The notes under the pieces were generated by a model that made no database searches, was not told the origin of the DNA, and saw only the letters and a list, made by a program, of their open reading frames with translations. DNA of 64,000 nt from Candidatus Methanomethylophilaceae archaeon (lineage in GTDB: Archaea; Thermoplasmatota; Thermoplasmata; Methanomassiliicoccales; Methanomethylophilaceae), in contig CALUHR010000013.1 of assembly GCA_944320495.1 (NCBI GenBank), forward strand, positions 128,001 to 192,000, read 5' to 3'. This document shows positions 1 to 64,000 of this stretch, one piece after another. Made by a program: the position numbers and the translations under genes. Numbering within the stretch: the stretch's first letter is position 1; every line of letters starts with the position of its first letter.

Positions 1-1
1 A

Positions 2-271
2 GGGGAGATCACATCCAAGAGCGACATCTGGGCCGTGGGGGTCCTGCTCTGCCACTCGCTGTACATGAGGTATCCGTTCAGCGGAGCCGAGAGCGAGTAC
101 AAGAGCAACGTCATGAGGGGCGAGTTCGACAGGGGGGTCATCAGCCAGACGTACATCCCGCTGCTCGAGCGCGTGTTCTCCCTCGATCCCGAGGTCCGCC
201 CCACAGCCGCCGAGTTCGCAGAAGAGCTCAGAAACATCACAGGTTCCGGAAGAACGGAGGCAGACGAATGA
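2..271 (+). CDS. Ser/Thr protein kinase, C-terminal part (5' truncated by window)
   Basis: Frame from base 2 reads GEITSKSDIWAVGVLL...YPF...RPTAAE, matching kinase subdomains IX-XI; ends in an ATGA overlap with the next gene. Confidence 0.85.
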   Translation, partial: GEITSKSDIWAVGVLLCHSLYMRYPFSGAESEYKSNVMRGEFDRGVISQTYIPLLERVFSLDPEVRPTAAEFAEELRNITGSGRTEADE

Positions 272-1665
272 TACCGATTAGCGGAAGGACTGATGTCCTG
301 ATACAGTGGTTCTCCGACGAGTTCATCAAGAAGAACGAGAAGGTGTTCGAGAAGATCACCGTCGGACCCGGAGAGGTCCTGATCATCATCAAGGACGGCA
401 AACCCTCTGACACGTACCTCGAATCCTCGGTCAAACTGGCCGGGGACGGGTTCCTCGCCAAGTTCCGCGAGAAGCTGAAGGGCGTGAACAACCAGGTCCT
501 CATGGCCGACCTCAGGCCCTTCGCCGCCAGGATCGGCATCCACGGGTACACCAAGGACAGGACGGAGATCGAGGGCGCCATGAACCTCACCGTCCGCGTC
601 TCCAAGGAGAACATGGTCCGCCTGTCCAGCCTCTACACCAGGGACCTCCTCTCCGACGAGAAGTGGAAGGACATGCGCGGCAAGGTCAAGGAGGTGACCC
701 GCGAGGACATCGAGAACATCCTCCGCTACGACACCGAGCTGACCGTCGACTCGTCCGTACTGACCCAGACCCTCTCCTCCGACATCAGGGACCATCAGGA
801 CGTCTTCAACGCCCGCGTGAGGAACGCCATCGACTCGATGACCCCCGTCTGGGCGAACTGCGGCCTCGCGGTGGACGTCGTCAAGGTGGACATCGAGAAG
901 AACGCCTACGAGGACGCGATGCGCTACCACGACGAGCAGTCCAAGGCCCAGATGATCATGGACGCGGACTTCGAGACCGCCGCCCACGAACTGGGGCTCG
1001 AGATGGACTACGGCATCCTCTTCGTCAGGAAGGAGGCCGAGAAGAGGCTCGAGGAGGAGAAGGGGAAGTACGACGTCCAGAACTTCTAGTTCACCAAGGA
1101 GATGGAGGACGAGCTCGCCAAGACCGATCACGAGATCGAGCTGCGGCGCCGCGACATCATCTCCAAGCTGGAGTTCGCCAAGGTCCAGGCCGACATCGAC
1201 CACATCAACAGCGTCAGCGACGACGAGATCCGGCGCAGGAAGGCGGACACCGACGCGTACGTCGAGATGGCCCAGATCAAGAACGACGAGTACGTGAAGG
1301 ACCAGGACGTCCGCAGACAGATCGAGATCATGCAGGCCCAGAGGGACATAGAGATCCAGAACGCCTACGAGGACGGTAGGAAGAACGGCAAGCAGCTCGC
1401 CGAGGACGGCGCCTTCGACATGGGGTACAGCAGGGGATACGCCGACGGACTGAAGGAGGCCATGAGGAACGGCTCCGGACAGACCGTCGTAATGCCCGGA
1501 TACGGGATGCCCCCCGCCTACGGCTACCCTCCGGCCCCTCCGTACCAGGGAGGGTATGACGACCGCCGCCGGTACGACGACTACGACGACCGCAGGTACA
1601 GGGACGATGACAGGCGCTACGACGACGACCGCCGCCAGCCGAGGCGCGGGGACGACAGGGAGTGA
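268..1665 (+). CDS. SPFH/band-7-like protein with coiled-coil and low-complexity tail; one in-frame TAG at 1087-1089 (probable readthrough)
   Basis: ORFs 268-1089 and 1102-1665 share a frame: AAC TTC TAG TTC ACC AAG GAG ATG; N-terminal ITVGPGEVLIIIKDGK and later ANCGLAVDVVKVDIE resemble SPFH; charged helical pattern continues across the TAG. Confidence 0.7.
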
Positions 1666-1853
1666 GCAGCATGGACACGATAGTCATAGCCGCCGGAATC
1701 TGCGTGGTCGCGGCGATAGCCGTGATCGCCGCCGCCCTCTACCTCAGACGCCCCAAACAGGAGCCGGAGGACGAGGGCAGGAAGGTCACCGAGGACCATG
1801 TGATCGCAAAGATGGACACCATACTGAGGTATCAGAATGCCGACAGACCGTGA
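1662..1853 (+). CDS. Small single-pass membrane protein
   Basis: Hydrophobic stretch IVIAAGICVVAAIAVIAAALYL followed by RRPK; GTGA overlap with upstream stop. Confidence 0.65.
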   Translation: MSSMDTIVIAAGICVVAAIAVIAAALYLRRPKQEPEDEGRKVTEDHVIAKMDTILRYQNADRP

Positions 1854-2526
1854 GATCCGCGACACGCTCAGGGAGACAGACTCCTGCCTAGACAAGATCA
1901 TCTCCACGATGTACGAGCACCCCTCTTACTATGAGGGGGTCATCTCCACCATCCGCGAGGCGCGCAAGTTCGTCCGCGACAAACCCGCCAAGGCCCTCGA
2001 GCTCACCAAGACCGCCCTGGCGGACTGCGAGGCCGAGGCGGCCGTCGCCATGGAGTACCACAGGATCGTGGACGGCATAGCCCCCGACGACCCCGTCTTC
2101 AACGAGGACAAGGTCAAGTCCAGGATGGACGAGTACCGCACCGACCTGCGCAAAGGGGACGTCAAGGGCGCCGTCAAGGCCATCGAGCATCTGAGGAAGG
2201 CCATCGGCGGACGCGGCAGGCCGCCGGCGATCCAGGTGCGTCTCGAATCGGACAGGATCAGCCGCGAGGACAAGACGGCGAGGCTCATCATCTCCAACGT
2301 CGACACCGCCGACGTCATACTGAACTCGGTGTACGTGTCGGCCAACGTGTGGTCCGAGGATGTGCTGCTGACGGTTCCGGTCATCCGCGCGGGGAACTCC
2401 GCCGACGTACCGATCACCATAGGGTCGGAGGCCCTGGAGTCCCCGGTGATCCATGTCCACATAACGTACACGCGCGACCTGGTGCCGGTCAACCAGACCT
2501 ACTCCTTCAAGATCTTCGTGGAATGA
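1837..2526 (+). CDS. Hypothetical protein: helical N-terminal half, Ig/CARDB-like beta-rich C-terminal half
   Basis: 229-aa ORF with host-like GC3; alternating beta pattern (ARLIISN, ADVPITI, IHVHITY). Confidence 0.7.
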   Translation: MPTDREIRDTLRETDSCLDKIISTMYEHPSYYEGVISTIREARKFVRDKPAKALELTKTALADCEAEAAVAMEYHRIVDGIAPDDPVFNEDKVKSRMDEYRTDLRKGDVKGAVKAIEHLRKAIGGRGRPPAIQVRLESDRISREDKTARLIISNVDTADVILNSVYVSANVWSEDVLLTVPVIRAGNSADVPITIGSEALESPVIHVHITYTRDLVPVNQTYSFKIFVE

Positions 2527-2530
2527 GAAC

Positions 2531-3268
2531 ATGGGCTGCTGGAAATGCTCCTGCGGACACTACGTCGACACGGAATATCGGAAGTGCATATTCTGCAACC
2601 GTCCGAAGCCGGGAACGGTGAAGCAGGGGGACATCGAATACACGGTCACGTTCCTCTACATGCAGAGGAACAAACCGTGCCTCAACTCGCTGGTGGCCAA
2701 GGGCCCGGTCAACATATCGACCGGCGCCGACCACCAGCGCCTGAACGTGACGAACATCGTGTCGTCGGGGGCCGCCACGGAGTTCCTCTCCTTCGACTGG
2801 GAGAACTCCATCCCCCACGGCAACCCCCTCCAGATATGGCCGGTCGCCGAGGGGGGATTCGAGATCACCTGTCTCAGCCCATCGTTCACGGCCAACGGCA
2901 TGGAGATAGGATCGGGGAAGGTGCGCGTCGAATCCGGGTCGATCCTGATGCTCTCGTCGGCCATGGCGATCAAGGTGGAGGACTTCCGCGGGACCGCGTT
3001 CATCAAGGGGAGCCTCTCCCCCGTGGGAGCCAGGAACGGGAACCTGAAGGACTCGGACATGTACTTCCCGCCTGGATCGGACATCGGGTTCCTGAACGGG
3101 CTCAACTACCTCGCCCGCACCAGGTACGTCAACGGCGGGGCGGTGGAGTCCAAACCGAAGGACGAGACCGACTGGGGATACGTGAACAAGGCCATCCTGT
3201 CGATGTTCGGCATCAAGTTCAGGAACTACAGGGAGACGATAGCCGCCCTGGAGGAGGGTAGGACATGA
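2531..3268 (+). CDS. Zn-ribbon protein with possible degenerate FHA-like domain
   Basis: WKCSCG...CIFCNRPKP Zn ribbon; FEITCLSPSFTANGMEIGSGKVRVESGSILML resembles the C-terminal half of FHA (inference). Confidence 0.6.
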   Translation: MGCWKCSCGHYVDTEYRKCIFCNRPKPGTVKQGDIEYTVTFLYMQRNKPCLNSLVAKGPVNISTGADHQRLNVTNIVSSGAATEFLSFDWENSIPHGNPLQIWPVAEGGFEITCLSPSFTANGMEIGSGKVRVESGSILMLSSAMAIKVEDFRGTAFIKGSLSPVGARNGNLKDSDMYFPPGSDIGFLNGLNYLARTRYVNGGAVESKPKDETDWGYVNKAILSMFGIKFRNYRETIAALEEGRT

Positions 3269-3960
3269 TCGAGTTCTGTTCGCTGAAGGGAGTTCGTGAG
3301 TCGAACCAGGACGCACTGGCGGTCATAACCGCGGCCGGAGGCACCATGGACGTCAGGATGATCCATCATAACGGTCGCGACGACTACACCGACGGCACCG
3401 ACATGCCGGACGGCATGGAGATACTGCTCGTGGCTGACGGCATGGGCGGGCTCGAGAACGGGGATCAGGCCAGCTTCCTCACGCTGAACTTCTTCCTGGA
3501 GAGCCTCCAGTCCGAGTTCAGGGAGCGCATCGACATGACCGACGAGATTCGGAGGATCGTACAGAGGACCTCCGACGACGTCCGGGACAACTGCCCCGGT
3601 TCCGGATCCACCCTCGTGGGGATGCTCACCCACGGACGGATGTCCTGGATCTTCAGCGTCGGCGACAGCAAGTGCATAGCCAGGACGGGTGAGGGCGTCG
3701 TCCGCTCCGAGGACCACTCCCTGGGGGACGGCGGGATCATCACGGCCTACATCGGCATGGAGGGGGAGGTTCCCGTGAACATCGCCCCCGTGATCGACTG
3801 CGGCAACGCCATCCTGTTCTCAGACGGCCTCAACCCCGTGTTCGAGGAGAGGGGGACGGACATCGCCGATTCTAACGAGTCCGCCGAGTTCCTATGCAGG
3901 CTGGCCGTCCAGAAGGGGTCCACCGACAACGTCACCTGCATCATGCGCAGGGACATCTGA
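3265..3960 (+). CDS. PP2C-family protein Ser/Thr phosphatase
   Basis: Motifs NQDA, VADGMGG, GSTLV, SVGDSK, LFSDGL, STDNVT. Confidence 0.92.
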   Translation: MIEFCSLKGVRESNQDALAVITAAGGTMDVRMIHHNGRDDYTDGTDMPDGMEILLVADGMGGLENGDQASFLTLNFFLESLQSEFRERIDMTDEIRRIVQRTSDDVRDNCPGSGSTLVGMLTHGRMSWIFSVGDSKCIARTGEGVVRSEDHSLGDGGIITAYIGMEGEVPVNIAPVIDCGNAILFSDGLNPVFEERGTDIADSNESAEFLCRLAVQKGSTDNVTCIMRRDI

Positions 3961-3967
3961 ACCGAAC

Positions 3968-3991
3968 GGGGCCTCCGCATCGGACGGCCCC
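3968..3991. terminator. GC-rich hairpin between convergent genes
   Basis: GGGGCC-TCCG cat CGGA-c-GGCCCC inverted repeat. Confidence 0.4.
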
Positions 3992-4031
3992 GCCACACCC
4001 TTCCCGGATGACCGGACGCGTATCCCTCGGA

Positions 4032-5468
4032 TCATGCGTGTATGTCGTCCATCGGGACGAGCTCGATCCTCATCCCCGGATTGTCCTCCGCGAACTCCCT
4101 GAGCTCGTCGGTGAACCCGACCCTCGAGAACAGGATGTAGCGCTTGTTCTGGTATCCTCTCCTCGCCGACAGCCCGCGTTTGACCAGGTTCTCGTACTCC
4201 CTCATGCCGACCATACGATGGGTGAACCTGCACTCACACAGCACCAGGTCGACGTTGCGGTCGTTCTCGACCTCCGCCACGATATCTATGTCCGCGTCCT
4301 CCATGACGGGGCGCCCGTCCTCCCCGCGGACGACCTCCCCGTTCGAGACGACCGGGGACGACCCCCGCCATCTGCCGATCCACTTGCATCTCTCGGTATC
4401 CAGGACGTACTGCCTGCATACCTCCTCGAAGCGCCTTCCGAAGAACGCTGCCATCCTGTTGCCGAGCGTCCTGTAGACATCCCTACCATGCGAGAACCTG
4501 CCGTAAGGCTCACTGCGGATTGCCACATCGTAGTAGAAGTCGAGGAACCCGTCGGTCACCACGAACATGCGCTTCCTCGTCTTCCCGTAGCATATCTCCT
4601 CACGGATGACCCCGAGGAGCTCCAGGTTCTCTATCGCCGCCAGACAGGTCGTGCGGGAGAGTCCCGTCCTGTCCTCGATGCCGCTCGCATCGAAGGTCCC
4701 CTCGCGGATCGATGCCAGGATGCGGTCGTACGTCTCCTTCGGCTTCAGCTCCAGCGATACGAGACTGTCCGCCTCCGACCTCAGCAGGGCCGGTTCCTTC
4801 AGGAAGCCGTCCGTGATCGCCTGCTCCACGGACCTCCCCTTCATGTACTCGTGATACGCCGGGATGCCGGAACCGACGGCGAACATCCTCACCCTGTCCT
4901 CCTCGTCCAGCCCCTTGTGGAACGCACATGCCTGGGGATACGGCAGGGGATCGATCCTCATCTGCAGTATGAACCTCTTATAGAGCGGTGATTCCCCGTC
5001 GTTCAGATGCCTCCCCATAGCCATCATCGACGACCCGCACACCACGAGCATCAGACGGATATGCTTCATGTCATGGTCTATGAACCTCTGAAGCAGCGGC
5101 ACGGTGGACCCGTCCATGTCGGCCAGCAGTGGGAACTCGTCAAGCACCACCACGGTCTTCTCCCCCCTGTCGACGGACCCCACCTCCTTCAGGAATCCCA
5201 GGAGGTCCGGGACGCCCCACAGTCTCACCTCCCTCCCGACATGCTCGGTCGCCTGTGAGGAAAGGACGTCCCATGTCAGGTCTGGATCCTTGCCTGGAAC
5301 GGTCATGAACAGAGACGGCTTCCCATCACAGAACCTCTGGAGGAACGACGTCTTCCCCACGCGCCTCCTCCCGTAGACGGCACACGTCGTGGAACCTCCC
5401 TTCCTGTAGAGCCGATCCAGTTTCGAGAGCTCGTCATCTCTGCCTTTGAATACGTTATTGATTGTCAA
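4032..5468 (-). CDS. Archaeal ATPase (AAA + wHTH + DUF234/PD-(D/E)xK-like C-terminus)
   Basis: Walker A GRRRVGKT, Walker B VVVLDEFP, LVVCGSS, C-terminal DIDIVA...LCECR and YILFSRVGF. Confidence 0.9.
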   Translation of the reverse strand: MTINNVFKGRDDELSKLDRLYRKGGSTTCAVYGRRRVGKTSFLQRFCDGKPSLFMTVPGKDPDLTWDVLSSQATEHVGREVRLWGVPDLLGFLKEVGSVDRGEKTVVVLDEFPLLADMDGSTVPLLQRFIDHDMKHIRLMLVVCGSSMMAMGRHLNDGESPLYKRFILQMRIDPLPYPQACAFHKGLDEEDRVRMFAVGSGIPAYHEYMKGRSVEQAITDGFLKEPALLRSEADSLVSLELKPKETYDRILASIREGTFDASGIEDRTGLSRTTCLAAIENLELLGVIREEICYGKTRKRMFVVTDGFLDFYYDVAIRSEPYGRFSHGRDVYRTLGNRMAAFFGRRFEEVCRQYVLDTERCKWIGRWRGSSPVVSNGEVVRGEDGRPVMEDADIDIVAEVENDRNVDLVLCECRFTHRMVGMREYENLVKRGLSARRGYQNKRYILFSRVGFTDELREFAEDNPGMRIELVPMDDIHA

Positions 5469-5483
5469 TCATATTTTGTGTAT

Positions 5484-5540
5484 AAAATCTTAAATTTTTA
5501 TTTTAAGAAAATTTTTTCATAAACTTTTACTTTAAGATTT
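5484..5540. promoter_or_regulatory. AT-rich upstream region of the ATPase with repeated TCTTAAA/TTTAAGA boxes
   Basis: TCTTAAA 5488-5494, TTTAAGA 5502-5508; AAATCTTAAA 5485-5494 is the reverse complement of TTTAAGATTT 5531-5540. Confidence 0.5.
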
Positions 5541-5561
5541 ATGCAGACGCGAAGCGCCAGG

Positions 5562-6002
5562 TCGCTCTCCCTCGAGCACCTTCCTGGCCCTGGCGTACTT
5601 CTCCCTCCAGTGCAGGATCCTCTCCTCCGACACGTCCGGGCATCCCGAGAAGCGCGTCTCATCGGAATTGTGGTCCATGTCCGCCCTCTTCACGGCCCTG
5701 GCCACGGGGTTCTCCCTCACAGCCCTGACATAGTCGAGATAATCCACATCCCTCCCGTGCGTCAGCAGACGGACGGCGTCCACCACCTCCTTGGGAAACT
5801 CCCTCTCCAGGTCCTCGAACGTCACGTCCGTGTCCTCCACCACGTCGTGCAGCAGCGCCACGCATGTCGTGACCTCGTCGGTCATCTGCTCCGCCACGTG
5901 GAACGGATGGAACACGTACGGCACGCCCGTCTCGTCGAACTGTCCGTGGTGGGCCTCGTAGGCGATGCGCATGGCCTTCCTGGTGAGCGGCGTGTAGATC
6001 AT
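5562..6002 (-). CDS. HD-domain protein, (p)ppGpp hydrolase/Mesh1-like; ends at CGA 5562-5564 (standard-code end 5532)
   Basis: AHHGQ, PYVFHP, ALLHDVVEDT, VKRADMDHN motifs. Confidence 0.88.
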
Positions 6003-6041
6003 ATGACGGACATGGTGCGGATGGTATTTCCAGACAGCGCC

Positions 6042-6728
6042 TCATGCCTCCGCCAGCCTCTCCCTCGCCTCGGCGAAGGGATCGAACCTCACCAGCTCGA
6101 ACCCGACCCTGCGGTTCACCGCACCGATCTCGCCCCTGCACTCCCTCAGGTCCGCGCTGGACGCTCTGGACAGCATGCCGAAGAACCTAGCGTAGAAGAC
6201 GTCCAGCATGCCGCGGTACGTCACCAGCAGCCCCTCCAGGTCCGCCGAGCGGAGGTACCTCCGCTGGTCGGCGCTCCACATCTGGTCGGAACCGCACCTG
6301 CGGGTGAAGACCACCGCCCCTGTCCCCGGATCCACCTCCAAGGGCATCATGTCGACGTGCACCACGTAGTTCCTCAGATTGACCATCAGGGACGCCTCGA
6401 ATCCGAGGGACGACCTCTTGAGGTCCCGGAACTCCGCATCGACGCCGCAGCGCTTGGCGCTGACCGCCGCCAGGTTCTTGCAGGCGTACATCCTCGACAG
6501 GAAATCCGAGAGCGTCTGGCACAGTTCCATGGTGGACGATTCGAGGTCCCGGTAGCTGCTCCTCCCGGACCGTCCCGGTGACCTCATGGATGAGACGAGA
6601 CCGATGAGCTCCGACAGCTTGGAGTCCATCATGCCGTAGCACATGGACATCCTGCGGATGACCTCGTACGTTCTGAAGCTGCTCGATTCCCTGAGCCTCC
6701 TGAGTTCGACGGCGGGTTCCGAGGGCAT
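6042..6728 (-). CDS. Hypothetical helical protein with HEPN-like RxxxxH motif
   Basis: 228-aa ORF, host-like GC3, LRNYVVH motif. Confidence 0.6.
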   Translation of the reverse strand: MPSEPAVELRRLRESSSFRTYEVIRRMSMCYGMMDSKLSELIGLVSSMRSPGRSGRSSYRDLESSTMELCQTLSDFLSRMYACKNLAAVSAKRCGVDAEFRDLKRSSLGFEASLMVNLRNYVVHVDMMPLEVDPGTGAVVFTRRCGSDQMWSADQRRYLRSADLEGLLVTYRGMLDVFYARFFGMLSRASSADLRECRGEIGAVNRRVGFELVRFDPFAEARERLAEA

Positions 6729-6779
6729 GCGGATGAATCGCGGGCGGCCGTTATGAGCGTTGGCGACGTAGATTCCGTA
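6717..6779 (+). repeat. Left copy of 63-bp direct repeat flanking the island
   Basis: TTCCGAGGGCATGCGGATGAATCGCGGGCGGCCGTTATGAGCGTTGGCGACGTAGATTCCGTA; 59/63 identical to 21063-21125. Confidence 0.92.
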
Positions 6780-7003
6780 GGTCTAGTGGGATGACGTATG
6801 GTCGCCTGAAATCCCCGATCCTGCCCTCCAGCAGACTAGTTATCGTCAATGCACGGCCGAATTTGAGGTACATGAGGACACCGTCACAGCCCTATGGCGC
6901 CAGCTCAAGCTTGCCTGTATATTTTGATTATACCGACATGATGCCGCCATAACCTGGATACGGACCATGCCAGAATCATGAATCGTTAATGAAGTCCCTG
7001 CCA

Positions 7004-8104
7004 TCATGATAAACAGAGAGATAGGGTGAAAAACAGAACCAATGTGATCATGAACGACGCCGAGTTGCAGAGAACTATCTCAAAAACACTGCGATATTGG
7101 TATTCGGAGTACAGGAACTGCTTGAAAATCAAGGAGATCCTGCGCCGTTTAATGCATTGGACTGTACAACCTATATCCTCCACATAAGAAAGAAGAGCAA
7201 TAGTCAGTTCGCTTAAACCAGAGATTTTGCGGAAACGAACTAATGTCTCAAGGAGAACAGACAGAGTGAAATCCGATATCACAGCCAAGAATGCAATCAT
7301 GACGCAGAGTGGATCCGATGTCGCAAAAGACAGGATTGCACCTAACACCATCAATAGGATGTGTACGGGGACCTTGTTTATCCTGGGAATTGTTTTGTTC
7401 GGGTACTTTGATATGAGCTTGGCATCGGCCTTCCCGTAATTGTATAGTCTCCCAATCACGTCCCTCGGGTTGTCCCATGTTTTGTTTGAGTGGTATACTA
7501 TGGCATGACGGGCAGATGCTATGGTATATCCCGCCTCGTTCAACCTGACGCCTATATCGACGTCCTCCCCTCCCGGCTTATTCGGAAACGATTCATCGAA
7601 ACCTCCTATCTCCTCCAGGACCGCCTTTCTTATGGAAAAATTCGCAGTAGGGCCCCAAGGCACGGCGTCAACCTCGTTGGGGAGGGAAAATGCAATCATC
7701 CAGGGAGATCCACGAATTGTCCTGAAGAATCTGGTGTTCTCACCCTCCAATGTAATTGGCCCGCATGCGGCACCGATGTGACTCCCCTCGTATGAGGTCC
7801 AATGCGCCATTATCGCCCTTTTATCTAGAACACAGTCGGAGTCACAGTAGTATAGGAGCTCATACTTGGCATATTTCGCCGCAAGATTGCGCTTGATGGC
7901 CACCGACTCTCTTGCATAGTAATACCTGTACCCGAATTCCGAACACATCGATTCAATGATTCTAGCATCGTTCGTTTTGGAATTGTCTACGACAACGACC
8001 TCCCACGGCATGTCCTTGTCTGCGTCTAGTATGCTTTCGAACAATCTCCTGAGAAGAGCTATGCGACCGCAACAAACCACTAGGATGCTCACTCCATCCA
8101 TCAT
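7004..8104 (-). CDS. GT2 glycosyltransferase with C-terminal TM helices
   Basis: VVVVDNS, YCDSDC (DxD), GGFDE, GGEDVDIGVRL. Confidence 0.9.
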   Translation of the reverse strand: MMDGVSILVVCCGRIALLRRLFESILDADKDMPWEVVVVDNSKTNDARIIESMCSEFGYRYYYARESVAIKRNLAAKYAKYELLYYCDSDCVLDKRAIMAHWTSYEGSHIGAACGPITLEGENTRFFRTIRGSPWMIAFSLPNEVDAVPWGPTANFSIRKAVLEEIGGFDESFPNKPGGEDVDIGVRLNEAGYTIASARHAIVYHSNKTWDNPRDVIGRLYNYGKADAKLISKYPNKTIPRINKVPVHILLMVLGAILSFATSDPLCVMIAFLAVISDFTLSVLLETLVRFRKISGLSELTIALLSYVEDIGCTVQCIKRRRISLIFKQFLYSEYQYRSVFEIVLCNSASFMITLVLFFTLSLCLS

Positions 8105-8105
8105 A

Positions 8106-9920
8106 TCACATCATGAAGACAAGTGCACAGATTACGAATGAAAACGAACCAAGAGCCATACTCAGGCATGTGCATACAGTTCTCCTGACAATCTCCTTCT
8201 CATCGAAAGAGTAGAGCCTCAGTCTGAGGATAGAATCCAATCCAAATCCACGCAGAAATCTAATCCTTGCAATTTTACAAGATAGATTGCGATACATGAT
8301 CAACACGCATACGATCCTTGTAACAACCAACAACAGGAGGGATGCTGATGCCCAAAGTCTGATAGCCCCGTCTGCAAGGATAAAAAGAGCCAGCAGAACA
8401 ACAGCAACGGACAGGAACGCTGGAAATCTGTGCAGAGAAACCTCTGGCACAGCCCTGCAGATGGATGCGGCCTGCATGCCCCATAGCCGCTCCACAGCCT
8501 TCTCATACTCCTGGGGAACTCCGATCAGTGATGCGCTTTTATCGGAGCAAATATGCCTCCATCCGCTTACTTTGGCAATAACGTCTAGAGGTGTGCCGAA
8601 TCCCGCTCTAAGAACGTCCTCGGTCCGAACTATGTAGAGCATCCCCGGCTTGTAGAATTCTTCCATCGACAAGGAAAGTGACTCAGATATATCCTGAAAA
8701 AAATGGGATGTATCCATCCGGAGAGTGAGTCTGGCACATTCCCCCTGTTCGATTGTAGAAAGTACGTCACTCGACCTGACAGAACATCTTAGGGGACTTA
8801 TCACCATCATGTCGCATTTCAGAGATTCCAACGAGCGAATTGTCCCCTCGTCTGTCAGTTCAGGCTCCACTCCAACAAAGATACAACGTCCGATTCTGAG
8901 ACCGTTCTCATTGATGTAGCGATTCAGACGCCCGGAACGCCACATCATCATCGAAACCTTTGCATAACCTGCGACTGCAGAGAGTGCTTTGAAAAACGTG
9001 ACTGACCCGAATAGAAACACGGGAACCAAATATGCCGCCCAAATGGGATCGACATGAATCATGGAAACTAAAATCGCCAATGGAAGAAAAATTACGAAAG
9101 TTGGCGTCAGCGGAAGATAAGTATAATCGAAAAACGGCCACAAACCAGAACGCACGATGGCGCGAAGGGTGAACAGCTCAACCGCCAGCGAGGTCATGAG
9201 AATGACGAGATTGATTGGCCACCCTGACGTTGGCAGAATCATCACAATGCATGATGTCGCCAACCATTCCACGACTATGCATATGTAGATTCCCCGTTTG
9301 GAAGCGATCTGATGAGTGCCGAAGAAAGTTTTCGTTTTTGAAGCAACATCGTTGTCATGGTCCATCGACTGGTGTATGAGGATGTAACGGACTCCCAGAG
9401 CAAAACCCAGGATCATCGTCGCCGAAAATATCACCGGATTCACCGGGATCATGAGAGGCAATACAGTCAATGGACTGCAGCGTTGGGCATATGACGAGAC
9501 AATGACCCCCATCAACCCACGCTCCTTGAAACGGATCGGCCTCAGAGAATATGACGTACTCAGGAATAGATTCGTAACAACGACGATGGTCATTGGTATG
9601 CTCGGAAAAACAAATATCGGAATCAAAACCGGAACTGTCGCTAACAAGAGACTGCAGTATCTAAAACACATCGATCTGGTCGAGAACATATTCGATTTAC
9701 CGACTGCACGATCCTGCTCCACGTCGCTGAAATCATTGGCGACATAACCCGAAATCATAATTGCGACAGAAAGAACTGAGAAACACACAAATGGCAGCAC
9801 GGACTCTTCCGGAGTCACTCCGGACACCAGAAAGACCGCGATTGCCCCCAGCATTAGGAATGGAATCTTGGATCCAGCCCAATCATCCATTCTTAAACTT
9901 CTGATTCTCATAGAAGTCAT
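8106..9920 (-). CDS. UbiA-family prenyltransferase with long C-terminal extension (start uncertain, 9890-9932)
   Basis: Multi-TM; Asp-rich motifs NDFSDVEQD and HQSMDHDND. Confidence 0.75.
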   Translation of the reverse strand: MTSMRIRSLRMDDWAGSKIPFLMLGAIAVFLVSGVTPEESVLPFVCFSVLSVAIMISGYVANDFSDVEQDRAVGKSNMFSTRSMCFRYCSLLLATVPVLIPIFVFPSIPMTIVVVTNLFLSTSYSLRPIRFKERGLMGVIVSSYAQRCSPLTVLPLMIPVNPVIFSATMILGFALGVRYILIHQSMDHDNDVASKTKTFFGTHQIASKRGIYICIVVEWLATSCIVMILPTSGWPINLVILMTSLAVELFTLRAIVRSGLWPFFDYTYLPLTPTFVIFLPLAILVSMIHVDPIWAAYLVPVFLFGSVTFFKALSAVAGYAKVSMMMWRSGRLNRYINENGLRIGRCIFVGVEPELTDEGTIRSLESLKCDMMVISPLRCSVRSSDVLSTIEQGECARLTLRMDTSHFFQDISESLSLSMEEFYKPGMLYIVRTEDVLRAGFGTPLDVIAKVSGWRHICSDKSASLIGVPQEYEKAVERLWGMQAASICRAVPEVSLHRFPAFLSVAVVLLALFILADGAIRLWASASLLLLVVTRIVCVLIMYRNLSCKIARIRFLRGFGLDSILRLRLYSFDEKEIVRRTVCTCLSMALGSFSFVICALVFMM

Positions 9921-11250
9921 CTGCTCTGTCAACCTTCAGAAGTTCCAGACCGTTGTTGGTGATGAACATGCAGTTGTCACAGATCCTAGGCAGCTTTCCA
10001 CTGAAGAACAGTTCCCTCAACCTTACGAGAGGATTCCCGTTCCACACCTCGGTGAAATCACGATCGAGATTGCCAACGTTATGAAGAACGTCTATGCAGC
10101 ATGCGATGACCTCTCCCTTTGCCGTGACCATGGAGGTGTCCCAGATCCGGTCGCAGATGCCGTTGCAAGTGCTTCTGGATTTCTGGGGATTCAGGTCAAA
10201 TCCGTACAAGCTCCATCTCTCGCTCATTGGCGAGCATCTATCTATCTGGCGCGGTGGATCCCACGGCTCCGAACCTATGCGTATAATGTCTAAATCGTAG
10301 TCTGAATCCGAAAGAGACAAGAAATAATCAGGATAGATCAGCTCTATGCCTACAGCTTCTGCTACCTGAATTGCACGTTTTAGATGCGTTTTTAGAGCTG
10401 ATGGATACAGCACAGGGTCATCATATTTGTTCAAAGCATTGTCATTGATTCCCACTCTTGTGAAAATAACCCGTTGGAATCCGTTCTCGACAGCGTATTC
10501 GACTATACGCTCTAACTCAGCGATGTTGTGTCTCATCACCACTGTCGCCAACGTCATGAACGTTTGTGGTGAAGCCGACCTAAACCGACGGATGTTTTCT
10601 GTCACACGCTCCAGGTTCAGACCCTTACGTATGATGGAGTACATCCTCGGATCTACAGAATCCAACGAAACCGTCAATGTTTCAAATAAATCATGATGAG
10701 CCAGCACTGCATCCGGAAGTATTGACATGTTCGTGTTTGTGGACACATGGATGTGATACTTGGAATACAGATCTAAACGGGAACCCAGAGCAGGATCCAT
10801 GAACGGCTCCCCATTGCCATGTAGGACAATAGTGCGAAGATATGGCATCACAGATTCGAGACACGATACGAAATCATCCGTGAGATGGGATGCCCCGATA
10901 TTACGACGATAGTAGTGTACACACATTATACACTCTGCATTGCAAAATGACGTGTGCTCCAACTGAAGGGTCATTGGATAATGGCGGAATACAGACCTGC
11001 CTTCGACCAGATCGTGGCAGGCAAGTGCCTCATTGAGATCTTTGACGGTGTCGTAATCACCTAGCTCAAGACACGACAAGATCGTAGATTCTATGGCATC
11101 GGCATCGGAGAGATCCACATTCACACGGCCGTTTTCATAAGCAATGGGCGATTGACCCCGACGTATCATATCTGGCAACCAGTCTTTCATTGATTCGTGA
11201 ACAGGCGATTGACAGGTCACTTCCTGGATGTCATTGCCCGAAGACACCAC
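9883..11250 (-). CDS. Radical SAM protein with SPASM/twitch domain
   Basis: CNAECIMC, GNGEPFM, STNTN, VSLDS; C-terminal CDRIW...GEVIACC...VGNL...CDNC. Confidence 0.92.
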   Translation of the reverse strand: MVSSGNDIQEVTCQSPVHESMKDWLPDMIRRGQSPIAYENGRVNVDLSDADAIESTILSCLELGDYDTVKDLNEALACHDLVEGRSVFRHYPMTLQLEHTSFCNAECIMCVHYYRRNIGASHLTDDFVSCLESVMPYLRTIVLHGNGEPFMDPALGSRLDLYSKYHIHVSTNTNMSILPDAVLAHHDLFETLTVSLDSVDPRMYSIIRKGLNLERVTENIRRFRSASPQTFMTLATVVMRHNIAELERIVEYAVENGFQRVIFTRVGINDNALNKYDDPVLYPSALKTHLKRAIQVAEAVGIELIYPDYFLSLSDSDYDLDIIRIGSEPWDPPRQIDRCSPMSERWSLYGFDLNPQKSRSTCNGICDRIWDTSMVTAKGEVIACCIDVLHNVGNLDRDFTEVWNGNPLVRLRELFFSGKLPRICDNCMFITNNGLELLKVDRADDFYENQKFKNG

Positions 11251-11251
11251 A

Positions 11252-12121
11252 TCACACCCACAGATGCTGAGGGTAGGTTCCTTTCACCTTCTCTTCGTTA
11301 ATATGCTTCAAAAGAGCATCGTAATCATCGCGATACGTAACTCCCATCCATGATGCGTTCGTATCCACACAGTTCATCTTGATCTCCCCCAGAGATAGCA
11401 ACGAATCCAGAACAGTGGATAGCACGAACTCCTGTCCATCCTGCTCGTGATCCTTGATGAACATCTGAAGCCTCTGCCTTAACATAGTGAAAATCGAGGG
11501 ATTGAGCACGAACAGGTTCATGGAGACTGGATTACTCTCGCATATGCGCATTACTTTATCTGAATTCAAAGGACGACAAGCAATTCCATCCGAATCGACC
11601 CACACTTCCGACTCGATGATCCTGCGAATATGGCCGGAGTCTACCTTGCAAATGCCACGTTTCACCGTCCCGTGTGGAGAGAGTGTATTTCCGACTCTGT
11701 AGCATATGCAGCCACATTCTCCACTGCCTGAAAGCGGAGAGTTGAGCATTCCGGTAATAAGGGCACCCCTACCATAGAAATCATCAGCATTGACGACCAG
11801 AAACGGCTCCTCCAGGTGTCCTTCGCAGCAGAGAAGGGCAAATCCGGTACCAGATGGCAATACATGAACAGACATCTCATTTTCAGGATATTCCTGAATG
11901 ACGAATTCCAATGGAATCCTGGCACCAATTCTCGCCTTCAGAGCCTCGAAGAACTTCAGATGGCTCTTTTGAATAACTATGATGACTTTGCTGTAACCGC
12001 AAAGAATTGCATCATATATGGAATAGTCGATTAAGAAATTCCCGTCATCATCAACTGGTTCATACTGCTTCAACCCCCCGTATCTCTTACCGAGGCCGGC
12101 TGCCAGTATCACCATTTGCAT
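11252..12121 (-). CDS. Sugar-phosphate nucleotidyltransferase
   Basis: LAAGLGKRYGGLKQ, VVNADDFYG, WMGVTY. Confidence 0.88.
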   Translation of the reverse strand: MQMVILAAGLGKRYGGLKQYEPVDDDGNFLIDYSIYDAILCGYSKVIIVIQKSHLKFFEALKARIGARIPLEFVIQEYPENEMSVHVLPSGTGFALLCCEGHLEEPFLVVNADDFYGRGALITGMLNSPLSGSGECGCICYRVGNTLSPHGTVKRGICKVDSGHIRRIIESEVWVDSDGIACRPLNSDKVMRICESNPVSMNLFVLNPSIFTMLRQRLQMFIKDHEQDGQEFVLSTVLDSLLSLGEIKMNCVDTNASWMGVTYRDDYDALLKHINEEKVKGTYPQHLWV

Positions 12122-12231
12122 AATTGGGACATTGACGTACCATTATTAATTTTAACTATTTTAGTATAAATTCAATTTTGAATTTGATAATAATATTTAA
12201 GACCATTATCCAGATTGAACTATGAACGGTT
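12122..12231. promoter_or_regulatory. Divergent AT-rich promoter region with perfect 8-bp inverted repeat
   Basis: AAATTCAA-tt-TTGAATTT at 12168-12185; TATA-like TATTTAAG about 30 nt before ATG 12232. Confidence 0.6.
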
Positions 12232-13545
12232 ATGAAGACTGTGAGCGAGACCAAGATCGGATTCGTCGGACTGGGATACGTCGGCACGGTGAGTGCTGCA
12301 GGTTTCGCGATTCTGGGATTTGATGTTTACGGATACGATCTGGATGAAAGGAAAGTGACCAGTCTTATAAACAGACAGCCGCTCATCTACGAATCTGGAC
12401 TCCAGGAAGTTCTGTTAGACGCCGATATTTCATCAAGAATGCATTTCGTGTATGATATCGACAACCTGGTTGATAATGCGGACGTCATCTTCGTAACAGT
12501 TGGGACACCGGAATCTATTGACGGCTCCTGCAACACATCTTTTGTCACACAAGCTCTTGAATCCATACTGTCACGTCTCACAGAGAGAGGTCTGGACAGC
12601 ATTGTTGTGGTAAAAAGCACCGTGCCCGTAGGATTCACACAAGAATTCATCGATTCTCTTGGAAACGACGAAGGAATCTGTCGGAACATATGCTTCAGTC
12701 CAGAATTTCTCAGAGAAGGATCCGCTCTAGATGACTTTCTCAATCCGAGCAGGGTGGTGATTGGCACAACTGATGCAAGCATTTTCGAGACTGTTGCCCA
12801 CCTATACGGAAAATATGAATCGAAAGGAGTTCCGATTCTAATGATGGATCCGACCTCTGCCGAGCTAGTGAAGTATGCCTCTAACTCGTTTCTGGCAGCG
12901 AAGGTCGCTCTGATTAATGAATTCGCTGACCTTTCTCACGCTGTTGGTGCGAACATTGATACCGTGTCGAGAGCGATAGGAATGGACCCACGGATCGGTA
13001 ACGAGTTCATGCGCGCATCGGTCGGATTCGGTGGGAGTTGCTTTCCGAAAGATGTGTCTGAGATTGACCATAGATCCAATAGTCTTGGAATACGCCACCC
13101 CCTCATCGGCTCAATTCTTGAATCAAACAGAGCCCACATAGAGAGGATGACGGATCGCATTGACAGATGTGCGAAACATCAAGGAATCAGAACGATTTCA
13201 ATCCTGGGCCTGGCTTTCAAACCTGACTCGGATGATATCCGCGAATCCCCTGCCATTGAAATCGCATCGAAACTTCTTGAAAGAGGATATGTTGTGAAAG
13301 CATACGACCCACTGGCAGGACCCAATGCACTTCTAGCCCTGCCAAAGGGGATTGAGATACTCGACAATGCATACGACTGCATGAATGAGGCGGAGATGGT
13401 AACCATCCTAACGGGATGGCGTTCCTTCAGAGAGCTAAAATTCTGCAGGTCTGGAAGTGTGCGGATCGTTATGGATCTCGCCAATGTCCTGGACGGTGAA
13501 ACGATCGGTGCCATGGGGCTCGAATACCACAATATAACGGAGTGA
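12232..13545 (+). CDS. ugd: UDP-glucose 6-dehydrogenase
   Basis: GLGYVG, VGTP, KSTVP, PEFLREG, KYASN, GFGGSCFPKD, LGLAFKPDSDDIRESP. Confidence 0.95.
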   Translation: MKTVSETKIGFVGLGYVGTVSAAGFAILGFDVYGYDLDERKVTSLINRQPLIYESGLQEVLLDADISSRMHFVYDIDNLVDNADVIFVTVGTPESIDGSCNTSFVTQALESILSRLTERGLDSIVVVKSTVPVGFTQEFIDSLGNDEGICRNICFSPEFLREGSALDDFLNPSRVVIGTTDASIFETVAHLYGKYESKGVPILMMDPTSAELVKYASNSFLAAKVALINEFADLSHAVGANIDTVSRAIGMDPRIGNEFMRASVGFGGSCFPKDVSEIDHRSNSLGIRHPLIGSILESNRAHIERMTDRIDRCAKHQGIRTISILGLAFKPDSDDIRESPAIEIASKLLERGYVVKAYDPLAGPNALLALPKGIEILDNAYDCMNEAEMVTILTGWRSFRELKFCRSGSVRIVMDLANVLDGETIGAMGLEYHNITE

Positions 13546-14678
13546 CGAATACGACCGTTGACTTCTCCATCGTCATACCCACATGGAACAGAAAGGAGTA
13601 CGTTGAACGTCTCCTGAAATCCATCGCAGAGGACAGACAATCCTACACGGGCGGCTCTACAGAGATAATAATCGTAGACAGTAGCGTGGATGAGGAACGC
13701 GACTCCATAATGGAATCCTGCAAAAGGTATGGTGCACGCTATATTGAAGGGCCCGACTCTGTGAGGAAAAAACGCAACATGGGAATCGTGGATTCGCGGT
13801 TCGACCATATCCTCTTCCTAGACTCAGACGTCATAGTGGAGAAGGGACTTCTGGAAGCGCACGCCAGAGTGTACGAAGAGTCCCCATCAGAGAATCTTGG
13901 AGGCACATTCGGCGTAACCGAATTCTATGGAGAAAGGTCATTCATCTGGAAAGTTGTCGAATACACGAACTACACTGTTGCGTTCGATCAGGCTAAGAAA
14001 TACCCCTATGTGAACTGGACGATTGGAAACAACGTTTCTTTCGTAAAGAAATGTCTCGTAGACATAGGTATGTTCGAAGAAAACCTGCCGTTTAAGCTTG
14101 GAGGAGATGATCTCGATCTAAGCTATCGGGTAGTCGCCAGCGGGCATCCGATCAAATGTACGTCAGAGGCAGTGACATATCATTCTCGTGAAACATGGAA
14201 TTCCAGAGATGCCATCAATAACAGGACGAAGAGATGGGGTGCGATGGAGTACTACAACTCGAAACGTCACTGGAATTTGATGAAGAAGACCCTCCCCGGG
14301 CTTCCGATCATGTTCTCTATGGCAACACTGTCCCTTTTGATATCATTCCTAATAACAGAATCAACAGCGTTTCTATGGTCTATCCCTGTGATCGGTATTC
14401 TGACGTTCATAATCGGTTTTGCCTGTGATGCTACTAACAGCCACAGATACAATATCATATACTATGGATTAGCGAAACTCCTCGGTGTAAAATACAGCTA
14501 TTACAAAATCAAAGAGTGCTGGCACAATCATGACTTCGGGCTGATTGGAAGAGTCATGATCTTTGACAAAGGACATGCCATGGCCGAATATTCTGCGAGA
14601 AGCCGTAAAATGGACTGGTTCCTGATATCGTCCGTAGCAGTATTCCTCATAGATTTCCTACTTACAAGGATGGGTTGA
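13542..14678 (+). CDS. GT2 glycosyltransferase with C-terminal TM helices
   Basis: SIVIPTWNR, IIIVDS, FLDSDV, GGDDLDLSYR. Confidence 0.9.
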   Translation: MTNTTVDFSIVIPTWNRKEYVERLLKSIAEDRQSYTGGSTEIIIVDSSVDEERDSIMESCKRYGARYIEGPDSVRKKRNMGIVDSRFDHILFLDSDVIVEKGLLEAHARVYEESPSENLGGTFGVTEFYGERSFIWKVVEYTNYTVAFDQAKKYPYVNWTIGNNVSFVKKCLVDIGMFEENLPFKLGGDDLDLSYRVVASGHPIKCTSEAVTYHSRETWNSRDAINNRTKRWGAMEYYNSKRHWNLMKKTLPGLPIMFSMATLSLLISFLITESTAFLWSIPVIGILTFIIGFACDATNSHRYNIIYYGLAKLLGVKYSYYKIKECWHNHDFGLIGRVMIFDKGHAMAEYSARSRKMDWFLISSVAVFLIDFLLTRMG

Positions 14679-14682
14679 CTCC

Positions 14683-15789
14683 ATGGACTTCAGTGTCGTT
14701 ATACCGGCCCGCGGTCGCACGGATCTCCTCAGAACACTGCTGGAGAGCCTGAATACCGCCAGGGGTTTCAATGACGGTGATGTGGAAATCCTGATTCTAG
14801 ACGATAGCGACGAACCGTATTCGACAGCGATCAAATCCATGTCTACAGGACTCGGTGCAAGCTATATTCGTGCTGAAATGACAGTGGGTGCTAAGAGAAA
14901 TCTCGGTGCCAGAATGTCAAATCACGACATCGTTGTTTTTCTTGATTCAGATGTTCGTGTGTCCGATAATTTCTTCTGCGGATATGAAAGGGTTTTCGCC
15001 GCCAAGGAGATCAACATGGCGATAGGACTTTTGGAGTTCTATGGCGACGAGAGCTGGTACTGGAAGGTTGTCAAGTCCACCCCGTTCGTAAAATGTTTTG
15101 ACATGCCACGGTACATGGACATGCTCCCATGGGGATGTTCCTGCAACATGGCAGTCCGGAGAGACTTCTTCCTTGAACTATCCGGATTCAGCGATGAATT
15201 CCGCGAACCGGCAGGAGAGGATGTTGATCTAGGCCTTAGGGTTAGCAAGCGCCACATTCCAATAGTCCCAGTCAAAGAATCGGTGGCGTTCCATTCCAAC
15301 ACCACCTGGTCAAAGAGACGGGACATGATCCGTCGTGTTTGCATGTACGGGAGAGGGGATGCAGTCCTTGTTGAACGCCATCCTGACTCGACGGTGAGAT
15401 CGGGCCTCCGCCGTTGGATCTTTTTCCTCGCTATCACCATAATCTGCTGTCTTTCGGCAATCGTTTCTGAAAATGCCTGGATGCTTCTGATGATACCGAC
15501 ACTCATTGTTGCCGAACTCCTCGCTGTATCTGCCAAGATATCGGTAAAAACTGAAGATGTTAGCCTGTGTCAGGCACTGGCATCCCAAGAGCTGGTGCTA
15601 CGCAATGAGCTGTCATACATCTTGACCTGCATATCAAGAGGACATCCGGGCAACGTCTTCAGACAGATCGTCACCGTTGAGGGACAGGCATATGACATCT
15701 TGGATTTCATGAGATTCGCCTACCTATTGGACCTTGGTCTGCTGATGCTCCTCTTCATATTCTCGGGATTGGTGATAACATATGCATGA
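14683..15789 (+). CDS. GT2 glycosyltransferase with C-terminal TM helices
   Basis: SVVIPARGR, LILDD, FLDSDV, AGEDVDLGLR. Confidence 0.9.
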   Translation: MDFSVVIPARGRTDLLRTLLESLNTARGFNDGDVEILILDDSDEPYSTAIKSMSTGLGASYIRAEMTVGAKRNLGARMSNHDIVVFLDSDVRVSDNFFCGYERVFAAKEINMAIGLLEFYGDESWYWKVVKSTPFVKCFDMPRYMDMLPWGCSCNMAVRRDFFLELSGFSDEFREPAGEDVDLGLRVSKRHIPIVPVKESVAFHSNTTWSKRRDMIRRVCMYGRGDAVLVERHPDSTVRSGLRRWIFFLAITIICCLSAIVSENAWMLLMIPTLIVAELLAVSAKISVKTEDVSLCQALASQELVLRNELSYILTCISRGHPGNVFRQIVTVEGQAYDILDFMRFAYLLDLGLLMLLFIFSGLVITYA

Positions 15790-16972
15790 AGAACAGATGA
15801 AAAAATTCCTCCAGTGCGTAAAGTCGGGTTATTTCAACAATCCTGTCACCATAGAACGTGTAGAACCGTTGAAAGGTCTGTCAGAGCTGTCATATGACGA
15901 CTTTTGTCACATCCCGGTAATGACGAAGAGCGACATAAGATCGACATCCATCGAAACACGCGAACTCGAAAGCGGAAGATGCGTCGGCATATTCTCCAGC
16001 AGCGGATCCACCGGCAAGAGGACATATTATAAGTTCAGCCAAGAGGACCAGGATGTCTTCAATGAGACTGCCAGAGAGCTGTTCGGCAGACTCGGCGTGA
16101 ATTCCGACGATGTCTTCGCTGTTTGTGCCCCCGTAGGGGAGGGGATAATGGCCCACTGCATGATATGGGAGGCCATTGCCAACTGCTCGGGGTATACTGT
16201 ATGCCCAACCCCATCGCCTTCGAATGTGATGGAAATGTTGGACAACATCCCTGTAACGATAATAGCGGGATTGCCGTCTGTCTTGGACTTCTCGCTTGAA
16301 TCAGAGAAGGGGACACAGAGCCATAAGACGCATCTTCGCATGATGATCTCTGGCGGGCACTATATGTCCGAAGCGAAGCGCGATCGCATCGAGTCAGTCT
16401 GGGGGATAGAATGGTACAATGCGTATGGAATCAGCGAATTCTTCGGTCCGTTGATGTGCGAGTGCCGCTGTAAAAACGGATTCCATTACAACCAGAAATG
16501 TCTCTTCGTCGAAATTGTAGATGTCCATTCCAAAGAACCTATCGAGGGACCGGGGAAAATCGGCATAATGTTGCTCACACCTCTATGGAAGAAAGGATCC
16601 CCTCTGATCAGATACTGGACTGACGACTACGCCGAATGGATAGACGAACCCTGTACTTGCGGTGCATTCGGACGCAGAATCAGGATACTTGGCAGACAAT
16701 GTGATGTGATTTGCATCAATGGGAGATACATCTTCCCCAACGACATCGAAGAGATTCTCGTCAGGAACAGCAGAAACACCTTGGCATACTTCGACATCGA
16801 AGATGATGATATCGTCTGCTTCCTCCCGGAAATTAACGGATCATGCGGAGAGCTTGAGAGACTCTTTGACACAGAGATTCACTTCAAAACAAAGAGCGAA
16901 TGGCCCAATATCAACCGCCCGAAGCCATATTACTTCAGCAAAACATTGAAACAGAGGCTGAGTGACAGATGA
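15782..16972 (+). CDS. PaaK/F390-synthetase-like adenylate-forming ligase
   Basis: SSSGSTGK loop, YNAYGISE, PLIRYWTDD, ILGRQCD. Confidence 0.88.
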   Translation: MHEEQMKKFLQCVKSGYFNNPVTIERVEPLKGLSELSYDDFCHIPVMTKSDIRSTSIETRELESGRCVGIFSSSGSTGKRTYYKFSQEDQDVFNETARELFGRLGVNSDDVFAVCAPVGEGIMAHCMIWEAIANCSGYTVCPTPSPSNVMEMLDNIPVTIIAGLPSVLDFSLESEKGTQSHKTHLRMMISGGHYMSEAKRDRIESVWGIEWYNAYGISEFFGPLMCECRCKNGFHYNQKCLFVEIVDVHSKEPIEGPGKIGIMLLTPLWKKGSPLIRYWTDDYAEWIDEPCTCGAFGRRIRILGRQCDVICINGRYIFPNDIEEILVRNSRNTLAYFDIEDDDIVCFLPEINGSCGELERLFDTEIHFKTKSEWPNINRPKPYYFSKTLKQRLSDR

Positions 16973-17892
16973 GTCGCATACTTGTCACCGGAGGACTTGG
17001 ATTCATCGGAACCAACCTGACCCTCAGGCTATTGAAATCAGGTGACGAAGTGGTGGTCATAGATAATGCGTATACCTCCAGCCTGGAGCGTATTTCTGCA
17101 TTCGAAGAATACGATGGATTCGAATTCATAAACCAAGATGTAACAACGCCTTTTGATGAACTGAACGTTGATGGCATCTATCATCTGGCCGCACCTGCAT
17201 CTCCGATAAAATACTCCAGAAATCCGGCGTATACCGTCAGAACCATCGTGGAAGGCGCGTTCAATGCATTGGAATGCGCGAGGAACAATGATTGCCGCAT
17301 ACTGGTTGCGTCCACCAGCGAGATTTATGGTGAGTGTGAAAAACACCCTCAGAGCGAAACGTACAACGGCAATGTTTGCACCATGTCCACAAGAGCCTGT
17401 TACGATGAGGCCAAAAGATGCGCAGAGACGGTCTCATTCTGCTATCATGAGACATATGGCGTAAACGTCGTCTGCCCCCGTATTTTCAACACGTATGGGC
17501 CATACATGCAGCTTGATGACGGCCGTGTGATGACCTCATTCATCAGTTCGCTTCTGAAATCAGAACCCCTGAGGATTTTTGGAGATGGGGAACAGACGAG
17601 ATCGTTCTGCTACATCGACGACCTGCTCGACGGTTTAGAACTTGTATTCTCATCCTCACTGAAAGGCAAAGCCATCAACATCGGCAATGATTTCGAGATA
17701 TCAATAAACAAATTGGCGGACATATTCGAAGAGATCTGCGGAAGGAGCTTTGAAAGAATCTATGAGAAACGCATGGACCACGAACCGATGAACAGGTGTC
17801 CCGACCTTAGCCTTATCCGCAACACACTAGGTTACAGACCGAGGATGAACATCCGCGACGGCCTGACTCGTATGGTTGAGTTCTACAGGCGA
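16969..17892 (+). CDS. uxs: UDP-glucuronate decarboxylase (UDP-xylose synthase)-like SDR; ends at CGA 17890-17892 (standard-code end 17949)
   Basis: GGLGFIG, HLAAPASP, ASTSEIYG, RACYDEAKRCAE, RIFNTYGP, QTRSFCY. Confidence 0.88.
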
Positions 17893-17896
17893 TTCG

Positions 17897-18757
17897 ATGG
17901 AAGTCACAGTAGTCATCCCAACACTGAACGAAGAAAAGCATATTCGTGAGTGCCTAGAGAGTGTGTGGTCCAATACTGTGAAACCGATTGAGATCCTTGT
18001 CTGCGATGGAGGATCCGATGATGAAACTGTTCGCATCGCTGAATCTCTAGGGGCTAAAGTCCTTATCAACAAGGACCGGACAGCTGCAACCGGCCGCAAC
18101 CTTGGCATAGCCAATGCCTCCGGTGACATAATCGCGTTCACCGACGGGGACTGCAAAGTCGATGTACATTGGATCGAATCTTTGCTGAAGGAGTTCGAAG
18201 ATTGCAATGTAGATGGCGTTGGTGGCAAAACCATTCCTGCTGATACAGATAATGAAATTGAGAGATTCTGGGGGCATATATCTCTCGAAGTCATCATGTC
18301 GTTTCCGGATCATGATTATACTGTAACCAATCGGACTCTTAATGATGCGTTTATTACTGCCAATTGTTCCTATAGGACTGATTTTCTTAGAACAATTGGC
18401 GGTTTTGACCCTTGGTTCGGCAACAACGCAGAGGATGTTGACCTATCGTGGCGTGCACTTAGTCACGGTGCGAAGCTCAGATATTGCCCTCATGCCGTGG
18501 TCATCGCTCATTCTCCTCAGACAATACGCGAAATGTGCCAGAAGAGCTTCCGCAATGGGGTCTCCTCCACCAAACTCCAGAAAGTACACAGCGGAGAGGA
18601 ATCCAGCCTCGATATCGAACTGTATCACACCCTGGTCAGATCGCTCATTGGGACGTTTAAGATGAACAAACAAGACCTTCTGCTGTCTGTCGAATTGATG
18701 TGTCACATTTGGGGAAAGATATCGAGCAGCAGAAAACTGCACTACCGTAACTGGTGA
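17897..18757 (+). CDS. GT2 glycosyltransferase
   Basis: VVIPTLNEE, DGGSDD, FTDGDC, GGFD, EDVDLSWR. Confidence 0.9.
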   Translation: MEVTVVIPTLNEEKHIRECLESVWSNTVKPIEILVCDGGSDDETVRIAESLGAKVLINKDRTAATGRNLGIANASGDIIAFTDGDCKVDVHWIESLLKEFEDCNVDGVGGKTIPADTDNEIERFWGHISLEVIMSFPDHDYTVTNRTLNDAFITANCSYRTDFLRTIGGFDPWFGNNAEDVDLSWRALSHGAKLRYCPHAVVIAHSPQTIREMCQKSFRNGVSSTKLQKVHSGEESSLDIELYHTLVRSLIGTFKMNKQDLLLSVELMCHIWGKISSSRKLHYRNW

Positions 18758-19701
18758 TCGGGATGGATGAGATTATACTGGAAATCAGCGGGAATTGCAA
18801 TCTCGATTGCAATATGTGTGGATACGGAAGATCCAAAACGAAAGAAAAAAAGCTCATGACCCGCAAGATGTTCGAACATGTGATTGAACACTACTGCGAG
18901 GGCATACGGACCCTTCGGTTGAACGCGTGTGGAGAGAGTACTATACACCCTGAATTTAAAGAACTCCTATCCTACGCAAGACAGACACTGCCTGACGTTG
19001 ATATCAAACTATTCTCCAACATCAATTATCGGGATCCGTCCATCTCGAAAGCCATAGTAGATGCGGATGTGCAACTGATCATGTCCATAGACTCTGTGGA
19101 TCGTGATCGTATAGGGATCATAAGACGCGGATCGGACTATGACACCATTATGCGCAACTTCGATTATCTGTCCAGAAATCTGAAATTGAAGGCTGTTATG
19201 TTTACTCTGCAGACCAGAAACTTCGATGAGCTGATGGAGGTCGGAAGGTTCTCGCTAGATCACGATTGCCACTTCTTCTGCAACATGGTTAATGGTGAAC
19301 CGCACCTCTCGGAGTTGGAATCGCTGCTGATGAACGAAGACAATCTGATGAAGCTTAGATCTGAATTCGAAGAACTTCATCGTCTCGCGGTTTCAAAAGG
19401 GCTTAGAGCATTTCTGCCAGACCACGTCGGAACTGTGCACATACCGGCAAATGAAACAGACGACCTTATGCTAAAAACCACTGGGCAGGGCCGTTGTAAT
19501 CGTTTCCAATCCGAACTATGCATACATTATGATGGCACGGTGACACCTTGCGGAATGTTCAACCCCTATATCTACGGGAATGTCATGGATTACACTCGCG
19601 AATCTCTGCTGGAATCGGAAAGATATCGTCTTTTCCAGAAAAACCAGGCCAATGATGATTACTGCAAAAACTGCGGATGCATGCTGGTTCAGGAATTATG
19701 A
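18754..19701 (+). CDS. Radical SAM protein with SPASM/twitch domain
   Basis: CNLDCNMC, GESTIHP, SIDS; C-terminal CNRF...DGTVTPC...YGNV...CKNC. Confidence 0.9.
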   Translation: MIGMDEIILEISGNCNLDCNMCGYGRSKTKEKKLMTRKMFEHVIEHYCEGIRTLRLNACGESTIHPEFKELLSYARQTLPDVDIKLFSNINYRDPSISKAIVDADVQLIMSIDSVDRDRIGIIRRGSDYDTIMRNFDYLSRNLKLKAVMFTLQTRNFDELMEVGRFSLDHDCHFFCNMVNGEPHLSELESLLMNEDNLMKLRSEFEELHRLAVSKGLRAFLPDHVGTVHIPANETDDLMLKTTGQGRCNRFQSELCIHYDGTVTPCGMFNPYIYGNVMDYTRESLLESERYRLFQKNQANDDYCKNCGCMLVQEL

Positions 19702-20993
19702 CCGTGACGCCTAGATCAAATGATGGCCTTTCGATAATCATCATTACACATAACAATGAATATATTGTAAGAGTTGTGGAGGCCGTATTGGAACAGATCT
19801 CACCGGTAGACGAGGTCATACTTGTGAATGATCATTCGGATGAAAGATTCCTAAGCGGCATCCCCACACATCCATCATTGAAGATTGTAACACCGGTGAT
19901 GGAGGGCAACAGGAGCCATAATAGGAATATCGGTGCTGAACTCTCATCCCGCGGAATCCTAGTCTTTATCGATGGGGATGTCCTAATCCAAGAAGGATCG
20001 CTATCTTGTATACGCGATACGGGTAAACATACACCCCTCACCTTCAATGTCATGGCACAGTCAATCACTCTGGAACAGTTGTGTATGCTGAATCAGAGAA
20101 CGGACATTATGAACGCCGTACTGAACAAGAGATTCGAGTATCTGGATCACCTCGACGGTATGCGTGATTGGCGCTTGGATGATTCACCCTACGGTCCTGA
20201 CATGGAGGATTGGTGCGTGTTCTACACATTGTTCTGTTCCATCCCAAAACATCTCTTCGTTCAGGCAGGAGGATTCGACGAATCCATTCACGGATGGGGC
20301 TGTGAAGACGTGGATCTTGGATTCAGACTGAAACGGATGGGAGCGAACATACATTTCATCGAAACAATTCGTGCTATACACATTCCACACCCCCGTAACA
20401 ACTACATTCAGAACTTGAATGGACGCAGGAATCTCTACCATATGCTCCAAAGATACAGGGATATCGACATTGAACGCGTGATAGCATTCGGCACATCATG
20501 TATGGTCAGATCTGCTTTATCGAACATACTCGAGAAATGCTCATCCATGGATGATACGAGTATAATACCGTCAGATTGTGATTTGATTCTCACATTTCGT
20601 TCTGGAAATCCAGTCTTGATAGTACGCGATAAAGACAGAAAAACCGAATGGCCATCAATGGGTCTAGCTATACCGTTTGAGAACACCCACTTTCATCAAG
20701 CGTACATTTCTGAGAATTACTTCCTGCTCCCTGAAGGATTATATTGCAGGGTTCTTCAGGAACTGTGTCGCGTTTCGAAGTATGTGATTACAAGATGTCC
20801 CGATAGAAAAAACAGACCGACATTCGATAGATGGGTTCATGACTCTTTGAAACACGCATACTGCTACACAGATATCATCCATCTATCCAATCAAATCAGG
20901 GATTTTTCATTCCAAAACAACGGAGAGTACATCGAAGTTTCATATCAGCCTGGATTTGATAATAGTCGCGAACCTAACATGTTGAATGATCGA
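19698..20993 (+). CDS. GT2 glycosyltransferase with degenerate methyltransferase-like C-terminus; ends at CGA 20991-20993 (standard-code end 21431)
   Basis: SIIIITHN, LVNDHS, FIDGD, GGFDE, GWGCEDVDLGFRL; tail IPFENTHF...LQELCRVSK. Confidence 0.82.
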
Positions 20994-21062
20994 TTCGATG
21001 TCCCATCCATAACAAGAGTGGAACAGGTTGAGATTCAATGGCATATGAACCTCAATTCGAAA

Positions 21063-21125
21063 TTCCGAGGGCATGCGGATGAATCGCGGACGGCCGTTAT
21101 GAGCGTTGGCGATGTAGAATCGGTA
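21063..21125 (+). repeat. Right copy of 63-bp direct repeat flanking the island
   Basis: TTCCGAGGGCATGCGGATGAATCGCGGACGGCCGTTATGAGCGTTGGCGATGTAGAATCGGTA; 4 mismatches to the left copy. Confidence 0.92.
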
Positions 21126-21148
21126 TCACGACGCAGAAGACGGAGCCG

Positions 21149-22297
21149 TCACCTTCTAGCCACCCGTGCCTCCAGACCGTCGATCCTGGACCCCAGAAGA
21201 TCCACTATCGCCGCATCCCTCCCGGTCCTGCGGAACATCTCCACCTTGGAGAACACCTCGCAGGCCCTGTCGACCCCCTCCCTCAGGGCGTCGAAGTCGA
21301 TCCATCCGACATCGCGGACCAGCCTCATCTGCTCCGACCAGTGCTCGGAGAAGGGCTTGCACCCCTTACCCGCATCTGCGACGATCGAACCCTCCCAGCA
21401 GTCGAACCCCATGCTGGAGCCGCTGTCATAGACCGGTGCGGGGGACACCCATTCCAGGGAATGCGCGTCGCGGATTATGCCGAAGTTGTTGAGATGGCGG
21501 TCGCCGTTGGCGATGACATAGTCCAGGACCATCATCCGGTCCAGTGCCGGGACGGCGTCGATGCCGTGACGGGCGCAGCACGAGACGTAGTGGTCGTAGT
21601 CCGGCACTCCCGCATCATGGACCTCCGAACGCATGACCTGGTACGCCGGGACGAGCTCCGTGTCCGCGGTCACGAAGTCCTCGCATACGCTGCACGGGGT
21701 GCCTCCATAGTCTATCACGGAGTAATCGACATGATCCATACCGAGCGAATCCGCTATGATGCCCGCAGCCACCTCGTTGAACGGCTCCTGCATGTATGGC
21801 TTCGTTCCAGATTTGATGAGACAGCGCCTTCCGTCCATGATCTTCCAACGCTTGGTCAGCATACCGTCAGAAGCAGAGTCCGGCGATGAGAAATCCATGG
21901 AACCCGTCCAGACCTCCCTCCCGAAAAGAAGATCTCCAACATCGTCCGAGAAGGGATTATCGAAGAAATTCACCTCGGACCATTCGAGATCCGAACCAAC
22001 CGGACGTATCCAGTAGTGGTCCGATAGGCTCAATCCCAATGATTTCCTCAGGAGTAATTCAGTGTTGGAGATGTCGAGCTTCTCGAGTACATGCTTGATT
22101 CCGCTACGCGACATAGGAATCGCTCTGGAGGACCACCATCTCTGAAGCCTCTCCGGACGTACGATATCATCTATCACAGTGCCCACAGGCATGTGTGCCA
22201 CATCGTACACACTCCCCATGTGCACCATGACCCCTGTGACATACTCGAGATCGATGGAGGCGACCGTGACATCCCCGTGCATCAGCTCGAACAGCAT
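21149..22297 (-). CDS. HipA-like kinase domain protein
   Basis: SDGMLTKRW, LIKSG, EPFNEV, DYVIANGDRHLNNFGII, APVYDSGSS; the ATG at 22312 is followed directly by CGA, so the start is placed at 22297. Confidence 0.85.
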   Translation of the reverse strand: MLFELMHGDVTVASIDLEYVTGVMVHMGSVYDVAHMPVGTVIDDIVRPERLQRWWSSRAIPMSRSGIKHVLEKLDISNTELLLRKSLGLSLSDHYWIRPVGSDLEWSEVNFFDNPFSDDVGDLLFGREVWTGSMDFSSPDSASDGMLTKRWKIMDGRRCLIKSGTKPYMQEPFNEVAAGIIADSLGMDHVDYSVIDYGGTPCSVCEDFVTADTELVPAYQVMRSEVHDAGVPDYDHYVSCCARHGIDAVPALDRMMVLDYVIANGDRHLNNFGIIRDAHSLEWVSPAPVYDSGSSMGFDCWEGSIVADAGKGCKPFSEHWSEQMRLVRDVGWIDFDALREGVDRACEVFSKVEMFRRTGRDAAIVDLLGSRIDGLEARVARR

Positions 22298-22463
22298 GCA
22301 ATCATGTCGCATATGCTATCGTTCTCTTTAGAACCTGCTCTCATAATTCAATGTCCCAGCAAATGTTCGAAACGACGGATCGTCTGGTAACTGGAACGAT
22401 AACACAATTCCGTACTTTCGTAACACGAAGACTATTTAACGTATGCAACGGGTTACCCGCCCC

Positions 22464-23114
22464 ATGCACATAGTCCAGCCCGGCACCGAGATCGATGTTC
22501 TGAAACAGAACAACAAGATCGCCCATGAGAACTACCGTCTGCTGAAGCAGCACAACATCAAGTCCATCGACTTCATGGGCTCCATAGGCGCCGGCAAGAC
22601 CGCGCTCATCATCAAGCTCGCAGAGAAGCTCAGGGCCAAGGGCGTCCGCGTCTGCGCCATCGCCGGCGACGTCACCGGTGACGACGACTACACCAGATTC
22701 GAGAAGTCCGGACTCGAGTCGGTGAACTGCAACACCGGCCACGAGTGCCATCTCGACGCCAACCTCATCAAGAAGACGCTTGCCGACATCAACCTGGACG
22801 ACTACGACGTGCTCTTCATCGAGAACGTGGGCAACCTCGTCTGCCCTGCGGACTTCCCCCTCGGCACCGACCTGAGGGTCGTCGTCGTGTCCGTCACCGA
22901 GGGCGATGACATGGTCAGGAAGCACCACGACATCTTCATCCACTCCGATGTGGCCATCCTCAACAAGGTGGACATCGCCGACGCCGTGGACGTGGACCCG
23001 GAGGTCATCGCCAGGGACTACAACAAGCTCACCGGCGGCGTCAAGAACATCCTCAAGTGCAGCGTGAAGAAGGACCAGGGCCTGGACGAGATCCTCGCCG
23101 CCCTCAAGCTATGA
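22464..23114 (+). CDS. hypB: Hydrogenase nickel incorporation GTPase HypB
   Basis: GSIGAGKT, CHLDA, ENVGNLVCP, SVTEG, NKVD. Confidence 0.95.
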   Translation: MHIVQPGTEIDVLKQNNKIAHENYRLLKQHNIKSIDFMGSIGAGKTALIIKLAEKLRAKGVRVCAIAGDVTGDDDYTRFEKSGLESVNCNTGHECHLDANLIKKTLADINLDDYDVLFIENVGNLVCPADFPLGTDLRVVVVSVTEGDDMVRKHHDIFIHSDVAILNKVDIADAVDVDPEVIARDYNKLTGGVKNILKCSVKKDQGLDEILAALKL

Positions 23115-23123
23115 GGTGGCGAC

Positions 23124-24446
23124 ATGAGGGTTCTCACCGTCGGAGGCGGAGGAAGGGAGCATGCCGCCGTGGAGGCGTTCCACAGGGCCGGCTCCGAGCT
23201 GTACTGCGTCATGAAGAACGCCAACCCCGGCATCCTCGCCAGAGCCAAGGGCCACCTCCTGTGCGACGAGAAGGACGTCGCCAAGGTCGTGGAGTTCGCC
23301 AAGGCGAACGACATCGAGCTCGCGTTCATCGGCCCCGAGGCCCCGCTCGGCGAGGGCATCGTCGATGCTCTCGAGGCCGCCGGCATCAGGTGCGCCTCCC
23401 CCACGAAGGCCGCCGCGAGGATCGAGACGTCCAAATCGTTCATGAGGGAGCTCGTGGAGAGACACGGCATCGACGGGAACCTCTCCTACGCCAGCTTCGA
23501 CAACGCCGAGGACGCCGAGGCCTATCTGAAGGGGATCGACCACGAGATCGTCGTAAAGCCCGTCGGCCTCACCGGCGGCAAGGGAGTCAAGGTCCAGGGC
23601 GAGCACCTCCACGGTTTCGACGAGACCATGGAGTACGTCAGGGAGATCTTCGACGGCAACATCGGCGGCGCAGGGGTCATCCTCGAGGAGAGGGCGGTGG
23701 GCGAGGAGTTCACCCAGATGGTCTTCTCCGACGGGGAGCGCGTCGTCCCCATGCCCCTGGTCCAGGACCACAAGAGGGCCTACGAGGGCGATGTCGGCCC
23801 CAACACCGGCGGAATGGGCTCCTACACCGACGCGGACCATCTCCTCCCGTTCATCGGAGAGGACGACCGCATGAAGGCCATCGCCATCGTCCAGTCAATC
23901 GTGGATGCCCTGGCCGAAGAGGGATGCCCCTACCGCGGCGTGATGTACGGCCAGTTCATGCTCACCATCAACGGCCCGAAGATCATCGAGATCAACGCCA
24001 GATTCGGCGACCCGGAGGCCATGAACGTCCTGACCGTACTGGATTCGAACTTCGAGGACATCTGCTGGAGGATGGCCACCGGCACCCTGGACGCTGGCGC
24101 GGAGTTCTCCCCCAAGGCGACCGTCTGCAAGTACGTCGTCCCGAAGGGATACGGCGTCAAGTCCGAGGCTGGCCACGAGATCTCCGTCGACGAGGAGGCC
24201 ATCCGCGGATGCGGGGCCGTGGCGTACTACGCGAACGTCGACATGAGGGACGGCAAGCTCGTCACCGGCACCTCCAGGTCCATCGGGGTGGTCGGCATCG
24301 GCGACTCCATCGAGGAGGCCGAGGCCAACTGCGAGAGGGCCCTCGCGCACGTGAGGTGCGACGCAGTGTTCGTCCGCCACGACATCGGAACCCGCGAGCT
24401 GGTCCAGCGCAGGGTCGACCACATGAAGGCCCTCAGGTCCGCATGA
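23124..24446 (+). CDS. purD: Phosphoribosylamine-glycine ligase
   Basis: GGGGREHA, GPEAPL, QDHKRAYEGDVGPNTGGMGSY, EINARFGDPE. Confidence 0.97.
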   Translation: MRVLTVGGGGREHAAVEAFHRAGSELYCVMKNANPGILARAKGHLLCDEKDVAKVVEFAKANDIELAFIGPEAPLGEGIVDALEAAGIRCASPTKAAARIETSKSFMRELVERHGIDGNLSYASFDNAEDAEAYLKGIDHEIVVKPVGLTGGKGVKVQGEHLHGFDETMEYVREIFDGNIGGAGVILEERAVGEEFTQMVFSDGERVVPMPLVQDHKRAYEGDVGPNTGGMGSYTDADHLLPFIGEDDRMKAIAIVQSIVDALAEEGCPYRGVMYGQFMLTINGPKIIEINARFGDPEAMNVLTVLDSNFEDICWRMATGTLDAGAEFSPKATVCKYVVPKGYGVKSEAGHEISVDEEAIRGCGAVAYYANVDMRDGKLVTGTSRSIGVVGIGDSIEEAEANCERALAHVRCDAVFVRHDIGTRELVQRRVDHMKALRSA

Positions 24447-25219
24447 CGGACATAGCCGTCAGGGTCGCCTACCGCGGCGAGGGGTTCTACGGGTCGCAGA
24501 TGCAGCCCAGGCTCCCCACCGTGGAGGGGACCCTGCTGGCGAACATCGTCCGCGTGACCGAGATGGATCCGGAGGACGTGTGCCTCAGGCTCGCCAGCCG
24601 CACGGACAAGGGGGTCAGCGCCACAGGCAACGTCGCATCCTTCGAGAGCGGCGGCGCCGACCCCGTCAACCTTCTAAAGGCCCTCAACTCGGTGCACGGC
24701 GGCGTGCTGTGCACCGCCTACGCCGAGGTGGACGACGACTTCACGCCGCGCCACGCGGACCGCAGGACATACGAGTACGTAGCCAAGGCCCGCGGGCTCG
24801 ATGCGGACGTGGCGAACGAGTGCCTCTCCATGTTCCGCGGGAGGAGGGACTTCTCCGGCTTCTGCAAGGCCGAGGGGAAGGACCCTGTCATCGACCTCAC
24901 GAGGGCGGACGCCGTCGTGGACGGCGACGTCCTGATAATGACCTTCGAGGCGGACCACTTCCTCTGGAACATGGTCCGCAGGATATCCGCCGCGGTCCTC
25001 CGCGCGGCATCCGGCAGGATGCCCGTGTCCAGGATCGAGGAGGCCCTCGCCGGCGGATGGTCCAACTTCGGGATAGCCCCGGCCGAGGGGCTGACCCTCA
25101 CCGACGTGTTCTACGATGGGATGGGGTTCATCCCATCCCCCGACCCGGCCCTCGCGTACAGGAAGGCGGACGGACTATACTCGGCGAGGCTCGCCGAGAG
25201 GTTCTACGGGAAGCTCCGA
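24443..25219 (+). CDS. truA: tRNA pseudouridine(38-40) synthase; ends at CGA 25217-25219 (standard-code end 25291)
   Basis: AYRGEGFYGSQMQP, ASRTDKGVSA, FLWNMVRRI, APAEGLTL. Confidence 0.93.
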
Positions 25220-25297
25220 AGGCGGCCCCGGTCTCAAGAATATCCAGAAGTAAGGGGTTTCGAGGTGGTTTTGGCGGGTCACCCCGCCTGAGACGCA

Positions 25298-26125
25298 TCA
25301 GCGCCTGGACTTGGGCTTGCCGTAGTTCTTCACGGGCTTCCTGTAGACCCAGATGATGACCAGGGCCAGCAGGATGATCACGATCACGAGGAGCGCGACC
25401 CACATGGTGTAGCTGCTGTCTCCGATGTAGAAGGTGTACTCCTCACCGAGACCGCTGATGGTCACCATGTTGCCGTCGTCGGCCGGCTGCAGGGAGAAGG
25501 TGTAGGCACCCTCTCCGGCGTCGGTGACCCAGTCGTAGGTGACGGTGGTGGATCCCTCCTTCGCGAGGTCGAAGGTGGTGAAGCTGTCCTCGATCCTCTC
25601 GCCGTTGACGTAGAAGTACACGCCGTACCCGGTGAGGTCCTGCCCGGACTCGTTGGTCAGGGTGACGCTCAGGGTGATGGGCTCGACGACCTTGATGTCG
25701 AAGGTGTCCTCCTTGGCGAGGTCCTCGGCGGGGATGTCGACGGTCTCGCCCTCATCATCGGTGTAGGATGCCTCCACGTCGTAGGTGACTATCAGCCTGT
25801 AGCTTCCGGCGGTGTCCGGGGCATCGACGGAGAGGGTGGCGGAGCCACCGTTGTCGAGGTCCCCGGAGCTGGGGCTGACGCCGTTGCTGACGGTCTCGCC
25901 GGACGAGTCCACGAGCTTCGCATCGTAGGAGATGGCCATGGAGAGGTCCTGGTACGAGTCGTAATCGTGGTTGGTGTAGGTGATCGTGTACTCCGCGTCG
26001 TCCCCGGTGCCGACGACCGGGTCGCCGTCCACGTTGGAGTAGACGGCGTCGGTCTCGGCGATGGGCACGAGGCAGGCGACGAGGATCGCCGCGAGGGCGA
26101 CCACAGCGATTGTCTTGATGTTCAT
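25298..26125 (-). CDS. Secreted Ig-like protein with C-terminal membrane anchor
   Basis: Signal peptide MNIKTIAVVALAAIL, beta-rich acidic body, C-terminal TM plus basic tail; ATGA overlap with the aglB-like gene. Confidence 0.8.
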   Translation of the reverse strand: MNIKTIAVVALAAILVACLVPIAETDAVYSNVDGDPVVGTGDDAEYTITYTNHDYDSYQDLSMAISYDAKLVDSSGETVSNGVSPSSGDLDNGGSATLSVDAPDTAGSYRLIVTYDVEASYTDDEGETVDIPAEDLAKEDTFDIKVVEPITLSVTLTNESGQDLTGYGVYFYVNGERIEDSFTTFDLAKEGSTTVTYDWVTDAGEGAYTFSLQPADDGNMVTISGLGEEYTFYIGDSSYTMWVALLVIVIILLALVIIWVYRKPVKNYGKPKSRR

Positions 26126-29100
26126 CTGCGTGCAAACACCCCCCTCTTGCTGGCGAGCCAGAAGGCAGCGATTATCATGAGGATGATCACAGCGACGAGG
26201 AACCAGACTCCCGAGGGGATTCCGGACCTCTCGTCGATCGCATCTCCTCCGCTGACACCGGAGTCGTCCACGGTGACGGAGATCTCCTGGGGCTCCAGGG
26301 CCTTGGTGCTGCTCGCGTCTCCGGAGATGGTGACGGTGATTCCCTGCACTGGCGAGGAGGCGACGTTGCCGTCCTCGTCGGGGTCGGCACCCATCTGCAT
26401 GAGAGCGATGTAGTAGGTGACGGTCTGGAGTCCGTAGATGGTGACCTCGGCGCCGGACTCGGCGACGAGGGTTCCGTCGGCGTCCACGAGGGTGACGTAC
26501 CATCCATCGATGTGGCCGAAGCCGATCTGGACGTTCTTGGCGTAGACGTCCTTGTTGACGAAGGTCACGGCGTACATGTACTGGGATGCGGAGATCCTGT
26601 CGTTGGCCGCCCCCTCGTCTCCTGCGTAGAGGATGTCCATGCCCTCGCTGCCGGTGGCAGGGGCGGAGTTCTCGGTGATGGCCTCGGTGACGGTGTCGGT
26701 TCCGTTGATGTCGGAGACGATCAGGTCCACGCCGTCCAGACCGGGCGCGACGGTGGCCGCGTCGTAGTATCCGGTGACGGTGGCCTGCACGGACTCTCCG
26801 GCGGGGACGGTCACGGTGACGCCCCTGTCGAGGGACCAGGCGGACCCTGCGGAGACGGCATAGGACATGGCCTTCTCACCGTTGTTGGTGACGGTGAACT
26901 GGACGGTGGCCCTTCCGTCGGCGAACTCGGCGCGGTCGATGGCGACCTCGAAGGCGGGCTCGTCCTCCTCGGAGTCATCGGCGGGAGCGTCGGAGCTCAG
27001 GACGGAGATGTTCCTGATGCATCCGTCGGTCATGTTGACGAGGTCCTCGGTGGCGGAGAACCAGTGCTCGACGGAGGCGACGGTGGCGCTGACCTCGACG
27101 GTCGCGGTGACGTCGCTCATGTCGGCCGGCAGCCTGAGGGTGAAGGCACCGTCGGTGACGTCGAACTGCCTCTTGACGTCCCCGGACTCGACCGTGATGG
27201 TTCCGTCGGCGTTGATTCCGACGTATCCGGTGACCTCCATGACGCTCTGGGTGGCCTTCATGTCGAGGGTCACGGCCTCACGGGAGTCGCCGGTGAGGTC
27301 GACGTACCCGTAGGCGATCTTGACGTCGCTGGCGTCGGAGCGGTTGGTGGAGGAGATGTAGTACTCGTGTCCGACCTCGAGGTAGTATCCTCCGTCGAAG
27401 GAGTGGTAGGACCCCTCGGTCTGGATGGAGATCGCGTCGGACTCGTTCTTCTGGATGTTGGCGGTGACGACCTCGACGACGTCCAGTCCGACGAACTCGG
27501 TCTGGCCGGGGTAGAGGTAGACGGTTCCGCTGAAGTAGTATCCGGAGGCTCCGTCGATGGTGATCTCGTACTCGCCGGGGCAGAGCTCCTGGGCGACTCC
27601 GGCCTCCATCGAGATGGTCTCGTCTCCCTCGTAGAAGTCGAGCTCGGCGTCGTAGTCCAGGGTGACGGACTGCTGCTTGACGACGTTCTTCTGGTCGTCG
27701 GTGTATCCGACGTACTGGATGGTGACGGTCCTGGTCGTGTTGGAGGACCCGGAGGACACGTCCTGCGTCATGCTCTCGCAGGCGAAGCTGTCGTTCTCGA
27801 GGGTTCCGTCGGCGTTGTTGAAGCTGACGACGGCCTCGATGCCGTCGGGGATGTAGTAGTACGCGACACCGCTGGTGTTGGTCATGGAGACGACCTGGTA
27901 CTCCCTCTCCTGGTAGGTGTAGGTGATCATTCCCTTGACGAAGGGCAGGTTGACGTTGCCGTCCCCGGTGGCGGAATCGTACCTGAGGGTGGCGCTGATC
28001 CTCCTTCCGTCGACGGTGTCGAGATCGCCGAGCTCGGTGCTGGTGCCGCTGACGCTGGCGGATCCGATGTAGACCCTGTCGCCGCTGTTGTAGGCGTTGA
28101 TGGTGTATGTGCCGGCGGGCACGAAGGCGGTGAACGCGCCGTCCTCGTCGGTGGTCGCCTTCACGGTGAATCCGTTCTCGTCGTAGAACACGACGGTACC
28201 GGACACGCCGTCCTCCCCGTCCTTGAGCGTTCCGGTGACCTTGGAGTACTGCCCGCTCTGGAGCGTGACGGAGTCCCCTCCGGTGTAGACCGCGTGGTAG
28301 ACGGTGGTGCCGCTGACGCCGTAGACGCTGTAGGACATCGCGTCGGTGGCGATGCTGACGGGCACGTCGAAGGTGCCGTTCTCGACATCGGAGACCGTGC
28401 TGAACTCACCGGCGTAGACGGCGAGGGCGACGCCCTCGGGGGCGTTGTCGATGCTGACGGTCCTCGACTCGTAGGCGGTCATGGTGACGCTCCTGTTGGA
28501 GCTGCTGGCGTTCTGGACGCTGGAGGTCATGGAGACCAGTCCGTTGCCCAGGGAGACGGTGTACTTGCCGGGGATCACATCGATCTCGGCCTTTCCGTCC
28601 TCGCCGATGGCGGTCTTGAACTGGGCGCCGGTGACGGTGTTGGTGGCGATGACCACGGGAGCCTCATCGTAGGCGCTTCCGTCGATCACGTTGTCATAGA
28701 CGTCCTCGACCGTCGCGGTGATCTTCTTGGTGGTGGGGGTGATGACGATTCCGGTGGTGTCGCCGGGGTGGATCGTGACGGATCCGGACCCGAGGGAGGT
28801 CCCGTCGGCCCCATAGAGGATGTAGCTGTAGGTTCCGGGCAGGACGTTCTCGATGACGATCTGTCCGCCGGTGATCTGGATCTCGACGTCCTCGGGCTCC
28901 GCACCTCCGCTGAGGGTGAGCATCATGTCCTCGGCATCGTAGATCTCGCCGTTGACCTGGACCTCGCCGGTGGCGACGGCGTCCGGGATCACGGTGACCT
29001 GCTGGACGGCGGAGGACGTGAAGGAGTCGACGAGCACGTCGCCGATGCTGATGTCCACGCGGTAGTCGCCGTCGGGGACGAGCGCGCTGTAGGCGCCGTC

Positions 29101-31725
29101 GCGGACGGTGGTCTCGGAGTAGAGCACGTAGTCGCCGTAGACGTCGCTGTACTGGTAGACGGAGACGGTGGCTCCGGAGACGGCCTCGCCGGAGGACTGC
29201 TGGACCTGTCCCGTCAGGACGGTCGCGTCCTCGGAGACGCCGGTGTACTCGAGCATGACGTAGCAGGCGAGGTAGTTGATGGTGCCTCCCTCGTTCTCCT
29301 GCTTCTCCATGGCCTCCCAGCCGTCCATGTACTCCCAGCCGTCGGTGGTGCTGTCGGCATCGTCCTCGGCGTTGTACATGACGAGCCAGTCGGTGACGGT
29401 GAATCCGGCGAGCCCGTATCCGGGGATCGCCTTGACGGTGCCGTCGCTATAGGCGAGCGCGGAGAGGTAGCTGTTGGAGCTGCTGAATCCGGCGTCGGCG
29501 GCGGAGGGCCCGATCATGGCCTTCCAGAGGAAGGTGTCGTACATGGCGGAGGTGTACACGGTGTTTCCGTAGTACGTGTTGTAGGAGTAGAACTGGGTCG
29601 CGGCTCCGTAGCCGTCGACGTTGTATCCGGCGAAGTAGCCGATGGTGGAGAAGCTGTCTCCGTCGCCGTAGGAGAGCGGGAGCATGGAGCCGTCCAGGAG
29701 GACATATCCGATGCGGTCGCCGCTGGCGTCGCAGACGGCCTCGTACGCGTCGCAGATCTCCTTCTCGTCCATTCCGGAGAGGATGACGTTCATGCTGGCG
29801 AGGTACACGGCGTTCTCGTCGGTGATGTCGGACCTGACGCTTCCGTAGGTCTCGGGGTCGGCCTCGATGTCGGCCCTGGCGGTGGAGGGGTCGGCCACGT
29901 ACGCCCTGATGGCGTCGTAGACGGCGGTGTCCATGCATGCGGAGAAGTCCATGCCGTCGTTGGACATGATGATGCGGAGCATCATCGCGGCGACCGCTCC
30001 TGCGGACCCGTCGGCGAGGTAGACGTGCGAGGAGGCGGTCGTGCCATTGCCGAGGGTGTCGTTGACGTTCTCGAAGCCTCCCTGGGAGACAGAGTCGTAG
30101 ACGTTGTCGATCCAGGAAACGAGGGCGCCGTCCTTGGGGGCGTCCTCCCAGTTGTCCCAGATGTCCCCGACGGGGTAGGAGTCTCCGGTGGCGATGGTGA
30201 AGTTGGTGTTGCCGGTGTAGAAGTGGTCGCCCTCGGTGTTGGAGGGGGATCCCGCATCGACCGCGAAGCTGACGTTCGGAACGATGACCAGGCAGACCAC
30301 GACGATGACGGATGCGAAGGGGAGGGGCTTGATGAGCTTCCTGAAGCAGCCAGGGAACCCGGCGGCCCTGATGTTGGAGGCCCAGTCCCTGAGCTTGGCG
30401 GCCCTGAGGACCTTGACGATGACGGCTCCGGCGCCGACGCCGAAGACGCAGGCGACCACGGCGGCGTTGTCGTAGCTGGTCCAGGTCGCGAAGAACATCA
30501 CGAACAGCCAGACGACCATGAGGAGCTGGGTCGCGGAGTGGTCCCTCCTGAAGTAGACGTAGCTCTCGTAGAGGGCCAGGCAGATCGGGAGCCACATGGT
30601 CAGCCAGCCGTAGTAGGCGGCGACGTTGGACATGGACACGCGGTCGCTGACCAGCTGGTCCATGGTGCCCGCGTAGGGCGAGTTCCCGAAGATGAAGTCG
30701 TCGAACATCTCGGGCGCGGCGACCGCGAGGGCGACGCAGAGCACGAGGAACACGACGACGAGTGCGGGGATGGTGGCGACCCAGGGCTTGGACCTGAGCG
30801 CCATGAACACGAGCGTGAACACGACGGAGACGACGGCGACGAACAGCGATCCGGAGTAGACCGTGTCCATCAGGCCGGCGGGGACGTAGTACGCGGCGGG
30901 GATGAGGGCGCCGACGAGGATCGCGACGCAGTACCCGAGCGTGATGCCCGTGAAGTCCTTGCCCCTTATGCGGGAGGCCACGGCCTGGAGGACCATGGCG
31001 ACCGCGAGCATGACGATCACGATGCGGAACCCGTTCCAGGTCAGCGCGGAGAGCATCACGAAGACGCCGGCGATGAGACCGTAGAGCAGGACGCCCTTCT
31101 TGGCGGAAGCATCGGCGTCGGCGGCCTTGACCATCCTGATGAGGAAGTACACGGCGAAGGCCACCAGGAAGGCGGCCAGGGCGTACTCGTTACCGCTGGA
31201 GAACACGGAAGTGCTAATCGGGAGGGCCATGAAGGCCAGGACGAGCGCCGCTACGACACCTATCGTCTTGTCGAACAGCTCCTTGCCGATCATGTACACG
31301 GGGATGCAGAGGAGTGCCCCGAAGATGGGGTTCAGCACCGCCAGTGCGAACGATGCGGCCTCGGTGGTTCCCATGGAGCCCTGGAAGACCGAGGCGACGC
31401 CGGCCGCCAGGAAGTCCATGAGCGGGGGGACGTACAGGGAACCGCCGACGGGGTAGTTGACGGACATGTCCGTCATCGACCATGAGCCGGCGAGGATGCT
31501 TTCAATCACATGCAGGTGATACTGTGCACTCGAACCCCCGGACAGGGCAAAGTTCCCATCCGCGGAGACGCCGTAGGCCATCACGAAACGCAGCAGGAAC
31601 GCCACGACGACGATGACCGCCAGTGCGAGTACACACCAGTGGCCTCTAAGCCACCCGTTGCCGCTTCTATCGCGGTCGGCCCCCTTCTCAGCGGGGGCGG
31701 CTGACTCTTTTCCGAATTTGCGCAT
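26122..31725 (-). CDS. AglB/STT3-like membrane protein with degenerate catalytic motifs, about 1000 aa of carboxypeptidase-regulatory/Ig-like repeats and C-terminal TM
   Basis: Multi-TM N-terminus with NYPVGG...PPL; SWIDNV at the WWDYG position; repeated beta-sandwich units. Confidence 0.8.
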   Translation of the reverse strand: MRKFGKESAAPAEKGADRDRSGNGWLRGHWCVLALAVIVVVAFLLRFVMAYGVSADGNFALSGGSSAQYHLHVIESILAGSWSMTDMSVNYPVGGSLYVPPLMDFLAAGVASVFQGSMGTTEAASFALAVLNPIFGALLCIPVYMIGKELFDKTIGVVAALVLAFMALPISTSVFSSGNEYALAAFLVAFAVYFLIRMVKAADADASAKKGVLLYGLIAGVFVMLSALTWNGFRIVIVMLAVAMVLQAVASRIRGKDFTGITLGYCVAILVGALIPAAYYVPAGLMDTVYSGSLFVAVVSVVFTLVFMALRSKPWVATIPALVVVFLVLCVALAVAAPEMFDDFIFGNSPYAGTMDQLVSDRVSMSNVAAYYGWLTMWLPICLALYESYVYFRRDHSATQLLMVVWLFVMFFATWTSYDNAAVVACVFGVGAGAVIVKVLRAAKLRDWASNIRAAGFPGCFRKLIKPLPFASVIVVVCLVIVPNVSFAVDAGSPSNTEGDHFYTGNTNFTIATGDSYPVGDIWDNWEDAPKDGALVSWIDNVYDSVSQGGFENVNDTLGNGTTASSHVYLADGSAGAVAAMMLRIIMSNDGMDFSACMDTAVYDAIRAYVADPSTARADIEADPETYGSVRSDITDENAVYLASMNVILSGMDEKEICDAYEAVCDASGDRIGYVLLDGSMLPLSYGDGDSFSTIGYFAGYNVDGYGAATQFYSYNTYYGNTVYTSAMYDTFLWKAMIGPSAADAGFSSSNSYLSALAYSDGTVKAIPGYGLAGFTVTDWLVMYNAEDDADSTTDGWEYMDGWEAMEKQENEGGTINYLACYVMLEYTGVSEDATVLTGQVQQSSGEAVSGATVSVYQYSDVYGDYVLYSETTVRDGAYSALVPDGDYRVDISIGDVLVDSFTSSAVQQVTVIPDAVATGEVQVNGEIYDAEDMMLTLSGGAEPEDVEIQITGGQIVIENVLPGTYSYILYGADGTSLGSGSVTIHPGDTTGIVITPTTKKITATVEDVYDNVIDGSAYDEAPVVIATNTVTGAQFKTAIGEDGKAEIDVIPGKYTVSLGNGLVSMTSSVQNASSSNRSVTMTAYESRTVSIDNAPEGVALAVYAGEFSTVSDVENGTFDVPVSIATDAMSYSVYGVSGTTVYHAVYTGGDSVTLQSGQYSKVTGTLKDGEDGVSGTVVFYDENGFTVKATTDEDGAFTAFVPAGTYTINAYNSGDRVYIGSASVSGTSTELGDLDTVDGRRISATLRYDSATGDGNVNLPFVKGMITYTYQEREYQVVSMTNTSGVAYYYIPDGIEAVVSFNNADGTLENDSFACESMTQDVSSGSSNTTRTVTIQYVGYTDDQKNVVKQQSVTLDYDAELDFYEGDETISMEAGVAQELCPGEYEITIDGASGYYFSGTVYLYPGQTEFVGLDVVEVVTANIQKNESDAISIQTEGSYHSFDGGYYLEVGHEYYISSTNRSDASDVKIAYGYVDLTGDSREAVTLDMKATQSVMEVTGYVGINADGTITVESGDVKRQFDVTDGAFTLRLPADMSDVTATVEVSATVASVEHWFSATEDLVNMTDGCIRNISVLSSDAPADDSEEDEPAFEVAIDRAEFADGRATVQFTVTNNGEKAMSYAVSAGSAWSLDRGVTVTVPAGESVQATVTGYYDAATVAPGLDGVDLIVSDINGTDTVTEAITENSAPATGSEGMDILYAGDEGAANDRISASQYMYAVTFVNKDVYAKNVQIGFGHIDGWYVTLVDADGTLVAESGAEVTIYGLQTVTYYIALMQMGADPDEDGNVASSPVQGITVTISGDASSTKALEPQEISVTVDDSGVSGGDAIDERSGIPSGVWFLVAVIILMIIAAFWLASKRGVFARR

Positions 31726-31860
31726 TCTAATAAGTCTCCGTCTCTTTAGAATGGCCGTTCATACAGGAACCTCTATAAAAAGGGCACCCTGGGTCATTTT
31801 ATTATAATAAGAACGCGCGCGCACCCACACACGATACGCGCGATTGGGTTTGACCGCCCG

Positions 31861-32514
31861 TCAGAGCACGGTGCGTATGTCCTCGGCGAAGGCCTGCGCT
31901 GCCCCGCGGGGGTCCTCCGCGCCGTAGATCGAACGGCCCACGATGGCGTAGTCGGCTCCGGCCGCGATGGCGTCCGAGGCCTTCCCGCCCTGGGCGCCGA
32001 CGCCGGGGGAGAGGATCTTCCTGTCCGGTCCCGCGACTGCGCGGATCGCCCTTATCCTGTCAGGCCTGGTGGCGGGGGCGATGAACCCGTCGGCCCCGCA
32101 CTCGACGCCCATCCTCGCCATCTCCTCCGCATGCTTCGCAGTGAAGCATAGCGCACCGGGGTGGCTCATCTCGGTGACGGCGTAGATCTCCGCGTCGCCG
32201 GACGCCTCCACGGCGGCCCTGAGGGAGTCGTCTCCGGTGAATGCGTGGACGATGACCGCCGACGCGCCCCTGGAGACCGCGTTCTCGACGATGAGGCGGA
32301 CGGTGTTCGGGATGTCGGCGACCTTGAAGTCGCATATGACGTCGGTCAGGTCCGCCAGCCTGGTGATCATCTGCGGGCCCTCGGAGAGCACCAGGGGCCA
32401 GTTGATCTTGACGGCGTCCACGACGTCCGCCACTGCCTCGGCCACCGCCATGGCCTTGTCGCCGTCTGTCTCATCCAGTGCCAGCACCAGTCTGCTCTCG
32501 CGCCTCATGAGCAT
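31861..32514 (-). CDS. pyrF: Orotidine-5'-phosphate decarboxylase
   Basis: LVLALD, DFKVADIPNT, SPGVGAQGG, IVGRSIY. Confidence 0.97.
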   Translation of the reverse strand: MLMRRESRLVLALDETDGDKAMAVAEAVADVVDAVKINWPLVLSEGPQMITRLADLTDVICDFKVADIPNTVRLIVENAVSRGASAVIVHAFTGDDSLRAAVEASGDAEIYAVTEMSHPGALCFTAKHAEEMARMGVECGADGFIAPATRPDRIRAIRAVAGPDRKILSPGVGAQGGKASDAIAAGADYAIVGRSIYGAEDPRGAAQAFAEDIRTVL

Positions 32515-32573
32515 CCGGACCTCCCGAAGCAATATAAGGGCATCGAGACGTGGCAGTCGTCATGCTCAGGAGG

Positions 32574-33608
32574 ATGGAGTGCGGATCCGCGCGCTGCGGC
32601 AAGGTGTCCGAGGGATGCGTCAGATGCATCGAGGGGTCCAAGATGGTCCTGCTCGTTACGGGGAGATGCGGCTGGAACTGCTACTACTGCCCCGTGTCCC
32701 TGGAGAAGAAGGGGCTCGACGTCATCTACGCCAACGAGGGGCGCGTCACCACCGACGAGGAGGTCATCGCCGAGGCCGAGGCCATGGACGCCCGCGGCAC
32801 CGGCATCACCGGCGGGGACCCGCTCGCGGTGATGGACAGGACGCTCCACTTCATACACCTCCTGAAGGACCGCTTCGGCCCGGACCATCACATCCACCTG
32901 TACACGGCGACCATGGACCCCGAGAAGTCGAGGGCGCTGGAGGAGGCCGGCCTCGACGAGCTGCGCATCCATCCTCCGGAGGACGTGTGGACCCGTATGG
33001 CCGACACCCGCCTCGCGGAGGTCGTCTCCGCGGTCCGCATCCCCGTGGGCATCGAGGTCCCCGCGCTCCCCCGCAGGGAGGCGGAGCTCCGCGCGATGAT
33101 CGAATATGCCAGATCTGTCGGGGTGGCCTTCGTCAACCTCAACGAGCTCGAGTTCTCCGAGAGCAACTGGGACATGATGAACGCCTACGGCTACGCTGTC
33201 AGGGACGACGTCTCCTCGGCCGTCGCCGGCTCCGAGGAGACCGCCATGGCCGTCATGAAGAAGGTGAGGGGGATCGACATCCACTTCTGCTCCTCGTCCT
33301 TCAAGGACGGGATCCAGCTCCGCAGGAGGCTCATACGCAGGGCGCTCAACACATGCCCGAAGTACCAGCAGGTCACAGAGGACGGCACCATCGTCCGCGG
33401 ATTCGTGAAGGGGGACCCCATCGAGGTCTCCGCCAGGCTCGCCGAGCTCGGCGTGCCTGACGATCTGATGTGCGCCGGGGAGGACCGCGTCGAGGTGGCG
33501 CCGTGGGTCCTCGAGGAGGTCTGCGGCGGCCTCGGGTTCAAGGCCTGGCTGTCCGAGCAGTACCCGACGGCCGACGGCCTCGAGGTCGAGAGGACCCCTC
33601 TGAACCGA
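32574..33608 (+). CDS. Archaeal radical SAM protein (COG2108-like); ends at CGA 33606-33608 (standard-code end 33626)
   Basis: GRCGWNCYYCP, TGGDPL, LDELRIHP, NLNELEFSE; AGGAGG before ATG 32574. Confidence 0.85.
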
Positions 33609-33634
33609 AAGAGCCAGATGATGTGAGAATGGCA

Positions 33635-33662
33635 CCCCGCACCCTCCCGTGGGGGTGCGGGG
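33635..33662. terminator. Hairpin between convergent genes
   Basis: CCCCGCACCC ... GGGTGCGGGG 10-bp inverted repeat. Confidence 0.5.
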
Positions 33663-33697
33663 GCGATGGAAATCGTTTGGCGTCCCGCAAGGGACGA

Positions 33698-34126
33698 TCA
33701 CTCGACGCTGAGGCTCTGGATGTCGTGATGCCTGTTCACGATGTCCCTGGCCAGACGCAGGTTCTTGCCCGCCTTGCCGATCGCGCGACCCTTCAGCTTG
33801 GGGTCGACGGTCACCGTGGCATGGGTGATGTTCCCGCGCTGCTCAATCACGACCTTCTGGGGGCCGTAGATGTGGAAGACGTTCATCACGAACTGCTCCG
33901 GGTCCTCGGAGTACTCGACGACCTGGATGTTCTTCCCGGTCAGCTCCTTGAGCTTGATGACATGCTCGCCCTTCTTCCCGACCGCGATGTTGGCCTTGCC
34001 CTTCTCGACGATGAACACGAGCTTGTCCTCGGTGTCCATGCAGTCGATGGCGCTGGTCTTGGTCACGGTCTCGAAGAGGGAGATGTACCTCAGCGTGTCC
34101 TCTGTAAGCACGATGTCGGCGGGCAT
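33698..34126 (-). CDS. nusA: Archaeal NusA
   Basis: YISLFE, AVGKKG, VVEYSED, RAIGKAGKNL; position in rpo operon. Confidence 0.95.
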   Translation of the reverse strand: MPADIVLTEDTLRYISLFETVTKTSAIDCMDTEDKLVFIVEKGKANIAVGKKGEHVIKLKELTGKNIQVVEYSEDPEQFVMNVFHIYGPQKVVIEQRGNITHATVTVDPKLKGRAIGKAGKNLRLARDIVNRHHDIQSLSVE

Positions 34127-34131
34127 TCTGA

Positions 34132-34419
34132 TCACAGCGTAAGGATGTTGGAGCTGCCCTTGTCGATGACGACCAGAGCGGAGACGGAGAACGGCTTTCC
34201 GCACAGGGCGCCGAGCTCCATGTTGTTTCCGTCGAACACGTGGACCTTCACACCGATGTCGCCGGTGAGCTCCTTGCAGGGGCAGTTCCTGGCCAGGACG
34301 ACCATCTGGGCGTTCCCGTTCTTGACGGCCTTGAGGGTCTGGTCGACCCCGAACTCCACCTTTCCGGTGGTGATGGCGGATTTCAGCGCCCTGCTAATAT
34401 CGATCTTCTCGTCACTCAT
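34132..34419 (-). CDS. rpl30e: 50S ribosomal protein L30e
   Basis: [18 protein letters not shown]. Confidence 0.96.
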
Positions 34420-35861
34420 ATCTTGTCATCCCCGTTCTTCTTCTTGGGTGTGTAAATCAGGTTTACAGCGCCGGTACCGAGGGTGACCGGCTGTCCGACG
34501 ATGATGTTCTCGGTGACTCCCTCCAGGGGGTCGGTCTCGCCCACCATCGCGGCGTGCAGCAGATGCGCTGCGGTGATCTCGAAGGCCGCCCTTGCGAGCA
34601 CGGAGGACTTCTTTCCGGAGACTCCGTGCCTTCCGATGGCCTTCACGTATCCGTCGTTCGTCATGAGGTCGGCGACCAGCATGATGTGCCTTATGTCGAC
34701 GTCCAGACCGGCCTCCCCGAGGGTGCCCATGGCCTCATGGATGATCGAGTTCCTGGCGGCCTCGATACCCAGGACGTCGGCGACCTCCAGGATGCTGTTC
34801 GTCATGACGTTGTCCGCGTCGACGCCCTCCACCTTGAGCACCTCCTTGAGGTTGCTGCCCTCGGTGATGATCTTCCAGGTGCCCTCCGTCTTGGACAGGA
34901 TGGCCCTGGTGATGCCGTCGATCCCCTTGATCTTGGCATTCTTGATGGCGTCGAACATCAGCTGAAGCTTCTTGTAGGACGGTTCGTCCGAGGTCACGAC
35001 GATCTCGAACCCGTCCTTCTGGACCATTCCCTTGACCGCCTTCACCTTGCCGAGCCTCTCGACGATGTCGTCCTCGGTGATGCCCTTGGCCTCCATCTTG
35101 CGGGGCTCGGGCACGATGATGAGCCTCATGTTGGTGATGTCGGTCTCCACGCGGGCGACGTCCAGCAGGGTCGTGATCTCGATGTTGGAGGCCACGAACT
35201 TGGCGACCATCTCGTCCTCCGCGGCGGTGCCGATGAGGGGGATGTTCATGGACGGCGTGGAGGGTATGCGCCTGGCGTCGACGATCTCGATCAGCCTGGG
35301 CAGACCCTGGGTGACGTTCACGTTCGCGACTCCCGCGTAGTGGAAGGTACGCATGTTCATCTGCGTACCCGGCTCTCCGATGGAGTGCGCGGCCATGACT
35401 CCCGCCGACTCGTTCTGGTCCATCTTGTGCCTGACGTACATCTCGTTGGCGCGTCTGAGCAGCGCCTCGCACTTGTCGTCGGGCAGGTCGGCGTTCTTGA
35501 TGCGGGCGGCGATGTCGACGACGACCTTCAGCGGAAGCTCGATGCCGAGCCTGTCCCTCATCTCCTTGAGCCTGGTCTCGCCCTCGTTGAGGACGTACTC
35601 CTTGACGACCTCCTCCATGGGGGCGACTGGCTCGATCTCCTCGACCTCCTTCTTCGCCTTGGACGGCGCGGAGGCCTTCCTCTTGCCGATCTTGGCGAGA
35701 ACGGAAGCCGCCTCCTCCTCCATCAGACCGAGGTTGACGAGCTCCGCCTCGCCGGCGTTGGCGATGGCGGTGAGCGAGGTGTACTTGGTGAGCAGCAGCG
35801 CGGTGGTCTCCTCGGAGATCCCCCTGCTGGTCAGAGCCTTGATGGTGTCCTTCCTTGCCAT
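34416..35861 (-). CDS. rpoA2: RNA polymerase subunit A'' with N-terminal extension
   Basis: [44 protein letters not shown]. Confidence 0.96.
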
Positions 35862-35862
35862 A

Positions 35863-38667
35863 TCACTCGCCTCCTCCCTCGTAGTCGAAGTCCATGTCGT
35901 CCTCGGACTCCTCGGACTCCTCCTCGATGTACTCCATCTCGTCCTTCTCCAGGGATCCGTAGTCCCCTCCGACATCCTTGGTGTCGAGGTGGAGCAGACC
36001 CTCGTAGTCGTCTCCGAGGACCTCGGAGAACAGGTCGTCGAGGTCGATCGCCTTTCCGCGCACGGCCTTGGACGGGTCGACCCCGTCCTCTCCGTAGTAG
36101 AACTGGACGATCGTGCCGGCGGTGTTCCTGACGGTTCCGTCGGCGGTGAGCTTCAGGTCCTCCAGCGCGGAGACGAGACGCCTCTGCATGTATCCGGACC
36201 TGGACGTACGGACGGCGGTATCGACCAGTCCCTCCCTGCCTCCCATGGCGTGGAAGAAGAACTCGGTCGGGGACAGTCCGGACTTGTAGGAGTTGGAGCA
36301 GAATCCCCTGGCGTAGGCGCCGAGGTCCCCCCTCTCGAAGTGGGGCAGGGTCCTGTTCCAGTATCCTCTGGAGAGCCTCTCTCCACGGACGGCCTGCTGA
36401 CCGACGCAACCGGCCATCTGGGACAGGTTGAGCATCGATCCGCGGGCTCCGGCCTTGGCCATGATGACCGCGGGGTTGGACATTCCCAGGTGCTTACCGG
36501 CGATCTTACCGGCTCCGTCACGGGCGTCTCCCAGGACCTTCATGACACTGACCTCCAGGGTCTCCCTGAGGGACCTTCCGGGCATCTGCTCGAGGGTGCC
36601 GTCGCGGTACGAGTCGACCAGCTCGGTCACCTTGTCGATGCAGTCCTGGGTGTTGTTGGCGATCTGCAGCGCCGCCTCCTCGGGTATGTCCTCGTCGCCG
36701 ATTCCGGTGCTGAACCCGTGGTTCATGATGGATCCGAGGGCGAGCCTCGTGACCTGGTTGATGAACTGGGCGGCGCGGTCGGCGCCGTAGCCCCTGGCGA
36801 TGCGGTCCAGGATCTTACCCTTGCTGTTCCCGATCCCCTTGACGTCGATGGTTCCGCACAGCAGCTTGCCGTCCCTGATCTTGACGTACGCGTCGAACTC
36901 GCACTGGTCCTTCTTGCAGACGGAGCAGTTCTGGCAGATGTTCGCCTTGAAGGTGGTGTTGAAGTCGTCCGGGAGGACGGTGGAGAACAGCTGCTTCCCG
37001 GTCCAGTAGTGCTCGCCGGTCTTCTCGTCGATGAACGGCTCGGGCATCTCGATGTCCCCGAGCTTGAACATGATGTTGGAGGCCTCGGCGGCGCCGAACC
37101 TGGGGTTGTTGTGCGTGAGGAAGTACGCCCCGGTGATGTGGTCGTGGATGGCACCGATTATGGGTCCTCCGTACCTGGGTGAGAGGATGTTCTCCTGGAC
37201 CAGCATGAGGATGCGCGCCTCGGCGCGGGCCTCGTCGGACTGGAGCACGTGGAGGTTCATCTCGTCGCCGTCGAAGTCGGCGTTGTACGGCGGGCAGTCG
37301 CACAGGTTGAACCTGAAGGTGCGTCCGGGCATGATCCTGACGCGGTGTCCCATGATGGACATCCTGTGCAGCGAAGGCTGCCTGTTGAACAGGACGATGT
37401 CGCCGTCCACGAGCTGCCTCTCGACCACGTAGTCGACCTCGATGCCCTCGGCCACGTCGGCCGCGTTCTTCTCGGTGACCCTGATCCTCCTGCCGTCGGA
37501 ACGGATGACGTAGTTGACGCCGGGGACGTAGGGGTTGTCCGGGAGCGGTCCGGGGCCGCGGGCCACGAACTCGCGCATCCTGTCGATGTTGTGGGCGTTG
37601 ACGTGCACGGGCACGGTCAGCTCCCTGGCCGCGATGACCGGCACGCCGACCTCGTTGATCGAGAGCAGGGGGTCGGGCGAGATGACGGTACGGGCGCTGA
37701 AGTTGACACGCTTTCCGGACAGGTTGGACCTGAAGCGTCCCTCCTTGCCCTTGAGCCTCTGGGCCAGCGTCTTGAGCGGGCGGCCGGACCTGTGCCTCGC
37801 GGGCGGGATGCCGGAGGTCTGGTTGTCGAAGTAGGTGGTGACGTGGTACTGGAGCAGCTCCCACAGGTCCTCGACGATCAGCTGCGGCGCACCGGCGTCA
37901 CGGTTCTCCCTGAGCCTCTGGTTGATCCTCAGGACGTCGACCAGCTTGTGGGTCAGGTCGTCCTCGGACCTGTCTCCGGAGTCGAGGGTGATGGACGGCC
38001 TCACGGTGACCGGCGGGACCGCCAGGGCGGTGAGGACCATCCACTCGGGCCTGCAGGTCTCGGGGTCGATGCCCAGGGCCCTGAGGTCGTCGTCGGGGAT
38101 GCGCTCGAGCCTCTCGCGGACCTCCTTGGCGGTCAGCTTGTGGTTGTCGTTGACCTCCCTGAAGGTGGTGGGCTTGTCGAGCTTGATCTTGATCTGCTCG
38201 GCGCCGCAGTAGGGGCAGATGCCCTTTCCGGACGCGTCCTTGGCGGTCTCCTTGGAGTAGTTCTTGAACTCGACGGTGTCCCCGCCGAACTCCTCCATCC
38301 TCTCCATGCTGTCCATGCGGGCCCTGATCTGCTCCTCGGAGAGCATCAGCCTGCCGCATTTGCAGCAGGTCGACTCCAGGAGCATCTTGATGTCCTTGAT
38401 GAACCCGACGTGGATGACCGGCATGGCCAGGTCGATGTGCCCGAAGTGTCCGGGGCACTCGTCGACCTTGCATCCGCAGGTCTTGCAGCGGAGACCGGGC
38501 TCGATGACTCCCATGTGGGGGTCCATGAGTCCCATCTCGATCGGGTATCCCTCGTCATCGTAGGTGTCCGCGGTGATGATCTTCGTCGCGGACATCCTCC
38601 TGATCTCGTCGGGCGAGACGCAGGAGAATTTGATGGATCCGATCCTCTTCGTGATTCCTGCTGTCAT
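35863..38667 (-). CDS. rpoA1: RNA polymerase subunit A'
   Basis: [41 protein letters not shown]. Confidence 0.98.
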
Positions 38668-41600
38668 CTCAGGTCCTCCAGCTGAAGCCTCATGGCGACA
38701 CCCATGCTCAGGAGCTCGTCCATCAGCAGCTTGAAAGCGTAGGAAGTTTGGACGGGATAGATGTGGGTGTGGTTCTTGCACACCGGGCAGTAGAGCGCAC
38801 CGTTCCTGTCCTTGATTGCTATGTGTCCGCACCTGGGGTTGCCGCAGATGTACTGGACGGTTCCGTCGGACTCGTCGAGCAGCCTGTCCTTGATGACCAT
38901 GGCCGCGCCGTGACCGATGAGACAGTCCCTCTCCATCTCTCCGAACCTGAGACCTCCCTGCCTGGAGCGTCCCTCGGTGGGCTGCCTGGTGAGGATCTGG
39001 ACGGGTCCCCTGGACCTGACGTGCATCTTTCCGCTGACCATGTGGTGCAGCTTCTCGTAGAAGATGACGCCGGTGTAGACCTCGGTCTGGATCATGCGTC
39101 CGGTCCTGCCGTCGTACATGACCTCCTTGCCGTCCCTCTTGAACCCGTTCCTCACGAGCCCGTCGCGGATGGAGTCCTCGTTCTCTCCGGAGAACGCGGT
39201 TCCGTCGATGATGCGGCCCTCCATGGACCCGACCTTGCCCGCGATCATCTCGAGCACGTGCCCGATGGTCATACGGGACGGGATTCCGTGGGGGTTGACG
39301 ACGAGGTCGGGGGTGACCCCGTCGGCGGTGAAGGGCATGTCGCACTGGTCGACGAGCCTTCCGACGACTCCCTTCTGTCCGAACCTGGAGCAGAACTTGT
39401 CGCCCAGCTCAGGGATCCTCTCGTCCCTGACCTTGACGCGGACCAGCCTGCATCCGTTCTCGGACTCGGTGATCATGACGGAGTCGACGTAGCCCTTCTC
39501 GCCGGGGCGCACGGTGACGGAGGTCTCCCTGCGCTTCTGCGGGGTGAGGAAGTCTGTGTCCTCCTCCAGGAACCTGGGCGGGGACGTCTTCCCGATGAGG
39601 ACGTCGGACCCGTGGACCTCGGACTCGGGGGAGATGAGACCGTCCTCCCCGAGCTCGGCGTAGGCCAGGTCCGCCCTGGCGCCCATGATGTCGGGCGAGG
39701 GGATCTCGAAGTGGTCCTCCTGTCCTCCGGGGTAGCGGCGCTCCTCGGCGCGGTAGGACCTCATGAAGGTGGACCTTCCGAGTCCGCGCTGGACGGAGCT
39801 CTTGTTCATGACCAGGGCATCCTCGATGTTGTACCCGTGGTACGACAGGACCGCGATGCAGAAGTTCTGACCGGCGGGCCTGTGGCTGTAGCCGATGTAC
39901 TTCATGGTCTGGGTCTGGACCATCGGGACCTGGGGGTACTGCATCAGGTGTCCGCGGGTGTCGGGCCTGATCCTGTAGTTGGCGGTGGGCACTCCCAGGG
40001 CCTGCTTACCCATTCCCGCGCCCATGGTGATACGGGGCGCGGAGTTGTGCTCCGGATAGGGGACGATACCGGCGGCCACGCCGATGATGACCATGGGGTC
40101 GATCTCCATGTGGGTGTGGGCCTCGGTGATCTTGGTGGGCACCTCGAAGGTGCCGTCGCACCAGGTGCACCTGAGCTCGACGTCCCCGTCCTTGCCGGGG
40201 TTCATCCAGTCGGCGTCGGTGACCGAGAGCGCGTGCCCGCAGCAGGGGCACCTCCTCGGGAGGTCGTAGGCGTCCACGGCGACGAACGCGTCCTCCTCCT
40301 CCTCGGCGTCGAGCCACTCGACGATGCCCTCGCGGAACAGGTCGTTCCATTTGACCCTGCCGTCGCGGATGCCCTCCAGGTGCTTCCTGGTGAGGACGAG
40401 CCTGCCGTTCTTGACGATGAGCAGGGGCCTCCTGAGGCGTCCCTCGTCGCAGTTGATGAGGATCTCGCCCATCTCGGCGTCGTAGCGGATGTTGATCTCG
40501 TTGGAGATGAGTCCGCAGCGCCTGCGCTCCCTGATGTCGCTGACGAGCTTGGCAGGGTCGGAGTGGGTGCCGATGAGGTCCCCGTTGACGTAGACCCTGG
40601 CGCCGGTACCAGACTTGACGGTCTCGAGCTCGAGCTCCCTGAGCATCCATTTGACGTCGCCGTCGGGGAATCCCTCGGACACGTCGATGATCAGGGCGGC
40701 GTTCTTCACCAGTCCGCAGTTCTGACCCTCGGGAGTCTCGGACGGGCACAGCCTTCCCCACTGGGTGGGGTGCAGGTCACGGGCCTCGAAGTGGGGCTGG
40801 CTCCTGGTCAGCGAGGACGTGACCCTCCTGAGGTGGGACATGGCAGAGAGGTTGGACGTCCTGTCGAGCAGCTGGGACACTCCCGCGCGTCCGCCGACCC
40901 AGTTCCCGGTGGCGAGAGCGTGGAGCAGCTTGTGGGTGAGGAGGTCGGGACGGATGGAGGAGGCGATGTTCATCTCGCTCTTCTTCCTGCCCCAGTTCCT
41001 CTCCAGCTGGTACTTCAGGTCCTTCATGAGGCTGCTGAAGCTGGTCCTGAAGAGATCCTCCATGAGGTCGCCGGACAGCTTGAGCCTCTTGTTGGCGTAG
41101 TGGTCCTTGTCGTCCTCCTTCCTCTTGCCGAGGGACAGCTCCAGGACGGAGTGGGCGATGCGGCCGAGGAAGATGGCCTTCTTCATGCGGTCCTCCTGGG
41201 TGTCACCGAGGTGGGGCAGCAGGGACCTGTCGAGGATGCTCTCGACCTTCTTGGTCCTGTACTCCTTCGCCTGACCGGCGGCGAAGTTCCTCTCCAGGAA
41301 CAGGATGGCGTCCTCCTGGGTGTGGTATCCGTTGGGGGCGTAGGTCTTCTTGTCGAAGGAGGCCTCGATGTTGGCGTAGACGATGTTCGCCATGGCCTCG
41401 TCGGACACGATGGTCTCGAAGATCTCCTCGTCGGACTCCATCCCGAGGGCCTTCATGAGGGCCACCAGCGGGATGCTTCCGGAGGCGACGGGCACGGAGA
41501 CCATGACCATGCCGTCCTTCTTCTTCTCCACGAGGGTGAGGGCGCGGTATCCGTCCTTCTGGGAGAACACCTTGGCGACCTCCACGGCCGCGCCGTACTT

Positions 41601-42266
41601 CTCGTTGTACTCGACCATGACCCTGTTGGGGGCCAGGTCCTCGAGCGTGATCAGGACCCTCTCGGTGCCGCCGATGATGAAGTATCCGCCGGGCTCCCTG
41701 GGGTCCTCCTTCTGCCTGATGAGCTCGTCCTCGTACTCCCTGTCGGTGAAGGCGCGCTCGGCGTGCCTCTCCATGACCTGGCGGTTGAGGTTGCAGCCGG
41801 AGGATTTGACCATCATCGGGAGATCCCCGACGTGGATCCACCTCTCGCTCTCGGGCACCTCCTTCTGCACGCCGTCCTCGTAGACGTCGAAGCGGACGTA
41901 GACGGGGGACATGTAGTTGAGGTTCCTGAGCCTGGCCTCCATGGGGGTGAGCTCGTGGCTGTACCCGTTGGCCTCCATGACCTTGGGCTCCTCGACGCGG
42001 ATGGTGGCCTTGCTCTGGGGGTCGACCTTCCCGTCGTCGTCCCTCGGCCTGCCGATGCGGATCTCGATGTTCCTTCCGCCGGTCCTCTCCGGGTCCAGCC
42101 TGATGATCCCCCTGTCCGCGTCGTCCGTGGGCACACGGATGTCGTCGACGATCCTCTGCATCCTGCTGTCCGGGTTGTCCGCGGTGGCGAGGAAGTCGTC
42201 GAAGGACGAGATGTGGTGGTTGACGATGTTGCGCTCCCTGAAGTAAAGATTTACCAGATCCCTCAG
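38664..42266 (-). CDS. rpoB: RNA polymerase subunit B (unsplit), probable CTG start at 42266
   Basis: [43 protein letters not shown]; conserved [10 protein letters not shown] lies upstream of the first ATG (42161). Confidence 0.96.
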
Positions 42267-42270
42267 TCGC

Positions 42271-42534
42271 TCACCCCCTGGTTACGAGCCTGTAGACCAC
42301 GAACTCCTGCGCGGTCTCGCTCTTTCTGACGATCTTGATGACGCGACCCTCGTCGATGGGCCCGTGGATCGTCTCAAGGACCTTGATGCCGGGGTCGCTC
42401 TTCCTGATCTTCGGAAGCTGCCCCCTGGTGATGCCCATCTCCCCGAGCACCGCGTCCGCCTCCTCCTGAGAGAGGAGATGGTGCTCCGGAACGAGGACGT
42501 GCCTAAGCACATTGAAGCTAGTTTCTGCTGCCAA
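42271..42534 (-). CDS. rpoH: RNA polymerase subunit H (TTG start)
   Basis: [24 protein letters not shown]. Confidence 0.95.
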
Positions 42535-42646
42535 GTGACTCACCTACTTTTTCCCAGCCCGGTCAGCCGGTTAATCGGTTTCAGAGAAATGCTACGCATG
42601 CCTTCCTCATACTTGATCCGCCGTTCGATCGCTCATGAAGTCCATC

Positions 42647-42723
42647 TGGCGGGCCTGAAGGGATTCGAACCCTTGACCACCTGATTAAAAGTCAGATGCT
42701 CTACCTAGCTGAGCTACAGGCCC
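42647..42723 (-). tRNA. tRNA-Lys(UUU), CCA encoded
   Basis: GGGCCTGTAGCTCAGCTAGGTAGAGC, anticodon loop CT-TTT-AA, GGTTCGAATCC, ...GGCCCGCCA. Confidence 0.97.
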
Positions 42724-42843
42724 ATGGATAGCTTAAAGCTTGTAAGTATCGGGCAACGGGTCATCCTATTTAACAGAATCGGCTATGCGCGGACACGGCC
42801 CGTCGCCCGATGCGTGCTTAACCTTGTTAAATCGCGCCTGCGA

Positions 42844-43644
42844 TCGGTTTTCGGACTCTCCGGCCCTCTCCGTGACCGGTGCGGCCCTCTTCCTGGCAAA
42901 GATGAGGTACGCCGTGTGGCCGAGGGTGTCGAAGGACGGCCTCACCCCTCCTGGGTGGACCTCCATGAACCTCTGGATGTTCTCCAGCGCACGGACGTCG
43001 GCGTAGCCCGCCTCGCGGAGGGCCGTGACTATGCTCTCCATCTGGTTCATGTTCGGCACGTAGGCGCAGAGCCTGCCGCCCGCCCTCAGGAGGGGATCGA
43101 GATTGGGCAGCGCCAACCACGGGTCTGGCATGTCCATGGTGAGCGCGTCCGCCTGCCAGTCGATTCCTGGATCGGCCTCGCGGGCGTCCCCGATGGAATA
43201 GGACCAGCGGGAGTCCAGCCCGGTGCGGGCGACGTTCCTCTCCGTGCGCTTCGCGTTCTCCTCCTTGAGCTCCATGGTGTGCACGTGGCCCGTCGGACCT
43301 ACGGCGGTGAGCAGAGCGGTGGTGAGGCCGCCGGACCCAGCGCCGATCTCGAGGACGCGGTCGCCGGACTTCACGTCGCAGTGCATGAGGATCGTGGCGG
43401 CGTCCTTGGGCGAGATGATCTGGGCGCCCCTCTCCAGCGAGCCGATGAGGTCCATCGCGCCGGGGCGGAACACGGTGTACTCGCGGCCGACCAGGGTCAC
43501 GCGGTCGCCGTCGTCCAGTCCCTTGAGCTTGGACCCGTCCATGGCGCCGAGCCCCTGGACCTTCAGCATGCCGAACGAAACCTTGAGCCAGTGCCTCTTC
43601 CCCTCGGCGTCCTCCAGGAACACCGTCTCGCCCTCTGCGAACAT
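42844..43644 (-). CDS. trmI: tRNA (adenine-N1)-methyltransferase TrmI/Trm61; ends at CGA 42844-42846 (standard-code end 42766)
   Basis: AQIISPKD, VLEIGAGSG, DMPDPW, RPSFDTLGHTAYLIFARK. Confidence 0.92.
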
Positions 43645-43755
43645 GGACGGACGATTGGGCACCTCGTTTAATAGAATGACCCCGCCGGGACGCGTCCGGA
43701 CGGGTTCGCCGGGCACGGGGCCCGGCATGGTTTCCCGGGGGTCGGAGCCCCCGGA

Positions 43756-45159
43756 TCACATGGTGTGCGCGGCGTACGCCGGCTGGTCCACGGGCTTGCC
43801 GCAGATTATGCACTTGCCGGAGTACTGCTCGGGGTGGTAGGGCCTGCCGAGGATCTTGAACCCGTAGGTGTCCTCGAACTTGTGGCCGCACTCCTCGCAG
43901 CCGCACCAGCCGAACCTGAGGATCTTGTCCTCGGGCAGGTTCTCGACCGAGTCCACGTCCTGGATGCGCGACTTCTGGATCTCGCAGGCCTTCTGGTACA
44001 TGTTCTCGGAGATGGCGTCGAGCAGGAGCTGCACGCCGGGCGCGAGGGAGTCGATGGCGATCTCGCCCTTCTCGCCGGTGTCCCTCCTGGCGAAGGAGAC
44101 CACGCCGTTCTCGATGTCCCTGCCGCCGAGCTCGATGCGCAGCGGGACTCCCTTCATCTCCCACTCGTAGTACTTGGCGCCGGGGCGCATGTCGCGGTCG
44201 TCCAGCTTCACGCGGATGCCTGCCGACCTGAGCACCTCGGCGATGCGCATGGTGGCCTCTGCGACGGCCGCCGCATTGTCCTTCTTGAAGATCGGGATGA
44301 TCACGCACTGGAAGGGGGCGATGCCCGGGGGCATGACGAGTCCCTGGTCGTCCCCGTGGACGCCGATGAGGGCGCCGACCAGCCTCTCGGACATGCCGAA
44401 GGTGGTCTGGTGGACGTGCTTGTGCTCGCCGTTCTCGTCCTCGTAGGTGATGTCGTAGGGGATAGAGAAGTTGGTGCGGTAGTGGTGGATGGACCCCATC
44501 TGCAGCGTCCTGCCGTTGGGCATGGACGTGTCGATGCCGACGGTGTAGTGCGCGCCGGGGAACTTGTCCCACTCGGTGCGGATGAGCAGGGTGTAGGGCA
44601 GGCAGATCTTCCTGGCGATCCTCTCGAGGATCTCGATGTCCTCCTCCACCTGGCACTGGGCGTCCTCCTCGGACACGTGGCAGGTGTGGGACTCGAAGAA
44701 GTGGATCTCGCGGACCCTGATGAACGGGCGGGTCTGCTTGGTCTCGTACCTGAAGGTGTTGACGATCTGGTACGTCTTCAGGGGGAGGTCCTGGTGGGAC
44801 CTGACCCAGAGGGAGAACATCGGGTACATGGCGGTCTCCGAGGTGGGCCTGACGACCAGCCTGACGTCGAGCTCGTTGAGGCCGGCGTGGGTGACCCAGT
44901 AGACCTCCTCGTCGAATCCCTTGATGTGGTCCTTCTCCTTGGCGAACTGGTCCTCCGGGATCATCAGGGGGAAGCAGACCTCGTCGTGCCCGGTGGCGTC
45001 GAACTCCTCGCGGATGTAGGAGTCGATCTGCCTCATGATCTTCCAGCCGTACGGCGTCCAGACGTTCATCCCCTTGATGGGGTACCTCTTGTCGCAGAGG
45101 TTGGCCTTCTCGACGATGTCGAGGTACCAGTCGGCGAAGTTGTCCTCTTTCATCGACAT
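43756..45159 (-). CDS. proS: Proline-tRNA ligase (archaeal/eukaryotic type)
   Basis: RPTSET, FRYETKQTRPFIRVRE, GMSER, WEMKGVPLRIE. Confidence 0.97.
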   Translation of the reverse strand: MSMKEDNFADWYLDIVEKANLCDKRYPIKGMNVWTPYGWKIMRQIDSYIREEFDATGHDEVCFPLMIPEDQFAKEKDHIKGFDEEVYWVTHAGLNELDVRLVVRPTSETAMYPMFSLWVRSHQDLPLKTYQIVNTFRYETKQTRPFIRVREIHFFESHTCHVSEEDAQCQVEEDIEILERIARKICLPYTLLIRTEWDKFPGAHYTVGIDTSMPNGRTLQMGSIHHYRTNFSIPYDITYEDENGEHKHVHQTTFGMSERLVGALIGVHGDDQGLVMPPGIAPFQCVIIPIFKKDNAAAVAEATMRIAEVLRSAGIRVKLDDRDMRPGAKYYEWEMKGVPLRIELGGRDIENGVVSFARRDTGEKGEIAIDSLAPGVQLLLDAISENMYQKACEIQKSRIQDVDSVENLPEDKILRFGWCGCEECGHKFEDTYGFKILGRPYHPEQYSGKCIICGKPVDQPAYAAHTM

Positions 45160-45164
45160 GCAGA

Positions 45165-46019
45165 TCACTCCCTCAGCGCGTCGGCGATGAGGCCGGCGAC
45201 GGAGATGTGGGACACCTCGTTCTCGAGGGTGTTGCAGCAGAGCACCGCGGACAGAGCGGAGCCGGTGAGCCTCTCGATGGCGTTGTTCACGAAGACCCCG
45301 TGGGTGCAGGCGACCGCTACGGACGCGGCGCCGGCGTCCCTGAGGGCGGAGGCGGCGGTGACGATGGTCCCTCCGGTGGAAATCATGTCGTCCACGATGA
45401 GGACGTTCTTGCCCGCGACGTCGAATGTGGCGGGGGCGATCCTGACCTCGGTCCCGGAGAGGCGGGTCTTGTTCAGGTGGTCGCTGGGGACGCCCATCCT
45501 GTCACCGACGTCCTTGGCGCGCCCTGCGGCCCCGATGTCTGGGGAGAGGACCAGGTCGATCCCCTTGCCCTTGAAGTAGTCGGCTATGACGGCGGCGGCC
45601 TTGAGGTCGGTGTGCCTGCAGGGGAAGTAGTCGAGGACGGCCTCCTTGTGGATGTCGATGGTGATGACCCTGTCGCAGACCAGAGCGAGGTGCTGGCACA
45701 TTACCTTGGCGGACTCCGGCTCGCCGGGCTTGAAGACGCGGTCCTGCCTGGCGTACCCGAAGTAGGGGATGACCAGGGTGACGGACCTGGCCCCGAGCCT
45801 GCGGACGGCGTCCTGGATCAGGAACATCTCGATCAGGCTGTCGTTGGGGTAGGTGTTCTGGACGATGACCACGTCGTCATCGAGGGCCTCGGCGTCGATC
45901 CTGGTGTAGCACTCGCCGTCGGGGAACTTCGTGGACGCGGCCTGGATATAGGTGCAGTCGAGGATACCCGCCAGCTCTTTGGCAAGGTCCCTGGATGAGG
46001 AGCCGCCTACTATTATCAT
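45165..46019 (-). CDS. prs: Ribose-phosphate pyrophosphokinase
   Basis: FPDGE, PYFGYARQD, VDDMISTGGT, CTHGVF. Confidence 0.96.
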   Translation of the reverse strand: MIIVGGSSSRDLAKELAGILDCTYIQAASTKFPDGECYTRIDAEALDDDVVIVQNTYPNDSLIEMFLIQDAVRRLGARSVTLVIPYFGYARQDRVFKPGEPESAKVMCQHLALVCDRVITIDIHKEAVLDYFPCRHTDLKAAAVIADYFKGKGIDLVLSPDIGAAGRAKDVGDRMGVPSDHLNKTRLSGTEVRIAPATFDVAGKNVLIVDDMISTGGTIVTAASALRDAGAASVAVACTHGVFVNNAIERLTGSALSAVLCCNTLENEVSHISVAGLIADALRE

Positions 46020-46271
46020 GATTCGCGTGTAAGTAATCGCGGTAATAAGGGTTTACTGGGACGGTGACCCAGAGCGTGGGTATGGCCGGGGGATGACCCC
46101 CGGAAAAGGAGAAAGGAGGACACGGGTAACCAACGCGTCTTCAAGGCAGGAGCGGGCCCGATCGTCCCGGGCCGGGAGTTCCCATGCTATTCTTGGATAT
46201 AGCATCCATCCATATAAAGGTGACTGCCCCCGACCGACACGGCGATATGCCCGGACGACCTGCGAGAGGCC

Positions 46272-46574
46272 ATGGCAGAAAGACAGGACGTCGTCACCGA
46301 CGAGCGGATGGACAAATACCTCGACATCACGGGCCGCGCCCTGGCGAAGCTCAGGATCGCGGCGCCGGAGAAGTCCTACAACCGCCGCCTGGCGGACAGC
46401 TTCCTCGAGATGGCCAACTGCTACTACTCGGACGCGAAGCACTTCAGGGAGTGCGGAGACCTCGTCACCGCCTTCGCGGCCGTTAACTACGCCCACGCCT
46501 GGCTGGACTGCGGCGCCAGGATCGGCCTCTTCGACGTCGGAGGGGACGACGTCCTCTTCACGCTCTTTGAACGA
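46272..46574 (+). CDS. DUF357-like protein; ends at CGA 46572-46574 (standard-code end 46604)
   Basis: YYSDAKHF, AFAAVNYAHAWLD...RIGLF. Confidence 0.8.
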
Positions 46575-47421
46575 TCGCCTCGCGATGGCTCGAAGAGCAC
46601 CTGAACGTCCTCACGTGACCCCTGCCCAGCATGGACCAGAGGACCTCCTCCGGCGCGTCTGTGTAGATGCTGTTGCCCAGCATGCACATGCCGGCATGGA
46701 ACCCGCGGGACCTGAGGCCGTCCAGGACGTCCGACATGCGGGACGACTCCAGACCGGTCTCGCGGGAGAAGCGGTTGGACGCGACGAACAGGTTCTCGTA
46801 GGTGGGATCCGCTATGAACCCGTCCAGGGTGTCGGCCGCCGCGTCACGGACGGCCTCCATCCTCCCGGGATCGGCCAGGACGTCGCCGGTCTCCATGACC
46901 GGCCCGAGCACCGCCAGTGTAATCCTGGGGATCGTGAACCCGGCGTTCCTGACGGCCCCGTGTGGCGGCAGTCCCGCCACCGTGCGTATCGGCACGTCCC
47001 TGCCGCCGACTATGGCGCTGACGTCCCCGAGCCCCCCTCCGCAGCGGACCTCCGCCACGTGTGCGGCGGAGAACGCCTCGAACCTGGGCATGCCCGTGAC
47101 ATCCGCTATGGCAAGACCGACGGCGATCGCTCCGGCGGCGCTCATGCCGAACCCCTGGCTCACCGGCAGGTCGTTGTCTATCGAGATGTCGAACCCCGTC
47201 CCGGGCGCCATGATCGAGGCCACCGTGCGGGTGACGGGTGCGTCGGACTCCTCGCCGTCCATCCTCACGATGACCTCGCCGTCGTCCCTCGGGACGACGT
47301 CGGCGCGGGCCCCGAGGCTCAGGCGTATGCCCACCCCGCGGGACCCCGTCGACATCACGTCGTAGGACCTGATCGGCTGGAAGATGCACGACACGTGCCC
47401 GGGGCAGAACGCTCTCGCCAT
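46558..47421 (-). CDS. pok: Pantoate kinase (GHMP family)
   Basis: PGHVSCIF, SRGVG, PVSQGFGMSAAG, GGLGDV, MCMLGNS; adjacent to coaBC. Confidence 0.88.
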   Translation of the reverse strand: MARAFCPGHVSCIFQPIRSYDVMSTGSRGVGIRLSLGARADVVPRDDGEVIVRMDGEESDAPVTRTVASIMAPGTGFDISIDNDLPVSQGFGMSAAGAIAVGLAIADVTGMPRFEAFSAAHVAEVRCGGGLGDVSAIVGGRDVPIRTVAGLPPHGAVRNAGFTIPRITLAVLGPVMETGDVLADPGRMEAVRDAAADTLDGFIADPTYENLFVASNRFSRETGLESSRMSDVLDGLRSRGFHAGMCMLGNSIYTDAPEEVLWSMLGRGHVRTFRCSSSHREAIVQRA

Positions 47422-47423
47422 GA

Positions 47424-48611
47424 TCGCAGCTTCTTGATGCAGAGGTCGAGGATCGCGTCGGAGACCTCGGCCTTCGTACCGGTGATGGCCCTGTCCTCGG
47501 TCTCGGTCACGAGGATGGAGGAGGAGGTCGTCCTCCCGACCACGTCGATGTCGTTGGCCACCACGGCGGCGAGGTCGTACCTCTGCAGACGGCTCCTCGC
47601 CCTGTCGACCAGCTCCTGCCTCGTGAGACCCGACTCGGCCTTGAAGCCGACGACCACGGGGCACCTCTCCCTGATGAGGGGCAGCACCTTCGGGACCGGC
47701 CCCAGATCGAGGTCGAACCCCGCATCGCTGGATATCTTGCCGGACACAGGCTCCAGCGGGGTGAAGTCCGCCAGGGCGGCCGGGACGATGACCGCATCGT
47801 GGTCTATCTCCGGGACCATCCCCACGAGGTCCGACACGGTGGCGAACCTCCTGGTGGGGATGTAGTCGGGCAGCTGCACGCTGCATCCGCCCATCCACAG
47901 CTCCACGTCCGCACCCCTCTCGAAGGCCCTCCTGGCGAGCTCCACGCTCATGGTCCCGGACGAGCGGTTGGTGATGATCCTCATCGAGTCGATTGGCTCC
48001 TCGCTCCTGCCGCCGATGATCAGCAGGCGCTTGCCCTGCAGGTAGTTCCTGGAGAGCAGCTTGAACGTGGATGCGACGATCTCCTCGCGGGATGCGACCT
48101 TCGCCCTGCCGTCGGAGACGCGGGGGCCGATGAAGGTGACGCCCCACGCCTTTAGTCTGGCTATGTTCGCGGAGACCGCGGGGTTGGTGTACATGGAGTC
48201 GTGCATGGCCGGCGCGATGGCCACCGGGATCCCGGATCCGAGGGCGACGGTGGCGAAGGACGTCACCGGTGTGTCGTCGATGCCGTTGGCCAGCTTGGAC
48301 ACGGTGTTCGCAGTCGCCGGGTAGATGAGGAGCAGGTCGGCGGAGCGGGCGGCCATCATGGTGATGTGCTCGGTCCCGCCGGTGAGGTCCGTGACCGGCC
48401 TGTGGCCGCAGGCGAACTCCAGGGAGTCGGGCGTGACGAGCTTCTGGGCCTCGCGGGTCATCACGACCCTGACCTCCGCGCCGTGCCTGACCAGCTCCCT
48501 TATGGTGCCGAAGCACTCGACGGCTGCTATGCTCCCGGTGATGCCGATGACGACCGTCTTCCCCCTGAGCTTGGTGCTCTTCTCGCAGTAGATCTCCTCC
48601 GAAGGATGCAT
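47424..48611 (-). CDS. coaBC: Phosphopantothenoylcysteine decarboxylase/synthetase; ends at CGA 47424-47426 (standard-code end 47355)
   Basis: GITGSIAA, PATANT, PAMH, EPID...ITNRSSG, VVGFKAE, VVANDI. Confidence 0.94.
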
Positions 48612-48612
48612 C

Positions 48613-49206
48613 TCAAAGAACCTCCCGAATGATTTTCATGACGTCGGCCAGGACGTCCTCCCTGGGGCGGGAGGCGTCGACGACCTCGAAGCCGTACCTC
48701 TCCGCCAGCTCCAGGTAGCGCTCCCTGACCTGGGTGAGGAAGCGGAGCTCCTCGAACTTGCTCCCCTCCTCTCCCCTGGAGCCCACCCTGGCGAGGGCCT
48801 CCGCGGGGTCCATGTCCAGCAGGATGACCGCGTCAGGGATGCCGACGAACCGCTCGGAGAGGGTCTCTAGCCAGCCCTCGTCCGCGGAGTCCCCGTCCAG
48901 GGAGGCGGACTGGTAGGCGATGGTGGACGCGTAGTACCTGTCGCACAGCACGACGGAACCCTCCCCGACCCTGCGCATGATGCGGTCGGTGTGCTCGATG
49001 CGGTCGGCGACGAACAGCAGCGACTCGGCCCTCTGGGATATCCTCCCTGCGGCGCCTGAGCGTATCAGCGCGCCCACGCCGGTGTCGGTGGGCTCGAAGG
49101 TCACCTCCGCGTCGCGCCCCTCCGAACGGAGGATCTCCGCCGCGGACCTGCATGCGGTGGTCTTCCCGGTGCCGTCGATGCCCTCCAAGACTATGAACGC
49201 GCCCAT
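48613..49206 (-). CDS. tmk: Thymidylate kinase
   Basis: LEGIDGTGKTT, LFVADR, CDRYYAS. Confidence 0.95.
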   Translation of the reverse strand: MGAFIVLEGIDGTGKTTACRSAAEILRSEGRDAEVTFEPTDTGVGALIRSGAAGRISQRAESLLFVADRIEHTDRIMRRVGEGSVVLCDRYYASTIAYQSASLDGDSADEGWLETLSERFVGIPDAVILLDMDPAEALARVGSRGEEGSKFEELRFLTQVRERYLELAERYGFEVVDASRPREDVLADVMKIIREVL

Positions 49207-49232
49207 GTCGGCGTTGTTATGCCCCGAGCGAT

Positions 49233-49640
49233 TTAAACCTTCATCAGTTCGACGCGCTCCCTCAGGAGCCTGACCGCCGAGTCCAGCGACTCGACGTCCT
49301 TGGAGTACGGCCTGCAGAGGACCGTCAGGTCCCTGCGCACCGTGTCGTCATAATCCACGCAGAGCGACTCCAGGTCCCGCCTCAGCGAATCCGCGAGGTT
49401 CCCTCCGCGCCTGTCCCAGTCCGTCAGGATCACGGCCGGCCTCCCCTCGCGCCAGACGTGCTCCGCGGCCTTCAGCGGCCCTCCGCCGGACTGGACGCAG
49501 TAGAACTCCCCCTCGATCCCCAGCGCCCTCAGGGCGTCGACGTCCTTCAGGCCCTCCACCAGGATCACGTGGTCCTCCGCCAGCTCCGAGAGCCTGGCCA
49601 GGCACTCCTCGATGGACTCGAGGCGCTCGGCGTCGTCCAT
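49233..49640 (-). CDS. Small Toprim-domain protein (RNase M5-like)
   Basis: ILVEGLKD, VILTDWDRRG. Confidence 0.88.
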   Translation of the reverse strand: MDDAERLESIEECLARLSELAEDHVILVEGLKDVDALRALGIEGEFYCVQSGGGPLKAAEHVWREGRPAVILTDWDRRGGNLADSLRRDLESLCVDYDDTVRRDLTVLCRPYSKDVESLDSAVRLLRERVELMKV

Positions 49641-49932
49641 CGACGGCCCCCAGCGAGGCGAGGATGGGATCGGGGTCGCCGCGGATGCGGACGGTCTTCT
49701 GCCTGGACGTCATCCCCGAAGAGACCTCGCACCTGCATCCGGTCAGATCGGAGAAGAACCTGCAGACCTCCGCGTTAGCGCGTCCGTCGAGCGGCGGGGC
49801 GGAGACCCTCAGGACCATGCGCCTCCTCCACTCGTCGTAGCCGTCCGGACCGGGGCGGCTGGACCTGGGTGAGACGGACACATCGACCTCCACCCACCCG
49901 TCGCCGCGGCGGCAAACATCCTGGACCCTCAT
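49633..49932 (-). CDS. DUF167/YggU-family protein, 99 aa; ends at CGA 49633-49635 (standard-code end 49348)
   Basis: VSVSPRS, VSAPPLDGRANAE, SGMTSRQK. Confidence 0.85.
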
Positions 49933-50017
49933 GACACCCGGATGGGTGCGGTGGAGTTGAACCCTCCGCCGGACGTCGCACCGAACGCTTTATAGCGCGC
50001 GCGTGATGGCGTCCCCG

Positions 50018-50881
50018 ATGAGCCCCGCGGTCGACCCTATGACATTCGATGAGCTGTCCGAGCTCTACAGGGTCGAGATGAAGAGCGCATCCCTCTCGCA
50101 GCCGAGGAGGGACCTCTACAGGGCGATGGCGAACCTCCTGACCTCCCTGCGCCAGGAGTACGACCGCCAGATGTCGAAGGACCCGGACTCTGTCATGACC
50201 GAGGGCGCGGAGCAGCGCCGTAAGAAGGCGGACCGCCTGTGCAAGGACATCATGGTCGTGCGCACCAGGAAGATCTCCGCCATGGCCATCCGCGGAGCGG
50301 AGGGCGGGCGCAACGCGCTGGACTGCCTCACGGACGAGGAGCGCACCTACTACGACGGCATCCTGGAGCTCACCAGGCGCCAGCTTTCGGAGGTCGACAG
50401 GCTCAGGGGCAAGAGGGTCACGGTCGAGACGCGCATCGACGAGCCCCCGGCCAGGGACGTGCCGCCGGCTCCCGAGCCGGAACCGGAGGAGATCCCGCTG
50501 GACGCCGTCCCAATGGACGACGAGCCATTCGACGACATACCCGAGGAGGACCAGTTCATCCCGGACGACGAGCCGGTCCCCGAACCGGAACCTGCGGTCT
50601 CCGAGGAGCCCCCGGTCGCGGAGACCCCCGTTCACGGGCCCGAGCCGGTCCCCGAGCCCTCTACAGAGCCCTTGGCCGCGCCGGAGGAACCCTCGGACAC
50701 GACCGTTCGGGAAGATGACCTCTCCCCCGAGCTCATAAGGATCCTCGAGGACCTGCCGCCCTTCGCGGGACCTGACAGGGACTACAGCCTCGCGAAGGAG
50801 GACCTGGTCACCCTGCCGAGGGTCCTGGCGGACGTCCTCGTCAACGCCGGCAAGGCCACCCGCATCACGCCTACGCCCTGA
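50018..50881 (+). CDS. GINS-family (Gins51-like) DNA replication protein
   Basis: Helical N-terminal domain, Pro/Glu linker, C-terminal IRILEDLPPFAGPDRDYSLAKEDLVTLP; TTTATA about 25 nt upstream. Confidence 0.7.
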   Translation: MSPAVDPMTFDELSELYRVEMKSASLSQPRRDLYRAMANLLTSLRQEYDRQMSKDPDSVMTEGAEQRRKKADRLCKDIMVVRTRKISAMAIRGAEGGRNALDCLTDEERTYYDGILELTRRQLSEVDRLRGKRVTVETRIDEPPARDVPPAPEPEPEEIPLDAVPMDDEPFDDIPEEDQFIPDDEPVPEPEPAVSEEPPVAETPVHGPEPVPEPSTEPLAAPEEPSDTTVREDDLSPELIRILEDLPPFAGPDRDYSLAKEDLVTLPRVLADVLVNAGKATRITPTP

Positions 50882-51629
50882 GCGTCCTGGAGTCCCCCAG
50901 GAACTCCAGACAATCGATGTTCAGGCGGCGTATGCCTGTTATCTCGGAGACGGTCTCCCTGGCGATGTCTGGCTCGTTGTTGGTCCTGCTCAGGTGCGCC
51001 AGGAAGATCTGGCGCCCGGAGTCGGTCATCGTGCGCCTGATCGCCTTTGCCGTGTCCACGTTGCACATGTGACCGTGGTCGCTGCCGATGAGCTGCTTCA
51101 GCTGCGGGGGATAGGGACCCTCGGCGAGCATCCTGGCGTCGTAGTTCGCCTCGATGACCGCGATGTCCGCCTCCTTGAGGGCGGCCTCGATCTGGAACGT
51201 CAGCTTCCCGGTGTCGGTGGCGAGGAGCACCTTCTTCCCGTCCACCTGCGTGTAGTAGGCGCACGGCTGGACGGCATTGTGGACCGTGGGCAGCGGTGTC
51301 ACGTGGAACTGGCCGATGTCGAAGCTCCCCGACGGGTCTATGGGGACATAGTCCACGCTCCCCAGGTTCAGTGCCGAGAACGTCGCCTCGTTGCACATGA
51401 CAGGCACACCAAGCTTCCTGGCAGTGGCGCCGGCGCCGCTGACATGGTCGCTGTGCTCATGCGTGACGAGGATGGCTTTGACCATCTCCTTGTCGACGCC
51501 CTCCTGCTCCATCTGTTTGAGGATCTTTTTGCAGCTGATGCCGGCGTCGATCATTATGGCCTCGCCGTCGCTCTCTATGACGGTGCAGTTCCCGTCGCTG
51601 CCGCTGGCGAGGACGTGTACCTCCAGCAT
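50871..51629 (-). CDS. Metallo-beta-lactamase-fold hydrolase (YycJ/PhnP-like)
   Basis: ASGSDGN, THEHSDH, ATDTG, EANYD, GHMCN, AHLS; ends TAG GCG TGA. Confidence 0.9.
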   Translation of the reverse strand: MLEVHVLASGSDGNCTVIESDGEAIMIDAGISCKKILKQMEQEGVDKEMVKAILVTHEHSDHVSGAGATARKLGVPVMCNEATFSALNLGSVDYVPIDPSGSFDIGQFHVTPLPTVHNAVQPCAYYTQVDGKKVLLATDTGKLTFQIEAALKEADIAVIEANYDARMLAEGPYPPQLKQLIGSDHGHMCNVDTAKAIRRTMTDSGRQIFLAHLSRTNNEPDIARETVSEITGIRRLNIDCLEFLGDSRTLRA

Positions 51630-51635
51630 CCCGCT

Positions 51636-52121
51636 TCAGACCTTCTTCTTGTAGAGAGCGAAGATGATGTCGCCACGGGAGATGATCCCGACCACGACGC
51701 CCTTCTCGACGACGGGCAGGCGGTTGACCTTGAGCTCGATCATGGACTTGAGGACCTCCATGATCGTGGTGTCCGGGGTGGCGGTGAGGACGGTGCGGGT
51801 CATGACATCGGAGACGAGCTTGTTGGAGATCTCCTCGGAGATCTTCTTCAGCCTCTCGTCGGGCTCGCTGGCGGAGTCCATGGAATAATTGAGCATCACC
51901 GAGTCCGACTGCTCCCTGTCCAGGGCAAGCTGGTAGTGCAGGATGAGGTCGAGGATGTCGTTCTCGCTGAGGATTCCGAGAAGGTGGTTCCTGTTATCGA
52001 CGACGGGCGCGCCGGATACGTTGTCTAGAGCCAGCTTTATGACAGCCTTCTTGAGGTTGTCGTCCGGCTTGAGCGTGACCACCTGGGTCGTCATCAGATC
52101 CCTGACCTTCAACTTGGACAT
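51636..52121 (-). CDS. CBS-pair protein
   Basis: VRDLMT, GAPVVD, GILSENDI, VSDVMT, LPVV, GIISRGDI. Confidence 0.9.
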   Translation of the reverse strand: MSKLKVRDLMTTQVVTLKPDDNLKKAVIKLALDNVSGAPVVDNRNHLLGILSENDILDLILHYQLALDREQSDSVMLNYSMDSASEPDERLKKISEEISNKLVSDVMTRTVLTATPDTTIMEVLKSMIELKVNRLPVVEKGVVVGIISRGDIIFALYKKKV

Positions 52122-52239
52122 CGGACGCGGGTATCGTAGTGACGCATATATTGGTTTGGTGGAGGGCTGGACAGACTCCGTCGGCCTCCGGCCCAATAGA
52201 TAGTTTTATGTACAAGCAGGATATGAGCATCTTTGTCGT

Positions 52240-52316
52240 GGGCCTGTAGCTCAGCTAGGTAGAGCGTCCGACTCTTAATCGGACGGCCAAGGGTTCGAAT
52301 CCCTTCAGGCCCGCCA
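52240..52316 (+). tRNA. tRNA-Lys(CUU), CCA encoded
   Basis: TCCGA-CT-CTT-AA-TCGGA anticodon arm, GGTTCGAATCC, ...GGCCCGCCA. Confidence 0.97.
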
Positions 52317-52815
52317 CTTGTTTTCTATCACTGCCTTCAGTAACGATGGTCTTTTCGTTTCGTCAATTCAACGGAACTCCTGGTGTGCGACATGGACGAC
52401 ACGATACAATTGGGCGGTACTGCCTGAACGAACTGAGCTGCTCGTCCATCCTGCTGATGGCCTACATCTGTCCGCGCACATCCATGCTCTGAGACAGCAT
52501 GGGGTAGAACGGCACCTTCCTCCTGTGACGAACTGGATATCCAATCGGGCGGTAGAGCGAATAATCCTTCTTATTGTGGTAATTGGCCAGGATAATGATT
52601 GATTCTCGAATTTTTATTATATCAAATTTTTTCTATTATCATAATTTTTTATCGTAATTAACAAGCATTTATACAGAGACCTCACCGAAGATGACATGCC
52701 AGGTCTCAGCCAGACTATGGCATCAGTGGTCCGGATTCTGCGAAGGCATCCGGCGATCCCCCGATGGGATGGATGTGCCGGACCATAGATCGCGGACGAA
52801 GACGAGTCCTCCTGA

Positions 52816-54345
52816 TCGCAGGTCCTTCGCCATGTACGGCAGGTCGTACCCGTATCCGAGGGACGCGTAGTATCTCCTGACGCCCACCCCGCTCGTGACC
52901 CTGATCCTGCCGTACCCGCGCTCCCTTGCGAGGTCCTCGGCCCTGGCGACCAGCTCGCGGCCGAACCCGCGGTGCTGCCACTCCCCCTCGTCGCCAATCG
53001 ACGCGGCCTTCCCGAAGACCTTCAGCTCGCGGATGGTCGCGTTGGCGTCGAGCCTCAGGCGGGCGTATCCGATCAGGGAGTCCCTGTACTCGTAGGTGAT
53101 GAACAGCTCCGTGCCGCCGCAGGCCTCGTACTCGATCACCTTCGGCTCGGCGTCCGCCGGGTCCCTCAGGACCACGCCGGTGTGGCCGACCTCCCTGCAG
53201 CGGATGCACCTGCACGGGCGGCCCTCCGCACGCATGCGGTCCTCGACGAGCTGGCGGATGTTGCTGGTGGTTATGCCCGCGGCGATCTGCGGCGCGGGAA
53301 TGTCCCTCTGGATGCGCTGGATGCGCACGTACTCGGGGACGACGGACTTCATGTCGGCCAGCAGGCGGACGGCGGTCTCGGTGTCGTACGGCTCGTATTC
53401 CCCGGCCCTCCACATATCGTAGAGGCCGGTGCCATCGATCACGAGGGTCGTGTAGAACTTGAGCATGTCCGGACGGTACGCGGGGTCGTCGAACACCCTC
53501 CTGAAGCATTCCAGGTCGTGCTCCGGCGACGATCCCGGCAGTCCGGGCATGATGTGGTAGCAGACCTTCAGGCCGTGCTCCCTGCACTCGCGGGTACACC
53601 TGCGGACCTCTTCGGTCCCGTGGCCCCTGTCCACCCCCCTGAGTATGTCGTCATCGAGAATCTGCACGCCGAGCTCCACCCTTGTGGCCCCCAAGGCCAT
53701 GGCGCGCTCGATCTGCTCCGCCCCGAACACGTCCGGGCGGGTCTCGACGGTGAGCCCGACGCACCTGTGAGCGGAGGTCTCGTTCAGACGCTGCGCCTCC
53801 TCCAGCGTCCCCGAGTCGGTACCGTTCATGGCGTCGAAGCACCTGCGCACGAACCACTCCTGATAGTCGGCGTCGCGGCTGGTGAAGGTCCCGCCCATGA
53901 CGATGAGGTCGATCTTGTCGGTCGGATGGCCGATGTCCGTGAGCTGGCGTATGCGGTCGGTCACCTGCAGGAAGGGGTCGAAGTCGTTCCTTCCCGCGCG
54001 GCGTGCGGCCGGCTCCTTGCCCGTGTAGGACTGCGGGGAGCAGTTGCCCACCCCTCCGGGGCAGTAGGTGCACCTGCCGTGGGGGCAGTCGTGAGGAGAC
54101 GTCATCACGGCGACTACGGCCACGCCGGACATCGTGCGCATGGGCTTCTTGACCAGGAGCGGCAGCAGGAGGTCCCTGTCCTCCTCGCGGACGTTCGCCA
54201 GGATGCTGGAGTTGGGGGGCACGCCGGCGAGTCCGTACCTCTTGCAGAGCTTCAGCTTGAGGTTCTGCAGCTGGTCCCTGTCGCGGACGGTCCCGTCCCT
54301 CACCGCCTGGATGAGGTCGGCGGAGAGCTGTGAGACGTCATCCAT
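52816..54345 (-). CDS. elp3: Elp3 tRNA U34 acetyltransferase (radical SAM + GNAT); ends at CGA 52816-52818 (standard-code end 52723)
   Basis: CPHGRCTYCPGG, MGGTF, ETRPD, RIQRDIP, CRCIRCRE, WQHRGFG, YMAKDL. Confidence 0.95.
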
Positions 54346-54592
54346 AGTAGGCGCTGCTGGTCTCCTTCTTCTCGGGCTCCTCGGGGGCGGCCTCTAGCTC
54401 GTCCATCACGGAGATGAGCGAGGCGACGACCATCCTCTTCCTCCCGTCGACGTCGAAGACGAGGGCGGTGTCCGACCCTATGACGGACATGCCCCTGTAC
54501 ACCCCCTCGAAGGTCTCCGCCTGGGTGGCGGTGATGCGGTGAACGACGGAATATCTGGAACCGACCGTGACCCTGTACTCCTGCTCCATCAT
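54338..54592 (-). CDS. Small hypothetical protein
   Basis: Host-like GC3, GGAGTGATC before ATG, coupled to neighbours. Confidence 0.7.
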   Translation of the reverse strand: MMEQEYRVTVGSRYSVVHRITATQAETFEGVYRGMSVIGSDTALVFDVDGRKRMVVASLISVMDELEAAPEEPEKKETSSAYYG

Positions 54593-54594
54593 GA

Positions 54595-55044
54595 TCACTC
54601 CTTGGAAACTAGGTCCTGGAAGTGGGCGATGGTCTTGCGGTAGTTCTCCATCGCCATGGACACATTGGCCTCGGTGAAGCTCCAGGCCTTGGAGAGGTCG
54701 CCGAACCTTATGCGGTAGCCCTTGCGGACCTGCCCGTCGTACTCGACATCCATGGCTTCCAGGAGGTCCATGGACTTCAGCTTGTTTATGTGGCGGTAGA
54801 TGGTGGGCTTGGTGGTGCCCAGGAGGGCGGCCAGCTCCTCCACCGTCCACGCCTTGGACGGGTGGGCCATGAGATGCTCCATGAAGAGGCGGTAGGGGAC
54901 GCTGTCCCTGATCGTGGTGACCCCCGTCTTCGGGTCGTAGCCCTTCGGCAGGTATCCGATCTGGACCAGGAACGTCTCCGCTACCACGTTGACGTCGTCC
55001 ACGCCGGACATTGGTGTGTTGCTGACGACCTGGAGCTCGAACAA
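54595..55044 (-). CDS. Winged-HTH transcriptional regulator
   Basis: WTVEELAALLGTTKPTIYRHINKL. Confidence 0.82.
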   Translation of the reverse strand: MFELQVVSNTPMSGVDDVNVVAETFLVQIGYLPKGYDPKTGVTTIRDSVPYRLFMEHLMAHPSKAWTVEELAALLGTTKPTIYRHINKLKSMDLLEAMDVEYDGQVRKGYRIRFGDLSKAWSFTEANVSMAMENYRKTIAHFQDLVSKE

Positions 55045-55135
55045 ATTATAGCCTCCCTCGTGGCAGAGTTAAGCTAGAACTTAAACTTGATGCCATCCGG
55101 ATGCCTGGGCACCCGGAGGCCCCCGCGAGCGGGTT

Positions 55136-55648
55136 TCAGATCAGGTCCTTGAGCCTGTCGATGGCCTTCAGGATGCTGGCGTAAGGAATCGCGCGGGACA
55201 CCGGGATCGCCAGTATCTTCTCGATGGTGGGCGCCACGATGGGCGCGCACACGACTCCGAGGGCCCCGTCGCGCTCCGCGCGGACGGCTGCGATGATCGC
55301 GTCCTCCACCGTGGAGACGGGGTACTCGCGTATGCTGACCGTGAGGCCGTCCAGGTCTATGGTCTTCGGGAGGTTCTCGACGACCATGTTGCTCGCCACG
55401 ACGGCGATGAAATGGGACTCCTCCGGCTCCATTATGATCTTGAGGGATTTGATCACCTGGCGGACGGTGCGGAGGTTCGGCTCCCTCTTGTCCTCCAGGA
55501 TCTTGTACATCGTGCTCTGGGACACGCCGGAGATCTGGCAGAACTCGTTCAGGGACATGTTGAGCTCGTCCTCCAGGATGCTGCGGAAGGCCTTCTGGAA
55601 GCCTCCCTCCTCCCTCAGCATGCCGCTTATCAGATCAGATACTGTCAT
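55136..55648 (-). CDS. XRE-type HTH regulator
   Basis: MSLNEFCQISGVSQSTMYKI...REPNLRT. Confidence 0.8.
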   Translation of the reverse strand: MTVSDLISGMLREEGGFQKAFRSILEDELNMSLNEFCQISGVSQSTMYKILEDKREPNLRTVRQVIKSLKIIMEPEESHFIAVVASNMVVENLPKTIDLDGLTVSIREYPVSTVEDAIIAAVRAERDGALGVVCAPIVAPTIEKILAIPVSRAIPYASILKAIDRLKDLI

Positions 55649-56535
55649 CCCTTGGCCCCCTTGGCGAAGTCCGCGGCCTCCATGCCGGCGACACAGCCCT
55701 GGCCGACCGCCTTGGCGACCTGCCACGGCCTCCCGGTGACGTCCCCGCAGGCGAAGAGCCCGGGGACCCCCGCCACGCGGCAGGACGCATCGACCTTCAG
55801 GGTGTCGTCGATCTCGGGCATCGCGCCGAGGTCTAGCGCTATGTCCGCGGCCGACCTGGCGCCCAGCTCTATGAAGGCACCGTCCGTCGGGATCACTGTG
55901 CCGTCCTCCAGCGTCACTGACTCCACCCTCCCGTCCCCGTCTATGGAGACGGGCCTGGACCCGTGGACGATTGCGCCGGCCCCTTCCGCTCTCTTTGACG
56001 CGGCCTCGGTGGCCTTCAGGTCCCAGCGGACCCAGTGGGTCTCCGATGCGTACCCGGTCATGAGCTCGGCCGCGGCCGCGGCCTCGGAATCGTTGCCGAT
56101 GACGACGACGCGCCGTCCGCGGTAGAAGTTGCAGTCGCAGACCGCGCAGTAGCTGACGCCCTTGCCGAAGAGCTCCTTCTCGCCGGGAACGCCCAGCTTC
56201 AGGCGGGAGACCCCGGTGGCTATGACCACGGCCTTCGCCCTGACGGAGTCGCCGCCCTCCAGGCCGAGGACGAAAACACCGCCCTCGACGGATGCGGAAC
56301 CGACGTTCTCGGCCACGAACACCGCGCCGGTGGCCTCCGCCTGCTCCCTGCCGCGCTCCAGGAGGATGTCTCCGGACACGGGGCCGGCGCCGAAGTAGTT
56401 CTCCAGCTCGGTGCCGCTGATCGCGCTGCCCCCGGAGCGTCCGAGGACGACCGTCCTCGCCTTCTTCCTCGAGGACTGGATGGCCGCCTGGATGCCGGCG
56501 GGGCCGGCGCCTATGATCGCTACGTCGGCGTCCAT
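55645..56535 (-). CDS. trxB: Thioredoxin reductase-like FAD oxidoreductase
   Basis: GAGPAG, IATG, GVSYCAVCD, FACGDV. Confidence 0.88.
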   Translation of the reverse strand: MDADVAIIGAGPAGIQAAIQSSRKKARTVVLGRSGGSAISGTELENYFGAGPVSGDILLERGREQAEATGAVFVAENVGSASVEGGVFVLGLEGGDSVRAKAVVIATGVSRLKLGVPGEKELFGKGVSYCAVCDCNFYRGRRVVVIGNDSEAAAAAELMTGYASETHWVRWDLKATEAASKRAEGAGAIVHGSRPVSIDGDGRVESVTLEDGTVIPTDGAFIELGARSAADIALDLGAMPEIDDTLKVDASCRVAGVPGLFACGDVTGRPWQVAKAVGQGCVAGMEAADFAKGAKG

Positions 56536-56846
56536 CAGAGGGAGCTCACGTAGGAGACGAGGTCTTCCTTGGGCCTCAGACCGACGAGCGCGTCCACGAG
56601 GACCCTGTCCTTGAAGACCAGGAGCGTGGGGATGGCGTTGATGTTGAACCTGATGGCAATGGCCTGGTTGTCGTCGGTGTTGAGCTTGGCGAACGCGGCC
56701 TTGCCCTCGAGCTCAGCGGCAGCCTCGTCGACTATGGGGCCCATACGCCTGCAGGGTCCGCACCAGGGGGCCCAGCAGTCGATAACCGCGATGTGGTTGG
56801 ACTCCACGAAGGAGTCGAAATTAGTCTCGTTGAGTTCGGTCACCAT
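56535..56846 (-). CDS. trxA: Thioredoxin
   Basis: WAPWCGPC, IPTLLVF. Confidence 0.95.
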   Translation of the reverse strand: MVTELNETNFDSFVESNHIAVIDCWAPWCGPCRRMGPIVDEAAAELEGKAAFAKLNTDDNQAIAIRFNINAIPTLLVFKDRVLVDALVGLRPKEDLVSYVSSL

Positions 56847-56897
56847 TGAATGAACACCGGGCACCGTATGGGCCCGGCTTGTATTTTAGAGAATGGT

Positions 56898-57479
56898 TCG
56901 GAGGATGTGCGTGCGCCTGGCGAGCTCCAGGTCCGGCATCTCCCCGATCCTGCGGGGGATGACGTCGAGGTTCTCGCCGTACAGCTCGGAGAGCTCCCAG
57001 TGAAGGGCCTCGACCCTGTCCGCGCCGCGGTCGGCGCCCTTGGAGCGGAGCTTCGACACGGAGTGCTCGTGGGAGACCACGCGGTTGTCGCTCACCATGT
57101 TGTCCGCATGGGCGACGATCTTCTCCTCGATGGTCCGGGGCATGTAGTCCGCCGGCGGGAGGCCCATCTCCGCCACGTCCTCGTCGTCCAGACCGGCGCC
57201 CGTGTGCTTGCGGACGATGTCCACCAGCGCGGGCGACAGCCCGTGCGCGGCGACGATCTGGGAGCCTATGTACGCGTGCATTATCGAATGGTCCACGGAG
57301 CGTCCGATGTCGTGGAGCAACGCCCCTGCCGTCACCAGGGCCCTGTCGGCGTCGATGCGCGTGAGCATCTCCTGCGCCACGGCGTTCACCGTGCAGCAGT
57401 GGATGATGACCCTGCGCTTGCATCCGGCGTCCTTCAGGAGCTCGATGCACTCCGCATCGCTGGGGATCGTGCTCGACAA
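56898..57479 (-). CDS. HDIG-type HD-domain protein (TTG start); ends at CGA 56898-56900 (standard-code end 56886)
   Basis: IIHC, LLHDIGR, KHTGAG, EEKIVAHAD. Confidence 0.85.
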
Positions 57480-57987
57480 CGGTCTTCCCCCTCTCGTTCG
57501 GGACCACCTCGAGGTGGCCCCCGCGGTCCTCGTAGAGGGCCTTCCCCTCTGTGAAGCGGTCCAGGAAGATTGCCAGCGCCGCTATCTCCGAGTGCGGCTG
57601 GTTGCCCACGGAGACGTTGAAATCCGCGCGCTGGTACACCTCGGCGGGCACCTTCTCGGCACCCACGACTATGAGTATGTCCTCGTCCCGCGGGATCTTG
57701 GGCAACGCCTCGTCGACCCTCTGCCCGTACATGGTCAGATGGACGACCTTCCCGGGGAAGTCCTTGATCTCCTGCTTCCAGGAGACCCCGGTCTTTATGG
57801 TGTAGTCCCCGCCGAACCTCTCCACGACGCTGCGGATGTTCTCCTCCAGCACCGGGTCCTCCGTGTCCACGAATATGCCTTTGGCACCGAGTGCGCGGGA
57901 GCTCAGGGCCACATGGGTGGTGACCCTCTTGTCCCGCTCCGGACGGTGGCCGATCCTCATTATCCAGATTCCGGCCAAATCCGTCAC
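57457..57987 (-). CDS. trm56: tRNA (cytidine-56-2'-O)-methyltransferase, 176 aa; ends at CGA 57457-57459 (standard-code end 56821)
   Basis: RIGHRPERDKRVTTHVAL, HLTMYG, VGAEKVP, VGNQPHSEIAALAIFLDR. Confidence 0.94.
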
Positions 57988-58484
57988 TCTTCGCGAATGA
58001 GTTCGATCCTGTGCCCGCGGTAGTCCATCTTCACGGACCTGCGCACCAGGCTCTTCAGCATGGTGGACGAGAGACCGAGCGCCTCGGCGACATCTCCGGA
58101 GAACCTTCCCTCCTTGCCGACCTCGGCGAGGATCTTCTCCTCGATGGCTGAATACTCCTCGTCGCTCATCATGGCTGCCGTGAGGACGTCACTGATCTCG
58201 TAAACGGGCCACTGGGCGTTGATGCTGAAAGACGTGTAGTAGGTGTGGTAGGACTTCTCGGGATATCCTCCGTCCTTGGAGAGCCAGCGCGTCTCGACCA
58301 GCTTCATCTTCTCGAAGAAGATGATTGCATCCCTGCCCTCGGGACCGAACTTGGCCTCGATCTCGTCGGCAGTCCTCCATTCCAAGGTCACCTCTTTCAG
58401 AACGTCCCTTTTCACGGGAGTATCAACGGACCTCAGCATCGGGACCAACTCCGACGGCTCGTTGATGACCTTGATCCTGTTCAT
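57984..58484 (-). CDS. Archaeal ArsR-like transcriptional regulator
   Basis: INEPSELVPML, WRTADEIE, PEKSYHTYY. Confidence 0.7.
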   Translation of the reverse strand: MNRIKVINEPSELVPMLRSVDTPVKRDVLKEVTLEWRTADEIEAKFGPEGRDAIIFFEKMKLVETRWLSKDGGYPEKSYHTYYTSFSINAQWPVYEISDVLTAAMMSDEEYSAIEEKILAEVGKEGRFSGDVAEALGLSSTMLKSLVRRSVKMDYRGHRIELIREE

Positions 58485-58679
58485 GAACAGACTGGATGCG
58501 GTCGTAGGTATATAATGGTTCAACGATTCGCAGGTATATGATATTTAAATCATGAATTATCGATTGCATATTTGATGCTATATTATCAACATAATTGAAC
58601 ATAATGGTCCATGTAAACGGGCATCCAGCACCGTGCCGCTGTAATAAGGTTTAATACGGACGCCCCCAATCCGCGCACA

Positions 58680-58847
58680 ATGAAAGCAGAGAAACAGCCC
58701 GAACTGGTCTGGCAGTGCCTGAACTGCTACAGGACCTACAAGGGCCCCGACGCGCAGCAGAAGGCTCTCGACTGCTGTGGCTCCGTCACTCAGGGCTGGT
58801 GGGCCAACTACAACAAGTGGGGCAAGCAGAAGTGGTACGGCCGCTGA
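58680..58847 (+). CDS. 55-aa Cys/Trp-rich small protein (absent from ORF track)
   Basis: MKAEKQPELVWQCLNCYRTYKGPDAQQKALDCCGSVTQGWWANYNKWGKQKWYGR; strong GC3; GGTTTAATA about 25 nt upstream. Confidence 0.75.
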   Translation: MKAEKQPELVWQCLNCYRTYKGPDAQQKALDCCGSVTQGWWANYNKWGKQKWYGR

Positions 58848-58900
58848 TCGGCCCCCAGAAACCCCTTACCGTTCTCATTTTCCTATAGGAGTGTGCGCGA

Positions 58901-59209
58901 TTGACCGAACCCAAGGACCCGGTCGAATCTGTCAACGACGACCTTGAGCTTCTCGAGAGGCACATCTCCATACTTCGGACCGTCCGTGACAACCAGCCCG
59001 TCGGGCTGATACGCCTGTCGGAGATGACCGGCATACCGAAGCACCGCGTCAGGTACTCGCTCAAGATCATGGAGCAGCAGGGCATCATCATCGCCACCCC
59101 CGAGGGCGCCATGGTCTCCGACGGCTACGACGCATTCATGGCCTCCATGGCCGAATCCGTGAAGAGGCTGGCCGAGAAAGTCTGCCTTCTGAGGGATGCT
59201 CTCCGCTGA
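58901..59209 (+). CDS. Winged-HTH protein (COG3388-like), TTG start
   Basis: LELLERHISIL, PVGLIRLSEMTGIPKHRVRYSL. Confidence 0.8.
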   Translation: MTEPKDPVESVNDDLELLERHISILRTVRDNQPVGLIRLSEMTGIPKHRVRYSLKIMEQQGIIIATPEGAMVSDGYDAFMASMAESVKRLAEKVCLLRDALR

Positions 59210-59303
59210 ACCTGGACTCCATCGGCTGCCCACAGTGCGGGCACATGGAGAACGGCATTATGTCCGATATCTCCGCGCCGCAGAACTCGCACCTGTCGCT
59301 CAT
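59136..59303 (-). CDS. Small double-Zn-ribbon protein (3' end uncertain)
   Basis: AGGAGG then MSDRCEFCGAEIS...CPHCGQPM; 74-nt convergent overlap with the wHTH gene unexplained. Confidence 0.45.
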   Translation of the reverse strand: MSDRCEFCGAEISDIMPFSMCPHCGQPMESRFSGEHPSEGRLSRPASSRIRPWRP

Positions 59304-59823
59304 CGCCCCTCCTCCCGAACACGCTGACGAAGCGCTCCGCACATCCTGGATCCGCCGGGACGGCGGACCTGAAGCGGATCGTGTCCAGCGCCTCCACATA
59401 GTACGGCCGGAGATCCGCGCTGGCACTGACCCTCGGTCCCATGGGCCCGCGCTCCGACAGCACCTAGAAGAACCCGTCGGTGGCCATGCCGCGGGGCGTC
59501 CCGTGCCCGCGCATGAAGGCCATGACCTGCCGCAGGGGATCGTCCACGGGACGGTTCATCGGGACCATCGCGAGGATCGTGCCATCGTATCCGCCCAGAC
59601 CGTCGAGGCAGTACTCCGGGTCGCCGTAGCCGATTCCGCGCATCACCGGCATCACCAGCGTGCGCTTGGTCAGCTCGTACGGGGACTCGAACCCGGCCAG
59701 CCCCTTGAAGCCGGGAGTGAAACGGCCGGACACGGCCGCCCCGCACATCCTGACGCCCATGGAGCGGTCCAGCTCGCGCACCGCACCCATGCACACCTCC
59801 GACAGTGGATTCCCGTGGATCAT
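59296..59823 (-). CDS. Hypothetical protein with in-frame TAG (59464-59466) and CGA end (59296-59298)
   Basis: ORFs 59464-59823 and 59125-59463 abut in one frame with continuous GC3 bias; the CGA overlaps the next ATG by 8 nt. Confidence 0.55.
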
Positions 59824-59928
59824 GCCTCTTCGACCCCGCAGGGGTTCATAAGCCGAAGGGGGTGGGTGCGCCGAATGCCATTCTTAAGGAGGAGAGAGCC
59901 AGCATCCGTGTTCCCCACCGTACTGTGA

Positions 59929-60221
59929 ATGGAACATTTGAATGAGCACACGAGCCTGCAGCATGAGGAGATCGATGCGGCGATCGTATCCTCGGATGGC
60001 AATGCGGGGATGTTCGTGGAATGCGGATACCGCGGCGAGACGACCGGTGCCGACGTGCTGAGGATCTCATTCGCAAATCCGAACCGATCGGCATGGGAGA
60101 TCGCAGATGCTGCGTCATGTCCGAATCAGGATTCTCACCGGGACTCGAGGACGAAGCGAGGAGGAGCGGCGCGATGCTCTTGACACTTGAGTACCTGGAT
60201 CCTCCGGAGTATGACGTCTAA
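59929..60221 (+). pseudogene. Frameshifted fragment of an ATPase DUF234/PD-(D/E)xK C-terminus
   Basis: EIDAAIV...FVECGY then, after a 1-nt shift near 60060, EDLIRKS...VMSESGFS; parallels the C-terminus of 4032-5468. Confidence 0.6.
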
Positions 60222-60272
60222 GCCCTTTTATATAGCGTCAAAAATCGTTCGGACATCCAGGAGACCGTACCC

Positions 60273-61037
60273 ATGACCGGAACCTGCACCATCGTGATCC
60301 CGACGTACAACGAGGAGCGGAACATAGCGAACATAGCCAGGGCCATACGCGAGGCGTACCCCGACTACAGGATCCTCTTCATGGACGACAACTCCACGGA
60401 CAGGAGCCGCCAGGAGGTCGAGGCCCTGAACGACCCGCTCGTGACGTTCTACGTCCGCGACCCGGATGCCAGGGGGCTCGGTGCGTCCGTCCTCCAGGGT
60501 TTCGCGCTGGCGCAGACCGACTACGCCATGTGCATGGACTGCGACTTCCAGCACCCTGTGTCCGCGCTCGGAGGCCTCGTCGCCGAGATGGACAAGGGCG
60601 CTGACATCTGCGTCGGGCAGAGGAACAGCAGGATGTCCATGGGTTTCAAGAGGGCCATGGGGTCCGAGGTCGTCGAGGCGTTCTGCAAGGTCCAGTTCTG
60701 GGTGCACGGGAAGCAGACCACCAAGGACATGATGAGCGGGCTGTTCGCGCTCAGGTGCGATGTGTTCAGGCCAATCATCGAGAACAACTGGGACCAGTTC
60801 GAGCTCCGCGGATGGAAGGTCCTGATGGACCTGCTCAAGTTCGCCGACCGCAGGATGAGCGTCTCCTACTACAGATACGACTTCGGCACCCGCGCGGAGG
60901 GCGAGTCCCACCTCAACCCGAAGGTCCCGATCATGACCTTCCACCAGCTCTGGGGGTTCGGGAAGTGGTGCGCCAGGGTCGTCGCCAAGATCTACGGCGT
61001 GGACTACTACGAGATGTACCCCGCCGAGAGGAGACGA
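60273..61037 (+). CDS. Dolichol-phosphate glycosyltransferase (DPM1/AglD-like GT2); ends at CGA 61035-61037 (standard-code end 61052)
   Basis: IVIPTYNE, DDNSTD, MDCDFQHP, RAEGESHL. Confidence 0.88.
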
Positions 61038-61801
61038 TGTTCGCCGATGTGAACGGCATATCCCTCCGCTACGAGGTGAGGGGTTCCGGGGAGCCCGTGG
61101 TGCTCCTCGGGGGATTCGGCGCGAACGCGGGGTTCTGGGAGCCGATGCTCGGGGATCTGGACGGCTTCCGCATCATCACCATGGACAACCGCGGGGTCGG
61201 GAGCACGCGGTACGACGGAGAATTCTCGATATCCGACATGGCGGACGACGTCGACGCGCTCCTTGAACGTCTCGATGTCGGGGATGCGCACATTCTCGGA
61301 TGGTCCATGGGGTCCCAGATCGCCCAGTGCATAGCGGTACGGCATCCGGACAGGGTGAGGACGCTGACGCTCGTTTCCTCGTATCTCGGATTCCCCGCGA
61401 GGGCGGATTACATCCTCCTCGGTCTGACTCGCATGGCGCTCGAGGGCACGGCGCCGGAGGACTGCCTGGCGATGGCCGTGAACGCCCTGTGTCTCCCGGA
61501 GTCTACGTTCGAGGAGCTGAGGCGGAAGGGACTGGAGATGCCCGTGCCCGAGGACATGGAAGGCCCCGAGGGACTGATGGACCAGCTGGACGCCATGAGG
61601 GCGTACTCCGGCGAGGGACTGGAGAGCATCTCCATCCCCGCACTCGTGATCCATGGGAGAAGGGACGCCATGATCGAACCGGACAACGGCGCGGCGGTGG
61701 CGTCGAGGATCCGCGGGAGCGAGCTCCTCATGGTGGATGCGGGCCACAGCGTCCCGTTCGGGATGTACCGCGACAGGTTCCTGGGATTCATCGGCCAGCG
61801 A
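61037..61801 (+). CDS. Alpha/beta hydrolase; ends at CGA 61799-61801 (standard-code end 61933)
   Basis: DNRGVG, GWSMG nucleophile elbow, GRRD, AGHS. Confidence 0.9.
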
Positions 61802-61805
61802 CGGT

Positions 61806-62222
61806 TCGGAGCCTCTTCCGCATCATCACGTGCGGACAGTACTCGTCGAGGTACTCGTCGCCGAACGCCTCGTACCCCAGCGTTTCGTAGAACCCCTTTG
61901 CGCGGACCTGAGCGGAGAGCAGCGATTCCCTGAACCCCATGGACCGGGCCACGTCCTCGGCCTCGGTCACCACCGCAGAGCCTATGCCCCTGCCGCGGTA
62001 CTCCCTGACCACGGCGATCCTGCCTATGTGGCATTCGCCGCCCTCTCCGGGGATGATGCGGCAGACAGCGACGGGGACGTCTCCGTCATAGAGTACGATG
62101 TGCTTCGAGATCGCGTCGTCATCGTCGAACTCGACCACGAAGCCCTGCTCCTCGACGAATACGTCGGTGCGTATGCGGACCTCGTCGTCGGAGATCGAAT
62201 CGGACACGACCGGGCGGAGCAT
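61806..62222 (-). CDS. GNAT acetyltransferase (ElaA/YjcF-like); ends at CGA 61806-61808 (standard-code end 61788)
   Basis: IRTDVFVEEQG, IGRIAVVREYRGRGIG, SAQVRAKGFYETLGY, PHVMMRK. Confidence 0.92.
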
Positions 62223-62371
62223 CGCAGGGGCCTCCTCGCCATGATGCGTGGTTGTCCGTCCTCGGGGTGCTCCTCCTCGAACACCGCCCCGCGCGTGGCT
62301 TCGGAATCCGGAGTTGTGGCAGAAGGCGTCTCGAAACGGAACATGGAATCACAGAATCAGGGGTATGAAGG

Positions 62372-62444
62372 TGGGCCCGCCCAGATTTGAACTGGAGTTA
62401 CGTGCACCCCAAGCACGAAGGATACCAAGCTACCCCACGGGCCC
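62372..62444 (-). tRNA. tRNA-Pro(GGG)
   Basis: GGGCCCGTGGGGTAGCTTGGTATCCT, CGTGC-TT-GGG-GT-GCACG, AGTTCAAATCT. Confidence 0.95.
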
Positions 62445-62512
62445 ACTGAAAGGGTGGAACGGGTTTTGAATTAAAAGGTTATGCCTCGGGCCGGAGCCCG
62501 AGGGAGGGGAGA

Positions 62513-62704
62513 TCATCCCAGAGGGGCGATCTCCTTGATGAGGTCGGCATGTGAGACGATCATCCTGCGGCAGCAGTACCTCTCGAATCCGAGGTCGTCG
62601 AGGACGGCTTTCGGATCCTCGCCCTGCCTGACGCGCTCTATGTAGACGGGGTAGGCGGAGCCTACGACCTTTCCGCATGTAAAGCACCTGACCGGTATTA
62701 TCAT
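62513..62704 (-). CDS. rpoN: RNA polymerase subunit N
   Basis: [19 protein letters not shown]. Confidence 0.97.
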
Positions 62705-62716
62705 GCCACCATCTCC

Positions 62717-63118
62717 TCAACGGTAGGACTTCTGCTTCTTGGCGCGGGCGCCGGGACCCATGGGGTTCTTGGGCAGCTTCCTCCTGTCGTCGTTAATCAG
62801 GAGGGTCCTGTCGTAGGCCCTGAAGATCGCCTCGAGCTCGTCGTCCTTGTAGAAGTCGACGAGGCCCCTGGCGATGGCGGTCCTGGCTGCTGCTGCCTGG
62901 CCCATGACTCCGCCGCCGTTGACGGTGACGGAGATGTCGACCTTCTCGGCCCTCTCGGGAACGAGTCCCAGAGGCTCCTCGATCTTGAGCCTGGCCAGCT
63001 CGGGGGTGAAGACCTCGATGGGGACCTTGTTGATGGTCACCCTGCCGGTGCCCTCCTTGACGACGGCCCTTGCGATGGCGGTCTTCCTCTTTCCGCTAGT
63101 GTTCACGCAGTCAACCAT
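62717..63118 (-). CDS. rps9: 30S ribosomal protein S9
   Basis: GKRKTAIARA, GGGVMGQA, GARAKKQKSYR. Confidence 0.97.
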   Translation of the reverse strand: MVDCVNTSGKRKTAIARAVVKEGTGRVTINKVPIEVFTPELARLKIEEPLGLVPERAEKVDISVTVNGGGVMGQAAAARTAIARGLVDFYKDDELEAIFRAYDRTLLINDDRRKLPKNPMGPGARAKKQKSYR

Positions 63119-63122
63119 GGGA

Positions 63123-63548
63123 TCATCTCACGTTGGAACCCAGGAATTTGGAAACGGCTCCCAGGGTCGTGTACTTGCCGGTGATCTTCCTGCAGGCGTC
63201 CGTGGGCCTCTCCTTCTCGCAGTCCTGGAACTGCTTGGGGGTGCCGACGAACACGTGGAGCCTCCTGTAGGCCTCCCTGCCGGAGGTGGTGTTCCAGGGG
63301 ATCATTCCCCTGACGCACCTCTTGAACAGGAGATCCGCCCTGCGGGGGTAGAAGGGTCCCTTCCTCTTGGTGGTGTCTCCGCGGTCGACCTTGGCCTTGT
63401 ACGCGGCGAACACCTTGTCCTTGACGCCGGTGATGACGATGGCCTCGGCGTTCAGGACGACGATCTCCTCGCCATCCATGATCCTCTCGGCGACCACGCT
63501 GGCCAGCCTTCCGTGGATCAGGTTCCTTCCGTCGATTACTGTAACCAT
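63123..63548 (-). CDS. rpl13: 50S ribosomal protein L13
   Basis: GRLASVVA, GPFYPRRAD, VRGMIP. Confidence 0.96.
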   Translation of the reverse strand: MVTVIDGRNLIHGRLASVVAERIMDGEEIVVLNAEAIVITGVKDKVFAAYKAKVDRGDTTKRKGPFYPRRADLLFKRCVRGMIPWNTTSGREAYRRLHVFVGTPKQFQDCEKERPTDACRKITGKYTTLGAVSKFLGSNVR

Positions 63549-63553
63549 TCGAA

Positions 63554-63913
63554 TCACCTCATGATCCTGACGCCGGTTCCCTTGGGGTTGGCCTCGGCCA
63601 GCTCCTCGATGGTCAGCGTCTTTCCGCCCGCGGCCTCGATGGCCTTGGCTGCAGCGTCCGAGAAGTCGTACGCGGCGACGGTGATCTTCTTGCTAATCGT
63701 GCCTGCGGCGAGAACTTTGCCCGGAACGAGGATGGTCTCCCCGTCCTGTGCATACCTCTCAAGTTTGCTGAGGTTCGCTTCGGCCCAGTTCCTCTTGGGT
63801 TTCTCGAGCCGGAGCGCTACATCTCGCCAGATGGCAGCTTCAGTCTCCCTCGTCTTCGCCTTGAGGTTGTCGATCAGGGCGATGAGCTGAGGATTAGTCT
63901 TAAAGCTCCTCAT
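63554..63913 (-). CDS. rpl18e: 50S ribosomal protein L18e
   Basis: KTNPQL, IWRDVA, VPGKVL, FSDAA. Confidence 0.96.
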   Translation of the reverse strand: MRSFKTNPQLIALIDNLKAKTRETEAAIWRDVALRLEKPKRNWAEANLSKLERYAQDGETILVPGKVLAAGTISKKITVAAYDFSDAAAKAIEAAGGKTLTIEELAEANPKGTGVRIMR

Positions 63914-64000
63914 ATTTCTGACTCTCCCGATGTCTCGGTAATTCGCGCGTATACGGGAGTCACTTATAAAGGTATGCCGAACCCGTCGGCGAAGGCCGAC

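Follow-up and report, generated by a model that had tools for sequence, protein, structure and literature searches.

Evidence for CGA as a probable termination codon in a gut methanogen of the Methanomethylophilaceae

CGA at gene ends in the window

The first-pass annotation of a 64,000-nucleotide stretch of archaeal DNA (hereafter the window) proposed that 16 of its genes end at CGA, a triplet that the standard code reads as arginine. Is CGA a stop codon in this organism, and what would terminate translation there? We addressed this in the window, in the genome that contains it (1.77 Mb, Methanomethylophilaceae), and in related genomes; the host genus comprises 62 species, the record "Ca. Methanoprimaticola sp. 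MG2" among them. All 16 sites proved to carry CGA, in the frame and on the strand of the named gene.

In all 15 window genes assigned to a family, the Pfam domains stop ahead of the CGA, often at the final profile position, and no Pfam domain was found in the post-CGA tails of the window's genes. The full profile ends before the CGA in trm56 (57457–57978, minus strand; CGA at 57457–57459, codon 174; Trm56 119/119, to residue 168), whose 211-codon tail contains no domain and has a GC3 of 0.41; in a DUF357 gene (46272–46574, plus; CGA at 46572–46574, codon 101; 73/73, to residue 87); in a DUF167 gene (49633–49932, minus; CGA at 49633–49635; 76/76, to residue 84), which has a 94-codon tail with GC3 0.43; in elp3 (52816–54345, minus; CGA at 52816–52818; GNAT domain 116/116); and in a GNAT acetyltransferase gene (61806–62222, minus; CGA at 61806–61808, codon 139; Acetyltransf_10 128/128, to residue 138). 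Similarly, the profile is covered to its end in truA (24443–25219, plus; CGA at 25217–25219; PseudoU_synth_1 108/108, to residue 225; GC3 0.91 in the body and 0.57 in the tail) and in a uxs-like UDP-sugar dehydratase/epimerase gene of a low-GC island (16969–17892, plus; CGA at 17890–17892, codon 308; GDP_Man_Dehyd 332/332, to residue 302), and nearly so in an alpha/beta hydrolase gene (61037–61801, plus; CGA at 61799–61801; 240/245, to residue 239).

A domain end is accompanied by a fall in GC3 in trmI (GCD14-type; 42844–43644, minus; CGA at 42844–42846), in coaBC (47424–48611, minus; CGA at 47424–47426; GC3 0.95 in the body, 0.45 in the tail), in a dolichol-phosphate mannosyltransferase-like GT2 gene (60273–61037, plus; CGA at 61035–61037), and in an HDIG gene (56898–57479, minus; CGA at 56898–56900), where the comparison with the sister species points the same way. 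An HD-domain gene with HD_4 in its body (5562–6002, minus; CGA at 5562–5564) drops from 0.89 to 0.33 over a 9-codon tail. Across the window, GC3 is 0.84–0.97 in the last 100 body codons of the high-GC genes and 0.28–0.78 in the tails. The decay of GC3 after CGA that had been described thus holds for 14 of the 16 genes. The tail of a radical SAM gene (32550–33608, plus; CGA at 33606–33608) is five codons long, too short to judge. In a GT2 glycosyltransferase gene (19677–20993, plus; CGA at 20991–20993, codon 439), with domains completed by residue 258, GC3 rises from 0.42 to 0.71; the 145-codon tail enters an opposite-strand frame (21149–22312), and this overlap may cause the rise. The latter gene is the least secure of the 16. 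A short hypothetical ORF without a family (59296–59463, minus; CGA at 59296–59298) is a weak case as well, with GC3 as its evidence.

CGA at orthologous stop positions

Comparison with congeners places CGA at positions where orthologs have standard stops and where protein families end, as expected of a codon reassigned to termination. At the exact stop positions of 15 CGA-ended genes of genome G000, congeners carry TGA 70 times, CGA 18 times and TAA six times. For the radical SAM gene the counts are TGA 21, TAA 1 and CGA 5; orthologs of truA have TAA or CGA, and the alpha/beta hydrolase gene has TGA in sister species G018. The stop position of elp3 is CGA in G000, G018, G014 and G002, TGA in G004, G013 and G006, and TAA in G001 and G005. 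The DNA downstream of elp3 is conserved between one CGA species and one TGA species, and identity of elp3 to G018 falls at the CGA from 0.96 to 0.27. More generally, identity with the sister species goes from 0.97 before CGA to 0.73 after it, and from 0.965 to 0.79 across TGA. Mismatches with the sister species are evenly distributed over the three codon positions in the post-CGA tails.

CGA is depleted inside genes genome-wide

Genome-wide, only 10 internal in-frame CGA codons are flanked by coding sequence on both sides, versus 464 CGG, 899 CGT and 943 AGA. Six of these mark the border of two distinct genes whose Pfam families differ; one lies in a conserved domain, that of the archaeal release factor aRF1, and three are candidates without a Pfam family. 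The claim that CGA is absent from coding bodies is therefore true within the window and needs amending genome-wide by this single conserved-domain exception and three further candidates. Counts from the middle third of 1012 high-GC3 ORFs are 29 for CGA, 237 for CGG, 396 for CGT and 411 for AGA, and per-decile counts of CGA fall to 4, 5 and 8 in deciles 5–7, against 60–130 for comparable codons. This scarcity is far beyond chance. Apart from aRF1, CGA has gone from conserved internal positions with its synonymous codons still in use, the other mark of a reassigned codon. Nor is the avoidance a by-product of GC3 bias, since the 47–50% GC island of the window (12 ORFs, ∼330 Arg codons, AGA being the commonest) also has zero CGA before the predicted ends.

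Out of frame, CGA is not avoided: there are 33,525 NNC|GA codon pairs, and 8,611 NCG|A pairs at 0.88–0.95 of expectation. The signal is therefore tied to the reading frame. This bears on a proposal that the code is standard and that C-to-U editing changes CGA to UGA in mRNA at gene ends, which would account for the interchange of CGA and TGA at orthologous stops. With out-of-frame CGA plentiful and barely avoided, however, the editor would have to sense the reading frame, and its action would destroy the CGA that aRF1 conserves for an essential Arg (see below). We know of no C-to-U editing of mRNA in archaea, and consider this explanation highly improbable.

Even less credible is that CGA is plain arginine followed by genuine C-terminal extensions, or that TGA was miscalled as CGA in assembly or base calling. 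The presence of a tRNA with a UCG anticodon would suit an arginine reading, but neither GC3 bias nor conservation nor codon-position structure is maintained in the tails, which lack domains and cross neighboring genes. An artifact, in turn, is unable to strip CGA from gene bodies, and the pattern is common to dozens of assemblies, among them single-contig genomes and one RefSeq record, that came from various studies and assemblers. Both versions are already contradicted. As a termination signal at gene ends, CGA is supported by the codon statistics, by the stops of orthologs, by where domains end and by the conservation lost after it. A free-living organism, this gut methanogen seems to have changed its genetic code by turning a sense codon into a stop.

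CGA as a seemingly weaker stop

When CGA was added as a fourth stop, our home-made gene caller found 1664 genes, compared with 1519 under three stops. These end in TGA (1183), CGA (409, to be read as an estimate), TAA (53) and TAG (19), so that CGA closes about a quarter of the genes, conserved housekeeping genes among them. The share of CGA-ended genes is 38% in the lowest quintile of codon bias and 6% in the highest, and a standard stop follows within five codons after 23% of CGA stops versus 16% of TGA stops. These figures suggest that CGA terminates less strongly than TGA.

A retained tRNA-Arg(UCG) with an abnormal anticodon arm

One suggestion had been that tRNA-Arg(UCG) is lost. On the contrary, its gene is present in the host genome, in 30 congeners in one search and in nine more in another. 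Its anticodon arm is abnormal across the genus, with a 31–39 mismatch (A.A, C.A or U.C) in one clade, in which the stems co-vary, and C33 in the other; in seven other genera sampled, tRNA-Arg(UCG) has U33 and a paired 31–39. Thus, where a reassigned codon might be expected to have its cognate tRNA lost or disabled, here the gene is kept with conserved and co-varying stems and an altered anticodon arm. We infer a weakened tRNA, by which CGA is probably still readable as Arg; the post-CGA tails may be translated at some rate. An unassigned codon, in turn, would be avoided everywhere, gene ends included, and would have no decoder; here CGA ends 409 genes and a UCG tRNA is present. That description fits Methanomethylophilus better (see below).

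aRF1 as the candidate agent

Saccharomyces cerevisiae eRF1 competes with tRNA-Arg for CGA and detectably terminates there, even when a lone CGA takes the place of the stop; the UGA-biased variants L123F/R/Y boost this termination (Wada and Ito 2018, PMC7379694). Such release is weak and incidental in yeast, where CGA is an ordinary Arg codon, whereas here it has apparently become the main reading of the codon. The aRF1 of the host has intact NIKS and YxCxxxF motifs and an Arg (Y-R-C) at the position aligned to yeast L123, a feature common to relatives with the standard code. Specific to the family are a Met in place of the Arg aligning with human eRF1 R68, four residues past NIKS, and differences in the residues flanking GGQ. 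No aRF1 substitution tracks the use of CGA stops within the genus.

The unchanged NIKS and YxCxxxF motifs would also agree with a mechanism that dispenses with codon recognition by aRF1, in which CGA is effectively unassigned and poorly decoded and the stalls are resolved by aPelota/ABCE1 and peptidyl-tRNA hydrolase, a stall at a gene end then serving to terminate the protein. The genus-wide abnormality of the tRNA anticodon arm and the avoidance of CGA stops in strongly codon-biased genes speak for such rescue as well. However, ribosome rescue alone does not hydrolyze peptidyl-tRNA, CGA stands at a quarter of gene ends even in conserved housekeeping genes, and Methanomethylophilus purged CGA yet kept a canonical tRNA(UCG), which argues for a competitor rather than a missing decoder. 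Rescue also gives no reason for a conserved tRNA or for a CGA in aRF1 specifically, and we judge it improbable. Among the mechanisms put forward in the first-pass annotation, then, loss of the tRNA fell away, editing of every CGA is unlikely and rescue leaves features unexplained; recognition of CGA by aRF1 is still the best candidate.

Overall, we favor, with a probability of roughly 80%, a reading in which CGA is mainly a termination codon beside TGA, TAA and some TAG, probably through the single aRF1 in competition with a retained, weakened tRNA-Arg(UCG); the purge of CGA in the family and a feedback at Arg88 of aRF1 would belong to the same picture.

A conserved CGA within the aRF1 gene

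The sole CGA in any conserved domain genome-wide encodes Arg88 of aRF1 (codon 78 counting from the likely start, Met11). The genus has 46 distinct coding sequences of aRF1, and every one uses CGA at this site. Two lineages that lost it have another CGA in aRF1 instead, at residue 21 or at Arg35, and at least one CGA is found in 80 of 80 aRF1 genes of the family, often as the sole CGA among 3000–6000 aligned codons nearby. Sister genera, Methanomethylophilus included, have purged CGA almost fully and kept one in aRF1. Arg88 is not unique in its uniformity, given that four of the 16 invariant-Arg columns of aRF1 use a single codon.

If CGA is read as a stop by aRF1, full-length aRF1 would require the weak tRNA to win at Arg88. 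Such a competition would create negative feedback between CGA termination and read-through, comparable to that at the in-frame UGA of bacterial prfB. In prfB, which encodes RF2, the UGA is passed by a +1 frameshift. Common to both would be a conserved, early in-frame codon on which the encoded factor itself terminates (for aRF1, only if CGA is truly read as stop), with a full-length product that depends on the factor losing. Unlike in prfB, passage of the aRF1 CGA would be ordinary tRNA decoding, with no need of a frameshift or frameshift site. In a 2021 review of archaeal recoding, aRF1 and release-factor autoregulation are absent (PMC8211752). If true, the arrangement would be the first described instance of autoregulation by an archaeal release factor. 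More tentatively, and at somewhat less than even odds, CGA could have a dual meaning, being a stop for aRF1 at gene ends while the lineage retains tRNA-Arg(UCG), deliberately weakened, chiefly for the one CGA of aRF1, so that feedback holds the efficiency of CGA termination constant.

The CGA of aRF1 might instead be no sensor at all, and be either a tolerated relic or a point at which the gene is split into two polypeptides, which we regard as rather unlikely. The codons of R60, R172 and R196 of aRF1 are likewise invariant in the genus, and aRF1 genes in other families of the order carry one to four chance CGAs, as a relic would lead one to expect. Yet nearly all other in-body CGA has gone from ∼0.5 million codons while that of aRF1 was retained in every sequence, and where the Arg88 CGA was lost, another stands in the N-terminal part of the protein. 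As for a split, the first Met codon lies ∼27 residues past the CGA, and NIKS and YxCxxxF, which belong to one domain, would be parted.

Relation to known codes

The closest known codes include organellar ones: AGA/AGG in vertebrate mitochondria, UCA in Scenedesmus mitochondria and UUA in Thraustochytrium mitochondria (NCBI tables 2, 22 and 23). In these, too, a sense codon leaves gene bodies and turns up at gene ends, but their genomes are tiny, contain very few genes and lack the cognate tRNA, whereas here a free-living archaeon with ∼1,700 genes and ∼400 CGA ends keeps the tRNA. At human mitochondrial AGA/AGG ends, a −1 shift brings UAG into frame, which accounts for termination there. No such shift is possible at the host CGA, where a −1 shift gives NCG and a +1 shift GAN, never a stop. 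If true, the host would offer the first case of sense-to-stop reassignment in any cellular genome. In two hydrothermal-vent archaeal assemblies, CGG encodes Trp and conserved domains lack CGA; that preprint raises the possibility of CGA as a stop, with a method stated to be unable to infer stop codons (Melnykov 2026, 10.64898/2026.04.02.715157). Those assemblies have ∼50% GC, no tRNA-UCG was found in them and CGG is reassigned; in our host CGG aligns to Arg/Lys, the tRNA is present, and orthologous stops were tested.

Inferred history within the family

Other families of the order have CGA at Arg positions. Among 93,983 aligned codons of Methanomethylophilus, four are CGA, and CGA stands at two of ∼160 gene ends; the tRNA(UCG) of that genus is canonical. 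CGA can therefore be avoided without being widely used as a stop, and the two are separable. A plausible course of events is that CGA first became a contested codon in the family and was purged from genes, that the present genus further altered the tRNA anticodon arm (by the 31–39 mismatch or C33, according to clade), and that its GC-rich members came to hold CGA at stop positions where relatives have TGA or TAA. That GC pressure drove the replacement of TGA by CGA is a guess.

In codon capture (Osawa–Jukes), a codon vanishes and later returns with a new meaning, and in the position-dependent ambiguous codes of some ciliates and trypanosomatids a single codon ends genes and, inside them, encodes an amino acid. 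The present case would differ from these in its direction, from sense to stop, in concerning a prokaryote, and in having living intermediate lineages such as Methanomethylophilus, where CGA is almost unused. If true, stages of codon capture would be displayed within one family: CGA as Arg in Methanoplasma, hardly any CGA in Methanomethylophilus, and CGA as stop in this genus.

Gene ends at CGA in the window

On the grounds of comparative genomics, we suggest that the arginine codon CGA serves as a fourth stop in the genus (62 species; family Methanomethylophilaceae, order Methanomassiliicoccales) of the archaeon studied here (G000; 1.77 Mb in 14 contigs, 62% GC). A first-pass annotation had proposed this from 16 genes of the window (C13:128001-192000), and an in-frame CGA is indeed present at each of the 16 positions, on the strand described. 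The reported decay of third-position GC bias (GC3) in the tails, meaning the in-frame sequence between CGA and the next standard stop, was recovered in 14 of the 16 genes, but not in the 5-codon rSAM tail or in the GT2 tail. Pfam domains are borne by 15 of the genes and all finish upstream of CGA, in many cases on the final position of the profile; no tail of the 16 genes held a Pfam domain. The weakest cases are the GT2 gene (CGA at 20991) and a short hypothetical ORF (59296).

The same annotation had met no CGA in the coding bodies that it read codon by codon. This stands in the low-GC island of the window, which has none despite the frequency there of Arg codons ending in A, and where two genes terminate in CGA; genome-wide it has to be amended, since codon Arg88 of the archaeal release factor, aRF1, is CGA. 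The island itself (7000-21000; 47%-50% GC versus 62%-65% for the genome) carries approximately 12 sugar-modifying or glycosyltransferase genes. Its content resembles that of a surface-glycan gene cluster, and it was possibly acquired from elsewhere.

Depletion of CGA from reading frames

Across the genome, gene bodies are nearly free of CGA. Within 1012 high-GC3 stop-to-stop ORFs the codon is concentrated in the first and last deciles, with counts of 4, 5, and 8 in mid-ORF deciles versus 60-130 for CGG, CGT, AGA, and ACA. Among in-frame codons flanked on both sides by clear coding sequence, CGA (10) is scarcer even than TGA (59), compared with 464 CGG, 899 CGT, and 943 AGA. Six of these 10 CGAs are gene boundaries, with different Pfam families on either side, and three have no family. 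The boundaries are an FMN reductase pair, PdxT/Sel1, NifH-like/NifD-like, FAA hydrolase/PurS, and SIS/HAD, together with an ankyrin-repeat gene followed by sequence without a family. One apparent internal CGA, in the gene upstream of aRF1, proved to be a C-terminus displaced by one residue. A simple home-made gene caller returned 1664 genes when CGA was allowed as a fourth stop versus 1519 with three stops; the 1664 end in TGA (1183), CGA (409), TAA (53), or TAG (19), so that CGA accounts for ∼25% of gene ends genome-wide.

An assembly or base-calling artifact cannot purge a codon from gene bodies, and the pattern is common to dozens of assemblies. Out of frame, CGA is not avoided genome-wide, and the constraint must therefore act on the reading frame, i.e., at decoding. 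C-to-U editing of every CGA, which would create a standard stop at the RNA level, is unlikely for the same reason: CGA out of frame is abundant and barely avoided. Nor can a frameshift at CGA lead onto a standard stop, because the −1 codon is NCG and the +1 codon is GAN.

CGA looks like a weaker stop than TGA. Its share of gene ends is 38% in the lowest quintile of codon bias and 6% in the highest, and the next 5 codons contain a standard in-frame stop after 23% of CGA stops versus 16% of TGA stops (z ∼ 3). A strict sequence context was considered and discarded, given that we observed a mere preference (U as the +4 base at 54% of CGA stops; CGA-TG at 22%).

Orthologous stop positions

Directly past the last residue of elp3, we found CGA in G000, in its sister species G018, and in the genomes G014 and G002, TGA in G004, G013, and G006, and TAA in G001 and G005; the DNA downstream from this stop is preserved between one CGA species and one TGA species. 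The window hydrolase (CGA at 61799) likewise has TGA at the same position in G018. For 15 G000 genes ending in CGA, the corresponding congener positions hold TGA 70 times, TAA six times, and CGA 18 times, and the TGA-ending genes of G000 align to 374 TGA, 36 TAA, and seven CGA. Identity between G000 and G018 drops from 0.97 in the 45 nt upstream of CGA to 0.73 downstream, and around TGA from 0.965 to 0.79. When tail mismatches between these two genomes were sorted by codon position, no third-position excess was seen. Loci of the rpoB region were uninformative on the status of CGA between species, since the genes there are highly expressed and contain hardly any CGG either. In other families of Methanomassiliicoccales, CGA occurs at Arg positions at ordinary frequency.

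A deviant but maintained tRNA-Arg(UCG)

The first-pass annotation had listed loss of tRNA-Arg(UCG) as a possible cause, but a tRNA search found the gene in G000 (C13:413317-413390, outside the window; locus L124), along with Arg tRNAs carrying the anticodons CCG, GCG, UCU, and CCU. This tRNA has an A31.A39 mismatch, and its U32 and C38 are confined to G000's species and the sister species. Throughout the genus's GC-rich clade, residues 31 and 39 are never paired (A.A, C.A, or U.C), while the remaining four stem pairs covary, and this covariation points to selection on the gene. Members of the lower-GC clade carry C in place of the universal U33. Both features are canonical in seven other genera sampled, with U33 and pairing between 31 and 39. 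Loss of the gene in the lower-GC clade was also entertained, as BLAST with the G000 tRNA found no homolog there; however, a listing of 44 tRNAs from one complete genome includes it, with C33. Judging from these sequences, the 31-39 mismatch and C33 may weaken decoding by tRNA-Arg(UCG).

The release factor and its internal CGA

G000 carries one aRF1 (C2:85936-87195, minus strand, outside the window; locus L074:679-1941) and one Pelota-like gene. The aRF1 motifs NIKS and YxCxxxF are intact, the first x of the latter being Arg. Across the family, the position aligned with human R68 is Met, where other Methanomassiliicoccales, Halobacterium, Aeropyrum, and human have Arg, and the GGQ motif is flanked as HQ-GGQ-SSV versus R/G-K/M-GGQ-SA-Q/L in other families (80 loci, L156-L235). 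We also noted, at residues 35-40 (GRSTEL), a Ser for Gly at the position aligned with G31 of the GTS loop of human eRF1; it is present in G000's species and G018 only, all relatives having Gly. Within the genus, no aRF1 substitution was found to track the use of CGA stops.

The CGA at Arg88 (IAA-R-LKTY, 17 residues past NIKS, aligned with human R81) is the sole CGA of G000 within a conserved domain. It is shared by 46 of 46 distinct coding sequences of this gene in the genus, while adjacent synonymous sites vary. Since four of the 16 invariant-Arg columns of aRF1 show a single codon, invariance is not peculiar to Arg88, and what counts is that the codon there is CGA. Two lineages (81% identity) that lost it have CGA at residue 21 or Arg35 instead. 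Indeed, all 80 aRF1 genes of the family (68%-100% identity) contain at least one in-frame CGA, usually exactly one, at 88, 35, 21, 60, or 133, and in many genomes this is the lone CGA among 3000-6000 aligned codons nearby.

Wild-type yeast eRF1 already releases peptides at one CGA placed as the stop, where it competes with tRNA-Arg, and the L123R mutant, a UGA-biased factor, terminates more strongly at CGA (PMC7379694). Yeast position 123 aligns with the Arg of YxCxxxF in aRF1, and we therefore favor aRF1 as the agent that would terminate at CGA, by analogy with the yeast factor. To this factor CGA would be a near-cognate of UGA, and tRNA-Arg(UCG) would be its weak competitor. The internal CGA may then form a candidate feedback loop, in which over-efficient termination at CGA would lower the production of aRF1 and too frequent read-through would raise it. 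The logic would be like that of prfB, although the mechanism differs; a 2021 review of archaeal recoding (PMC8211752) makes no mention of such release-factor feedback.

Stages within the family

In the genera g22 (one genome of 1,488,669 bp) and g27, CGA is a rare Arg codon within genes and is absent from ∼40 sampled gene ends. The aRF1 of g27 has CGA at Arg133 and Arg416, and its tRNA(UCG) is canonical. In g22 the aRF1 CGA is at Arg35; a pattern search did not find tRNA(UCG). Four complete Methanomethylophilus genomes have four in-gene CGAs in 93,983 aligned codons, two CGA ends among ∼160, a canonical tRNA(UCG), and a single aRF1 CGA, at Arg35. In one of this genus (G104, a single contig of 1,666,795 bp; loci L340, L341, and L362-L381) two genes apparently end in CGA, with tails of 2 and 9 codons. 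In G000's genus, in-gene CGA is essentially absent, tRNA(UCG) has the 31-39 mismatch or C33, and aRF1 retains one CGA, at Arg88; there CGA ends climb with GC content, from one of 61 below 55% GC to 22 of 219 at ≥59% (one neighborhood). The series fits codon capture, in which CGA would first have been avoided and later reused as a stop.

Relation to known codes

To our knowledge, organelles are the only accepted setting for sense-to-stop changes in the genetic code. If the present case is true, a free-living archaeal genus with an Arg codon as a stop would widen the known range of code evolution and display codon capture with living intermediate stages, and would suggest that the path taken was cross-reading of CGA and UGA by aRF1/eRF1. 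Annotation with table 11 would give false C-termini or fused genes for about a quarter of the proteins of these gut methanogens, and protein databases would be affected. Cultured strains appear to exist in or near the genus, so that the claim could be tested there directly. Methanomethylophilus, from which a widely used PylRS system derives, also shows CGA avoidance and CGA in aRF1.

We found no established archaeal sense-codon change in the literature, nor any paper describing a CGA stop from Methanomassiliicoccales. The nearest work is a 2026 preprint (10.64898/2026.04.02.715157), which proposes CGG-to-Trp in two unrelated archaea from vents and raises a CGA stop in them as a possibility, without a test. 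CGG does not follow that pattern in G000: the residues aligned with it are R in 29% of cases and K in 25%, and it is therefore not reassigned.

TAG and pyrrolysine

A PylS gene is present at C9:67854-68522 (260.8 bits, cut-off 178), and aragorn reported no tRNA-Pyl across the 14 contigs. In-frame TAG with coding sequence on both sides occurs 46 times genome-wide, compared with the 19 called genes that end in it. TAG is probably read in part as pyrrolysine, which, on top of CGA, would place two codons of this genome off the standard code.

Follow-up and report, generated by a model that had tools for sequence, protein, structure and literature searches.

How can a recent, unameliorated insertion be fully compatible with a host that appears to use a former arginine codon, CGA, as a stop? 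The question is raised by a low-GC island in the genome of a chicken-gut methanogen (Candidatus Methanomethylophilaceae archaeon). The island lies in the window, i.e. the whole stretch of 64,000 nucleotides analysed here. Should a free-living archaeon read a former Arg codon as stop, what happens to incoming DNA would be relevant to whether a code change isolates its lineage genetically. To our knowledge, such isolation has been shown so far in engineered bacteria only.

The features of the locus are given below. Coordinates are those of the window; +, − and., strand (., not stranded). The number of internal CGA codons is given for each gene that ends at TGA.

6042-6728, −: host gene, 228 aa, no Pfam family; 95% nt identity in the sister species G018
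6717-6779,.: left copy of the 63-nt direct repeat, attL-like; matches the single copy of the sister species except at the right end
6780-21062,.: inserted segment, about 47% GC; missing from the sister species G018
7004-8104, −: GT2 glycosyltransferase, 366 aa; TGA stop; 23 Arg codons, 0 CGA
8106-9932, −: UbiA-like membrane protein, about 601-608 aa; TGA stop; 40 Arg codons, 0 CGA
9883-11250, −: Radical SAM/SPASM protein, 455 aa; TGA stop; 0 CGA
11252-12121, −: protein resembling NTP-transferases (weak MobA-like match), 289 aa; TGA stop; 0 CGA
12232-13545, +: UDP-glucose/GDP-mannose dehydrogenase family protein (Ugd-like), 437 aa; TGA stop; 0 CGA
13542-14678, +: GT2 glycosyltransferase, 378 aa; TGA stop; 0 CGA
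14683-15789, +: GT2 glycosyltransferase, 368 aa; TGA stop; 0 CGA
15782-16972, +: AMP-binding (adenylating) enzyme family protein, 396 aa; TGA stop; 0 CGA
16969-17892, +: Uxs-like NAD-dependent epimerase/dehydratase, 307 aa; CGA stop (17890-17892)
17897-18757, +: GT2 glycosyltransferase, likely start ATG at 17897 (MEVTVVIPTLNEE...); TGA stop; 0 CGA
18754-19701, +: Radical SAM/SPASM protein, 315 aa; TGA stop; 0 CGA
19677-20993, +: last GT2 glycosyltransferase, 438 aa; CGA stop (20991-20993)
21063-21125,.: right copy of the 63-nt direct repeat, attR-like; matches the copy of the sister species at the right end and differs from it at two left-hand positions
21149-22297, −: HipA-like kinase gene adjoining the island; also missing from G018

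Paralogues of the HipA-like kinase are dispersed across the genus.

The island is a real insertion of foreign DNA. The sequence-only reading had described a low-GC island flanked by a repeat, and this description holds. The GC content of the island is 0.44-0.50 (about 47%) versus about 0.62 (62%) for the genome. The starts of the two 63-nt direct-repeat copies are separated by 14,346 nt, and the copies are 94% identical to each other; the insertion amounts to 14.3 kb. The left copy consists of the first 12 nt and the upstream region of the host gene at 6042-6728. In G018 (92-95% nt identity), contig C91 is continuous through the empty site and carries a single copy of the repeat. A search of 61 other species of the genus did not find the island DNA. 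Four independent studies of bird guts and manure yielded contigs with the same island, about 99.5% identical, and contigs span both junctions; the sequencing runs found are all of DNA. Neither a diverged copy of the island nor a contig joining across the empty site was present among the matches listed for the contigs of four runs (80% likeness).

The repeat variants are distributed reciprocally between the two copies, i.e. the repeats are chimeric, which is the pattern that a crossover between homologous but diverged sequences would produce. The chimeric repeats point to recombination with DNA of a close relative rather than of a distant low-GC donor. Support for the crossover model consists of four variant positions within the 63 nt. 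Neither an integrase nor any other mobility gene was found in the island, all 12 genes being biosynthetic; the five tyrosine recombinases of the genome are all located outside it. All 12 ORFs are intact. The gene content predicts a surface or lipid-linked glycan as the product.

A recount of the 12 ORFs (7004-20993) gave no in-frame CGA among 296 Arg codons (AGA 102, CGC 59, AGG 58, CGT 54, CGG 23). The sequence-only reading had reported more than 150 Arg codons without internal CGA, a figure that was an undercount and not an error. Its statement that GC3 bias does not explain the gap is also borne out: A-ending codons are frequent (GGA 112, GCA 74, ACA 79, AGA 102), and CGA trinucleotides are abundant in the five other frames (86, 158, 75, 46 and 160). 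On the plus strand of the island, 271 CGA were observed versus 297 expected under a first-order model. In-frame TGA is likewise absent from the ORFs, so that CGA shows the same frame pattern as TGA. When the expectation was calculated from the island's own composition (share of A-ending codons in seven four-fold codon families), 25-84 in-frame CGA were expected and none was observed (P ≤ 2e-12). At loci with homologous genes, CGA makes up 4.5-21% of Arg codons, which corresponds to 13-60 expected in the island. GC3 is 0.53 in the island versus 0.89 in the host backbone.

The stop codons of the 12 genes are 10 TGA and 2 CGA, with no TAA and no TAG. The CGA ends of the Uxs-like gene and of the last GT2 gene are located as the sequence-only reading had placed them; the latter is 69 nt away from the right repeat (70 nt in that reading). 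Comparison with homologues indicates that CGA is the true end of both genes. The last GT2 has 438 aa to the CGA (C-terminus ...NMLND), and its homologues have 435-437 aa, their ends lying no more than 5 residues from it. Read with the standard code, this gene would be 146 codons longer and would extend across the repeat into host DNA, with a tail that has no counterpart in homologues. The Uxs-like protein has 307 aa to the CGA (C-terminus ...VEFYR) versus 307-318 aa in its homologues, and the ATG of the next gene starts 4 nt after this CGA. In a homologous 73-nt segment of genome G064, TAA is found at the position of the last-GT2 CGA. The +1 frame after this CGA reads DSMSHP-stop, like the tail NSMPHP of the homologue P0129. 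Creation of the CGA by a 4-nt insertion was considered and set aside, the G064 segment aligning without a gap and having TAA at that codon.

The 10-mer CGATTCGATG is common to both CGA stops of the island and occurs 15 times in the genome. About 24% of the genes of this genome end at CGA, and so do 2 of the 12 island genes. CGG is read as Arg in this genome, and the tRNA(UCG) gene is kept. This tRNA gene is found in G000, G013 and G054, with a mismatched anticodon-stem pair next to the loop. Standard-code annotation fuses or over-extends genes in such a genome (for example, a 584-aa version of the 438-aa GT2).

CGA-free coding reaches well beyond the genomes with CGA stops. Codon counts were limited to homology-supported codons, ORFs selected by length alone having given false internal CGA (in G060 and others). 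RNA polymerase genes were rejected for reading the code: both CGG and CGA are missing from them across most of the family, which reflects the codon bias of highly expressed genes. CGA accounts for 0-1 of 200-1541 Arg codons in the 14 members of the genus sampled. The counts for five genomes in which no gene was seen to end at CGA are given below (Arg codons; gene ends); the first four belong to the genus.

G060 (48% GC): CGA 1/1541; 0/97
G050 (53% GC): CGA 0/709; 0/39
G008 (52% GC): CGA 0/465; 0/22
G074: CGA 0/582; 0/32
G153: CGA 0/591; 0/29

Three other genera gave 0/678, 1/566, 0/395 and 0/591, so that CGA-free coding covers the whole sampled genus and three further genera. In other families CGA represents 1.8-11% of homology-supported Arg codons. 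Two genera of the same family with 43-44% GC use it at a very low level (9/1025 in G113 of g15, 9/1234 in G130 of g19), mostly at positions aligned with Arg. This distribution suggests that CGA was first lost from the genes of several genera and that CGA stops appeared later, in some genomes only. Such an order is the one predicted by the codon-capture model, seen here in living relatives.

Where did the island come from? Related islands are known from orthologues of its genes, 88-89% and 81-82% identical, on contigs of 47-76 kb. P0143 and P0153 are encoded on an NCBI contig of 47,159 bp, P0144 and P0158 on a Logan contig of 76,564 bp, and P0129 on an ENA contig of 18,207 bp. The UbiA-like protein has only three close relatives among 5.8 billion proteins and no homologue in 260 other species of the order. 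Sequence and alignment queries of genome and metagenome contigs found no close relative of this protein or of the last GT2; contig scans returned only GT2 homologues that are 25-38% identical. Beyond the island family, the Uxs-like protein has its closest homologues at 52-60% identity (one is labelled Lachnospiraceae), versus at most 45% within genomes of the order. This pattern means that the ultimate origin may be bacterial, in which case CGA would have been purged or lost at an earlier time. Synonymous codon usage, compared with 23 sampled genomes, indicated no donor: that of the island is close to unbiased, and genomes with a GC3 of 0.42-0.62 fit about equally well. The sampled low-GC relatives have no CGA stops, and they leave the two CGA-ended genes of the island unexplained.

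The numbers exclude that the island was recently imported from a donor with ordinary standard-code usage, since 13-60 CGA would be expected and none was found. The CGA share at homologous loci implies that the previous hosts were already without sense CGA. The sequence-only reading had proposed that the donor already used the code of the present host. The part of this proposal that stands is a donor without sense CGA; a donor with CGA as stop is not required, because members of the genus with 48-53% GC have essentially no CGA within genes, and none of their genes was seen to end at CGA. A donor merely without CGA explains the zero count equally well.

The reading favoured here, held as somewhat more probable than all others together, is that a mobile glycan cluster long circulating in a CGA-free gene pool was acquired from a close relative, after the split from the sister species. 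The 14.3-kb stretch would be a mobile cluster for a surface or lipid-linked glycan (five GT2, Ugd-like, Uxs-like and UbiA-like proteins, two radical-SAM/SPASM proteins, an adenylating enzyme and a nucleotidyltransferase-like protein). We infer that the previous host was a close relative with the same locus. A single crossover would have taken place between the sequence of about 63 nt upstream of the host gene and a diverged version of it, carried by incoming DNA that was probably circular. The hosts of the pool, i.e. the genus and neighbouring genera of the family (48-63% GC), would have lost sense CGA beforehand, and the lack of CGA would have been inherited rather than purged in this host. 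In hosts with CGA stops, CGA could then arise at gene ends, and two island genes would now depend on it. The codon counts, the anatomy of the insertion, the distribution of CGA-free coding and the CGA-free mobile elements are observed directly; the long residence in this pool, like the identity of the donor and the crossover, is what we infer.

An old resident cluster deleted in G018 through the repeats would also leave exactly the empty site that is seen there. Its low GC would be due to local constraints and its conformity to the code would be trivial; the lack of a mobility gene and the host-like stops (10 TGA, 2 CGA, no TAA) agree with it. This account is nevertheless quite improbable. It has to face the negative search for the island DNA in the 61 other species of the genus and the related islands at 82-89% identity on other long contigs. 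A GC3 of 0.53 beside 0.89 is hard to keep up in resident DNA, and the reciprocal repeat variants fit a crossover between diverged copies better than a duplication in place. Even less credible, to the point of being nearly negligible, is an arrival from a standard-code organism (for example a gut bacterium) followed by selective replacement of every CGA. The outside homologues of the Uxs-like protein, one of them named Lachnospiraceae, are in its favour. Each of the 13-60 expected CGA would however cut a gene short as soon as it arrived, and selection would have nothing left to keep. Purging after arrival is moreover implausible given that GC3 is still 0.53 versus 0.89, i.e. there is no amelioration, and the island sequences of the four studies agree to about 99.5%, with 12 of 12 ORFs intact.

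The sequence-only reading had offered, as its other possibility, that the code filters incoming DNA. By itself, filtering cannot let through a cluster of 12 genes from a donor that uses CGA. It could pass one from a standard-code relative in which CGA is very rare (43-44% GC, g15 or g19), the cluster lacking CGA by chance and gaining its CGA stops later; this version is unlikely. The count alone does not reject it, the probability of 0 in 296 being 0.06 at the G113 rate and 0.10 at the G130 rate, and the codon usage of the island fits these two genomes as well as any other. When all low-GC islands of the genome are pooled, however, there is no internal CGA among 716 Arg codons (P = 0.001-0.004 at the same rates). 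In addition, the UbiA-like protein is without homologue in the 260 other species of the order and no close Uxs homologue is present in the family. The chimeric repeats need a donor about 93% identical over 63 non-coding nt, much closer than another genus. Acquisition from a close relative within the CGA-free pool remains the preferred explanation. The absence of CGA from the island is then probably due to relatives whose genes had already lost this codon, not to a clean-up by the host.

Other mobile DNA obeys the same rule. Five further low-GC islands of this genome (about 420 Arg codons) are CGA-free, as are one low-GC island in G018 and one in G064, and all five integrase genes. Neither a terminase nor an HK97 capsid gene was found in this genome, and proviruses of relatives in the genus were therefore analysed instead. 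The proviral regions of ten genomes of the genus have essentially no internal CGA, which is the depletion that a survey of viruses of the lineage was proposed to look for. Four of the nine CRISPR spacers (array C6:66300-66816) have no exact match in IMG/VR. No gene broken by CGA was seen in the islands and integrases examined, a result that is uninformative either way. The suggested barrier to transfer and viruses is consistent with the conformity of islands, integrases and proviruses; these data do not separate a barrier from co-evolution of mobile elements and host.

Several known systems resemble this one in part. Codon capture with an unassigned stage (Osawa-Jukes; CGG in Mycoplasma capricolum, AGA/AUA in Micrococcus luteus) is classically driven by extreme GC or AT pressure and leaves the codon either without assignment or taken over by an amino acid. 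Here too the codon seems to have disappeared clade-wide before it took a new meaning: G060, G050, G008, G074 and genus g20 are essentially without CGA and have no CGA gene ends. The clade, however, spans 48-63% GC and the codon reappears as a terminator in part of it. Sense codons have become stops in organelles (AGA/AGG in vertebrate mitochondria, NCBI table 2; TCA in Scenedesmus, table 22; TTA in Thraustochytrium, table 23). A former sense codon likewise ends genes here, both in the genome and in the island. These organelles have tiny genomes and are not known to take up foreign DNA, whereas this host is a free-living archaeon with islands and proviruses, for which the compatibility of incoming DNA becomes an issue.

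Low-GC polysaccharide clusters such as O-antigen or capsule loci are exchanged within genera. Like them, the island is rich in glycosyltransferase genes, has a much lower GC content than the chromosome, varies between close species and has conserved bounds. It differs in being bounded by a 63-nt chimeric direct repeat rather than by flanking genes, and in having an archaeal host with an altered code. Genetic-code firewalls have been engineered and measured in recoded Escherichia coli (Syn61 derivatives, swapped-code strains). The change of codon meaning is common to both, and a foreign gene with in-frame CGA should be truncated here; in contrast to the engineered strains, a firewall is here a proposal drawn from the conformity of all mobile DNA examined.

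In two archaeal assemblies from hydrothermal vents (about 50% GC), CGA is absent from recognisable domains and is considered by the author as a possible stop, CGG encodes Trp and tRNA(UCG) is lacking; mobile DNA is not mentioned (Melnykov, bioRxiv 10.64898/2026.04.02.715157). The methanogen shares with them the lack of coding CGA and the possible stop role, and differs in reading CGG as Arg and in having a tRNA(UCG) gene.

The island is thus a recent insertion that has not been ameliorated, yet it is fully compatible with the code of its host. This compatibility likely comes from a wider CGA-free gene pool common to relatives of very different GC content. Tentatively, a natural genetic firewall may have arisen through the loss of sense CGA together with the new role of this codon as a stop in some members of the clade. 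If so, islands, defence systems and viruses would be exchanged only within a closed CGA-free pool, and DNA of the surrounding bacteria and other archaea would be truncated on arrival.

The 12 ORFs of the island (7004-20993) contain 296 Arg codons (AGA, 102; CGC, 59; AGG, 58; CGT, 54; CGG, 23) and no CGA. The absence of internal CGA proposed in a sequence-only reading from "over 150" Arg codons, a count that erred on the low side, is thus borne out far beyond chance: given the A-ending share of the seven four-fold families of the island (15-38%), 25-84 CGA are expected (P(0) ≤ 2e-12). CGA counts in the remaining five frames of these ORFs are 86, 158, 75, 46 and 160. In-frame TGA is also absent, and CGA is therefore distributed like a stop codon in these genes. 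The final codon is TGA in ten ORFs and CGA in two, never TAA or TAG.

The two CGA ends, assigned to the same genes (Uxs-like and last GT2) as in the earlier reading, are the following.
17890-17892: end of the Uxs-like gene (307 aa; homologues, 307-318 aa). The ATG of the next gene (17897), 4 nt past this CGA, opens a typical GT2 N-terminus; the standard code would make the two genes overlap by 53 nt.
20991-20993: end of the last GT2 gene (438 aa; homologues, 435-437 aa). The standard code would give 584 aa, crossing the right repeat into host DNA; the 146-aa read-through tail matches nothing in the homologues. P0129, an 88% orthologue of 436 aa, ends at most 5 residues from the CGA.
Both CGA (17890-17899, 20991-21000) lie in copies of one 10-mer, CGATTCGATG, present 15 times in the genome; this may be a coincidence.

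A 73-nt segment spanning the second CGA (20962-21034; itemised as the final 30 nt of the gene and 41 nt downstream) matches, at 82% identity, a contig end that is repeated in G064, another member of the genus, where the aligned codon is TAA (AAT TAA TTCGATG in G064, GAT CGA TTCGATG in the island). The G064 copies (L013 and L015, positions 3-75) are found at the ends of contigs C31 and C9, which diverge beyond the segment; no island protein has a homologue encoded there. Such islands may have this segment in common as a boundary or recombination module.

The host genome (1.77 Mb, 14 contigs, ~61% GC, tRNA set of archaeal type) shows the same use of CGA. Per length decile of high-GC3 ORFs, CGA numbers ~12 in ORF middles and 272 in the last decile, versus changes of 1.5- to 2-fold for control codons. 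Where an ORF has CGA in its 3′ half, GC3 falls from 0.865 to 0.667 directly past the first one; past control codons it stays at 0.81-0.86. When CGA is treated as a fourth stop in gene calling, 405 of the 1657 called genes (24%) end in CGA, as do 12/49 in the window backbone. In most of the family, RNA polymerase genes (window 34416-42161; loci L034-L073 of relatives) include neither CGA nor CGG, even though CGG serves as an ordinary sense codon in the rest of these genomes. The code change is thus poorly tested with highly expressed genes. A tRNA gene with anticodon UCG is retained in three CGA-stop genomes.
G000:C13:413317-413390: genome under study, outside the window
L115:18696-18769: G013, same genus
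L130:14810-14884: G054, same genus
The anticodon-stem pair adjoining the loop is mismatched in all three (A-A, T-C, A-A), leaving a 4-bp stem.

Pfam matches in the island are the following; they include no integrase among the 12 genes.
five GT2 glycosyltransferases
UDP-glucose/GDP-mannose dehydrogenase family protein
Uxs-like epimerase/dehydratase
UbiA-like membrane protein, ~600 aa
two radical-SAM/SPASM proteins
AMP-binding family enzyme
nucleotidyltransferase (weak match)
The island is a recently inserted glycan-biosynthesis gene cluster, with the following features at its boundaries.
6717-6779: left copy of the 63-nt direct repeat
21063-21125: right copy, 94% identical to the left one
21149-22297 (-): HipA-like kinase gene, directly beside the island
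Island GC is 0.44-0.50 versus ~0.62 in the flanks, which are 92-95% identical to those of the sister species G018. Contig C91 of the latter is continuous across the site, with one repeat copy and without the island and the adjoining HipA-like gene (~115 nt are found in place of this gene, paralogues of which, with 64-73% nucleotide identity, are scattered across several genomes of the genus). The left repeat copy departs from that of G018 only at its right end; the right copy matches G018 there and has two differences from it at left-hand positions. Such reciprocal variants are the exact pattern that would be left by a single crossover between the chromosomal copy and a diverged copy on incoming, presumably circular, DNA, which would imply, from four positions in the repeat, a previous host at about the distance of G018. 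The island is found at ~99.5% identity in contigs of four independent bird-gut and manure studies, with contigs spanning the left repeat and the right junction. A search of 61 other species of the genus gave no island DNA, and one of 260 other species of the order no UbiA-like protein. G018 carries its own insert of ~3.6 kb (L011:8598-12203, located between the counterparts of window 6031 and 6037), only 700 nt away from the empty site and of low GC over most of its length; its two genes (43-46% GC) end in TGA and have no internal CGA. The neighbourhood appears to be an insertion hotspot.

Orthologues of the UbiA-like protein and of the last GT2 were found at 88-89% and 81-82% identity for each, with members of these clusters on contigs of 47 kb (NCBI) and 76.5 kb (Logan); related islands therefore sit inside genomes. 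No close orthologue of the Uxs-like protein was found. At least this gene may ultimately stem from outside the order, long ago, since its best matches (one named Lachnospiraceae) are 52-60% identical versus ≤45% in the order, with nothing close in the family.

Other mobile DNA was surveyed for CGA depletion. The other low-GC islands of the host genome (~420 Arg codons) have no CGA except at ORF ends.
G000:C3:7918-15318: defence island; Vsr-Dcm-HpaII restriction system (Vsr, C-5 methylase, HpaII-type endonuclease) beside a tyrosine recombinase, and two genes of 33-35% GC without Pfam family; the methylase probably ends at a CGA five codons before its TGA
G000:C14:23338-33550: defence island; Vsr, HATPase_c_3, Z1, DUF4420, AIPR, Dcm (C-5 methylase), HNH
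another island: Mrr-like gene
others: two blocks without Pfam match
A 7.7-kb low-GC island of G064 (165 Arg codons) is likewise CGA-free inside, and all five tyrosine recombinases of the host genome lack internal CGA. A terminase gene is found in 13/62 genomes of the genus. Ten proviral regions (95 ORFs of ≥200 codons) contain 10 CGA among 1369 core Arg codons, at least 5 of them in two doubtful ORFs, and 2081 off-frame CGA in the same cores; in several ORFs a CGA is among the final few codons. Mobile genes of the genus thus conform to the code. The barrier to transfer proposed earlier predicts this, and so would the usual host adaptation of mobile elements; these data do not tell the two apart. 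No failed import broken by CGA was seen in the islands and integrases examined. A CRISPR array (G000:C6:66300-66816) includes nine 28-29-nt repeats (GTGCTCCCCGCGAATGCGGGGGTGATCC) and 32-33-nt spacers, four of which were searched in IMG/VR without exact match.

CGA in coding sequence and at gene ends of 23 relatives (16-120 kb each). Codons were counted only inside BLASTP alignments to proteins of the genome under study; gene ends are the first stop-like codon past alignments reaching the C-terminus. G, genus members; g, other genera; f, other families.
14 genus members: CGA 0-1 among 199-1541 Arg codons
G060 (48% GC): CGA 1/1541; gene ends at CGA 0/97
G050 (53% GC): CGA 0/709; gene ends 0/39
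G008 (52% GC): CGA 0/465; gene ends 0/22
G074: gene ends 0/32
G013: gene ends 7/36
G055: gene ends 7/16
G054: gene ends 6/24
G004: gene ends 1/27 (background level)
G046: gene ends 1/22 (background level)
g14: CGA 0/678
g10: CGA 1/566
g20 (two genomes): CGA 0/395 and 0/591
g15, g19, g22: CGA 0.9%, 0.7% and 2.3% of Arg codons, aligned mostly with Arg
f7, f6: CGA 1.8% and 11%, aligned mostly with Arg

Two origins had been proposed for the lack of CGA, a lower-GC donor already using this code or filtering of incoming DNA by the code. The code would block ordinary foreign DNA. Filtering alone cannot have passed a 12-gene cluster from an ordinary standard-code donor, because loci with homologous genes in other families and metagenomes use CGA for 4.5-21% of Arg codons and a recent import from such a source would bring 13-60 CGA. 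It is implausible that CGA was purged after arrival: each one would have truncated its gene immediately, island GC3 is still 0.53 versus 0.89 in the host, and there is little variation of the island between populations. Donors such as g15 or g19 would bring 2.3-2.7 CGA in 296 Arg codons (P(0) 0.06-0.10); their rejection needs the pooled count of all low-GC islands. A donor from the CGA-free clade would bring 0.15-0.3 (P(0) 0.75-0.86).

The count therefore shows that previous hosts lacked sense CGA, in part agreement with the proposed donor; that CGA was read as stop there does not follow from it, and a lower GC of the immediate donor is not required. The codon usage of the island does not discriminate among candidate sources of 47% GC composition. 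Two of the genes end in CGA and the repeat is chimeric, both of which suggest a close relative with CGA stops as immediate donor. Inheritance of the lack of CGA from a CGA-free gene pool common to the genus and its neighbours, through a close relative as immediate donor, is favoured with moderate confidence.

Frequent CGA gene ends are found only in some sampled genus members, and CGA stop use seems confined to part of the genus. G060, G050, G008 and G074 (loci L094-L105, L120-L121) have essentially no CGA in homology-supported coding sequence and none at the ends of 190 genes with C-terminal alignment; in G060, G050 and G074, TGA or TAA closes the orthologues of CGA-ended genes of the genome under study. 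The loss of sense CGA thus extends far beyond the use of this codon as stop. As the most useful by-product of the analysis, these counts provide evidence for living relatives at a stage in which CGA would be unassigned.
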